Shown: positions 1-62,000 of the stretch, piece after piece
How the letters are laid out: each line of letters begins with the position of its first letter
How positions within the stretch are numbered: position 1 is the first letter of the stretch
DNA from: Laetmonice hystrix
Taxonomy: Eukaryota
Assembly: GCA_965235115.1 (NCBI GenBank)
Contig: OZ249436.1
Span: forward strand, 806,001-868,000
Reading direction: 5' to 3'
Length of the DNA stretch: 62,000 nt
Position numbers and translations under genes: made by a program
The notes under the pieces: generated by a model
The model's input: the letters and a program-made list of their open reading frames with translations, nothing else
What the model was told of the DNA's origin: nothing
Databases searched by the model: none

Positions 1-440
1 TCACAGATAGGTTATGTAAGTGGTGAAGTACTTGCTCACAGATAGGTTATGTAAGTCGTGAAGTACTTGCTCACAGATAGGTTATGTAAGTCGTGAAGTA
101 CTTGCTCACAGATAGGTTATGTAAGTGGTGAAGTACTTGCTCACAGATAGGTTATGTAAGTCGTGAAGTACTTGCTCACAGATAGGTTATGTAAGTCATG
201 AAGTACTTGCTCACAGATAGGTTATGTAAGTCGTGAAGTACTTGCTCACGGATAGGTTATGTAAGTCGTGAAGTACTTGCTCATGGATAGGTTATGTAAG
301 TCGTGAAGTACTTGCTCACAGATAGGTTATGTAAGTCGTGAAGTACTTGCTCACAGATAGGTTATGTAAGTCGTGAAGTACTTGCTCACAGATAGGTTAT
401 GTAAGTAGGTTATGTAAGTCGTAAAGTACTTGCTCACACA
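1..440. repeat. 35-bp minisatellite (intronic, runs off window)
   Basis: TCACAGATAGGTTATGTAAGTCGTGAAGTACTTGC repeated. Confidence 0.97.
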
Positions 441-674
441 TAGGTTTGACACAGGCATCGGTCAGAGAATACAAACATGTCTCATTGTGTTGACCCTTTG
501 ATATCTCTGGTATCATTGAAACATCTCCTGAGATATCAAAGGATTAGGTCAAAGTTATTACTAGTTTGATGCATTAATGGATGAAAACAATCGGTGAAAA
601 AATCCTAGGCAAGCTGAAAGAGTTCACCTTAACATGACAAGCTCCCCCAACGTGATGTTCTGACCCTGTTACAG

Positions 675-821
675 TGTGATGTGCCCGAGGGAGGAATCGT
701 ACCGAAGAGTCTGTACGCCGTGGACGACGAACTGGACAAGGATCGGTCACCTGAGGATTCTCACTTCTGTACAGACTCACTCTATCACACCGCCTACGTC
801 CACAAAGACTTCCCTCACGAG
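675..821 (+). CDS. SEC14L1: SEC14-like protein 1 (real-time/SEC14L1 family), internal exon; gene begins upstream of window
   Basis: ttacAG acceptor, GTaggt donor at 822, phase 0/0. Translation CDVPEGGIVPKSLY...TDSLYHTAYVHKDFPHE matches my recollection of vertebrate SEC14L1 (CEVPEGGLVPKSLY...KGAPHE). Confidence 0.93.
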
Positions 822-856
822 GTAGGTCGTCAACAAAACACCTATTCTTCTAACCT

Positions 857-1203
857 TTGTCCTGGGTGGGGCCAGGGGCTGTGAAGGCAGGAGTTGTTTC
901 TGTCCTGGGTGGGGCCAGGGGCTGTGAAGGCAGGAGTTGTTTCTGTCCTGGGTGGGGCCAGGGACTGTGAAGGCAGGAGTTGTTTCTGTCCTGGGTGGGG
1001 CCAGGGGCTGTGAAGGCAGGAGTTGTTTCTGTCCTGGGTGGGGCCAGGGACTGTGAAGGCAGGAGTTGTTTCTGTCCTGGGTGGGGCCAGGGGCTGTGAA
1101 GGCAGGAGTTGTTTCTGTCCTGGGTGGGGCCAGGGGCTGTGAAGGCAGGAGTTGTTTCTGTCCTGGGTGGGGCCAGGGGCTGTGAAGGCAGGAGTTGTTT
1201 CTG
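857..1203. repeat. 43-bp minisatellite (intronic)
   Basis: TGTCCTGGGTGGGGCCAGGGGCTGTGAAGGCAGGAGTTGTTTC, ~8 copies. Confidence 0.97.
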
Positions 1204-1279
1204 AGATGACAGAAGGAATCAGTCTGATGTAAACAATCTGATCCATTCAATGTTTTATCCTTGTGATGGTGGTTTCCAG

Positions 1280-1525
1280 GTACTGGTCCAGGTGCCACAA
1301 AAAGGTTGCGTCATCACGTGGGACTTTGACATTCTGAAGGGTGACGTGACATTTACCGTCCTGCGCAGTCGGCGTACGATGACAGCGACCCCCCACGAAC
1401 ATCACGTGAGCGGTGCTATTGGTGGCATTGGCTCCACTCAGTACGTCGATAAACATATGACGGTCGGCGTTGATATCAGCATCGTCGAGCCCCCTCTGGT
1501 GTGCAGGGACGGAGACAGTATCCAG
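1280..1525 (+). CDS. SEC14L1: SEC14L1-like exon, GOLD domain
   Basis: tttccAG acceptor, GTcagt donor at 1526, 82 codons. VLVQVPQKGCVITWDFDILKGDVTF...VEPPLVCRDGDSIQ resembles SEC14L1 VITWDFDVCKGD...ESPLICKEGESVQ. Confidence 0.95.
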
Positions 1526-1730
1526 GTCAGTTCACCGTACTCCCACCAGACGGCAGCACAGCACTGATTGGACTAGATCACAAAATGATGCATGGTTCCT
1601 CAGTGGCTGGACATATTCTGTCCGAAAGAAAGAAGACATTATTTTTAATTTTTCCTACTGATGTTCTGAGTTGAATAGGAAGTGTGGGACATATCATTAA
1701 CCTCGTTACCTGACCTTGACTTGTTTGTAG

Positions 1731-1873
1731 GGTTCTCATGTGACAAGTCAGTCTGGCTCCTACATTCTACAGTGGCGATACTTCGACTCAGCCAAAACGT
1801 CCTTCGACATCCTCTCAACTCACAAGTCGAAGGTCATGTATTACACGGAGCTGCTGCCCTCGGAACAGTTCCG
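1731..1873 (+). CDS. SEC14L1: SEC14L1-like exon, end of GOLD domain
   Basis: tttgtAG acceptor, GTaggt donor at 1874 (phase 2). GSHVTSQSGSYILQWRYFDS...HKSKVMYYTELLPSEQF(R), cf. SEC14L1 GSHVT...YILQW...HKCKVMYYTEV. Confidence 0.95.
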
Positions 1874-2202
1874 GTAGGTCATCAAGCACGTCAATATACT
1901 GAATGGTAACAAAATGCAGAGTGAATATTGTAGACATGAGCAGTCCAATGTCTACATGTTTTTGAGACACGCTGTGTCGGAATCATCACGTCTCATCTCG
2001 ACTTACTACCTGGTTAAATTGTTTAATTACTTTCTATTTCATATAATATTTACATGATACTTGAGGTCCTGTTTGAAGAGGAAAATTACCCTGGTCTCCT
2101 CTGATGTCTGGAGTTGAATGAGATCATTTTGCTATGACGTAATTCCTGTTGTATAAATAAATCCGATGAGCCAGTAACAAAATGACGGTGGTGTATTTTC
2201 AG

Positions 2203-2314
2203 CGGATCGATGACGTCACTCCACTCGTGTCAGAGCGGATTCAGCCAGTTGTCATTGACAACGAGTCAGAGTAGTCAATCAGCCGTCACGCACTCGTCAT
2301 GCCCCTCTAGGTGA
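2203..2314 (+). CDS. SEC14L1: SEC14L1-like terminal coding exon
   Basis: ttttcAG acceptor with compatible phase; (R)GSMTSLHSCQSGFSQLSLTTSQSSQSAVTHSSCPSR then TGA at 2312-2314, cf. SEC14L1 C-terminus RGSMTSLESSHSGFSQLS...SR. Confidence 0.95.
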
Positions 2315-2901
2315 CTACCACCTCCCAAGGAAACCCCGGTGTAGGGGTCACCGCTAGGGGGCCGCCCACACCGACCCAGCCGCCGACAACAGGACATGGG
2401 AGAGAAGTTACAGCAATCATTGCTCTGAGTGTTTCATTGGTTGTTAAACAATGAAGTCGTCAGAGAAATGGATCCATGAGTCTGGGGAGGAGGGAGGACG
2501 GAGGGGTTGGGGTGCTGAAGTCACAACTAATCCGCCAGGGGTGCTGTAGATCGTGAAGATCAATGTTGTAATCTATAATCGGTGGTTGTTCCCCCTGAGT
2601 GTACCCGTAGCGTCTCATAGATCTGTATGGGGTGACGTCATCATGACGTCACTCGTATCGTGACGTCATTCCACGTGTCTCTGGTGTGACCAGCTGGGAC
2701 GGTCACGGTCTCCCAGCGTGACGTCATGGCCGGGGTTATGGCAGTGCTCGCCGCTAGGCCCTCGCAATATACGACAGCCAAAAGTTATAATATACAACAG
2801 TCAAAAATTAGGCCGAAATCGGAAATAGACTTTATTATTATTACACGCGTTTTTCATCGTCAACCGTGAAAAATCTCTGGTTGTATGTGGCAGCAAATGA
2901 G

Positions 2902-3712
2902 ATGTCGACCAGGGCTTCTGGGGGCCTAGGTTCTCAGCTGTTGCCCACACTAACCCATGTCGACCAGGCCTTCTGTGGGCCTAGGTTCTCAGCTGTTGCC
3001 CACACTAACCCATGTCGACCAGGCCTTCTGTGGGCCTAGGTTCTCAGCTGTTGCCCACACTGACCCATGTCGACCAGGCCTTCTGTGGGCCTAGGTTCTC
3101 AGCTGTTGCCCACACTGACCCATGTCGACCAGGGCTTCTGTGGGCCTAGGTTCTCAGCTGTTGCCCACACTGACCCATGTCGACCAGGCCTTCTGTGGGC
3201 CTAGGTTCTCAGCTGTTGCCCACACTGACCCATGTCGACCAGGCCTTCTGTGGGCCTAGGTTCTCAGCGGTTGCCCACACTGACCCATGTCGACCAGGGC
3301 TTCTGTGGGCCTAGGTTCTCAGCTGTTGCCCACACTGACCCATGTCGACCAGGGCTTCTGTGGGCCTAGGTTCTCAGCTGCTGCCCACACTGACCCATGT
3401 CGACCAGGGCTTCTGTGGGCCTAGGTTCTCAGCTGTTGCCCACACTGACCCATGTCGACCAGGCCTTCTGTGGGCCTAGGTTCTCAGCTGTTGCCCACAC
3501 TGACCCATGTCGACCAGGGCTTCTGTGGGCCTAGGTTCTCAGCGGTTGCCCACACTGACCCATGTCGACCAGGCCTTCTGTGGGCCTAGGTTCTCAGCTG
3601 CTGCCCACACTGACCCATGTCGACCAGGGCTTCTGTGGGCCTAGGTTCTCAGCTGTTGCCCACACTGACCCATGTCGACCAGGGCTTCTGTGGGCCTAGG
3701 TTCTCAGCGGTT
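2902..3712. repeat. 55-bp minisatellite
   Basis: CATGTCGACCAGG...CCCACACTGACC repeated. Confidence 0.97.
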
Positions 3713-3862
3713 TCCTATTTCCACAGAAGGTTGAGAATTACTGACAGTTACTGACCTGGTTAAGGTTAGGAACGGAACAGGTTTTGCCCACAGTAAATAC
3801 TCTCAGTATTACAGAAGGTCGCTACCTCGTCATAAATACAATCGTGGCATTACAGAATTAGC

Positions 3863-4689
3863 TAAAAACTCGCTCTCCCCCAGCCTATCCAAATGGTGGT
3901 GTGGAGTGGTAACACAATATTTAGGTAAAACTCGCCCTCCCCCAGCCTATCCAAATGGTGGTGTGGAGTGGAAACACAATATTTAGGTAAAACTCGCCCC
4001 CCCCCCCAGCCTATCCAAATGGTGGTGTGGAGTGGAAACACAATATTTAGGTAAAACTCGCCCCCCCCCCAGCCTATCCAAATGGTGGCGAGGAGTGGAA
4101 ACACAATATTTAGGTAAAACTCGCTCTCCCCCAGCCTATCCAAATGGTGGTGTGGAGTGGAAACACAATATTTAGGTAAAACTCGCCCTCCCCCAGCCTA
4201 TCCAAATGGTGGTGTGGAGTGGAAACACAATATTTAGGTAAAACTCGCCCCCCCCCCCAGCCTATCCAAATGGTGGTGTGGAGTGGAAACACAATATTTA
4301 GGTAAAACTCGCCCCCCCCCCCCCAGCCTATCCAAATGGTGGCGAGGAGTGGAAACACAATATTTAGGTAAAACTCGCCCCCCCCCCCCAGCCTATCCAA
4401 ATGGTGGTGAGGAGTGGAAACACAATATTTAGGTAAAACTCGCCCCCCCCAGCCTATCCAAATGGTGGTGAGGAGTGGAAACACAATATTTAGGTAAAAC
4501 TCCCCCCCCCCCCCAGCCCATCCAAATGGTGGTGAGGAGTGGAAACACAATATTTAGGTAAAACTCCCCCCCCCCCCCAGCCTATCCAAATGGTGGTGTG
4601 GAGTGGAAACACAATATTTAGGTAAAACTCCCCCCCCCAGCCTATCCAAATGGTGGTGAGGAGTGGAAACACAATATTTAGGTAAAACT
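3863..4689. repeat. ~62-67-bp minisatellite with variable polyC
   Basis: TAAAACTCG(C)nAGCCTATCCAAATGG...AATATTTAGG repeated. Confidence 0.97.
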
Positions 4690-4852
4690 AGATAATGTTC
4701 TCACAAAAACCCAATCCATTGTGTGAAGATCATAAATGTATATGATATAGACAATCATCTCTGTATGTTTAATATATCTCCGATATCGTTAATTATGAAG
4801 TGGTTTGTTACTGAAGTTTGAGCGCCAGGATGTTGGTCTCAGACTCTGACTT

Positions 4853-5346
4853 GGCTGTCAGTGGTGGGGGTTAGCGCCTACTTGTGGAGGTTGGGGGTAT
4901 ATGATAGGCTGTCAGCGGTGGGGGTTAGCGCCTACTTGTGGAGGTTGGGGGGATAGGCTGTCAGCGGTGGGGGTTAGCGCCTACTTGTGGAGGTTGGGGG
5001 GATAGGCTGTCAGCGGTGGGGGTTAGCACCTACTTGTGGAGGTTGGGGTATATGATAGGCTGTCAGCGGTGGGGGTTAGCGCCTACTTGTGGAGGTTGGG
5101 GGGATAGGCTGTCAGCGGTGGGGGTTAGCGCCTACTTGTGGAGGTTGGGGGGATAGGCTGTCAGCGGTGGGGGTTAGCGCCTACTTGTGGAGGTTGGGGG
5201 GATAGGCTGTCAGCGGTGGGGGTTAGCGCCTACTTGTGGAGGTTGGGGGGATATGATAGGCTGTCAGCGGTGGGGGTTAGCGCCTACTTGTGGAGGTTGG
5301 GGGTAGGCTGTCAGTGGTGGGGGTTAGCGCCTACTTGTGGAGGTTG
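4853..5346. repeat. ~49-54-bp G-rich minisatellite
   Basis: GGCTGTCAGCGGTGGGGGTTAGCGCCTACTTGTGGAGGTTGGGG repeated. Confidence 0.97.
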
Positions 5347-6622
5347 AGTTGAAACCTTTTGTGCTATTAAATGACCATAACCTGACCATCCCTTCATTAG
5401 GTCAGAGGTGTAATTGGGTCATTATTTGTTAATTACTGTTGCCTTGACAGAAGTCATTCACCAACATGTTATTACTACTTTTACGGTCACCGTTGGCATA
5501 CACCAACTTCCATCACACGAAAACAATGCAACATTCATACAATTATTGAACTAATTATTTGACATTTCCCCCTTTTTCCAATATGATATGTATTTATGTA
5601 TATAGATCTGTACTACTGATATTCATGTATCTGTCTTAAGGTGTGTGATTATTCACACAAGTTTCCCGTCGTTTGGCGAGTCTCGTGGTTATAATTATTG
5701 CAATATTTATTGATGCCAATTTCTGGTAATGTTGTGGTGCACACATATACAGCAGTTTAAACTTGGCCTGGCTGCGCCGGTTGTGATTGTTTACATGTTG
5801 ACCAAAGTTTTCACAAGATAAATGTTTCGGAATATTGACTAAGAAATTCTAGATCTGAACCTGTGTTTGTGTAGCTTGTCAAAATGTTTTGTTTTTTTCG
5901 TAAGTCTGTGTTAAGCGTACATATTGGCTGGTCTTGCCACTGGTAATCATTGTCATATTGAAGTAGCTTTAAAAGTGGGCTTTAAAATTTGGTGTAATTG
6001 CACGCCCAGAATGTATTGGCATTAACTTGCTGGATAGAAGTGATTTTTTTAGAGAGCTGTTTAAGGCACCAGCTAACGCGATAGAGTCGTCGTAAAACCA
6101 GTGTCGCACGTTATACATTTTGGTAGTGACAACCATAGTTAAGGGAATAAATAGATAAAGAAATAAAGCCAAGATCATGGTTACATCTAATGCCAACAGC
6201 CAAGTAAAGCTCAAAGTTACGTTAAGGTTGAAGAGTCAAACAAGGGACAGAGGTTGGTGTAGTTTGTCTTTGATATAGAAGCTGGTCATTACCAAGGATT
6301 GACTCGACCTGCAGCAAAGTGTTGGTATGCTCAAGATTTGACAGTCGAGGCCAGGGGTGGGCATGGCTCCCGGCGGTAGAAGTGGCTGTGCCTGACCCAC
6401 TGACTGACCCACTCAAGGGCAGCACTCATATCCATCCACTGTACAGGTTTTGTTAGATCCTTTACATGATCGTGCTCAATGGGAGGTGTTGATGATGACC
6501 TCAGAGTGACCTACATACAAACAAAGGCTGCTGGACAGCTTGGCCGTGGTCAGTAAGTTGGCGGTGTTCAAGCAGAAAGGCTGTAGTGATAACTAGCTGT
6601 AGTCGTAGGTAGCAGTCTGTGC

Positions 6623-8895
6623 TTGTAGGTCTATGGATTGTCGGTACATGTAGACGCTCAGGGTGGGACACCGCCCGGGCGGTTGTAGGTCCATGGATTG
6701 TCGGTACATGTAGACGCTCACGGTGGGACACCGCCCGGGTGGTTGTAGGTCCATGGATTGTCGGTACATGTAGACGGTTTGCCCACGGTGGGACACCGCC
6801 CGGGCGGTTGTAGGTCCATGGATTGTCGGTACATGTAGACGCTCAGGGTGGGACACCGCCCGGGCGGTTGTAGGTCCATGGATTGTCGGTACGTGTAGAC
6901 GGTTTGCCCACGGTGGGACACCGCCCTGGTGGTTGTAGGTCCATGGATTGTCGGTACATGTAGACGGTTTGCCCACCGTGGGACACCGCCCGGGCGGTTG
7001 TAGGTCTATGGATTGTCAGTAGGCCTACATGTAGACGGTTTGCCCACCGTGGGACACCGCCCGGGTGGTTGTAGGTCTATGGATTGTCAGTAGGCCTACA
7101 TGTAGACGGTTTGCCCACGGTGGGACACCGCCCGGGCGGTTGTAGGTCCATGGATTGTCGGTACGTGTAGACGGTTTGCCCACGGTGGGACACCGCCCGG
7201 GCGGTTGTAGGTCCATGGATTGTCGGTACATGTAGACGCTCACGGTGGGACACCGCCCGGGCGGTCCATGGATTGTCGGTACGTGTAGACGCTCAGGGTG
7301 GGACACCGCCCGGGCGGTTGTAGGTCCATGGATTGTCGGTACATGTAGACGCTCACGGTGGGACACCGCCCGGACGGTTGTAGGTCCATGGATTGTCGGT
7401 ACATGTAGACGGTTTGCCCACGGTGGGACACCGCCCGGGCGGTTGTAGGTCCATGGATTGTCGGTACATGTAGACGGTTTGCCCACGGTGGGACACCGCC
7501 CGGGCGGTTGTAGGTCCATGGATTGTCGGTACATGTAGACGGTTTGCCCACGGTGGGACACCGCCCGGGCGGTTGTAGGTCCATGGATTGTCGGTACATG
7601 TAGACGCTCACGGTGGGACACCGCCCGGCCGGTTGTAGGTCTATGGATTGTCGGTACATGTAGACGGTTTGCCCACGGTGGGACACCGCCCGGGCGGTTG
7701 TAGGTCTATGGATTGTCGGTACATGTAGACGCTCAGGGTGGGACACCGCCCGGGCGGTTGTAGGTCCATGGATTGTTGGTACATGTAGACGGTTTGCCCA
7801 CGGTGGGACACCGCCCGTGCGGTTGTAGGTCCATGGATTGTCGGTACATGTAGACGCTCACGGTGGGACACCGCCCGGGCGGTTGTAGGTCCATGGATTG
7901 TCGGTACATGTAGACGGTTTGCCCACGGTGGGACACCGCCCGGGCGGTCCATGGATTGTCGGTACGTGTAGACGCTCAGGGTGGGACACCGCCCGGGCGG
8001 TTGTAGGTCCATGGATTGTCGGTACATGTAGACGCTCAGGGTGGGACACCGCCCGGGCGGTTGTAGGTCCATGGATTGTCGGTACATGTAGACGGTTTGC
8101 CCAGGGTGGGACACCGCCCGGGCGGTTGTAGGTCCATGGATTGTCGGTACATGTAGACGGTTTGCCCACGGTGGGACACCGCCCGGGCGGTCCATGGATT
8201 GTCGGTACGTGTAGACGCTCAGGGTGGGACACCGCCCGGGCGGTTGTAGGTCCATGGATTGTCGGTACATGTAGACGCTCAGGGTGGGACACCGCCCGGG
8301 CGGTTGTAGGTCCATGGATTGTCGGTACATGTAGACGGTTTGCCCAGGGTGGGACACCGCCCGGGCGGTTGTAGGTCCATGGATTGTCGGTACATGTAGA
8401 CGGTTTGCCCACAGTGGGACACCGCCCGTGCGGTTGTAGGTCCATGGATTGTCGGTACATGTAGACGGTTTGCCCACAGTGGGACACCGCCCGTGCGGTT
8501 GTAGGTCCATGGATTGTCGGTACATGTAGACGGTTTGCCCACGGTGGGACACCGCCCGGGCGGTTGTAGGTCCATGGATTGTCGGTACATGTAGACGGTT
8601 TGCCCAGGGTGGGACACCGCCCGGGCGGTTGTAGGTCCATGGATTGTCGGTACATGTAGACGGTTTGCCCACGGTGGGACACCGCCCGGGCGGTTGTAGG
8701 TCCATGGATTGTCGGTACGTGTAGACGGTTTGCCCACAGTGGGACACCGCCCGAGCGGTTGTAGGTCCATGGATTGTCAGTAGGCCTACATGTAGACGGT
8801 TTGCCCACGGTGGGACACCGCCCGGGTGGTTGTAGGTCCATGGATTGTCGGTACATGTAGACGGTTTGCCCACGGTGGGACACCGCCCGGGCGGT
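6623..8895. repeat. 60/67-bp minisatellite
   Basis: TTGTAGGTCCATGGATTGTCGGTACATGTAGACG...GGGACACCGCCCGGGCGG repeated. Confidence 0.97.
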
Positions 8896-9461
8896 CGGAT
8901 TCAGTGGACTGTGAACGAGTTAATTTGGTGTGGATCATGTGGTCCTGATCCAAGTTTTTAGGGATCAAATGTGTATGGATCAGGAAGCGGAGCGTTCGTT
9001 ATTGTATCCTAGTAACAGTAATTATTATACGAATGTGTCTAGTCAGTGTCCTCTCTTACACTGAAGTTTATTAATGTTGGAAAGTCTCAGAGTATCTCAA
9101 CATGAAGACAGTTTCCATGGAATTTGTCCACAGTACATTCGTTGTACAGCGTTGTAGGAAATGTAAGTTGAGAAAAATTCTCTGATTGGTAACCGAAGCC
9201 CTGTGACGTAATTGTGACGTCATAACGATCTGTATTTAGATCCCGCGTGACCTGCTGACCTTTCGCTACTGACGTCACATACGCTGACCTCTGTGGAGAA
9301 AGGAAAGATCCCGATTTTGAAGATCATCTGCCACGAGCAACAAACCCAGAAAATGTTTTCATCAAATTCTCACAATACTTCAAGTATCATTTAAAATGAC
9401 AATCAATTTACGGAGTTTTTTTGACAGAAATATTTGTCTGAGAATGCTGGAAATGTGGTTT

Positions 9462-9746
9462 CAGGGCCTGCAGATTTCAAAGATTTCCCTATTAATCTAA
9501 AGCCCGATTTGAGAAAGTCCATAGGTTCGGTTGGGCACTCTGAAAGTCTTATAGTTGAAAGGCTGAGAATAATTTTGTGAACATATATCCTGGGCAGGTA
9601 TTTATTCCACATGTACCTGAAGAACTGACTTGAGGAGTCAGTGAGGGTATTTATCAAGGTTTGGCGACCGTGTATGGAAGGCGAAGAAACTTTTTACTGC
9701 TAAGGTTTGAAATAAAAAATTTTCTGCTTGATGAATCCAGGCCCTG
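9462..9746. mobile_element. Degenerate MITE, possibly PIF/Harbinger-like
   Basis: Ends CAGGGCCTG...CAGGCCCTG are inverted, with a looser match inward. Confidence 0.4.
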
Positions 9747-11945
9747 CTGTGAGGGAAATGTCCATCACTCAGACTGTATGACTTTCTCTGGTCCTCACTT
9801 CTAAACAAAAACTTGCCTCCTAGTTACCTGAGGGGCGTTGGTTTAGTGAGGAAGCAGAATCCTTGTTTGGTGTGACCTGACCTCCGGGTACTAAACTTGC
9901 CTCCTAGTTACCTGAGGGGCGTTGGTTTAGTGAGGAAGGAACTGCACTGTGAGCAGAATCCTTGTTTTGTCAGACCTCCGGGTACTGAACGCCCGCTGAT
10001 TCTAACAGGTGGCGCCACCGTCTGTTCTCTGTCAGGTGTTCACCTTGGCTCAGAGTGACGTAACATCATTATGCCGTCTTGAGATTTTATTTGTCTTCTT
10101 TTGGGATTTGTTCTTCCGTGGCTCTGTAAGAGTATGCCTGCCCGTCACGTGGGTAATTTGTGCAATTAATTAAGAGAAAAGGTAAGACCATGGTTAGATC
10201 GAGTTCCTGGTACAAGTCAGCAGGCTGCCGAATAGTCTGGTGGAAGGACTTGTCGTAACTCGGAGTGATCCGGCAGTGAGGGGGTTCTATATCTGGTACC
10301 CGTCACGGCAGGTCCCAACTTGAGTCGAGTAGCTCCACCTGGCGGTCATGCAGGTTGACGTAGCGGTATGTACATATTATGTACACCCTATATAATCGAG
10401 GGTTATGGATATTTTAACGTTTATGGTGGAAACATATCCTTTCAAGAGCCGTAATTTATCAGTGTGTTGATTGGTGGCGGCGGGTGGCATGGCTAACTGA
10501 CCAGGCAGTGGAGGTATTTTTGGTGGCGGCGGGTGGCATGGCTAACTGACCAGGCAGTGGAGGTATTTTTGGTGGCGGCGGTATTTTTGGAGTAGGTTTG
10601 TGAAATTAAACTGATCATAAGGACCAAAAGATAAAAGTTAAAGCGAGCTCAGAGTTGTGTGATAAAACCTACAGGATTTCTTGTATATATACATGTAGGA
10701 TGTGTAAGGCATTGTGATCAGATTTTATTGGCGTTTTTAGTCTTTATTTTTAGCGATCAAATGTGTTTTTACCTGGTCATGATGACTAAGGAAACAAGCC
10801 TCTTTTACCCGTGTTTTTGTTGGCCAGTGTTTAAGGAGAGTCAACCCAGTTGTAGATATTTTTAGGTGTGAGTATGTGGGTTTGATAAAGATGTAGTAAG
10901 GTGTTGGTAATGATTTAAAACATACAGTTAAAACATCAGTTTTAGGATGGGAGAGACACACAGGGAGAGTATGTGGATATAGATGGGCACATTGTTTTAC
11001 ATGTGCTGTCATTGGTTAACTGTTATAATGATACTCTCGCCCTGATTAGTTTTCAGTAATCAGTGTACGAGAGGTGGTCAGATCAGCTGTATCCAGTTAT
11101 CGGACCACTACCACGGTAGAAAACAGTCATTGATATGTTGTTACCCCTTACTCAGAAAGCTGAGGGACTCCCCTCCGACAGAACAAAGACTTACCAAGTA
11201 TTAGAAATTTGTACAATTATTCTTCAAAGGTTATACACTGTAATGTTATTTCGTCCAAATCACCCAACCCCCCAAAATGATGGCGGAGAACTCGTGAAAA
11301 TTATATCAAGCCAAAAAGAAAAAGCGATTTGCTTCCCGTATGAGTATAGAAAACCCCACATTATTGCTAACCTCAGACACAGCCTGCCAAACTAGCCTCA
11401 ATGACAGATTCTTGGTAAAAATCTGCGTCTTTACCCAAACATGAACAAAATGGGGTTGCGTCAAAAACATTGGAAGTGAGATTTCGGTCACCGAGGTAGT
11501 ACAGATTGCCGTTCAGTCTACAGTCAGGACCGCACAGATGGAAATGATAAAACTAGAGAGACTACTCGAGTAGTTGAGAAACAAGTCCTCATCGTCTAGT
11601 ATTGAAATCTGAGAAATCAACACTTTTGTGAAAATATTTCTAATGGCAAGCGCATTGAGTGACATTTTAATCCTCGTTTATATTACCCCTAAAGATTGTG
11701 TACCCCCCCCCCCCCCCGAACAAATTATTGAATACAAAAGTGACCACTTAACATCTTACGTAAGTTTAATCTGAACGTTTCTGATTGGCTGTGGCTGGTT
11801 TAGACCAGCCAATCAGAAGCGTTAACACACAGAGAACTCGGCTGTTATTGTTATCATGTTAACATTGGGTTCCGTCTGTTCTGTAACTATATATGGACCC
11901 TTCGCGCCCTCGGTCCTTTTTACACTGACCTAGGATGTTACACAC

Positions 11946-12318
11946 AGAATGGGACATTGTGCACCATGGAATGTTACATTCAGGATACTACCCAGAATGG
12001 GACATTGTGCACCATGGAATGTTACATTCAGGATACTACCCAGGATTTTGACATTGTGCACCATGGAATGTTACATTCAGGATACTACCCTGAATGGGAC
12101 ATTCTGCACCATGGAATGTTACATTCAGGATACTACCCAGAATGGGACATTCTGCACCATGGAATGTTACATTCAGGATACTACCCTGAATGGGACATTG
12201 TGCACCGTGGAATGTTACATTCAGGATACTACCCTGAATGGGACATTGTGCACCATGGAATGTTACATCCAGGATACCATCCAGAATGTTACATTGTGCA
12301 CCATTGAATGTTACATTC
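11946..12318. repeat. 48-bp minisatellite
   Basis: GAATGGGACATTGTGCACCATGGAATGTTACATTCAGGATACTACCCA repeated. Confidence 0.96.
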
Positions 12319-12547
12319 GTGCGCTATGGAATGCGAGCACCGCGTATATTTAATCCTGGGAGGAGGATAGACAGCAGAGGGCGCTGTTAATCTAGTGTCT
12401 GTCTAACCTCTCAGACAGTAAGACATGTTTGTAACACGCGGAGCGTTAGGATTGTATGTATTTAAAATGCACTGTACAATGTATTATAGACAGATAAATA
12501 TGTAATATGGCTATTATACATAATGGTATCTAACACACCAAGAAAGC

Positions 12548-12553
12548 AATAAA
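12548..12553 (+). other. Candidate polyadenylation signal
   Basis: AATAAA after an AT-rich UTR-like stretch with a GT-rich tract downstream; earlier AATAAA hexamers also exist. Confidence 0.3.
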
Positions 12554-12709
12554 AGCAAACTTTGACCAAGCCTGATTGTAATGTTTTCTGTTGAAGGTGA
12601 ATTCTGAGGAGACCGTCCGGTATTTGAAACGGTGGTGCTGATATCAAAATCAACAAAAGTGGCTTTTCCACAGAGTATTCATTGTTTCTAGATAGTTTAG
12701 ACACATTAA

Positions 12710-13239
12710 AGGGGCATGCTATGAAACACGTTTTTGAGGATTTCCGGCAATTATCCAACATGACCGTGTACTAGGAATCCAAGTAAATAATCCGACCACA
12801 GCATTTTGTCCTCCGACGCGTTTTCGCTGCCTATGCAGCACAAGTAGATTCTATACGACCAAACCTATAGATTTCTCCCGATAGCACATCTTCCGCCATA
12901 ATTTGCCATAGACAACCTCCCATCAACCCATGTAATTGCATACTGTGTCACATCCTGCGTGTGCACTCTCTGCATGTGCTTAGTCACGTGCTTCGCTTAG
13001 TTGTAAACAATTCAGCAGTTGCACTCGATCGTCCGGCATCAGAATGCCACCCAAAAAATATTTTACGAAATCGGCAGAAAAGCGGGCAAAGGAGCTTTAT
13101 AAACTTCGATTTCTCACACAAAATAAAACTGATAAGTCCTTCTTTGTTTACCAAGCAATATTAATGAAGGATCTCTTTATGAAAACAGCAAAAGTTCTTT
13201 GAAATACCGATTTTTCACGTTTCCTTATAATATGCCCCT
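12710..13239. mobile_element. Non-autonomous Kolobok-like DNA transposon
   Basis: TTAA on both sides (12706-12709, 13240-13243); termini AGGGGCAT...ATGCCCCT. TTAA TSD with purine-purine termini fits Kolobok rather than piggyBac. Confidence 0.75.
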
Positions 13240-13281
13240 TTAAAAACTATTGGTAGGCCTACTACTGTAGAGATGTATTAA

Positions 13282-13467
13282 GGACAAGTGCTAGTGTGAG
13301 GCCAAAAATTGGTTTGAGACAGATTTTTTTTAAATTTTGCAGATAAACAGAGTATGTTGTCCTCTTTCAAAATTCAGCAAAAAAATGATACCTCACCAGG
13401 TTACTTTTTTTGTTAAGAGCGTTTGAAATTGATATGTTCGTCATGTTAATTACTAATTACTGTTTAG

Positions 13468-13505
<38 letters not shown>

Positions 13506-13631
13506 CTATTTGTCATAACGGTCTCCAAGTTATAGAAGTGGTAAAAAAAAAAAAAAAAAAAAAAAAAGTTTGATTTTGAACTTTTTCACTTTTTGCTCAT
13601 TTACACCAGTGAAAATGTTCAAAGTCAAAAT

Positions 13632-13673
<42 letters not shown>

Positions 13674-13924
13674 TTCTATTTGTCATAACACCGTTCTGAC
13701 AAAAAAAAAAAGTAAAAAAAAAAAGAAAAAAAAAAAAAAATTGTAAACTGTATTCATTAACATGAAGAAAATTCCAACTTCAAACGCTCCTAACAAAAAA
13801 ACTAAGCCGGTGAGGTATCATTTTTTTGCTGAATTTTGAAAGAGGACAACATACTCTGTTTATCTGCAAAATTTTAAAAAAATCTGTCTCAAACCAATTT
13901 TTGGCCTCACACTAGCACTTGTCC
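13282..13924. mobile_element. Foldback Kolobok-like MITE
   Basis: TTAA flanks (13278-13281, 13925-13928); ~115-bp near-perfect TIRs beginning GGACAAGTGCTAGTGTGAGGCC; interior also palindromic with polyA/polyT tracts. Confidence 0.88.
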
Positions 13925-14008
13925 TTAAGCAGCGGTTTCCACGAGATTCAGAAAATGTTTCACCGCTCCTTGTCTCAAAAGGCCTGCCCACTGAAGGCAC
14001 GTGGTGTG

Positions 14009-14282
14009 CAGGGGCGGATCCAGGATTTTGGAAAAGGGGGGGGGGCGGTTGGAATTAAAGGGGGGCCGAGCCCTAGTAGGGGGTCCGGGGGCATGCCCCC
14101 GGACAATTTTGAACATCTAGAGTCTCTGAAATGGCATTTCCTGAAATTTCCTGCATCCTGAGAAAGCAAAATGTTTGCTTTTACAGTTGCAAACAGCAAA
14201 ATTTTGCCTTTTTTCTGATTGGTACCCTGACGAAAGGGGGGGGGGGCGGCCCCCTCGCCCCCCCCCCCTGAATCCGCCCCTG
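14009..14282. mobile_element. hAT-like MITE with 5-bp TSD
   Basis: TIR CAGGGGCGGATCCAGG / CCTGAATCCGCCCCTG; GTGTG on both sides. Confidence 0.75.
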
Positions 14283-14383
14283 GTGTGTGTTTACTGACGT
14301 GGTAACTAGGCCCTAGACAATACACCGCGCGCATGCGCGTCTGGTTTGTTTTGGACTGAAACGGCTCCGAGAACGGTTAACAC

Positions 14384-14425
14384 CAAGGATATTATACCTA
14401 CGGTACCGTAGGTATATTATCCTTG
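14384..14425. mobile_element. 42-bp palindrome, possible collapsed P-like element
   Basis: CAAGGATATTATACCTACGGT-ACCGTAGGTATATTATCCTTG (1 mismatch); flanks TTAACAC / TCAACAC. Confidence 0.5.
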
Positions 14426-15616
14426 TCAACACAATCAGGTGATATGAATTTTCAAAGGAACTAGGACAGCAGCTGGCATGTGATCAGCTGGGGGACTTTT
14501 TGAAGAGCTTGTGTCTGACACAGGTTGCGCACGTCTGTCTCAAGACTAGGGTCAAGCCCAGACGTCATGTTTTGGAAAACAATATCTGTACAAAAACCCT
14601 GTATCGTCGTTACATGCAAAATGGGTTGGTTGTCTTCTTATTCTCAATTCTGTCACCAGAATATCACACGGGCCCCATGGATATGATGGTGTATACACAA
14701 GAATAGCTTGAACCTGCCCCTACCCAAGTTTAAGTGTGGTCCCGAGCTTGAGATGGTTCTCAAGATAATCGCCAGGTGTGCAACCGAATCATGGTTCTGA
14801 GAGCAGCTTCAATCCAGCCTTGACCCAGTCCCAGCTCAGGACGTGCGCAACGTGCGCAACCGGCCATGCCAGACTCGTGTAGTGAGCAGGCGGAGGGACA
14901 GGGACTTGTTGACCGGCCTGTCTACCTTAGCTTGCTCGGATGGACCAGCGGGTCAGGGTGTTAGGTCTTTGAATTTGTCTCAGTTGTGTCCATTTGCCAC
15001 TCAATATAGGCCTACTTGTATAGGCCTACTTGTATAGGCCTACTTGTATACGGGGCGGTGCCAGACGCTGTCACTTGAGGAGATGTGAGTGAACCTACTT
15101 AGCAGGTAAGTTTGGGTAAAACGCCCACTGTGGGTAAGAGGCCCATTGCCTTCAATTTTCTAACAACTTTGCGAAGTCACAATAATTATGAATGCGCATA
15201 TCGGCAGCGACATCTGGCGATAATGACAGAAGGTGTTTGATTTTCTTTATGTCACGTCATGTTCTTCCCAGCACTTAACTTCATTTTTTGTCAGTTCCGT
15301 GTAAGTATAGAATCTACGTTCATGTTCTTGTCGTCCTGTTAGAAATCGAAGGCCTACAGAATCTTTTAGGGACATTAAGTTTTTGTAATAACATATCTAT
15401 AGGATATGTAAACAAAGATTTAGTCATGTCGTGCAATATCAGGTTTTAAAAAATGGCGGCCAAAAAAAGATGGCTGCCGGGTAAAACGCTCACACGTGCT
15501 CAGGGCAAGACGACCACTGATGGGCCGTTTACCCCACAATTATAACGACCTATATTTTGGATTAACAGATTGTTTATTCTTTGAAGGATATTGATTGACA
15601 TAGTACTGTTATAAAA

Positions 15617-15747
15617 ATGCCAAAAATACAAACGAAAGACAGCTCGTGGTTCGTATGGAGATAAAAGCGTTAAAAAACGCCCTTCATGCAGTAAACATGG
15701 GCGAGTCCCTGAAATCCATGTCCACACGGTATGGCATACCCACTAGG
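15617..15747 (+). pseudogene. Frameshifted HTH_psq-type N-terminus of a pogo/CENP-B-like transposase
   Basis: With two frameshifts reads MP/KYKRKTARGSYGDK/ALKNALHAVNMGESLKSMSTRYGIPTR, the typical pipsqueak HTH pattern (YKRKT...AL.AV..G.S....S..YGIP). Confidence 0.7.
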
Positions 15748-15867
15748 CGTTTTACCCCAAATAAGGGGTAAAACGCCCAACAGGTTTAATTTTTATAAAG
15801 TACAATTTTTGTCATTAAATATACGAATAGATTGGTCGGTGTCAGAATGTAGCCCATTAGTTTAGGC

Positions 15868-16505
15868 TTATGGTTTGATTTACATTGGGTTCATGGTTAT
15901 GGCCACTTTATATATCAGGTTATGGTTTGATTTATAGGCTACATTGGGTTCATGGTTATGGCCACTTTATATCTCAGGTTATGGTTTGATTGAGGCTACA
16001 TTGGGTTCATGGTTATGGCCACTTTATATCTCAGGTTATGGTTTGATTGAGGCTACATTGGGTTCATGGTTATGGCCACTTTATATCTCAGGTTATGGTT
16101 TGAGTTATAGGCTACATTGGGGTCATGGTTATCGCCACTTTATATCTCAGGTTATGGTTTGATTTACATTGGGTTCATGGTTATGGCCACTTTATATCTC
16201 AGGTTATGGTTTGATTTATAGGCTACATTGGGTTCATGGTTATCGCCACTTTATATCTCAGGTTATGGTTTGATTTATAGGCTACATTGGGTTCATGGTT
16301 ATGGCCACTTTATATCTCAGGTTATGGTTTGATTTATAGGCTACATTGGGTTCATGGTTATGGCCACTTTATATCTCAGGTTATGGTTTGATTTATAGGC
16401 TACATTGGGTTCATGGTTATGGCCACTTTATATCTCAGGTTATGGTTTGATTTATAGGCTACATTGGGTTCATGGTTATGGCCACTTTATATCTCAGGTT
16501 ATGGC
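15868..16505. repeat. ~59-bp minisatellite inside the pogo-like element
   Basis: TTATGGTTTGATTTATAGGCTACATTGGG...TATCTCAGG repeated. Confidence 0.97.
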
Positions 16506-17197
16506 TATACTTGGCCTTAGAGTGGGCGTTTTACCCCACCTTACCCTACCCCTCGGCAAGGGGTAGATTTAGAATCACTGCATGTTAATTGGATTTAGGT
16601 CGGATGTCACAAATTTATACATATTTAGTACTTATTGACCACCCTGGGACACCTGCATGTATGTCTGAATTCCGCAATTTGGTACATTATAATATCAGCC
16701 TTTAAAAGAGAAAGTTATAACCACAACTTTCACAAAATACTTTTACTCTAATATTACTATATGGTTGGTGGCCAACATAATATTATCACAGATAACATAC
16801 TCTAGTTAGTACCTTAAATTACCGGTAGGTACTAATATTGTTTTCCTGCTTTTTAAAAAACGGGGGGAAAAGTCGATTGGCTCGTGTAATTCAATGAAAA
16901 ATGTCCGATTTTGCCCACTTATTTCACATGGCAATTGGCCTAAAATGAAGAACTAAGTTATTTTATAGTTACGGATCGATTCTACATATCAAACAAATTG
17001 TTAAGATGATTTCAGAATGCTGATTTTCGAATTTGTTGCGTTCTGTTTTCACATGACCCAGTTCTACGTCTTCAATAACCTTCAGGGAAACTAGAAAAGT
17101 ACCGAATCTCGAATAGAGCCGAGACGAGACCAGCATCTTTTTTTATAGCTGCTCCGACTCGAGGCTTTACGGATAGACATTTTTAACACCTTAACAA

Positions 17198-17386
17198 CAG
17201 GGCCGTATGCTGGGGGGGGGGGGGGGGGGTTACTGGGGGTCTGTAACCCCCCTTGGGTCCAGCCTTAAAAATAAATTATAGACTTGTTTTCAAATATCTA
17301 ACCTTTATTGGAACCGCACAAAGGGTGCTGATGCGGTCACAGACTTTGTAACCCCCACCCCCCGGCCACTTGGCAGGATACGGCCG
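17198..17386. mobile_element. Degenerate CAGGGCCGTA-type MITE
   Basis: CAGGGCCGTAT...ATACGGCC inverted ends with G/C runs; TSD unclear. Confidence 0.4.
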
Positions 17387-17850
17387 TTAACCCCATTAGT
17401 TAATTAATTAATTACTTTTTCTCCGCCTAGCCAGTTTCAAAGAAGAAAGGATAGATAGATCTAAACAAATAAATTAAATCCTTGAATTCGGTATGAATGT
17501 TGTCTTCCAAGGACGACAGGAAATGAGATGAAGTCACTCTGAGATTTCCGCACACCGGTATCACGGAAATTAAGCGTTCTCAGGTATCTCTATCCCGATT
17601 CTAAAATTAACTCCAGCCCAGCGACTGCAGGAAAAATCTATTCTGTCTCAGAGACAATCAAGCTTTTGTCTCTGTACTGACGGAGCGCGTTCCCAGTGAG
17701 CGTCTGAACGTCATTCTACAGACGCCGCGTCTAGCGTTCACTCGACAGACGACATCCAAATCCTTCCCTTCAAAGGTTCCTCCATCAAACACTAGATGTC
17801 GCTGGACTAACGGCCAAGTCAGGAGACGATGAAACAAACCTTTTCATTGC

Positions 17851-18902
17851 ATATAAACTAGCTGTGGACTAATTCTGTAACAGCCTTTATAAACTAGCTG
17901 TGGACTAATTCTGTAACAGCTTCTATAAACTAGCTGTGTACAAACTCTGTAACAGCCTCTATAAACTAGAGCTCTGTGGACCAACTCTGTAACAGCCTCT
18001 ATAAACTAGCTGTGGACTAATTCTGTAACAGCCTCTATAAACTAGCTGTGGACCAACTCTGTAACAGCCTCTATAAACTAGCTGTGGACTAACTCTGTAA
18101 CAGCCTCTATAAACTAGCTGTGGACTAACTCTGTAACAGCCTCTATAAACTAGCTGTGGACTAACTCTGTAACAGCCTCTATAAACTAGCTGTGGACTAA
18201 TTCTGTAACAGCCTCTATAAACTAGCTGTGGACTAACTCTGTAACAGCCTCTATAAACTAGCTGTGGACTAGCTCTGTAACAGCCTCTATAAACTAGCTG
18301 TGTACAAACTCTGTAACAGCCTCTATAAACTAGAGCTCTGTGGACCAACTCTGTAACAGCCTCTATAAACTAGCTGTGGACCAACTCTGTAACAGCCTCT
18401 ATAAACTAGCTGTGGACTAACTCTGTAACAGCCTCTATAAACTAGAGCTCTGTGGACCAACTCTGTAACAGCCTCTATAAACTAGCTGTGGACCAACTCT
18501 GTAACAGCCTCTATAAACTAGCTGTGGACCAACTCTGTAACAGCCTCTATAAACTAGCTGTGGACTAACTCTGTAACAGCCTCTATAAACTAGCTGTGGA
18601 CTAACTCTGTAACAGCCTCTATAAACTAGCTGTGGACTAACTCTGTAACAGCCTCTATAAACTAGCTGTGGACTAACTCTGTAACAGCCTCTATAAACTA
18701 GCTGTGGACCAACTCTGTAACAGCTTCTATAAGCTAGCTGTGGACCAACTCTGTAACAGCTTCTATAAGCTAGCTGTGGACCAACTCTGTAACAGCTTCT
18801 ATAACTCTGTAACAGCCTCTATAGCTGTGGACTAACTGTGTAACAGCCTCTATAACTCTGTAACAGCCTCTAACTGTGGACCAACTCTGTAACAGCCTCT
18901 AT
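17851..18902. repeat. 36-bp minisatellite
   Basis: TATAAACTAGCTGTGGACTAACTCTGTAACAGCCTC repeated. Confidence 0.97.
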
Positions 18903-19096
18903 TAAAGGCATAGTTTCTGACTTGGCCCCTTTTGCCTCCTTCTCTATTAGACTTAAATTTTCGTTACCCTCCCCCCGACTTTCAAAATTCTAGATCATCC
19001 CCTAGTTCTGATAAAAGTCCAGGGTCTATAGATCTAAGCTAGCCCTATGTAGGCCTATGTACAGATCGCATATGTATGCAGTCAACAACGGGGAAT

Positions 19097-19252
19097 CAGG
19101 CTCGGATGTAGGGGTCCAGGAAGCCCCCCCCCATGAGAAAATTTGTGTGTGTGTGTGTTCACTAAAAAAAACTCAACAGTAGCCTATTGTAAATCGCCCG
19201 AGGACTGGTGCCCCCCCCCCCCACACCCCCACACCCCAAGTATCCGGGCCTG
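19097..19252. mobile_element. hAT-like MITE with 5-bp TSD
   Basis: TIR CAGGCTCGGAT / ATCCGGGCCTG; GGAAT directly on both sides. Confidence 0.65.
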
Positions 19253-19332
19253 GGAATCGTCCCGCTAGGTGGAGCCACAGCCGGTTAGGGATCTCTGGGC
19301 TGAATTAGGAGGATTCTAAATCATCTGTGACT

Positions 19333-22300
19333 GCCGTACACGTAACCTCCAATACGTGTAGATATAACTGACGGCGTCAGCCCTCCTACCGTACACGTAA
19401 CCTCCAATAGTGTAAATATAACTGACGGCGTCAGCCCTCCTGACCTACACGTAACCCTCCAATACGTGTAAATATAACTGACGGCGTCAGACCTCCTACC
19501 GTACACGTAACCTACAATACGTGTAAATATAACTGACGGCGTCAGCCCTCCTACCGTACACGTAACCCTCCAATACGTGTAAATATAACTGACGGCGTCA
19601 GCCCTCCTACCGTACACGTAACCCTCCAATACGTGTAAATATAACTGACGGCGTCAGCCCTCCTACCGTACACGTAACCTGCAATACGTGTAAATATAAC
19701 TGACGGCGTCAGCCCTCCTACCGTACACGTAACCTGCAATACGTGTAAATATAACTGACGGCGTCAGCCCTCCTACCGTACACGTAACCTGCAATATGTG
19801 TAAATATAACTGACGGCGTCAGCCCTCCTGACCTATACACGTAACCTGCAATACGTGTAAATATAACTGACGGCGTCAGCCCTCCTGACGTACACGTAAC
19901 CCTCCAATACGTGTAAATATAACTGACGGCGTCAGCCCTCCTACCGTACACGTAACCTGCAATATGTGTAAATATAACTGACGGCGTCAGCCCTCCTACC
20001 GTACACGTAACCCTCCAATACGTGTAAATATAACTGACGGCGTCAGCCCTCCTACCGTACACGTAACCCTCCAATACGTGTAGATATAACTGACGGCGTC
20101 AGCCCTCCTGACGTACACGTAACCCTCCAATACGTGTAAATATAACTGACGGCGTCAGCCCTCCTACCGTACACGTAACCCTCCAATACGTGTAAATATA
20201 ACTGACGGCCTCAGCCCTCCTACCGTACACGTAACCCTCCAATACGTGTAAATATAACTGACGGCGTCAGCCCTCCTACCGTACACGTAACCTGCAATAC
20301 GTGTAAATATAACTGACGGCGTCAGCCCTCCTACCGTACACGTAACCCTCCAATACGTGTAAATATAACTGACGGCGTCAGCCCTCCTGACGTACACGTA
20401 ACCCTCCAATACGTGTAAATATAACTGACGGCGTCAGCCCTCCTACCGTACACGTAACCCTCCAATACGTGTAAATATAACTGACGGCGTCAGCCCTCCT
20501 GACCTACACGTAACCCTCCAATACGTGTAAATATAACTGACGGCGTCAGCCCTCCTGACGTACACGTAACCTCCAATACGTGTAAATATAACTGACGGCG
20601 TCAGCCCTCCTGACGTACACGTAACCCTCCAATACGTGTAAATATAACTGACGGCGTCAGCCCTCCTACCGTACACGTAACCTGCAATACGTGTAAATAT
20701 AACTGACGGCGTCAGCCCCCCTACCGTACACGTAACCCTCCAATACGTGTAAATATAACTGACGGCGTCAGCCCTCCTACCGTACACGTAACCCTCCAAT
20801 ACGTGTAGATATAACTGACGGCGTCAGCCCTCCTGACGTACACGTAACCTCCAATACGTGTAAATATAACTGACGGCGTCAGCCCTCCTGCCGTACACGT
20901 AACCCTCCAATACGTGTAAATATAACTGACGGCGTCAGCCCTCCTACCGTACACGTAACCTCCAATACGTGTAAATATAACTGACGGCGTCAGCCCTCCT
21001 ACCGTACACGTAACCTGCAATACGTGTAAATATAACTGACGGCGTCAGCCCTCCTACCGTACACGTAACCCTCCAATACGTGTAAATATAACTGACGGCC
21101 TCAGCCCTCCTACCCTACACGTAACCCTCCAATACGTGTAAATATAACTGACGGCGTCAGCCCTCCTACCGTACACGTAACCTGCAATACGTGTAAATAT
21201 AACTGACGGCGTCAGCCCTCCTGACGTACACGTAACCCTCCAATACGTGTAAATATAACTGACGGCGTCAGCCCTCCTGACCTACACGTAACCCTCCAAT
21301 ACGTGTAAATATAACTGACGGCGTCAGCCCTCCTACCGTACACGTAACCTGCAATACGGGTAAATATAACTGACGGCGTCAGCCCTCCTACCGTACACGT
21401 AACCCTCCAATACGTGTAAATATAACTGACGGCGTCAGCCCTCCTACCGTACACGTAACCTGCAATACGTGTAAATATAACTGACGGCGTCAGCCCTCCT
21501 ACCGTACACGTAACCCTCCAATACGTGTAAATATAACTGACGGCGTCAGCCCTCCTACCGTACACGTAACCCTCCAATACGTGTAAATATAACTGACGGC
21601 GTCAGCCCTCCTACCGTACACGTAACCTACAATACGTGTAAATATAACTGACGGTGTCAGCCCTCCTACCGTACACGTAACCTGCAATACGTGTAAATAT
21701 AACTGACGGCGTCAGCCCTCCTACCGTACACGTAACCCTCCAATACGTGTAAATATAACTGACGGCGTCAGCCCTCCTACCGTACACGTAACCTCCAATA
21801 CGTGTAAATATAACTGACGGCGTCAGCCCTCCTACCGTACACGTAACCCTCCAATACGTGTAAATATAACTGACGGCGTCAGCCCTCCTACCGTACACGT
21901 AACCTGCAATACGTGTAAATATAACTGACGGCGTCAGCCCTCCTACCGTACACGTAACCCTCCAATACGTGTAAATATAACTGACGGCGTCAGCCCTCCT
22001 ACCGTACACGTAACCTGCAATACGTGTAAATATAACTGACGGCGTCAGCCCTCCTACCGTACACGTAACCCTCCAATACGTGTAAATATAACTGACGGCG
22101 TCAGCCCTCCTACCGTACACGTAACCTGCAATACGTGTAAATATAACTGACGGCGTCAGCCCTCCTACCGTACACGTAACCTGCAATACGTGTAAATATA
22201 ACTGACGGCGTCAGCCCTCCTACCGTACACGTCACCCTCCAATACGTGTAAATATAACTGACGGCGTCAGCCCTCCTACCGTACACGTAACCTGCAATAC

Positions 22301-24438
22301 GTGTAAATATAACTGACGGCGTCAGCCCTCCTGACGTACACGTAACCCTCCAATACGTGTAAATATAACTGACGGCGTCAGCCCTCCTGACCTACACGTA
22401 ACCCTCCAATACGTGTAAATATAACTGACGGCGTCAGCCCTCCTACCGTACACGTAACCTGCAATACGGGTAAATATAACTGACGGCGTCAGCCCTCCTA
22501 CCGTACACGTAACCTCCAATACGTGTAAATATAACTGACGGCGTCAGCCCTCCTACCGTACACGTAACCCTCCAATACGTGTAAATATAACTGACGGCGT
22601 CCGCCCTCCTGACCTACACGTAACCTCCAATACGTGTAAATATAACTGACGGCGTCAGCCCTCCTGACCTACACGTAACCCTCCAATACGTGTAAATATA
22701 ACTGACGGCGTCAGCCCTCCTACCGTACACGTAACCTCCAATACGTGTAAATATAACTGACGGCGTCAGCCCTCCTACCGTACACGTAACCTGCAATACG
22801 TGTAAATATAACTGACGGCGTCAGCCCTCCTACCGTACACGTAACCTACAATACGTGTAAATATAACTGACGGCGTCAGCCCTCCTACCGTACACGTAAC
22901 CTCCAATACGTGTAAATATAACTGACGGCGTCAGCCCTCCTACCCTACACGTAACCCTCCAATACGTGTAAATATAACTGACGGCGTCAGCCCTCCTACC
23001 GTACACGTAACCCTCCAATACGTGTAAATATAACTGACGGCGTCAGCCCTCCTACCGTACACGTAACCCTCCAATACGTGTAGATATAACTGACGGCGCC
23101 AGCCCTCCTGACGTACACGTAACCCTCCAATACGTGTAAATATAACTGACGGCGTCAGCCCTCCTACCGTACACGTAACCCTCCAATACGTGTAAATATA
23201 ACTGACGGCGTCAGCCCTGATACCGTACACGTAACCCTCCAATACGTGTAAATATAACTGACGGCGTCAGCCCTCCTACCGTACACGTAACCCTCCAATA
23301 CGTGTAAATATAACTGACGGCGTCAGCCCTCCTACCGTACACGTAACCCTCCAATACGTGTAAATATAACTGACGGCGTCAGCTCTCCTACCGTACACGT
23401 AACCATCCAATACGTGTAAATATAACTGACGGCGTCAGCCCTCCTGACGTACACGTAACCCTCCAATACGTGTAAATATAACTGACGGCGTCAGCCCTCC
23501 TACCGTATACGTAACCTGCAATACGTGTAAATATAACTGACGGCGTCAGCCCTCCTGCCGTACACGTAACCCTCCAATACGTGTAAATATAACTGACGGC
23601 GTCAGCCCTCCTACCCTACACGTAACCCTCCAATACGTGTAAATATAACTGACGGCGTCAGCCCTCCTGCCGTACACGTAACCTGCAATACGTGTAAATA
23701 TAACTGACGGCGTCAGCCCTCCTACCGTACACGTAACCCTCCAATACGTGTAAATATAACTGACGGCGTCAGCCCTCCTACCGTACACGTAACCCTCCAA
23801 TACGTGTAAATATAACTGACGGCGTCAGCCCTCCTACCGTACACGTAACCTGCAATACGTGTAAATATAACTGACGGCGTCAGCCCTCCTGACCTACACG
23901 TAACCTGCAATACGTGTAAATATAACTGACGGCGTCAGCCCTCCTACCGTACACGTAACCTGCAATACGGGTAAATATAACTGACGGCGTCAGCCCTCCT
24001 ACCGTACACGTAACCTGCAATACGTGTAAATATAACTGACGGCGTCAGCCCTCCTACCGTACACGTAACCCTCCAATACGTGTAAATATAACTGACGGCC
24101 TCAGCCCTCCTACCGTACACGTAACCCTCCAATACGTGTAAGTATAACGGACGGCGTCAGCCCTCCTACCGTACACGTAACCTGCAATACGTGTAAATAT
24201 AATTGACGGCGTCAGCCCTCCTACCGTACACGTAACCCTCCAATACGTGTAAATATAACTGACGGCGTCAGCCCTCCTACCGTACACGTAACCTGCAATA
24301 CGTGTAAATATAACTGACGGCGTCAGCCCTCCTGCCGTACACGTAACCCTCCAATACGTGTAAATATAACTGACGGCGTCAGCCCTCCTACCGTACACGT
24401 AACCCTCCAATACGTGTAAATATAACTGACGGCGTCAG
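19333..24438. repeat. 55/56-bp satellite, ~5.1 kb
   Basis: CGTACACGTAACCCTCCAATACGTGTAAATATAACTGACGGCGTCAGCCCTCCTAC, ~90 copies. Confidence 0.98.
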
Positions 24439-24702
24439 ACGTCCTGCCGGATTACGGGTCTACCTAACGACTCTATTGTTGAGCCGTGAATAAACACAGT
24501 CCGTATTGCCGTATAATGATATCATGGCGATAGACTAAACGCAAATATCTACGATTGTTTATGAGACAAGAATGGCTCAGACCGCCTTGTGGCCTACCGC
24601 TGGCGGTATTGTGCCATCATCGATTCGCCGTCATTTCCCGCAATATGTCTACAGTCGCAATAATTGTCTGTTCTACCTGAATAAACACAGCTAAGACAGC
24701 AG

Positions 24703-24715
24703 TGCCCCCTGGTGG
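24703..24715 (-). promoter_or_regulatory. CTCF consensus-like motif
   Basis: Reverse complement CCACCAGGGGGCA. Confidence 0.5.
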
Positions 24716-25379
24716 GCACTGATAAGACGACGTCTGACGCCGTCCATCACGCGAACCATCGTCCAGGCGACACAAACCATGGCGTTTCCAGACAACAACG
24801 AGCAAGAACAACGTTTTTGCTTTAGCTGAAATGGGAGTGATTATTTGATTTGGACCGAACCGAACGTTGGCTAATTAAAACTCTTTTTTTTTGTCCCCCA
24901 ATTACAAATCCCAATTTGTGGCTACATAACGGCTGTAGTTTTTTTCTATTTGGAAGGCGGCGTGCGACTGTTGACGTGATCGACTGCAGACGGATCGTCG
25001 ACTGGAAAACGTCACAATCAATAACGTCACATTAAACACGACGAGCGTCGTCATTCTCGACGTCACAATAACGTCACGTTACGCCATTACGAGTTGCATG
25101 GGGTTAAGTCACCGGGCGTCGGTAATTAACCTCTAGAATGGGTTAAACTCGACCTACCGTGGCTGGGCTGGCTAATGAGTTATTGAGATGGTCATTGTCG
25201 GCAACATTCCGTAATTACATCATGGGTTGCTGAGCGTCAGAGACAGAAGAAGCTCGCAATAGTCTAGATCTAAGGCCCTGTACCTTGGACTTTGCATGTT
25301 GGACCTACCAAATCCTTAGGGCCTGAGAATTTATTGTTTCCGTCCCATCTGAGATCAGTGGATGGAAATGGGTCCTAGT

Positions 25380-25953
25380 AGGCGTAGAAAAACATGAACC
25401 GCACCCACTCAGTCCTTGTACACGCCGGGGTAGGCGTACAAAAACATGTACCTCATCCACTCAGTGCTTGTACACGCCGGGGTAGGCGTACAAAAACATG
25501 TACCGCACCCACTCAGTCCTTGTACACGCCGGGGTAGGTGTACAAAAACATGTACCGCACCCACTCAGTCCTTGTACACGCCGGGGTAGGTGTACAAAAA
25601 CATGTACCTCATCCACTCAGTGCTTGTACACGCCGGGGTAGGTGTACAAAAACATGTACCTCATCCACTCAGTGCTTGTACACGCCGGGGTAGGCGTACA
25701 AAAACATGTACCTCATCCACTCAGTGCTTGTACACGCCGGGGTAGGCGTACAAAAACATGTACCTCATCCACTCAGTCCTTGTACACGCTGGGGTAGGCG
25801 TACAAAAACATGTACCTCATCCACTCAGTGCTTGTACACGCCGGGGTAGGCGTACAAAAACATGTACCTCATCCACTCAGTGCTTGTACACGCCGGGGTA
25901 GGTGTACAAAAACATGTACCTCATCCACTCAGTGCTTGTACACGCCGGGGTAG
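25380..25953. repeat. 52-bp minisatellite
   Basis: GGGGTAGGCGTACAAAAACATGTACC...TTGTACACGCC repeated. Confidence 0.96.
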
Positions 25954-26334
25954 GGTTCCTGAGAATATGGCGGACATTCCTCATTGTTATATTTATCACC
26001 CAGTGCTTGTACAGGGTTGAAGACAGAACGCCGGGGTAGGGTTCCTGAGAATATGGCGGACATTCCTCATTGTTATATTTATCGATCTCCGTTTATTGAA
26101 ATGCAGCGGAAGCGAATTCTACATTTCTAAAGAAATGTTAACAGACGTAGAATCTCTCATGATGTATTCACGCTAGAGAGGTGAGCAGTACAGAGGGTAC
26201 GATCCATTGTCATGCAGTTTCCCTCAATAATTTGTTATTCAAGGTCCTAGAAGCAGGGATGCTTAACCACGCTTGGCTTGATTCGCCCTTACCTCAGAGA
26301 ATTGAATCTCGGAGAGCGAAGGGTCCTTCTGTTT

Positions 26335-26789
26335 GCAACTGACTGTGGTTTAACATGAAACATCTCACATGGAGTGCAACTGACTGTGGTTTAACATGAA
26401 ACATCTCACATGGAGTACAACTGACTGTGGTTTAACATGAAACATCTCACATGGAGTACAACTGACTGTGGTTTAACATGAAACATCTCACATGGAGTGC
26501 AACTGACTGTGGTTTAACATGAAACATTTCACATGGAGTGCAACTGCCTGTGGTTTAACATGAAACATCTTACATGGAGTGCAACTGACTGTGGTTTAAC
26601 ATGAAACATCTTACATGGAGTGCAACTGACTGTGGTTTAACATGAAACATCTCACATGGAGTGCAACTGACTGTGGTTTAACATGAAACATCTCACATGG
26701 AGTGCAACTGACTGTGGTTTAACATGAAACATCTTACATGGAGTGCAACTGACTGTGGTTTAACATGAAACATCTTACATGATGGAGTG
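26335..26789. repeat. 41-bp minisatellite
   Basis: GCAACTGACTGTGGTTTAACATGAAACATCTCACATGGAGT repeated. Confidence 0.96.
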
Positions 26790-26807
26790 TATCTTTGATC
26801 AGGGGAT

Positions 26808-29185
26808 TACTGGAAAGGTTTCTCTACCAGAGTCTAACCACGACTGAATGTACTGGAAAGGTTTCTCTACCAGAGTCTAACCACGACTGAATGTACGGGA
26901 AAGGTTTCTCTACCAGAGTCTAACCACGACTGAATGTACTGGAAAGGTTTCTCTACCAGAGTCTAACCACGACTGAATGTACTGGAAAGGTTTCTCTACC
27001 AGAGTCTAACCACGACTACTGGAAAGGTTTCTCTACCAGAGTCTAACCACGACTGAATGTACTGGAAAGGTTTCTCTACCAGAGTCTAACCACGACTGAA
27101 TGTACTGGAAAGGTTTCTCTACCAGAGTCTAACCACGACTGAATGTACTGGAAAGGTTTCTCTACCAGAGTCTAACCACGACTGAATGTACTGGAAAGGT
27201 TTCTCTACCAGAGTCTAACCACGACTGAATGTACTGGAAAGGTTTCTCTACCAGAGTCTAACCACGACTGAATGTACTGGAAAGGTTTCTCTACCAGAGT
27301 CTAACCACGACTGAATGTACTGGAAAGGTTTCTCTACCAGAGTCTAACCACGACTGAATGTACTGGAAAGGTTTCTCTACCAGAGTCTAACCACGACTAC
27401 TGGAAAGGTTTCTCTACCAGAGTCTAACCACGACTGAATGTACTGGAAAGGTTTCTCTACCAGAGTCTAACCACGACTACTGGAAAGGTTTCTCTACCAG
27501 AGTCTAACCACGACTGAATGTACTGGAAAGGTTTCTCTACCAGAGTCTAACCACGACTGAATGTACTGGAAAGGTTTCTCTACCAGAGTCTAACCACGAC
27601 TGAATGTACTGGAAAGGTTTCTCTACCAGAGTCTAACCACGACTGAATGAATGTACTGGAAAGGTTTCTCTACCAGAGTCTAACCACGACTGAATGTACT
27701 GGAAAGGTTTTCTCTACCAGAGTCTAACAATGACTGAATGTACTGGAAAGGTTTTCTCTACCAGAGTCTAACAATGACTGAATGTACTGGAAAGGTTTCT
27801 CTACCAGAGTCTAACAATGACTGAATGTAACCACGACTGAATGTACTGGAAAGGTTTCTCTACCAGAGTCTGACCACGACTGAATGTACTCGAAAGGTTT
27901 CTCTACCAGAGTCTAACCATGACTGAATGTACTGGAAAGGTTTCTCTACCAGAGTCTAACCACGACTGAATGTACTGGAAAGGTTTCTCTACCAGAGTCT
28001 AACCACGACTGAATGTACTGGAAAGGTTTCTCTACCAGAGTCTAACCACGACTGAATGTACTGGAAAGGTTTCTCTACCAGAGTCTAACCACGACTGAAT
28101 GTACTGGAAAGGTTTCTCTACCAGAGTCTAACCACGACTGAATGTACTGGAAAGGTTTCTCTACCTGAGTCTAACCACGACTGAATGTACTGGAAAGGTT
28201 TCTCTACCTGAGTCTAACCACGACTGAATGTACTGGAAAGGTTTCTCTACCTGAGTCTAACCACGACTGAATGTACTGGAAAGGTTTCTCTACCAGAGTC
28301 TAACCACGACTACTGGAAAGGTTTCTCTACCAGAGTCTAACCACGACTGAATGTACTGGAAAGGTTTCTCTACCAGAGTCTAACCACGACTGAATGTACT
28401 GGAATGGTTTCTCTACCAGAGTCTAACCATGACTGAATGTACTAGAAAGGTTTCTCTACCAGAGTCTAACCACGACTGAATGTACTGGAACGGTTTCTCT
28501 ACCAGAGTCTAACCATGACTGAATGTACTGGAAAGGTTTCTCTACCAGAGTCTAACCACGACTACTGGAAAGGTTTCTCTACCAGAGTCTAACCACGACT
28601 ACTGGAAAGGTTTCTCTACCAGAGTCTAACCACGACTGAATGTACTGGAAAGGTTTCTCTACCAGAGTCTAACCACGACTGAATGTACTGGAAAGGTTTC
28701 TCTACCAGAGTCTAACCACGACTGAATGTACTGGAAAGGTTTCTCTACCAGAGTCTAACCACGACTGAATGTACTGGAAAGGTTTCTCTACCAGAGTCTA
28801 ACCACGACTGAATGTACTGGAAAGGTTTCTCTACCAGAGTCTAACCACGACTGAATGTACTGGAAAGGTTTCTCTACCAGAGTCTAACCACGACTGAATG
28901 TATTGGAAAGGTTTCTCTACCAGAGTCTAACCACGACTGAATGTAACCACGACTGAATGTACTGGAAAGGTTTCTCTACCAGAGTCTAACCACGACTGAA
29001 TGTACTGGAAAGGTTTCTCTACCAGAGTCTAACCACGACTGAATGTACTGGAAAGGTTTCTCTACCAGAGTCTGACCACGACTGAATGTACTGGAAAGGT
29101 TTCTCTACCAGAGTCTAACCATGACTGAATGTACTGGAAAGGTTTCTCTACCAGAGTCTAACCACGACTGAATGTATTAGAAAGC
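26808..29185. repeat. 43-bp minisatellite
   Basis: TACTGGAAAGGTTTCTCTACCAGAGTCTAACCACGACTGAATG repeated. Confidence 0.98.
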
Positions 29186-29541
29186 GACCCAATCTCAATA
29201 ATCCTCCAATGAAAGCAGCCGTGTCGTTACTATAGCGGTGTTATAATGTCCATGAACAGCACCGTGCGACCAATGAAAACCCCGTACCTGATTCTGTCGC
29301 CTCTTTCGTCATACTACTTTTAGGCTGCTGCCATACCATGCATAGACCTTCAGAGATCGCAGAGCCCTAATACTACCAACATACGACCAGGTCGCTCACT
29401 GGTTGGCAGCAGGGAGCGGCTAACCCCCTGACAATGGCAGATTACCTGAAAAGGGAATCATAGGAAAATATTGAGAGGGTGGTAGTTTCCCTTCCCTCAT
29501 CCGACCACAACCAGCCATATACTCATAGACTCCAATGTTAT

Positions 29542-31214
29542 GCGTTACTATGGCATCCTTGACGTTACTATGGAATCCTTGACGTTATTATGGAATACTT
29601 GACGTTACTATGGCATCCTTGACGTTACTACGGAATCCTTGACGTTACTATGTAATCCTTAACGTTACTATGGAATCCTTGACGTTACTATGTAATCCTT
29701 GACGTTACTATGGCATCCTTGACGTTACTACGGAATCCTTGACGTTACTATGGCATCCTTGACGTTACTACGGAATCCTTGACGTTACTGTGGAATCCTT
29801 GACGTTACTATGGAATCCTTGACGTTACTATGGCATCCTTGACGTTACTATGGCATCCTTGACGTTACTACGGAATCCTTGACGTTACTATGGAATCCTT
29901 GACGTTACTACGGAATCCTTGAGGTTACTATGGAATCCTTGAGGTTACTATGGAATCCTTGACGTTACTATGGAATCCTTGACGTTACTGTGGCATCCTT
30001 GACGTTACTATGTAATCCTTGACGTTACTATGGCATCCTTGACGTTACTACGGAATCCTTGACGTTACTATGGAATCCTTGAGGTTACTATGGAATCCTT
30101 GACGTTACTATGGCATCCTTGACGTTATTACGGAATCCGTGACGTTACTATGGAATCCTTGACGTTACTACGGAATCCTTGACGTTACTACAGAATCCTT
30201 GACGTTACTATGGAATCCTTGACGTTACTACGGAATCCTTGACGTTCCTATGGAATCCTTGACGTTACTATGGAATCCTTGACGTTACTGTGGCATCCTT
30301 GCCGTTATTATGGAATCCTTGACGTTACTATGGAATCCCTGACGTTACCATGGAATCTTTGACGTTAATACGGAATCCTTGACGTTACTATGGAATCCTT
30401 GACGTTACTACGGAATTACGTTAGTACGGAATCCTTGACGTTACTATGGAATCCTAGACGTTACTCTGGAATCCTTGACGTTACTACGGAATCCTTGACG
30501 TTACTATGGAATCCTTGACGTTACTGTGGAATCATTGACGTTACTATGAAATCCTTGACGTTACTATGGAATCCTTGACGTTACTATGAAATCCTTGACG
30601 TTACTATGGAATCCTTGACGTTACTATGAAATCCTTGACGTTACTATGAAATCCTTGACGTTACTATGGAATCCTTGCCGGTACTATGGCATCCTTGACG
30701 TTACTACGGAATCCTTGACGTTACTATGGCATCCTTGCTGGTACTATGGGATCCTTGACGTTACTATGGAATCCTTGACGTTACTATGGAATCCTTGACG
30801 TTACTATGAAATCCTTGACGTTACTGTGGAATCCTTGACGTTACTACGTAATCCTTGACGTTACTACGGAATCCTTGACGTTACTATGGAATCCTTGACG
30901 TTACTATGGAATCCTTGACGTTACTATGGAATCCTTGACCTTACTATGGAATCCTTGACGTTACTGTGGAATCCTTGACGTTACTGTGGGATCCTTGACG
31001 TTACTATGGAATCCTTGACGTTACTATGGAATCCTTGACGTTACTACGGAATCCCTGACGTTACTATGGAATCCTTGACGTTACTACGGAATCCTTGACG
31101 TTACTACGGAATCCTTAAAGTTACTGTGGAATCCTTGACGTTACTGTGGAATCCTTGACGTTACTATGGAATCCTTGACGTTACTATGGCATCCTTCACG
31201 TTACTATGGAATCC
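29542..31214. repeat. 20-bp minisatellite
   Basis: GACGTTACTATGGAATCCTT, ~80 copies. Confidence 0.98.
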
Positions 31215-31491
31215 GGCGGCATTCTTTGAACCACCCATCATTCCCACTTTCCCATCCAATTTCCGGAATCAACCCTCATTACGTTTAGACCCGTGAAAAC
31301 CCCTTTATGTGTTCCGTCCATAATTTTGCCCGACCGTCTACATCTGTGTGCCTTTAGAAATTACATGCGTCATTCTGAGAGTCAGGTTCCTGTTCCTGTT
31401 TCATCCCACAAAAACATCTCCAGACGTATGTCGTCAACCCGAGCTATATTGGCGGCGTCCGTATCCATGGGAGTCGGATTTATAGGGGGCA

Positions 31492-33007
31492 TTGTTCCCC
31501 TGCTCACTGACATCAAGTGAAGGTCATAGCTCCCCTGCTCACTGACATCAAGTGGAGGTCAATAGCTCCCCTGCTCACTGACATCAAGTGAAGGTCAATA
31601 GTTCCCCTGCTCACTGACATCAAGTGGAGGTCAATAGTTCCCCTGCTCACTGACATCAAGTGGAGGTCAATAGTTCCCCTGCTCACTGACATCAAGTGGA
31701 GGTCAATAGTTCCCCTGCTCACTGACATCAAGTGGAGGTCAATAGTTCCCCTGCTCACTGACATCAAGTGGAGGTCAATAGTTCCCCTGCTCACTGACAT
31801 CAAGTGGAGGTCAATAGTTCCCCTGCTCACTGACATCAAGTGGAGGTCAATAGTTCCCCTGCTCACTGACATCAAGTGGAGGTCAATAGTTCCCCTGCTC
31901 ACTGACATCAAGTGGAGGTCAATAGTTCCCCTGCTCACTGACATCAAGTGGAGGTCGATAGTTCCCCTGCTCACTGACATCAAGTGGAGGTCAATAGTTC
32001 CCCTGCTCACTGACATCAAGTGGAGGTCAATAGTTCCCCTGCTCACTGACATCAAGTGGAGGTCATAGTTCCCCTACTCACTGACATCAAGTGGAGGTCG
32101 ATAGTTCCCCTGCTCACTGACATCAAGTCGAGGTCAATAGTTCCCCTGCTCACTGACATAAAGTGGAGGTCAATAGTTCCCCTGCTCACTGACATCAAGT
32201 GAAGGTCAATAGTTCCCCTGCTCACTGACATCAAGTGGAGGTCAATAGTTCCCCTGCTCACTGACATCAAGTGGAGGTCAATAGTTCCCCTGCTCACTGA
32301 CATCAAGTGGAGGTCAATAGTTCCCCTGCTCACTGACATCAAGTGGAGGTCAACAGTTCCCCTGCTCACTGACATCAAGTGGAGGTCAATAGTTCCCCGG
32401 CTCACTGACATCAAGTTAAGGTCAATAGTTCCCCTGCTCACTGACATCAAGTTAAGGTCAATAGTTCCCCTGCTCACTGACATCAAGTGGAGGTCAATAG
32501 TTCCCCTGCTCACTGACATCAAGTGGAGGTCAATAGTTCCCCTGCTCACTGACATCAAGTGGAGGTCAATAGTTCCCCTGCTCACTGACATCAAGTGGAG
32601 GTCAATAGTTCCCCTGCTCACTGACATCAAGTGGAGGTCAATAGTTCCCCTGCTCACTGACATCAAGTGAAGGTCATAGCTCCCCTGCTCACTGACATCA
32701 AGTGGAGGTCAATAGTTCCCCTGCTCACTGACATCAAGTGGAGGTCAATAGTTCCCCTGCTCACTGACATCAAGTGGAGGTCAATAGTTCCCCTGCTCAC
32801 TGACATCAAGTGGAGGTCAATAGTTCCCCTGCTCACTGACATCAAGTGGAGGTCAATAGTTCCCCTGCTCACTGACATCAAGTGGAGGTCAATAGTTCCC
32901 CGGCTCACTGACATCAAGTGGAGGTCAATAGTTCCCCTGCTCACTGACATCAAGTGGAGGTCAATAGTTCCCCTGCTCACTGACATCAAGTGGAGGTCAT
33001 AGTTCCA
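31492..33007. repeat. 36-bp minisatellite
   Basis: GTTCCCCTGCTCACTGACATCAAGTGGAGGTCAATA repeated. Confidence 0.98.
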
Positions 33008-33376
33008 CCATGTAATAACCGATAGTCTTTACAGATTCTATAGAGGAGGATACTGCTCGGACCTTCAGAATTTTTTCTTCCTGGAGATGGAGTCTGAACA
33101 CTCTATGTGCTCTCATACTATATAATCTGTTAAATGCATGTAACTATTACGTACATATTGTAATGGCGCGGAGGACCCGGGGTGAGTCTGTGATCAACCG
33201 AGTTAACTATTGCGCGGCTGTTGAATAAAGTGTAAGATCTACTTGCATGCAAGAGCAACTTGAGTGTTGAAAGATTATGGAAAACACGTTTCAATGACAG
33301 CGTTGTACAACATGTTGACATTAGTGCCCTAGACCTGGCGATGACCGATGGGCCATATCCCCGCCGCTCGACACGG

Positions 33377-33656
33377 TCGTCTGCTCAGTCTAGTTAACAC
33401 CTCAGGCATGACGTCATAATCAGACTGATGAATGGCGGCGTTCGTTACAACAAACAGTTCTCTCGTGAGACGAGTCGTCTGCTCCGACCCACAGTCCAGT
33501 TAACACCTCAGGCATGACGTCATAATCAGACTGATGAATGGCGGCGTTCGTTACAACAGTCTGCTCCGACCCACAGTCCAGTTAACACCTCAGGCATGAC
33601 GTCATAATCAGACTGATGAATGGCGGCGTTCGTTACAACAGTCTGCTCCGACCCAC
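33377..33656. repeat. Triplicated ~80-100-bp unit
   Basis: AGTTAACACCTCAGGCATGACGTCATAATCAGACTGATGAATGGCGGCG three times. Confidence 0.9.
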
Positions 33657-33821
33657 ACCCTAAACCAAGATGGCCCCTCTGGGCGGCGTCTGTGGACCAA
33701 GTGGTGTGAGAGATCAAGGACAGAGGGCGCTGCGGTAATGGGGTCAGCGTCAGAGGTCAGGCAGACGACACCACGACCAGTTGAGGCGCCGTTATAAAAC
33801 TAAAGGACTAAACTAAAACTA

Positions 33822-34055
33822 CTTGTCATAACGGTGACAAATAGAAGTGGTAAAAAAAAGAAACAAGTTTGACTTTGAACATTTTCACTGTGGTGTAAAT
33901 GAGCAAACAGTGTATTTTTAACATGAGGAACATACCAATTTCAAAAGCTCTTGAAAGCTCTTGATTTTGAAAGAGGAGAACATACTCTGTTTATTTGCAA
34001 TATTTTTTTAAAATCTGCCTCGAAAAAATTGTTGGCCTCACACCAGCACTTGTCC
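33822..34055. mobile_element. Truncated, diverged copy of the 13282-13924 Kolobok-like MITE
   Basis: Shares the right end ...GGCCTCACACCAGCACTTGTCC-TTAA and internal blocks (TTGTCATAACGG, GAAAGAGGAGAACATACTCTGTTTAT). Confidence 0.8.
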
Positions 34056-34090
34056 TTAAGGTGGATGTGAATCTTCACACCAATCTCTTC

Positions 34091-34561
34091 AGTCGAGCCA
34101 TGACGGGGAGGTATAGACCTGTACCAGTCGAGCCATGATGGGGAGGTAGACCTGTACCAGTCGAGCCATGATGGGGAGGTATAGACCTGTACCAGTCGAG
34201 CCATGATGGGGAGGTAGACCTGTACCAGTCGAGCCATGATGGGGAGGTAGACCTGTACCAGTCGAGCCATGATGGGGAGGTAGACCTGTACCAGTCGAGC
34301 CATGATGGGGAGGTAGACCTGTACCAGTCGAGCCATGATGGGGAGGTATAGACCTGTACCAGTCGAGCCATGATGGGGAGGTATAGACCTGTACCAGTCG
34401 AGCCATGATGGGGAGGTAGACCTGTACCAGTCGAGCCATGATGGGGAGGTAGACCTGTACCAGTCGAGCCATGACGGGGAGGTATAGACCTGTACCAGTC
34501 GAGCCATGATGGGGAGGTAGACCTGTACCAGTCGAGCCATGATGGGGAGGTAGACCTGTAC
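34091..34561. repeat. 33/35-bp minisatellite
   Basis: CAGTCGAGCCATGATGGGGAGGTAGACCTGTAC repeated. Confidence 0.97.
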
Positions 34562-34965
34562 CCGGGTTCTCCACCACGTGCCAGATCGTTTAAATGGCTG
34601 AGTGACACCGTTTCCCCTTTCTATTCCGTTAGAAAAGACATTAGAACGAGCAACCATGAATTGAGCCTATCTAGGCAACGTTTTCTGTCTGTAGTCCAAT
34701 CTGTTAAAGTGTTGACATGGTACAAAGAGTGCATGTAGGACTACTTTATAATAATTTCAAATTTCAGTTACTGGCGTAGTGCTCACCTGGGTTGCCCCCC
34801 CCCTCCTGTTTGGCTTCCTACATTCACAATTCAAACCTTACTGTGACAGGAATCCCTGCAGTTTTTGATAGTCGAGTTTCTGTGCCGATGGTCGGGTAGA
34901 CCGTAGTATACCCACCCCGTCTCGTTCAATAAGTTTATTACATTTACCCGATATAAACAAGAGCC

Positions 34966-36208
34966 CCAGGCCTTCCCGCACCACTTGGAGTGACACCAGG
35001 CCTTCCCGCACCACTTGGAGTGACACCAGGCCTTCCTGCACCACTTGGAGTGACACGCAGGCCTTCCCGCACCACTTGGAGTGACACCAGGCTTTCCTGC
35101 ACCACTTGGAGTGACACACAGGCCTTCCAGCACCACTTGGAGTGACACACAGGCCTTCCTGCACCACTTGGAGTGACACCAGGCCTTCCTGCACCACTTG
35201 GAGTGACACCAGGCCTTCCTGCACCACTTGGAGTGACACACAGGCCTTCCTGCACCACTTGGAGTGACACCAGGCCTTCCTGCACCACTTGGAGTGACAC
35301 CAGGCCTTCCTGCACCACTTGGAGTGACACACAGGCCTTCCTGCACCACTTGGAGTGACACCAGGCCTTCCCGCACCACTTGGAGTGACACCAGGCCTTC
35401 CTGTACCACTTGGAGTGACACCAGGCCTTCCTGCACCACTTGGAGTGACACCAGGCCTTCCTGCACCACTTGGAGTGACACCAGGCCTTCCTGCACCACT
35501 TGGAGTGACACCAGGCCTTCCTGCACCACTTGGAGTGACACCAGGCCTTCCTGCACCACTTGGAGTGACACCAGGCCTTCCTGCACCACTTGGAGTGACA
35601 CCAGGCCTTCCCGCACCACTTGGAGTGACACCAGGCCTTCCTGCACCACTTGGAGTGACACACAGGCCTTCCTGCACCACTTGGAGTGACACACAGGCCT
35701 TCCTGCACCACTTGGAGTGACACACAGGCCTTCCTGCACCACTTGGAGTGACACCAGGCCTTCCTGCACCACTTGGAGTGACACCAGGCCTTCCCGCACC
35801 ACTTGGAGTGACACCAGGCCTTCCCGCACCACTTGGAGTGACACCAGGCCTTCCCGCACCACTTGGAGTGACACCAGGCCTTCCCGCACCACTTGGAGTG
35901 ACACCAGGCCTTCCCGCACCACTTGGAGTGACACCAGGCCTTCCCGCACCACTTGGAGTGACACCAGGCCTTCCTGCACCACTTGGAGTGACACCAGGCC
36001 TTCCTGCACCACTTGGAGTGACACCAGGCCTTCCTGCACCACTTGGAGTGACACCAGGCCTTCCTGCACCACTTGGAGTGACACCAGGCCTTCCTGCACC
36101 ACTTGGAGTGACACCAGGCCTTCCCGCACCACTTGGAGTGACACACAGGCCTTCCCGCACCACTTGAAGTGACACCAGGCCTTCCTGCACCACTTGAAGT
36201 GACACACA
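34966..36208. repeat. 30/31-bp minisatellite
   Basis: CAGGCCTTCCTGCACCACTTGGAGTGACAC repeated. Confidence 0.98.
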
Positions 36209-37099
36209 GAGCTCCCTCCAACGCCACGCCATACCGCGCATGGTCAGTGACTGGGCGAGCCGCTTGAAGCCGTGCAGCGCCAGGATCCAGCAATGCCCTC
36301 TGTTGTCAGTGTGTGGAGTGACTGACTGGCACCATGTACCTCTGGTGGCACGCCCGGCTAGCTGGCTGGCTGGTCGGGTGGTGAGCTGTCTGTGGCGGTG
36401 GGGTGGGGTGCCGACCAGTCGGTGCCAGTGAGCGTGGGAGACTGAGGTACAGATACGAGGGCTGCACAACGCCCACTCTTACAGGTAGAAAGTACACAGG
36501 CCTGTAGGTCAGTAATATAGGCCCGGAATACGATACTCCAGTAGGAAAACTCTAATTTTCGCATGGACGTTGACTGAGTTTTGTGAGAGGCGCGAGGTTC
36601 CACAGCATCCTATAGAAGAGGCCGTCCGCCTCCTGGCGTGGAGACAGTGGGTGGCACAGGCTCCGCCAATCCCAGGAACCTTTCACGGGAAGGACAACAG
36701 AAGCACATGGCCGCTGGTGTTGGCATTCTCTTCAGGAACTTTCAATTCACTCTTACTTTATTGCAGAGGTGTATGACGAATGATGATGGACAAGGTCGTT
36801 TAGACTCGGAGTACAACCCATGGAGCAATCAATAATCAGCCTGGAGATGAGTCGTACAAACTCCGGATTACAGTGGACAGAGGTGCATTAACAGAGAGTT
36901 GGCCTGGCGGGGCTGACTGACTGACTGGCTGACTGATTGGTGGAAGCTGTCAGCGCTCGGCCGCCCGGGGGTTAACGGCTGCCTGGGGGTTATAACCAAA
37001 GTCGATCCGGGGCAGCAGAGAAATCCGAGTCCAGATTTACTAGGAACCCCCGGTGTTCTAATCCGTGTTCGAGTTGGGGCGTGGTTTCTGTGATAGATA

Positions 37100-37277
37100 G
37101 TGAAGCAACAGTGGGGACGCACGGATTTAATGATGGATAGTGAAGCCACAGTGAGGATACACGGATTTAATGACGGATAGTGAAGCCACAGTGAGGATAC
37201 ACGGATTTAATGACGGATAGTGAAGCAACAGTGAGGATACACGGATACACGGATTTAATGATGGATAGTGAAGCAAT
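37100..37277. repeat. 40-bp minisatellite, ~4 copies
   Basis: CAGTGAGGATACACGGATTTAATGACGGATAGTGAAGC repeated. Confidence 0.9.
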
Positions 37278-37638
37278 GACCAGGACACTCGCCAGCACCG
37301 TTATCATTGGGACCCTGTATCACCGGATCGTCACAGGCAAGATAGTTTCATTGTCTTCACCAATCAATAGGTCAAAGTGAACTTAGACTGGTTGTTCGCA
37401 CTGACCCGTAATCATAGACCGAATCTATGATCAAACACACCATCCTAACTGACTTTAAGAGTTATTGTAAGGTATTTATTCCCCCATCGATTTGACCTTC
37501 ATAGAAATCTCTATTCGGGGACAATTCAAAACGTCTCCTTGTAACCAGGAATTGGAATGCCACAACTTCTGCAAGGATTAGTCTAGGATATTAACCAATG
37601 GATAACAGGAGACAAAACCTATCAAGTTCAAGGTCAGC

Positions 37639-37680
37639 ATGGAAGCCGCACACGAGGCTGATCGGAAAGCGGAGAGTGAG

Positions 37681-37727
<47 letters not shown>

Positions 37728-37929
37728 GGCTGAAGCTCTGGTTCCTCCCACTCCTGTCTGCCCGCCCCCGCCCGCCACGCCTGAACCATACCTGCCGTCC
37801 CCGGTAGAATCGGAACAACCACAGCTCGACCGGAATGAACATGGTCTCCTACCACGGAACCAGCCGCTCCAGGCTCCCGTCGTCCTGCCAGCACCAGCGG
37901 CGGCAGCCAGGCCGAGCCGAAACCTACAT
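37639..37929 (+). CDS. Candidate first coding exon of an unidentified gene (polyQ, Pro-rich N-terminus)
   Basis: agcATGg start context, 97 codons MEAAHEADRKAESEDQ14PAEALVPPTP...RPSRNLH, then GTGAGT donor (phase 0). Possible upstream acceptor near 37548. No family recognised. Confidence 0.65.
37684..37725 (+). repeat. (CAG)14 microsatellite within candidate exon
   Basis: Pure CAG run. Confidence 0.97.
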
Positions 37930-37942
37930 GTGAGTATCTGTC

Positions 37943-39184
37943 AGTCTGAAACGGTTTGATGTATGAATGATGAGTGAATGACTCGAATCTATCACCCCAC
38001 CGACAGCCCACTGTGACACCATTCACAGACTCGGTCGGTGAAACGGTTTGGTGAATGAATGATGAGTGAATGACTGGAGGAATCTATCACCCCACCGACA
38101 GCCCACTGTGACACCATTCACAGACTCGGCCGGGGAACGGTTTGATGAATGAATGATGAGTGAATGACTGGAGGAATCTATCACCCCACCGACAGCCCAC
38201 TGTGACACCATTCACAGACTCGGCCAGTGAAACGGTTTGATGAATGAATGATGAGTGAATGACTGGAGGAATCTATCACCCCACCGACAGCCCACTGTGA
38301 CACCATTCAACAGACTCGGCCAGTGAAACGGTTTGATGAATGAATGATGAGTGAATGACTGGATGAATCTATCACCCCACCGACAGCCCACTGTGACACC
38401 ATTCAACAGACTCGGCCAGTGAAACGGTTTGATGAATGAATGATGAGTGAATGACTGGATGAATCTATCACCCCACCGACAACCCACTGTGACACCATTC
38501 AACAGACTCGGTCAGTGAAACGGTTTGATGAATGAATGATGAGTGAATGACTGGAGGAATCTATCACCCCACCGACAGCCCACTGTGACACCATTCAACA
38601 GACTCGGCCAGTGAAACGGTTTGATGAATGAATGATGAGTGAATGACTGGATGAATCTATCACCCCACCGACAGCCCACTGTGACAACATTCACAGACTC
38701 GGCCAGTGAAACGGTTTGATGAATGAATGATGAGTGAATGACTGGAGAAATCTATCACCCCACCGACAGCCCACTGTGACACTATTCACAGACTCGGCCA
38801 GTGAAACGGTTTGATGAATGAATGATGAGTGAATGACTGGATGAATCTATCACCCCACCGACAGCCCACTGTGACAACATTCACAGACTCGGCCAGTGAA
38901 ACGGTTTGATGAATGAATGATGAGTGAATGACTCAAGGAATCTATCACCCCACCGACAGCCCACTGTGACACCATTCACAGACTCGGCCGGTGAAACGGT
39001 TTGATGAATGAATGATGAGTGAATGACTGGATGAATCTATCACCCCACCGACAGCTCACTGTGACACCATTCAACAGACTCGGCCAGTGAAACGGTTTGG
39101 TGAGTGAATGATGAGTGAATGACTTGATGAATCTATCACCCCACCGACAGCCCACTGTGACACCATTAACAGACTCGGCCGGTT
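37943..39184. repeat. 95/96-bp minisatellite
   Basis: GAAACGGTTTGATGAATGAATGATGAGTG...CAGACTCGGCCAGT repeated. Confidence 0.97.
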
Positions 39185-39430
39185 AAGTGCACGTGGTCAT
39201 ATAACTGTAGCCGTGCCATAACGTCAGTATTCGGAACCGTCTTCAGGACGAATCGATTCCTGGCGGGAAGGTTGCCTGTACCAGAGAGGAATTCAGTCAG
39301 CTGATAATCTGCCGAGGTGCTAGCTCAGTTACCGCTTCCTTCAGCTTCTACTTGGTAAGAGCTTGCCAAAACGGCAACTGTTCTGGATGGTGGAAGTAAT
39401 GGTCCGATTTATGGTATGGACGGGTGGACA

Positions 39431-40008
39431 TGCCCTGAACGACCGTCACTGTCACTGAGGACTGCCGGGAGGGGGGTGAACCGTCAGACACAGAACTCTG
39501 GGCCCAGGTGACGAGAAAATACTGCCCTGAACGACCGTCACTGTCACTGAGGACTGCCGGGAGGGGCGTGAACCGTCAGACACAGAACTCTGGGCGCAGG
39601 TGACGAGAACATACTGCCCTGAACGACCGTCACTGTCACTGAGGACTGCCGGCCTGAACGACCGTCACTGTCAATGAGGACTGCCGGCCTGAACGACCGT
39701 CACTGTCACTGAGGACTGCTGGGAGGGGGGGGGTGAACCGTCCTCACTGTCACTGAGGACTGCCGGGAGGGGCGTGAACCGTGAGACACAGAACTCTGGG
39801 CCCAGGTGACGAGAAAATACTGCCCTGAACGACCGTCACTGTCAATGAGGACTGCCGGGAGGCGGGTGAACCTTTAGACACAGAACTCTGGGCCCAGGTG
39901 ACGAGAAAATACTGCCCTGAACGACCGTCACTGTCAATGAGGACTGCCGGGAGGCGGGTGAACCTTTAGACACAGAACTCTGGGCCCAGGTGACGAGAAA
40001 ATACTGCC
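39431..40008. repeat. ~90-bp irregular tandem repeat
   Basis: TGCCCTGAACGACCGTCACTGTCACTGAGGACTGCC... repeated with internal deletions. Confidence 0.93.
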
Positions 40009-40137
40009 TTTCACTTCTCTGGCCAGAGTAGCCAGGACAGCAGTGGATAGATCTAGTCGGTATTCACGTCATAAAGATGCAGATTTCAACAGTACAGCCA
40101 CAGCCACCTCTGTACTTGACAGGCTGGAAATGGATAT

Positions 40138-40154
40138 GTCTCTCTTTCTCTGTC

Positions 40155-40243
<89 letters not shown>
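40138..40243. repeat. (TCTG)n/(TC)n compound microsatellite
   Basis: Seen directly. Confidence 0.97.
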
Positions 40244-40244
<1 letters not shown>

Positions 40245-40614
40245 GAGAATTGAGATATTTTTCAATTATTGGGTATAGATTTTGAAATAAGGCTCACTTA
40301 GGAATTATATTTTAATCAATACGTAGCAGACATCAATTCAGTCGGGGGGGGGGGGTTTCATGTTTTTCATAAGGTTTTTGTGATAACATCGATTAAAGCC
40401 ATCGGTACGGCCTCCCCACCAATAGGTTACTGTGATTGAGAAAAATAACAAAGTTCGCCACCCATAGGTTATTGTGATTGAGAAAAATAACAATTAAAGC
40501 CATCGGTACGGCCTCGCCACCCATAGGTTACTGTGATTGAGAAAAATAACAAAGTTCAGAACAACACTAGCCGCCAGATTCCAATTGCAAAAGATATTAT
40601 GTTTTTCCCCTGAA

Positions 40615-41685
40615 AGGTCATGACTGCATGCACTCAGCTGACGCTTCCGTCAGGTCATGACCGCAGTCAGCTGACGCTTCCATCAGGTCATGACTGCAGT
40701 CAGCTGACGCTTCCATCAGGTCATGACCGCACTCAGCTGACGCATCCGTCAGGTCATGACTGCGGTCAGCTGACGCTTCCATCAGGTCATGACTGCAGTC
40801 AGCTGACGCTTCCCTCAGGTCATGACTGCATGCAGTCAGCTGACGCTTCCCTCAGGTCATGACTGCATGCAGTCAGCTGACGCTTCTGTCAGGTCATGAC
40901 TGCGGTCAGCTGACGCATCCCTCAGGTCATGACTGCATGCAGTCAGCTGACGCTTCTGTCAGGTCATGACTGCGGTCAGCTGACGCTTCTGTCAGGTCAT
41001 GACTGCGGTCAGCTGACGCATCCCTCAGGTCATGACTGCAGTCAGCTGACGCTTCCCTCAGGTCATGACTGCATGCAGTCAGCTGACGCTTCCATTAGGT
41101 CATGACTGCATGCAGTCAGCTGACGCTTCCATCAGGTCATGACTGCATGCAGTCAGCTGACGCTTCTGTCAGGTCATGACTGCGGTCAGCTGACGCTTCC
41201 GTCATGTCATGACTGCGGTCAGCTGACGCTTCCGTCATGTCATGACTGCGGTCAGCTGACGCTTCCATCAGGTCATGACTGCAGTCAGCTGACGCTTCCA
41301 TTAGGTCATGACTGCATGCAGTCAGCTGACGCTTCCATCAGGTCATGACTGCATGCAGTCAGCTGACGCTTCTGTCAGGTCATGACTGCGGTCAGCTGAC
41401 GCTTCCGTCATGTCATGACTGCGGTCAGCTGACGCTTCCATCAGGTCATGACTGCAGTCAGCTGACGCTTCCCTCAGGTCATGACTGCATGCAGTCAGCT
41501 GACGCTTCTGTCAGGTCATGACTGCAGTCAGCTGACGCTTCTGTCAGGTCATGACTGCATGCAGTCAGCTGACGCTTCCGTCAGGTCATGACCGCAGTCA
41601 GCTGACGCTTCCGTCATGTCATGACCGCAGTCAGCTGACGCGTCCGTCAGGTCATGACTGCAGTCAGCTGACGCTTCCATCAGGT
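40615..41685. repeat. 33/37-bp palindrome-rich minisatellite
   Basis: AGGTCATGACTGCAGTCAGCTGACGCTTCCATC repeated. Confidence 0.97.
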
Positions 41686-41776
41686 GATGTTGTAGACTCG
41701 ACGATCTCACCTCATCACCTACGATGGTCATAGACCGTTACCTGGACTTTAGATTAACCCGGCGGAGATACATTGT

Positions 41777-42670
41777 GTCAGTTGTCTGGTAACGAGTCAG
41801 TTGTCTGGTAACAAGTCAGTTGTCTGGTAACAAGTCAGTTGTCTGGTAACAAGTCAGTTGTCTGGTAACAAGTCAGAAGTCTGGTAACAAGTCAGTAACA
41901 AGTCAGTTGTCTGGTAACAAGTCAGTTGTCTGGTAACAAGTCAGTTGTCTGGTAACAAGTCAGAAGTCTGGTAACAAGTCAGTTGTCTGGTAACAAGTCA
42001 GTTGTCTGGTAACAAGTCAGTTGTCTGGTAACAAGTCAGTAACAAGTCAGTTGTCTGGTAACAAGTCAGTTGTCTGGTAACAAGTCAGTTGTCTGGTAAC
42101 AAGTCAGTTGTCTGGTAACAAGTCAGAAGTCTGGTAACAAGTCAGTTGTCTGGTAACAAGTCAGTTGTCTGGTAACAAGTCAGTTGTCTGGTAACAAGTC
42201 AGTAACAAGTCAGTTGTCTGGTAACAAGTCAGTTGTCTGGTAACAAGTCAGTTGTCTGGTAACAAGTCAGTTGTCTGGTAACAAGTCAGAAGTCTGGTAA
42301 CAAGTCAGGTGTCTGGTAACAAGTCAGTTGTCTGGTAACGAGTCAGTTGTCTGGTAACGAGTCAGAAGTCTGGTAACAAGTCAGAAGTCTGGTAACAAGT
42401 CAGTTGTCTGGTAACAAGTCAGTTACCTGGTAACAAGTCAGTTGTCTGGTAACAAGTCAGTTGTCTGGTAACAAGTCAGTTGTCTGGTAACAAGTCAGTT
42501 GTCTGGTAACAAGTCAGTTACCTAGTAACAAGTCAGTTGTCTGGTAACAAGTCAGTTGTCCGGTAACAAGTCAGTTGTCTGGTAACAAGTCAGTTGTCTG
42601 GTAACAAGTCAGAAGTCTGGTAAAAAGTCAGTTGTCTGGTAACAAGTCAGAAGTCTGGTAACAAGTCAGT
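41777..42670. repeat. 19-bp minisatellite
   Basis: GTCAGTTGTCTGGTAACAA repeated. Confidence 0.98.
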
Positions 42671-43209
42671 GGTCGCGTTCCCTCCACCATTTCGGCAGCT
42701 GCGATGCACAAAAACACCCGGCACTTTACCGTGTCTCTGGACCGTGTTCACTTGTTTGCGTGTCCGCCGGGCTTGTCAGGACCAGACCTGATCGCCACAG
42801 CTTCGATTGATTGTGTGGCGCATGCACGTTTAGGTAGAGGATAGGGTAAGAAAAAGGAAGTCGGAACCGCATACACAAATCTGTTTTCACAATCCCGTTC
42901 GGATTTCATTCAATCTATACAAGGACCCCGAGAAAAGTACAAGCTCTACTGCTCTCAGACGATACTGCTATGTTATTAGTGCCAATAAGAAAGGCTTCAG
43001 AAAACACGACTTTCTATGCCGATTTAACAGTTCGCGTTCAGATATGCAAAAGAAGTCCCTATTGAAGCACCGTAAATACGGAAGCAGTAAACACAATCTG
43101 TAAAATCGCATGAGAAGATTCTTTTATTGCTTTTCTTTCTGGTGGCAGGTAAAGATTTTATGTCAAGGAAGGAACGCAAGAGTGTAGCAACGTCCTCTAC
43201 AAAAATCTG

Positions 43210-43465
43210 ACTTGTTCAACCAATATGCTGTTAACCATATTAAAAATACAACTTGTCTTCAACCAATATGCTGTTAACCATATTAAAAATACAACTTGTC
43301 TTCAACCAATATGCTGTTAACCATATTAAAAATACAACTTGTCTTTAACCAATATGCTGTTAACCATATTAAAAATACAACTTGTCTTCAACCAATATGC
43401 TGTTAACCATATTAAAAATACAACTTGTCTTTAACCAATATGCTGTTAACGATATTAACAATACA
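43210..43465. repeat. 43-bp AT-rich minisatellite
   Basis: AACCAATATGCTGTTAACCATATTAAAAATACAACTTGTCTTC repeated. Confidence 0.95.
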
Positions 43466-44024
43466 TATCGCTTTCCCCAATTGAGCAGCAACGGCTCATG
43501 CTTTTACTGTAAAAAGACAATGTAGGTTAGCCATAGACCTTTTCGTGCAATGTCTAATGAAGAATAAGACTGAAAGAATTCAGACCTTTTTATTTTAAAG
43601 GTGTATATCAAGTTGTTCTCTCTAGGGAGCATTCAAGCGTTACGACGATTTCGGTATGCTATGATGCTTATAATTGACACGAGAAAATCGTAGATGTTTC
43701 GAGACCCGCCTCGTCTATCAGGAAACTGGAGATCAATATGTCACAGTGGCTGCACCCCGGTCTCCGCTTTCACCCCCTCCCCATACCCCTCCCCCGGGGG
43801 CTGAGGTTGTGGGTGGGTTAGGGGTGGGGTGGGGCATGTGTCTGGCCAGTATTTCCAGTGGTGGATGGAGGCGTCCATTATTATGAATACAGCATCACTT
43901 GCAGGAAAGGACATGCCATATTTTGGATAGATTGCTATAATACATGCCTAGAAACCACGGCGGGTCCATGTAGTGCAGTAGTTCGGGTCAGAACTAGGTG
44001 GAACCGTCATACATTAAAGGTTGG

Positions 44025-47000
44025 GTTAGGTTAGGGTTAGGGAGAGTGGTGAGGGAGAGTGGTGAGTTCTCTGTGAGGGTTAGGGGCTGGGTCAGGGAGA
44101 GTGGTAAGTTCTCTGAGGGGTGAGGGTTAGGGGCTGGGTCGGGGAGAGTGGTAAGTTCTCTGAGGGGTGAGGGTTAGGGGCTGGGTCAGGGAGAGTCGTA
44201 AGTTCTCTGAGGGGTGAGGGTTAGGGGCTGGGTCAGGGAGAGTCGTAAGTTCTCTGAGGGGTGAGGGTTAGGGGCTGGGTCTGGGAGAGTGGTGAGTTCT
44301 CTGAGGGGTGAGGGTTAGGGGCTCGGTCAGGGAGAGTGGTAAGTTCTCTGAGGGGTGAGGGTTAGGGGCTGGGTCAGAGAGATTGGTAAGTTCTCTGAGG
44401 GGTTAGGGGCTGGGTCAGGGAGAGTGGTAAGTTCTCTGAGGGGTTAGGGTTAGGGGCTGGGTCAGGGAGAGTGGTAAGTTCTCTGAGGGGTGAGGGTTAG
44501 GGGCTGGGTCAGGGAGAGTGGTGAGTTCTCTGAGGGGGGAGGGTTAGGGGCTGGGTCAGGGAGAGTGGTGAGGTCTCTGAGGGGTGAGGGTTAGGGGCTG
44601 GGTCAGGGAGAGTGGTAAGTTCTCTGAGGGGTGAGGGTTAGGGGCTGGGTCAGGGAGAGTGGTGAGTTCTCTGAGGGGTGAGGGTTAGGGGCTGGGTCAG
44701 GGAGAGTGGTGGGTTCTCTGAGGGGTGAGGGTTAGGGGCTGGGTCAGGGAGAGTGGTAAAGTTCTCTGAGGGGTGAGGGTTAGGGGCTGGGTCAGGGAAA
44801 GTGTTAAGTTCTCTGAGGGGTGAGGGTTAGGGGCTGGGTCAGGGAGAGTGGTAAAGTTCTCTGAGGGGTTAGGGGCTGGGTCAGGGAAAGTGTTAAGTTC
44901 TCTGAGGGGTGAGGGTTAGGGGCTGGGTCAGGGAAAGTGTTAAGTTCTCTGAGGGGTGAGGGTTAGGGGCTGGGTCAGGGAGAGTGGTAAGTTCTCTGAG
45001 GGGTGAGGGTTAGGGGCTGGGTCAGGGAGAGTGGTGAGTTCTCTGAGGGGTGAGGGTGAGGGGCTGGGTCAGAGAGATTGGTGAGTTCTCTGAGGGGTGA
45101 GGGTTAGGTTAGGGTTAGGGAGAGTGGTAAGTTCTCTGAGGGGTGAGGGTGAGGGGCTGGGTCAGGGAGAGTAGTGAGTTCTCTGAGGGGTGGGGGTTAG
45201 GGGCTGGGTTAGGGAGAGTGGTGAGTTCTCTGAGGGGTGAGGGTTAGGTTAGGGTTAGGGAGAGTGGTGAGTTCTCTGAGGGGTGAGGGTTAGGGGCTGG
45301 GTCAGGGAGAGTGGTAAGTTCTCTGAGGGGTTAGGGTTAGTGGCTGGGTCAGGGAGAGTGGTGAGTTCTCTGAGGGGTGAGGGTTAGGGGCTGGGTCAGG
45401 GAGAGTGGTGAGTTCTCTGAGGGGTGGGGGTTAGTGGCTGGGTCAGGGAGAGTGGTGAGTTCTCTGAGGGGTGAGGGTTAGGGGCTGGGTCAGGGAGAGT
45501 GGTAAGTTCTCTGAGGGGTGAGGGTTAGGGGCTGGGTCAGGGAGAGTCGTAAGTTCTCTGAGGGGTGAGGGTTAGGGGCTGGGTCAGGGAGAGTCGTAAG
45601 TTCTCTGAGGGGTGAGGGTTAGGGGCTGGGTCTGGGAGAGTGGTGAGTTCTCTGAGGGGTGAGGGTTAGGGGCTCGGTCAGGGAGAGTGGTAAGTTCTCT
45701 GAGGGGTGAGGGTTAGGGGCTGGGTCAGAGAGATTGGTAAGTTCTCTGAGGGGTTAGGGGCTGGGTCAGGGAGAGTGGTAAGTTCTCTGAGGGGTTAGGG
45801 TTAGGGGCTGGGTTAGGGAGAGTGGTAAGTTCTCTGAGGGGTGAGGGTTAGGGGCTGGGTCAGGGAGAGTGGTGAGTTCTCTGAGGGGTGAGGGTTAGGG
45901 GCTGGGTCAGGGAGAGTGGTGGGTTCTCTGAGGGGTGAGGGTTAGGGGCTGGGTCAGGGAGAGTGGTAAAGTTCTCTGAGGGGTGAGGGTTAGGGGCTGG
46001 GTCAGGGAAAGTGTTAAGTTCTCTGAGGGGTGAGGGTTAGGGGCTGGGTCAGGGAGAGTGGTAAAGTTCTCTGAGGGGTTAGGGGCTGGGTCAGGGAAAG
46101 TGTTAAGTTCTCTGAGGGGTGAGGGTTAGGGGCTGGGTCAGGGAGAGTGGTAAGTTCTCTGAGGGGTGAGGGTTAGGGGCTGGGTCAGGGAGAGTGGTGA
46201 GTTCTCTGAGGGGTGAGGGTGAGGGGCTGGGTCAGAGAGATTGGTGAGTTCTCTGAGGGGTGAGGGTTAGGTTAGGGTTAGGGAGAGTGGTAAGTTCTCT
46301 GAGGGGTGAGGGTGAGGGGCTGGGTCAGGGAGAGTAGTGAGTTCTCTGAGGGGTGGGGGTTAGGGGCTGGGTTAGGGAGAGTGGTGAGTTCTCTGAGGGG
46401 TGAGGGTTAGGTTAGGGTTAGGGAGAGTGGTGAGTTCTCTGAGGGGTGAGGGTTAGGGGCTGGGTCAGGGAGAGTGGTAAGTTCTCTGAGGGGTTAGGGT
46501 TAGTGGCTGGGTCAGGGAGAGTGGTGAGTTCTCTGAGGGGTGAGGGTTAGGGGCTGGGTCAGGGAGAGTGGTGAGTTCTCTGAGGGGTGGGGGTTAGTGG
46601 CTGGGTCAGGGAGAGTGGTGAGTTCTCTGAGGGGTGAGGGTTAGGGGCTGGGTCAGGGAGAGTGGTAAGGTCTCTGAGGGGTGAGGGTTAGGGGCTGGGT
46701 CAGGGAGAGTGGTGAGTTCTCTGAGGGGTTAGGGTTAGGGGCTGGGTCAGGGAGAGTGGTGAGGTCTCTGAGGGGTGGGGGTTAGGTTAGGGTTAGGGAG
46801 AGTGGTAAGTTCTCTGAGGGGGGAGGGTTAGGGGCTGGGTCAGGGAGAGTGGTAAGTTCTCTGAGGGGTGAGGGTTAGGGGCTGGGTCAGGGAGAGTGGT
46901 GAGTTCTCTGAGGGGTTAGGGTTAGGGGCTGGGTCAGGGAGAGTGGTGAGGTCTCTGAGGGGTGGGGGTTAGGTTAGGGTTAGGGAGAGTGGTAAGTTCT

Positions 47001-47828
47001 CTGAGGGGGGAGGGTTAGGGGCTGGGTCAGGGAGAGTGGTAAGTTCTCTGAGGGGTGAGGGTTAGGGGCTGGGTCAGGGAGAGTGGTAAGTTCTCTGAGG
47101 GGTTAGGGTTAGGGGCTGGGTCAGGGAGAGTGGTGACTTCTCTGAGGGGTGAGGGTTAGGGGCTGGGTTAGGGAGAGTGGTGAGGTCTCTGAGGGGTTAG
47201 GGTTAGGGGCTGGGTTAGGGAGAGTGGTGAGTTCTCTGAGGGGTGAGGGTTAGGGGCTGGGTCAGTGAGAGTAGTGAGGTCTCTCAGGGGTGAGGGTTAG
47301 GGTTAGGGGCTGGGTCAGGGAGAGTGGTAAGTTCTCTGAGGGGTTAGGGGCTGGGTCAGGGAGAGTCGTAAGTTCTCTGAGGGGTTAGGGTTAGGGGCTG
47401 GGTCAGGGAGAGTGGTGAGTTCTCTGAGGGGTGAGGGTTAGGGGCTGGGTCAGGGAGAGTCGTAAGTTCTCTGAGGGGTTAGGGTTAGGGGCTGGGTCAG
47501 GGAGAGTGGTGAGTTCTCTGAGGGGTGAGGGTTAGGGGCTGGGTCAGGGAGAGTGGTGAGTTCTCTGAGGGGGGAGGGTTAGGGGCTGGGTCAGGGAGAG
47601 TGGTGAGTTCTCTGAGGGGTGAGGGTTAGGGGCTGGGTCAGGGAGAGTGGTGAGTTCTCTGAGGGGTGAGGGTTAGGGGCTGGGTCAGGGAGAGTGGTGA
47701 GTTCTCTGAGGGGGGAGGGTTAGGGGCTGGGTCAGGGAGAGTGGTAAGTTCTCTGAGGGGTGGGGGTTAGGGGCTGGGTCAGGGAGAGTGGTGAGTTCTC
47801 TGAGGGGTGAGGGTTAGGGGCTGGGTCT
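44025..47828. repeat. ~47-bp telomere-motif-containing G-rich satellite, ~3.8 kb
   Basis: GAGAGTGGTAAGTTCTCTGAGGGGTGAGGGTTAGGGGCTGGGTCAGG repeated. Confidence 0.98.
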
Positions 47829-48218
47829 AAGAAGTTTGGTAGATTTTTAGTTATGACTACTAAATTTCGTGAAGAATTTACCACGAGGAGATCTCCCCTG
47901 CGCTTGAGCATGTATCCTAGGAAAAGCTGCAATAAGGTGTGAAAAAACAGCATTTGTGTCAAGAGAGATAATAAATCAGGGGTGTTTTTTGTCGGCGCCT
48001 TTAGAAAGCTGTTTGTAATAAAAACGTGTGCAGTGGAGTCGGGCAGACGGAGAGCGATCATATCCTACACCTGCTGAAGTGATCATTGACGTTGCTACCT
48101 GGCAACCGTCGCTATGGTTACATGGGTCTACGGAAAGTTACACCAAATCTCACGGCACTGTCATGTTAAAAATTTTATAATTGTCCCTGGCAAAGGTTTT
48201 TGAAACCCGTGAAAAAAG

Positions 48219-49080
48219 GGTTAGGGATGTTTTGTGGGAGGTTAGCGGACCAAGGTAAGGGATCTGGGGCAGGGTTAGGGATGTTTTGTGGGAGGTTAGG
48301 GGACCAAGGTAAGGGATCAGGGGCAGGGTTAGGGATGTTTTGTGGGAGGTTAGGGGACCAAGGTAAGGGATCAGGGGCAGGGTTAGAAATGTTTTGTGGG
48401 AGGTTAGGGATGTTTTGTTGGAGGTTAGGGGACCAAGGTAAGGGATTGGGGGCAGGGTTAGGGATGTTTTGTGGGAGGTTAGGGGACCAAGGTAAGGGAT
48501 TGGGGGCAGGGTTAGGGATGTTTTGTGGGAGGTTAGGGGACCAAGGTAAGGGATTAGGAGCAGGGTTAGAAATGTTTTGTGGGAGGTTAGGGATGTTTTG
48601 TTGGAGATTAGGGGACCAAGGTAAGGGATTGGGGGCAGGGTTAGGGATGTTTTGTGGGAGGTTAGGGGACCAAAGTAACGGATTGGGGGCAGGGTTAGGG
48701 ATGTTTTGTGGGAGGTTAGGGGACCAAGGTAAGGGATTAGGGGCAGGGTTAGGGATGTTTTGTGGGAGGTTAGGGGACCAAGGTAAGGGATTAGGGGCAG
48801 GGTTAGGGATGTTTTGTGGGAGGTTAGGGGGACCAAGGTAAGGGATTGGGAGCAGGGTTAGGGATGTTTTGTGGGAGGTTAGGGGACCAAGGTAAGGGAT
48901 TAGGGGCAGGGTTAGGGATGTTTTTTGGGAGGTTAGGTGACCAAGGTAAGGGATTGGGGGCAGGGTTAGGGATGTTTTGTGGGAGGTTAGGGATGTTTTG
49001 TGGGAGGTTAGGGGACCAAGGTAAGGGATTGGGGGCAGGGTTGGGGATGTTTTGTGGGAGGTTAGGGGACCAAGGTAAGG
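48219..49080. repeat. 54-bp G-rich minisatellite with TTAGGG
   Basis: GTTAGGGATGTTTTGTGGGAGGTTAGGGGACCAAGGTAAGGGATTGGGGGCAGG repeated. Confidence 0.97.
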
Positions 49081-49852
49081 GCCAGGGTGTTGGGCCAGGA
49101 GGAGTAGTTTTTAGCTTATTTCCATGGATATATTACTATGAGGATCTAGCCGTGGGGAGGGGGGGGGGGTGACGGCTGTTTACACAGCTCACGAACAGCT
49201 GAGTGGCCCGCGTGATTTATAACGGGTGCAATGTTAACACAAGGTCAAAGGTCAGGGTCTAACACGATAAGTGGCCACAGAGGGCAGCAGTGGTGTATGA
49301 GTGGGTGGGTGAATGAGCTCTCCGCAGCGAATCACGATTGGCTGTGTCAGAGCAGACACAAGAAGAGAGAGAGCATCAAATAGTATTGCGATGAAAAAAA
49401 CATCATATGCATGTTTTAAGTTTCAAAAATCATATATGAGTATAAACGTTTTTGATCCTATTTGTAATTACACACTTTTTGTTCGTTGTACATAATATAA
49501 TGTTTATAATTTAATGTTGTGCAGATGTTTCTTTTCATATTGTTAAAGACAAAGAACTCTAGCGCCACAGTTAGAATAGTTAGAATTACAATATTCCCAT
49601 GCACTATGCTTGTTTATAAATATTTGTTATGCAAACGCCAGCGTCGAGCGGACAGAGCTCAAAGGATGTGGAATGAGAAATGGATGTTGTAGTGGTATTG
49701 ACATTGTTGTCAAGAACGTGGCAGCCACATGGGGTTGAGGGGGTGTAGACTCCCACCCTCAGGGTTAGCGTCTCATCAGGTCATACAGGGAAAGATGTAC
49801 CACTGTGTCACTCTGGCGCCATAACTATTCTCCAGGATTGACTTGGGAATAA

Positions 49853-50801
49853 AGACATGTCCATATGGACAGTATCCTGCTGTACCGTAAGATATGGTGT
49901 CTGCTCCAGTATTCCCACCTCAGACATGTCTGGATGTCCATATGGACAGTATCCTGCTGTACCGTAAGATATGGTGTCTGCTCCAGTATTCCCACCTCAG
50001 ACATGTCTATATGTCCATATGGACAGTATCCTGCTGTACCGTAAGATATGGTGTCTGCTCCAGTATTCCCACCTCAGACATGTCTATATGTCCATATGGA
50101 CAGTATCCTGCTGTACCGTAAGATATGGTGTCTGCTCCAGTATTCCCACCTCAGACATGTCTGGATGTCCATATGGACAGTATCCTACTGTACCGTAAGA
50201 TATGGTGTCTGCTCCAGTATTCCCACCTCAGACATGTCTGGATGTCCATATGGACAGTATCCTGCTGTACCGTAAGATATGGTGTCTGCTCCAGTATTCC
50301 CACCTCAGACATATGGACAGTATCCTGCTGTACCGTAAGATATGGTGTCTGCTCCAGTATTCCCACCTCAGACATGTCTGGATGTCCATATGGACAGTAT
50401 CCTACTGTACCGTAAGATATGGTGTCTGCTCCAGTATTCCCACCTCAGACATGTCTGGATGTCCATATGGACAGTATCCTGCTGTACCGTAAGATATGGT
50501 GTCTGCTCCAGTATTCCCACCTCAGACATATGGACAGTATCCTGCTGTACCGTAAGATATGGTGTCTGCTCCAGTATTCCCACCTCAGACATGTCTGGAT
50601 GTCCATATGGACAGTATCCTACTGTACCGTAAGATATGGTGTCTGCTCCAGTATTCCCACCTCAGACATATGGACAGTATCCTGCTGTACCGTAAGATAT
50701 GGTGTCTGCTCCAGTATTCCCACCTCAGACATATGGACAGTATCCTGCTGTACCGTAAGATATGGTGTCTGCTCCAGTATTCCCACCTCAGACATGTCTG
50801 G
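49853..50801. repeat. 77/63-bp minisatellite
   Basis: CATATGGACAGTATCCTGCTGTACC...CCTCAGACAT repeated. Confidence 0.97.
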
Positions 50802-51120
50802 GATGGAAATAAACTGTAAATATTGAACCCTGTATGTACCCAGTGCAGACTGTTGTCTTGGTTACCGGTATAACTAGGAAAGTTAAAGCAATATCACCGA
50901 GTATCTCTCATTTCAATGATTTCAAAATACATGGTCTCTCAGGTTAGATTAGGCCTTAGACTACATAAACCATACCCACAGAAATGGGGAAATCTGATGA
51001 AATTTAACATTCCAGTTGCCTATTGTCGCTATAAAGCGAACGTCTCAAGGCTGGTAGTTGACCTGACTTGAACAGCCAATGAAATTCACCGAGATTTCAA
51101 TGAAATTTGCATTTTGGGGT

Positions 51121-51464
51121 CAGGGCCGTACGCAGCCTACAATTGCTGGGGGCAGACCAGAGTTCGGACGGGCACCCTGGGCCCGGTTTTTAGTTTGGAA
51201 ACTGAGTCTTAAGATTCCAATCTTAAGATTGAATTCTTGTCTCAAAGCTTCTGATTGGTCCATCAAATGAGGTCAGCCAATGAGACACCATAACACAAGT
51301 CAGTCTTAAAACTCCAGTCTTAAGATTGGTAAAATGACGAACTAAAAACCGGGGCCAGGTCTCAAGGATGAATTCACATCCTTAAAAAGGGCACCTGCTC
51401 GTAAAAAATGGCACTTTCCTCCGTAATTACTGAGGGGCAGCTGCCCCCTGCCAGGTACGGCCTG
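51121..51464. mobile_element. CAGGGCCGTAC-type MITE hosting a nested insertion
   Basis: CAGGGCCGTAC...GTACGGCCTG inverted ends; no clear TSD. Confidence 0.55.
51177..51358. mobile_element. Nested Harbinger-like MITE
   Basis: CTGGGCCCGGTTTTTAGTT ... AACTAAAAACCGGGGCCAG inverted ends; internal TCTTAAGA repeats. Confidence 0.65.
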
Positions 51465-51807
51465 TGGAATGAGAGATACTCGGTGATTGCTTTAAGAGAA
51501 AAGACGGATGATTTTGAAAGAGATCACAACAATGATAGTGGTTAACCAAAGGTTTAAAATAAGGAAAGTGAGAAGGTTATAAGAAAAGAAAGGTTTTATT
51601 ACAATGATATTACGGTCAGGATGTAGGGGACATGGGGACAACGAATGTAAGGAGTCCACTTTGTCTGGGGAATGACTCTAAATGTTACATTGTTAGAAGT
51701 TACTCAGTCAGTTTTAATGCTTACAATTCCGCGCTGGTTTGTGCTGCCAGGGTAAGTGTTGATAAGTGTACAATCCGCTGATTTAGGTTAGACGGATAAA
51801 AACGATA

Positions 51808-52540
51808 TGGTTGGTGTTGGAGTTGTCTGGCCCGTCCAGGTCAGGGTATTGGGTGTGGAGGAGGGACACAGGGCGGGACTGGGTTGGTGTTGGAGTTGTC
51901 TGGCCCGTCCAGGTCAGGGTATTGGGTGTGGAGGAGGGACACAGGGCGGGACTGGGTTGGTGTTGGAGTTGTCTGGCCCGTCCAGGTCAGGGTATTGGGT
52001 GTGGAGGAGGGACACAGGGCGGGACTGGGTTGGTGTTGGAGTTGTCTGGCCCGTCCAGGTCAGGGTATTGGGTGTGGAGGAGGGACACAGGGCGGGACTG
52101 GGTTGGTGTTGGAGTTGTCTGGCCCGTCCAGGTCAGGGTATTGGGTGTGGAGGAGGGACACAGGGCGGGACTGGGTTGGTGTTGGTGTTGTCTGGCCCGT
52201 CCAGGTCAGGGTATTGGGTGTGGAGGAGGGACACAGGGCGGGACTGGGTTGGTGTTGGAGTTGTCTGGTCCGTCCAGGTCAGGGTATTGGGTGTGGAGGA
52301 GGGACACAGGGCGGGACTGGGTTGGTGTTGGAGTTGTCTGGCCCGTCCAGGTCAGGGTATTGGGTGTGGAGGAGGGACACAGGGCGGGACTGGGTTGGTG
52401 TTGGAGTTGTCTGGCCCGTCCAGGTCAGGGTATTGGGTGTGGAGGAGGGACACAGGGCGGGACTGGGTTGGTGTTGGAGTTGTCTGGCCCGTCCAGGTCA
52501 GGGTATTGGGTGTGGAGGAGGGACACAGGGAGGGACTGGG
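51808..52540. repeat. 73-bp minisatellite
   Basis: GGTTGGTGTTGGAGTTGTCTGGCCCG...GGCGGGACTG, ~10 copies. Confidence 0.97.
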
Positions 52541-52806
52541 GTAAATCCTACATTAGAACCCCTTAGATCTGGAGGTCGTTATGCCATGACGCAGTCAAAG
52601 ACCGCCCACCACCCCCACCTCTACCCCAACTTGCAGTCCCCACCCCCCAACCCCGACACTCCCCCTTCTTCCACCACACATCCACCCCTCTGTCACTGGG
52701 CCAAGCACACATAACTATACATCAGGACGGCCCAGCTATCTCTTCACTAATCACCAAGTAGTAAAGAGGATTTACCCCCAACTTGGTTCGGTTTTCATGG
52801 GTTACG

Positions 52807-52893
52807 ATGACTAGGACACAGGTGGAGAACCTTGAGGAGACCACGCTGGGATCAGGTGTGGAGAAAGACCCATCGTGGCAGCTACAGTTTGAT
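52807..52893 (+). CDS. Candidate short alternative first coding exon
   Basis: acgATGa start, 29 codons MTRTQVENLEETTLGSGVEKDPSWQLQFD, then GTAAGT donor (phase 0). No homology recognised. Confidence 0.35.
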
Positions 52894-53056
52894 GTAAGTA
52901 CAGGCCCCTCCATGACCGCCAGCCCTGCAGCTCACCATACAGATAGAGAACCCCCGTCTGAGCACAGGCGTGATGTGTCATCACTTGTACGAGTAGTCAC
53001 CGGACGCTGCGGCGGTTAGACCTGGGCAGAGACCGAAGGTCATCTCTCATTCCCAC

Positions 53057-56000
53057 ATCCCAGTATGTCAGGATTGTCTGAGTGAATCCGGGACAGTCTC
53101 TACCTCCCGTCATGTACAGCTTGGCCAGGACGTGGTTGGTTACCTCTATAGTTATACCACTATATCCCAGTATGTCAGGATTGTCTGAGTGAATCCGGGA
53201 CAGTCTCTACCTCCCGTCATGTACAGCTTGGCCAGGACGTGGTTGGTTACCTCTATAGCTATACCACTATATCCCAGTATGTCAGGATTGTCTGAGTGAA
53301 TCCGGGACAGTCTCTACCTCCCGTCATGTACTACAGCTTGGCCAGGACGTGGTTGGTTACCTCTATAGTTATACCACTATATCCCAGTATGTCAGGATTG
53401 TCTGAGTGAATCCGGGACAGTCTCTACCTCCCGTCATGTACTACAGCTTGGCCAGGACGTGGTTGGTTACCTCTATAGTTATACCACTATATCCCAGTAT
53501 GTCAGGATTGTCTGAGTGAATCCGGGACAGTCTCTACCTCCCGTCATGTACAGCTTGGCCAGGACGTGGTTGGTTACCTCTATAGTTATACCACTATATC
53601 CCAGTATGTCAGGATTGTCTGAGTGAATCCGGGACAGTCTCTACCTCCCGTCATGTACTACAGCTTGGCCAGGACGTGGTTGGTTACCTCTATAGTTATA
53701 CCACTATATCCCAGTATGTCAGGATTGTCTGAGTGAATCCGGGACAGTCTCTACCTCCCGTCATGTACAGCTTGGCCAGGACGTGGTTGGTTACCACTAT
53801 AGTTATACCACTATATCCCAGTATGTCAGGATTGTCTGAGTGAATCCGGGACAGTCTCTAACTCCCGTCATGTACTACAGCTTGGCCAGGACGTGGTTGG
53901 TTACCTCTATAGTTATACCACTATATCCCAGTATGTCAGGATTGTCTGAGTGAATCCGGGACAGTCTCTACCTCCCGCCATGTACAGCTTGGCCAGGACG
54001 TGGTTGGTTACCTCTATAGTTATACCACTATATCCCAGTATGTCAGGATTGTCTGAGTGAATCCGGGACAGTCTCTACCTCCCGTCATGTACAGCTTGGC
54101 CAGGACGTGGTTGGTTACCTCTATAGTTATACCACTATATCCCAGTATGTCAGGATTGTCTGAGTGAATCCGGGACAGTCTCTACCTCCCGTCATGTACA
54201 GCTTGGCCAGGACGTGGTTGGTTACCTCTATAGTTATACCACTATATCCCAGTATGTCAGGATTGTCTGAGTGAATCCGGGACAGTCTCTACCTCCCGTC
54301 ATGTACTACAGCTTGGCCAGGACGTGGTTGGTTACCTCTATAGTTATACCACTATATCCCAGTATGTCAGGATTGTCTGAGTGAATCCGGGACAGTCTCT
54401 ACCTCCCGTCATGTACTACAGCTTGGCCAGGACGTGGTTGGTTACCTCTATAGTTATACCACTATATCCCAGTATGTCAGGATTGTCTGAGTGAATCCGG
54501 GACAGTCTCTACCTCCCGTCATGTACTACAGCTTGGCCAGGACGTGGTTGGTTACCTCTATAGTTATACCACTATATCCCAGTATGTCAGGACTGTCTGA
54601 GTGAATCCAGGACAGTCTCTACCTCCCGTCATGTACTACAGCTTGGCCAGGACGTGGTTGGTTACCTCTATAGTTATACCACTATATCCCAGTATGTCAG
54701 GATTGTCTGAGTGAATCCGGGACAGTCTCTACCTCCCGTCATGTACAGCTTGGCCAGGACGTGGTTGGTTACCTCTATAGTTATACCACTATATCCCAGT
54801 ATGTCAGGATTGTCTGAGTGAATCCGGGACAGTCTCTACCTCCCGTCATGTACTACAGCTTGGCCAGGACGTGGTTGGTTACCTCTATAGTTATACCACT
54901 ATATCCCAGTATGTCAGGATTGTCTGAGTGAATCCGGGACAGTCTCTACCTCCCGTCATGTACTACAGCTTGGCCAGGACGTGGTTGGTTACCTCTATAG
55001 TTATACCACTATATCCCAGTATGTCAGGATTGTCTGAGTGAATCCAGGACAGTCTCTACCTCCCGTCATGTACTACAGCTTGGCCAGGACGTGGTTGGTT
55101 ACCTCTATAGTTATACCACTATATCCCAGTATGTCAGGATTGTCTGAGTGAATCCGGGACAGTCTCTACCTCCCGTCATGTACTACAGCTTGGCCAGGAC
55201 GTGGTTGGTTACCTCTATAGTTATACCACTATATCCCAGTATGTCAGGATTGTCTGAGTGAATCCAGGACAGTCTCTACCTCCCGTCATGTACTACAGCT
55301 TGGCCAGGACGTGGTTGGTTACCTCTATAGTTATACCACTATATCCCAGTATGTCAGGATTGTCTGAGTGAATCCGGGACAGTCTCTACCTCCCGTCATG
55401 TACAGCTTGGCCAGGACGTGGTTGGTTACCACTATAGTTATACCACTATATCCCAGTATGTCAGGATTGTCTGAGTGAATCCGGGACAGTCTCTACCTCC
55501 CGTCATGTACAGCTTGGCCAGGACGTGGTTGGTTACCTCTATAGTTATACCACTATATCCCAGTATGTCAGGATTGTCTGAGTGTATCCGGGACAGTCTC
55601 TACCTCCCGTCATGTACAGCTTGGCCAGGACGTGGTTGGTTACCTCTATAGTTATACCACTATATCCCAGTATGTCAGGATTGTCTGAGTGAATCCGGGA
55701 CAGTCTCTACCTGCCGTCATGTACTACAGCTTGGCCAGGACGTGGTTGGTTACCTCTATAGTTATACCACTATATCCCAGTATGTCAGGATTGTCTGAGT
55801 GAATCCGGGACAGTCTCTACCTCCCGTCATGTACAGCTTGGCCAGGACGTGGTTGGTTACCTCTATAGTTATACCACTATATCCCAGTATGTCAGGATTG
55901 TCTGAGTGAATCCGGGACAGTCTCTACCTCCCGTCATGTACAGCTTGGCCAGGACGTGGTTGGTTACCTCTATAGTTATACCACTATATCCCAGTATGTC

Positions 56001-56953
56001 AGGATTGTCTGAGTGAATCCGGGACAGTCTCTACCTGCCGTCATGTACTACAGCTTGGCCAGGACGTGGTTGGTTACCTCTATAGTTATACCACTATATC
56101 CCAGTATGTCAGGATTGTCTGAGTGAATCCGGGACAGTCTCTACCTGCCGTCATGTACTACAGCTTGGCCAGGACGTGGTTGGTTACCTCTATAGTTATA
56201 CCACTATATCCCAGTATGTCAGGATTGTCTGAGTCAATCCGGGACAGTCTCTACCTCCCGTCACGTACAGCTTGGCCAGGACGTGGTTGGTTACCTCTAT
56301 AGTTATACCACTATATCCCAGTATGTCAGGATTGTCTGAGTGAATCCGGGACAGTCTCTACCTCCCGTCATGTACAGCTTGGCCAGGACGTGGTTGGTTA
56401 CCTCTATAGTTATACCACTATATCCCAGTATGTCAGGATTGTCTGAGTGAATCCGGGACAGTCTCTACCTCCCGTCATGTACAGCTTGGCCAGGACGTCG
56501 TTGGTTACCTCTATAGTTATACCACTATATCCCAGTATGTCAGGATTGTCTGAGTGTATCCGGGACAGTCTCTACCTCCCGTCATGTACAGCTTGGCCAG
56601 GACGTGGTTGGTTACCTCTATAGTTATACCACTATATCCCAGTATGTCAGGATTGTCTGAGTGAATCCGGGACAGTCTCCACCTCCCGTCATGTACAGCT
56701 TGGCCAGGACGTGGTTGGTTACCTCTATAGTTATACCACTATATCCCAGTATGTCAGGATTGTCTGAGTGAATCCGGGACAGTCTCTACCTCCCGTCATG
56801 TACTACAGCTTGGCCAGGACGTGGTTGGTTACCTCTATAGTTATACCACTATATCCCAGTATGTCAGGATTGTCTGAGTGAATCCGGGACAGTCTCTACC
56901 TCCCGTCATGTACAGCTTGGCCAGGACGTGGTTGGTTACCTCTATAGTTATAC
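53057..56953. repeat. 107/110-bp satellite, ~3.9 kb
   Basis: ATCCCAGTATGTCAGGATTGTCTGAG...TTATACCACTAT, ~36 copies, with or without a 3-bp insertion. Confidence 0.98.
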
Positions 56954-57102
56954 AACTCCCTTCATGTTGACCCCCCAGAATGACGGTAAACCCATATATC
57001 AAGAGTCTCGTAATATCAAGGAAATACAGTGGGTGTATACCAAGTAGGATGAAAAGTAGACCTACAGGTTTGTCGGCAGGATATTCTGTGTTAGAGCGTA
57101 GA

Positions 57103-57260
57103 ACAGTGGCGGATCCAAGGGGTGATAAGGGGGCTACATCCCCCTTAAATTCTGGACGATGTTATTCCTAATTTCTTTAATCATCAATCTTTTTAGGCCT
57201 AGGCCTAATAATATGTTTTTTTGCCCGATGGTTAGTCCCCCCCCCCAAAAAAAATCGCTG
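57103..57260. mobile_element. Decayed CAGTGGCGGATCC-type MITE fragment
   Basis: Left end resembles the 14009 TIR; right end degraded. Confidence 0.3.
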
Positions 57261-57743
57261 TAGAATTGCACGAGCCACCGAGATCTATAAGGTTCTGCCA
57301 TGCCTCAGGAAGTGCAGGCAATGTACGGTTCTGACAGAGCGAAACCTTGATTTATACTCGGTGAAGGATTTATACGAGAATCAAATCTCCTTCCTTGTTG
57401 TTTACTGCTTCAACTAAATGACGCGTCCGGATGTATTTGTACTAGATGTAAAAATGTAAAGACACTTTTATAAATTATGAGGCTGCAGAGCCTGCTGAAT
57501 ATTCATGACATAGGCCTGACATCGATTTCATGAAATTTATTCATAAACATGTTGTGATAATATGTTACTTAGCCTTTAAAACACGACAATCGGACCTCGA
57601 TCAGATTCTCTACAAGGTCTTGTGGAGCCCCAGGGGGTAATTTCGGATCATGTAATATGTTTCAAATATGTTTCATATATGGGCTGAAAATGGTAAAATG
57701 GGATTTAAGATATCGAAAGTGACCATAAGGAGACCTCGTCAAA

Positions 57744-58058
57744 TTGGGAATAGGCATGTTAACCTTACAGTAACTTGGAAATCTGGGAATAGGCATGTGA
57801 ACCTTACAGTAACTTGGAAATCTGGGAATAGGCATGTTAACCTTACAGGAACTAGGAAATCTGGGAATAGGCATGTTAACCTTACAGTAACTTGGAAATC
57901 TGGGAATAGGCATGTTAACCTTACAGTAACTTGGAAATCTGGGAATAGGCATGTTAACCTTACAGGAACTTGGAAATCTGGGAATAGGCATGTTAACCTT
58001 ACAGGAACTTGGAAATCTGGGAATAGGCATGTTAACCTTGCAGGAACTTGGAAATCTG
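57744..58058. repeat. 39-bp minisatellite
   Basis: TGGGAATAGGCATGTTAACCTTACAGTAACTTGGAAATC repeated. Confidence 0.96.
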
Positions 58059-59118
58059 CAAATAGGGAGAAAATGGCGTTGGCAACATTGAAGGAGATCC
58101 TTTTGAAATTTGGACTAGGGAATCCGTCACCCTCTAGGGAGCCCTCCTTCACTGTTCAAAGCCTGGATAAAACGAAGTCCGCCTACCTCAGCGAGTCAGT
58201 GGGATGGTTTCCTGTGCCGCTATAGATCTACATAACGGCTGCTGTCGTCCATGTAGGTCTTTTGTTTGACCCTGAAGGAACGCTGCTGGGTTCATAAATC
58301 ACTTCCGGAGGTCGGCGAGCACTGGGGACTGTTCCATGGCTGCCTGTGCTACCCGACACACAGACACCGCAGCGTCACGTTACGTCGTCAGCAACCAACG
58401 TCACTGCGGCGTCACGTCGTAGCAACCAACGTCAATCGAATAGAAATGTATGGGCATAGGTGACTGTGAGGAAAAATATTTTCTTATTTTCGAGATTTAT
58501 GGAAGTCAATTCAGTTGCCTACTACAGAGACTACAGTGGAAATAGAGGGGAAATAGGGCTTGTCCCTAGAAATTTATTTAAAAGATGAAAGATTTCCTGC
58601 AGTCTGGGGGTAACACAGTCCGCAGGAGCAATTTTTCTATTCGGATTTTTATCTTGGCCTTTACTGACACTGTTTGCCCGATACGTTACGAGTAGCGGGT
58701 AGGTTACAACCCCCCCCCCCCCAGCGTTCGGGTCCGGACTATAGAGTCTCGGGTAAGATCTATGGTTGAAGTTGTCTGGTGTGGAAACACCATGAGCCCT
58801 TGTAGTAGGCCTAGGTCTGGATTCTAACGTGTAAAATCAGGAATTACATAATTTCATCAGGGCCGTCCGCAGCCCAGAATTGTTAGAGATATTGAGAGAT
58901 TCCAAGTGCCACTTGTCAGTAGGGTCAGAGGGCGTCTTTGTAATAATTATGCCTGCGGTCGGGGGAATGACTCCCTGCCTGTGAGGAGGCCTACGTTTCA
59001 CTGTAAAGGTCGATAGAGCCACTCAGAACCAACTGTAATGGGCGCAGTACTAGAGGTGCGTGAGTAATTGAGGAGTTTAGAACTCAGGTGTGGAGACTTG
59101 GTTCCCACAGCCGAGCTA

Positions 59119-59588
59119 AGTAGGGCTAGGTTTTCAGCCATGGGTCTGACTCCCAAGTCTTAATGGTTTGATTGGCTTGATTGTGTGTCAGTGATCGTAC
59201 AGACGGTGTCGTAAAGTAGGGCTAGGGGTTCAGCCATGGGTCTGACTCCAAGTCTTAATGGTTTGATTGGCTTGATTGTGTGTCAGTGGTCGTACAGATG
59301 GTGTCGTAAAGTAGGGCTAGGGGTTCAGCCATGGGTCTGACTCCAAGTCTTAATGGTTTGATTGGCTTGATTGTGTGTCAGTTGTCGTACAGACGGTGTC
59401 GTAAAGTAGGGCTAGGGGTTCAGCCATGGGTCTGACTCCAAGTCTTAATGGTTTGATTGGCTTGATTGTGTGTCAGTGGTCGTACAGACGGTGTCGTAAA
59501 GTAGGGCTAGGGGTTCAGCCATGGGTCTGACTCCAAGTCTTAATGGTTTGATTGGTTTGATTGTGTGTCAGTTGTCGTACAGACGGTG
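59119..59588. repeat. 95-bp minisatellite, ~5 copies
   Basis: AGTAGGGCTAGGGGTTCAGCCATGG... repeated. Confidence 0.96.
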
Positions 59589-59802
59589 GCGCTGTTAACA
59601 CTAACAGCCACTGATGTATTCTACATGATAAGGTATCGAGTGTAGTTCCCCTGAGAGGTCCTCTCATCTTCCACACTCTCAGTCATTGGGTGGCAGCTGA
59701 ACTCGGCACCTAATGTAATTGGTAGCAAAGACTTCAGCCACGTAATAGTCTCTTTATGGACGCATAATTCCCATGGTGGACTCACGCCATCACCATAACG
59801 CT

Positions 59803-60312
59803 TTCTTCATGTAGGCGGTAATTACAGAGATAATGGTGGAAACAAGACCAGGTTTTATATTCGTCATGTAGGCGGTAATTACAGAGATAATGGTGGAAAC
59901 AAGGCCAGGTTTTATATTCTTCATGTAGGCGGTAATTACAGAGATAATGGTGGAAACAAGGCCAGGTTTTATATTCTTCATGTAGGCGGTAATTACAGAG
60001 ATAATGGTGGAAACAAGGCCAGGTGTTATATTCTTCATGTAGGCGGTAATTACAGAGATAATGGTGGAAACAAGGCCAGGTTTTATATTCTTGATGTAGG
60101 CGGTAATTACAGAGATAATGGTGGAAACAAGGCCAGGTTTTATATTCTTGATGTAGACGGTAATTACAGAGATAATGGTGGAAACAAGGCCAGGTTTTAT
60201 ATTCTTCATGTAGGCGGTAATTACAGAGATAATGGTGGAAACAAGGCCAGGTTTTATATTCTTCATGTAGGCGGTAATTACAGAGATAATGGTGGAAACA
60301 AAGCCAGGTTTT
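59803..60312. repeat. 57-bp minisatellite
   Basis: TCATGTAGGCGGTAATTACAGAGATAATGGTGGAAACAAGG... repeated. Confidence 0.97.
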
Positions 60313-60433
60313 ACATAATCTCAGTGGCAAATCGATTTTTCATGAACTTCTGTCACTTGAGGAGAGCTTTTAAGGCCTTTTAATTCGAAGGAATCCCGTG
60401 TATCTTGCAAAGACGTGTTTAAAAGTCGAGGTG

Positions 60434-60780
60434 AGAAATTGGTAAGGTTTTATACAAGCTTGTGTCCGTAAGAAATTGGTAAGGTTTTGTACAAGCTTGT
60501 GTCCGTAAGAAATTGCTAAGGTTTTATACAAGCTTGTGTCCGTAAGAAATTGCTAAGGTTTTATACAAGCTTGTGTCCGTAAGAAATTGCTGAGGTTTTA
60601 TACAAGCTTGTGTCCGTAAGAAATTGCTAAGGTTTTACACAAGCTTGTGTCCGTAAGAAATTGCTAAGGTTTTATACAAGCTTGTGTCCGTAAGAAGCTT
60701 GTGTCCGTAAGAAATTGCTAAGGTTTTATACAAGCTTGTGTCCGTAAGAAATTGCTAAGGTTTTACACAAGCTTGTGTCC
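60434..60780. repeat. 37-bp minisatellite
   Basis: AGAAATTGCTAAGGTTTTATACAAGCTTGTGTCCGTA repeated. Confidence 0.96.
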
Positions 60781-60823
60781 GATGTTCGTCCAGAGACTCG
60801 TCTAAGCCCGCTTACTTGAACAC

Positions 60824-60836
60824 TGCCCCCTGGTGG
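60824..60836 (-). promoter_or_regulatory. CTCF consensus-like motif
   Basis: Reverse complement CCACCAGGGGGCA. Confidence 0.5.
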
Positions 60837-61710
60837 GGATGCTCGTTGATATAAAACTTCCGGTTGGACCCCCGGCAACATTTTTCTATTAGCCACACTC
60901 ACAGACCATGAAATCTGTAATCTGTATGTTAACGTTGGCTTTTCTGTAGGATATAAAGAGTATTGTTAAAAAAAATAGATAGCTTGTTCTTAATTGTCCT
61001 GGTCCCTGCCCAGGGGGTACAATGTGAGAAGCTTAGTGACATATTACACCGGCCTGTCTGCACATTCATGGTTCCGATAGACCAACTGCGCAGAATTAAA
61101 AAAGGAGTTTGAATGTAGAACTATTTGCTGGTCCAGAGTTACTTGCATCAATGCCTCCCAATTGCCCGCCCCCAATAAGAACCGAACAGTGGTCTTGACA
61201 ATGTACTAATACTTGTTTTGATCTGACATGACGTGATATTTTTTTAGATAAGGTATTATATTATCAGTCCTGTTGAGAACACGAAAGGTTTGTAGCTTTG
61301 GATGTGGCCACCAACAAGTGCCAGGAGTCCGGAGGGGAAGTTACATAATATTGTTTACTTGGCTTTTTCATGTTTGACATGGCTGTCCTGGTGAGAGGTC
61401 TTACCGCTATTATAGAGAATAGATATACAACTATATAATATAGATCTATGAGAATATTAAATACGGACTTTTAGTTAACCTGACCTGACTGAGAAGAGGG
61501 TTATGTTCTTACAAGGTTTTAATGTTATGTAAGAAACATAATATTGTCGGGAGAAACAAAGAAATGTCGGCCGTAATTGTAATAGGAGCCAGTTTAGCTT
61601 GGAGCGATTTGCATGTGTCATTAGTGGTAGATTTAAATTGTATGGGAGGTTGCCATGGTTATGGCTGGATCCTGAAGGCCTGGGAGCAGGGTGTGATTAG
61701 AGGACGACGC

Positions 61711-62000
61711 CGTGACACCTGAAGTATAGATAGTACGGTGTAGATCAGAGAACGCTGTGACACCTGAAGTATAGATAGTACGGTGTAGATCAGAGAACGC
61801 TGTGACACCTGAAGTATAGATAGTACGGTGTAGATCAGAGAACGCTGTGACACCTGAAGTATAGATAGTACGGTGTAGATCAGAGAACGCTGTGACACCT
61901 GGAGTATAGATAGTACGGTGTAGATCAGAGAACGCTGTGACACCTGAAGTATAGATAGTACGGTGTAGATCAGACGCTGTGACACCTGAAGTATAGATAG
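61711..62000. repeat. 45-bp minisatellite (runs off window)
   Basis: TGTGACACCTGAAGTATAGATAGTACGGTGTAGATCAGAGAACGC repeated. Confidence 0.97.

Follow-up and report, generated by a model that had tools for sequence, protein, structure and literature searches.

Young minisatellite arrays private to their loci, and probably born in place, occupy 60% of a 62-kb window of the Laetmonice hystrix genome

Avian "sequence stuttering", in which unique sequence expands locally into imperfect tandem clusters, is described by Hron et al. 2026 (PMC12954441) as strictly local in origin, tens to hundreds of bases in scale and prone to place unrelated clusters side by side, with allelic variation and with intergenic DNA affected too. 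In that account only GC-rich dot chromosomes and the GC-rich genes of gerbils show it, the median intron cover on other chromosomes being about 0, and as to its cause, which is tied to the GC-rich dot chromosomes, the authors appear only to speculate. The "mirage" minisatellites of lancelets (Ebner et al. 2010, PMC3087553) are likewise reported as locus-specific tandem duplications of resident sequence (10–160 bp), with concerted evolution within clusters and copy numbers that differ between haplotypes, while human subtelomeric VNTRs are described as single-locus minisatellites dense near chromosome ends (Linthorst et al. 2020, PMC7608644). In the Haber-Louis model, duplication between short direct repeats seeds tandem repeats, and such microhomology-seeded duplication is reported for transposon-derived human minisatellites (PMC13167724, PMC3389668). 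The stretch of 62,000 bp analysed here (the window) shares its main features with these systems and is an extreme case of a kind of repeat birth known from microchromosomes of birds, from lancelets and from the ends of human chromosomes.

A TTAGGG telomere lies 0.8 Mb from the window, which is situated close to one end of the largest chromosome in a 627-Mb lophotrochozoan genome. Merging of TRF rows (unit at least 10 bp, length at least 100 bp) yielded 35 arrays totalling 37,278 bp, or 60.1% of the window, in agreement with the roughly 34 arrays on about 60% of the DNA that had been noticed in an earlier sequence-only reading. Basic units measure 19–107 bp, two arrays (at 48217, 21/54-bp, and 49857, 63/77-bp) being compounds of sub-units, and copies within an array match at 89–100%, so the high homogeneity claimed in that reading was real. 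As in VNTRs, units of about 10–100 bp stand head-to-tail in arrays of 0.1 to several kb. That no unit is common to several arrays also stood overall, the exception being a 73% low-complexity match between the arrays at 44073 and 48217, both G-rich and telomere-like. Edge units were 4.3% diverged and inner units 3.3%, a difference given here as raw values. The features are as follows (strand is given for exons; "self only" marks arrays that matched only themselves in the genome-wide search described below).

1–419, 35-bp array in a SEC14L intron; runs on upstream of the window; private, a neighbour's 70% match aside
672–822, + strand, SEC14L exon; start approximate
858–1203, 43-bp x8 array in a SEC14L intron; one 70% match elsewhere
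1280–1526, + strand, SEC14L exon; best named relative Owenia fusiformis SEC14-like 1, 82%
1731–1875, + strand, SEC14L exon
2203–2274, + strand, last SEC14L coding exon to stop; approximate
2902–3712, 55-bp x15 array; self only
3865–4689, 63/64-bp x13 array; self only
4853–5346, 49-bp x10 array; self only
6623–8895, 65-bp x36 array; 4-unit block duplication, TAGGCC inserted in 3 units; self only
10270–10375, one copy in the assembly, where contigs from each of the three runs show a tandem (go-back) junction of about 100 bp
10471–10581, 49-bp x2.3 array, 100% identical; self only
11945–12333, 48-bp x8 array; raw-data depth 5–8x that of flanks in one bin
about 15105–16548, non-autonomous TA-flanked inverted-repeat DNA transposon, host of the next array
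15881–16504, 53/57/59-bp x11 array; unit single-copy in 6/6 other covering element copies
17852–18902, 36-bp x28 array; one 67% match
19334–24449, 56-bp x92 array; block recurs 20 units apart
25378–25954, 52-bp x11 array; self only
26334–26781, 41-bp x11 array; self only
26808–29184, 43-bp x55 array; self only
29543–31214, 20-bp x84 array; only 65–74% matches
31494–33006, 36-bp x42 array; only 65–66% matches
33477–33657, 82-bp x2.2 array; upstream partial third copy
34090–34562, 33-bp x14 array; self only
34966–36205, 30-bp x41 array; only 66–69% matches
37091–37246, 40-bp x4 array; self only
37947–39180, 95-bp x13 array; self only
39431–40008, 92-bp compound array; self only
40615–41689, 33-bp x31 array; only 67–71% matches
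41777–42674, 19-bp x49 array; higher-order block of 9 units
43215–43465, 43-bp x6 array; self only
44073–47827, 47-bp x80 G-rich array with AGGGTTAGGG; block recurs 25 units apart
48217–49079, 54/21-bp G-rich compound array; only 63–74% matches
49857–50801, 77/63-bp compound array; no outside match among the 40 of 169 candidates scored
51809–52540, 73-bp x10 array; self only
53057–56957, 107-bp x36 array; self only
57741–58066, 39-bp x8 array; self only
59118–59588, 95-bp x5 array; self only
59803–60313, 57-bp x9 array; self only
60434–60781, 37-bp x9 array; self only
61707–62000, 45-bp array; extends 2.7 kb past the window

As can be seen, arrays occupy two SEC14L introns, DNA past the stop codon and the interior of a transposon, just as had been noticed before. 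To call the window genic was an overstatement: SEC14L, whose 3′ end takes up the first 2.3 kb, is the only gene recognised, none of the 66 open reading frame pieces scanned (88 listed) reached the Pfam cut-off, with two matches below it, and Pfam gave no family for three of the SEC14L exons. Avian stuttering is said sometimes to take in exon fragments, and lancelet mirages, reported gene by gene, span exon-intron boundaries (PMC3087553); here, 0/35 arrays include an edge of a SEC14L exon or overlap the four exons. The earlier observation that exons are spared is thus true but uninformative, since the four exons make up only about 0.6 kb: by chance, about 0.8 of the 35 births would fall in them, and none would do so with P of about 0.45.

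We searched the whole 627-Mb genome with the units of all 35 arrays. Matches were to the array itself for 25, at 63–74% only for nine, and to single copies elsewhere for one; no array had a near-identical counterpart at another place, as is expected of single-locus VNTRs, nor did any unit recur in arrays with common flanks at many loci, as in Helentron/HINE elements or multilocus minisatellites. The weak relatives of the nine arrays may be old family members. One 17-kb query is uninformative on arrays, its matches being dominated by the high-copy MITE at 12705–13243. Among 102 young arrays from the window and the samples described below, just three pairs matched (two arrays that cross the window edge and one local duplicate), leaving about 99 different units. 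Nothobranchius furzeri, another genome high in tandem repeats (about 21%), is in contrast reported to owe them to a few abundant centromeric families, one 77-bp unit making up about 10% (PMC2688266). The same search recovered 2,632 candidates for a dispersed 52-bp family, which served as a positive control. The existence of this family, and of an array inside a transposon, is what one would expect if arrays belonged to a few satellite families or were repeats inside dispersed transposons of the Helentron/HINE type; yet no window array belongs to the 52-bp family, other copies of the host transposon lack the array and 25/35 arrays match only themselves, so that this very improbable explanation is largely refuted for the window.

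The host transposon revealed how one array began. The unit of array 15881–16504 is present once in 6/6 other transposon copies that cover it, flanked by TATGG repeats 53 bp apart, i.e., an ancestral A-B-A structure; internal arrays were seen in 0/8 copies fetched, whose extra length is due to nested insertions. This is the one array of the 35 for which a single-copy ancestor was seen directly. Raw-read contigs were consulted from three runs of one sample, which is probably the source of the assembly. At 10375, where the assembly has a single copy, contigs of all three runs (one contig per run, one sample, 88% likeness) contain a go-back junction, which probably marks an array at 10270–10375 on the other allele. 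Candidate differences between alleles are one probable presence/absence allele and one unit variant, both from contigs of one sample. Since units are private, transposon ancestors are single-copy and an array-bearing allele is probable, the view that arrays are local amplifications of resident sequence, and not one dispersing family, is supported, as the sequence-only reading had proposed.

Array ends tend towards whole units plus 4–10 bp. Ends fell within −5 to +10 bp of a whole unit in 53/74 arrays, compared with 26.9 expected for random ends, in a noisy statistic (14/74 arrays lie beyond ±10 bp). An overhang of 4–10 bp was present in 19/74 arrays (5.5% for blunt duplication, 6.8 under a mixed null); on its own, this excess does not reach significance when the null is one of purely random ends (p = 0.18). 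The end statistics, together with the one reconstructed case (5–6 bp), support the earlier suggestion of microhomology priming. Duplications in yeast rad27 are reported as 5–108 bp between 3–12 bp repeats (PMC5677150), with unit and homology sizes like those of the window arrays. Long arrays hold 9–36 distinct unit variants in blocks that recur at different offsets and are themselves edited; block duplications at offsets of 4, 9, 20 and 25 units exceed those in shuffles, with block structure significant (p < 0.05) in 6/11 long arrays. The order of variants shows that blocks were duplicated again and again. Since these blocks differ in size, growth in a single rolling-circle burst is disfavoured, rolling-circle copying being the other mode that had been suggested. 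Small circles excised between microhomologies, amplified as rolling circles and re-inserted at their origin do predict the private units and whole-unit phase observed, but a burst should leave identical units or a strict period, circles should sometimes land elsewhere (0/35 did), and a hammerhead core occurs in no window unit; we consider this scenario improbable.

It is hardly credible that the arrays are an assembly artefact. Although no read or contig across a whole array was seen in the three runs of the one sample, arrays hold ordered, mutually diverged variant blocks, and the 48-bp x8 array had contig depths of 200, 296 and 323 in its first bin, compared with about 25–80 in unique flanks, depth not being equal to copy number.

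We therefore favour, at a probability of about 0.8, the reading that the arrays are locus-private VNTR-type minisatellites, born where they stand and then grown by block duplication. A single-copy stretch of about 20–110 bp between short identical motifs (about 2–10 bp) would be duplicated head-to-tail by mis-annealing in lagging-strand synthesis or break repair, a step seen in one case and presumed for other arrays. The pair would then grow, as variant order indicates, by repeated duplication and deletion of 1–25-unit blocks, whether by slippage, by unequal exchange between sisters or homologues or by gene conversion, and this would also keep copies alike. Near-neutral arrays may survive where DNA is non-coding, come to differ from allele to allele and build up unevenly over the genome, with the highest density here, close to the end of the largest chromosome; they would have no function of their own, birth and growth being fast relative to loss.

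To place the window in the genome, 260 kb outside it was sampled at fixed positions; since this is not a whole-genome TRF, genome-wide figures are rough. Similar private arrays covered about 16% (CI 7–28%) of twenty 3-kb samples from seven chromosomes, with 21 arrays in 60 kb. On C1, 10-kb samples had a mean array cover of 0.31 at 0–12 Mb (fourteen) and 0.06 at 16–50 Mb (six). A general distal gradient, considered on the strength of C1, failed on the 3-kb samples of C1–C7 (0.17 in fourteen at most 3 Mb from an end vs 0.16 in six mid-chromosome, p = 0.75), and end enrichment was seen on C1 only. Unit GC was 0.48 and background 0.45, with no excess skew (p = 0.27); G-richness or strand skew is unsupported as a general trigger, arrays 44073 and 48217 excepted. 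Unlike in avian stuttering, arrays thus lie at both ends and middles of 37–74 Mb chromosomes, at near-background GC and skew, in a lophotrochozoan, and unlike in human VNTRs, whose enrichment is ascribed to units of >60% GC (PMC7608644), GC is not the driver.

One can ask whether birth in place is driven mainly by high meiotic recombination and double-strand breaks near chromosome ends, in the manner of human subtelomeric VNTRs and avian dot chromosomes, with nothing special genome-wide. The telomere-proximal window, the C1 samples and the reported 21-fold enrichment of human GC-rich VNTRs within 5 Mb of ends (PMC7608644) favour this, whereas the nearly equal cover of C1–C7 ends and middles, the barely GC-richer units and a private 42-bp x31 array in mid-C3 (22.6 of 45 Mb) do not. 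Since samples are small and centromeres unplaced, it is compatible with part of the pattern, and we regard it as a possibility that we lean against.

In 228 kb of DNA outside arrays, the motif TAGGCCTA was over-represented 12.7-fold (77 vs 6.0), and TAGGCC was inserted at TA both in array units and in copies of the transposon, one run also showing it as a variant at 12178; there are, in addition, TA-flanked elements whose ends read GG...CC. From known TA-transposon biology, we take TAGGCCTA and TAGGCC to be excision footprints. Breaks from cut-and-paste traffic, whose repair gives footprints and short tandem duplications, could then have seeded the arrays. However, such a motif occurs in only 4/74 units (2.2% of random stretches), a weak showing for footprints as seeds, and the densest part of the window (25–43 kb) has unique spacers free of dispersed repeats, which makes this source unlikely. 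Another motif, CTRRT, was counted near 19/35 arrays, a raw figure on which we base no claim.

The sequence-only reading had also implied unusual replication or repair in this lineage. This is unproven, since birds, lancelets and humans are reported to show this pattern too and a predicted FEN1 gene, with five collinear open exons matching XPG_N, XPG_I and helix-hairpin-helix, is present at C7:34.33 Mb; a mutator arising through FEN1 loss was discarded on the latter ground. The unusual part is the amount of arrays: studies of microhomology seeding describe rare seeds, whereas here seeds reached 5–90 copies at a few hundred arrays per Mb, as extrapolated from 21 in 60 kb. Our literature search, with subscription journals mostly outside it and hence weak evidence of absence, brought up no paper that describes private minisatellites across the genome of an annelid or another lophotrochozoan, or TAGGCCTA as a genomic footprint. 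A minisatellite mutator state that is genome-wide and independent of GC, with about 10^5 private young arrays (the same extrapolation) on about 1/6 of the genome and alleles that differ, is a speculative extension that we hold to be rather doubtful. It might stem from a shifted balance in flap processing or in large-loop repair, or from a heavy load of transposon-excision breaks, of which TAGGCCTA would be the footprints, and birth would be fast enough for one animal's two alleles to differ in which stretches turned into arrays.

How unique DNA gives rise to minisatellites, and what makes certain regions fill up, is an open question. With hundreds of young private arrays in each Mb and with ordinary GC, a genome like this would allow thousands of before/after comparisons, their source being single-copy ancestors recoverable from transposon copies and the other allele, and these would separate GC/G4 explanations from those invoking recombination or repair. 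A sizeable share of genome size would consist of repeats missed by family-based repeat libraries and, if true, the mutator state would be a natural system in which to watch minisatellite birth.

Merging of Tandem Repeats Finder rows (unit of at least 10 bp, total length of at least 100 bp) gave 35 arrays that together take up 60.1% of the window (37,278 bp), with units of 19-107 bp and 89-100% matches between copies, much as the sequence-only reading had described them in number, unit size and homogeneity. All 35 were searched genome-wide by a procedure that relies on shared words and that distant relatives may escape. Twenty-five arrays matched themselves alone, and nine had outside matches at 63-74% identity only; many weak matches of the G-rich arrays starting at 44073 (47-bp unit, 80 copies) and 48217 (54/21-bp compound unit) were telomeres (40 of 169 candidates scored). 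Outside matches of array 15881-16504 were single copies within a transposon. The search is able to detect tandem families, since a control query with an older dispersed family from the samples (52-bp unit) returned 2,632 candidates on many chromosomes. Four further arrays, sampled on C5 and in mid-C3, were likewise private, and 102 young arrays from the window and samples yielded three matching pairs, accounted for by two arrays that cross the window edge and one local duplicate. The 52-bp family (76-89% matches; L014:1130-1451 and L019:4612-6372, also L003, L005 and L021, all genome pieces fetched for comparison) is a second, transposon-like class alongside the private arrays.

The host of array 15881-16504 is a TA-flanked element bounded by terminal inverted repeats. 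Eight of 29 candidate loci of this host element were fetched, of which six span the unit region, and in all six the unit is present once, so that insertion of the element at this place preceded the birth of the array. The single-copy stretch in those six copies carries TATGG at both ends, 53 bp apart, an A-B-A arrangement like the one that PMC3389668 gives in summarising the Haber-Louis model. The first unit of the array is the 53-bp form; those after it are lengthened to 57 and 59 bp by small insertions. The 57-bp insertion variant of units 2-3, absent from unit 1, recurs exactly in one distant copy of the transposon (L067), perhaps through parallel insertion at one TA or conversion between copies. 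The searches with all 35 arrays, the single-copy ancestors of 15881 and the probable second-allele array described below bear out the core proposal of the first reading, local amplification and no single dispersing family.

Contigs from three runs of one sample, probably the source of the assembly, were compared with positions 8950-12700. In each run, one contig reads to 10375 and then returns to a diverged copy of ~10270, forming a tandem junction ~100 bp long with a depth of 71, 84.5 and 107.7 vs ~29, 60 and 41 nearby. In the assembly the 10270-10375 stretch occurs once, with a single 63-bp match at 81% elsewhere. An array on the other allele would explain the junction most simply; joints under 95% likeness can stem from repeats, and the junction may come from an unassembled paralogue. 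Across these 3.75 kb, contigs and assembly are listed as differing at ~65 single letters and by several indels, and a 66-bp replacement at 11046-11113 is present in all three runs; the differences may reflect high heterozygosity, with repeats contributing part. Although none of the contig records compared spans any array from end to end, the depth across the first bin of the 48-bp x8 array in the three runs (200, 296 and 323, depth being no copy number) argues against the arrays being an assembly artefact.

For the analysis of array ends, 74 complete young arrays were used, 29 of them from the window (unit 19-130 bp, matches of at least 88%, at least 2.5 copies; arrays cut by a sample edge excluded and one duplicate removed). 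Fifty-three end -5 to +10 bp from a whole unit number, where 26.9 were expected with random ends (p = 7e-10), and 14 fall beyond +/-10 bp. An overhang of 4-10 bp was found in 19 of the 74 against 6.8 under a mixed null (p = 9e-5) and 5.5% in simulated blunt duplications; taken alone, this excess was not significant in the 74 arrays against a pure random-end null (p = 0.18). The statistics are compatible with a tandem duplication that would be bounded by short repeats and whose edges would later decay.

Long arrays were coded unit by unit as variants, and block structure exceeded that of shuffles in 6 of 11 (p < 0.05). Repeated blocks comprised 11 units at offset 25 in array 44073, 13 units at offset 9 in 41777, 4 units at offset 20 in 19334 and 4 units at offset 4 in 6623, the block copies being distinguished by additional deletions. 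This pattern marks growth in successive steps, by slippage, unequal exchange or conversion. Rolling-circle copying, one of the two example processes named in the sequence-only reading, is disfavoured as a single burst by blocks at such varied unit offsets with further deletions, an order of variants that points to successive events instead. The G-rich arrays within 44010-49079 hold AGGGTTAGGG, and degenerate TTAGGG repeats precede the first one; arrays 44073 and 48217 were possibly seeded by interstitial telomere-like sequence.

One gene was recognised in the window:

~672-2274: last four coding exons of SEC14L, with arrays in two introns and downstream of the gene

Among named relatives, SEC14-like 1 of Owenia fusiformis comes first (82%), which points to a lophotrochozoan, probably an annelid, as the source animal; no other gene was recognised in the window, and none of the 66 ORF pieces scanned (88 in all) reached the Pfam cut-off. 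An open frame at 37606-37926 (+) with 14 CAG codons, a proline-rich stretch and a gtgagt donor-like end, and without a Pfam match, is a possible exon of an unrecognised gene. Arrays are indeed absent from the four exons, as had been remarked, but chance suffices for this, ~0.8 births being expected by hand arithmetic in ~0.6 kb of exon.

The window is C1:806001-868000 of a 627-Mb assembly. Since C1 (73.8 Mb) has telomere repeat at both ends, a true chromosome end is 0.8 Mb away. Mean array cover was 31% at 0-12 Mb of C1 (fourteen 10-kb samples) and 6%, mainly older dispersed repeats, at 16-50 Mb (six 10-kb samples). A general chromosome-end effect, suggested by C1, was unsupported in 3-kb samples of C1-C7 (17% near ends, n = 14, vs 16% in the middle, n = 6; p = 0.75). 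In twenty 3-kb samples, 21 young arrays made up 16.5% of 60 kb (bootstrap 7-28%), a rough figure since sample positions were fixed, not random. Microsatellites were scarce (0-4% cover outside the telomere), and the excess thus concerns units of minisatellite size specifically. The GC of units was 0.48 vs 0.45 (p = 0.007), and their skew did not depart from random (p = 0.27). Within a patchy genome-wide feature, the window forms a local peak. C6:1-200 (L031) starts with TTAGGG oriented as it would be at a right end; the starts of C21 and C30 are telomere-like variant repeats (L043, L045), and all three starts are possible mis-oriented terminal pieces.

As far as the relevant part of PMC5677150 (citing Tishkoff 1997) describes them, yeast rad27 (FEN1) mutants show duplications of 5-108 bp between 3-12 bp repeats, and a passage of PMC13167724 connects duplications of this kind with Okazaki flaps and with tandem-repeat initiation. 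Because array sizes match these duplications, the FEN1 gene was sought in the genome. A candidate at C7:34.33 Mb consists of five open exons in collinear order that match XPG_N, XPG_I and helix-hairpin-helix. The acidic motifs FDG, EAE, EDMD and GCDY, which have a catalytic role, are present in these exons. Judged from this predicted gene, simple loss of FEN1 is excluded as the cause; a subtler FEN1 change may be involved, and a lineage-specific repair defect is hypothesised.

The second lead is break load from transposon excision. In non-array DNA of the window and samples, TAGGCCTA is 12.7-fold over-represented (77 vs 6.0), as are TAGATCTA (5.8x), TACCGGTA (4.1x), TAGTACTA (2.8x) and TACATGTA (2.4x). 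Insertions of TAGGCC at TA sites were seen within units of arrays, within copies of transposons and, in one run, as a variant. Sites of these motifs are as follows:

7019-7026, 7089-7096, 8778-8785, 12178 and 15005-15050: sites in the window; also in L025 and L067

TAGGCCTA and the TAGGCC insertions were probably left behind when TA-targeting DNA transposons with GG...CC ends were excised; no paper on an TAGGCCTA-type genomic footprint was found in the literature covered (partial). This enrichment and the insertions at TA make break load a possible, though rather unlikely, cause of the arrays; the putative footprint motifs occur in 4 of 74 units, which is no clear enrichment. A MITE with terminal inverted repeats (12705-13243, 540 bp) had 4,874 first-look candidates genome-wide, the best 39 of which, at 96-97% identity, are spread over many chromosomes; the family is high in copy number and very recent. 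Another inverted-repeat element, whose long arms are poly-T/poly-A (13277-13927), and a related partial copy 20 kb off (33750-34060) were recognised by eye.

The closest published phenomenon is the 'sequence stuttering' of chicken dot chromosomes, which, in the portion of PMC12954441 that presents it, consists of local, unrelated and recent clusters like those of the window; its GC-rich dot-chromosome setting and inclusion of exon fragments are features that the window arrays do not share. Lancelet mirages (PMC3087553) and human subtelomeric VNTRs (PMC7608644), as outlined in parts of these sources, belong to the same class of object. In Nothobranchius, by the relevant section of PMC2688266, a tandem-repeat content of 21% stems from a small number of centromeric families, an organisation opposite to that of the private units here. 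No report of private minisatellites on such a scale in a lophotrochozoan was found in the literature covered (partial, main texts). The arrays are real, locus-private, recently born minisatellites, apparently made by a two-step process that is already known; what is unusual is their density and apparent genome-wide extent.
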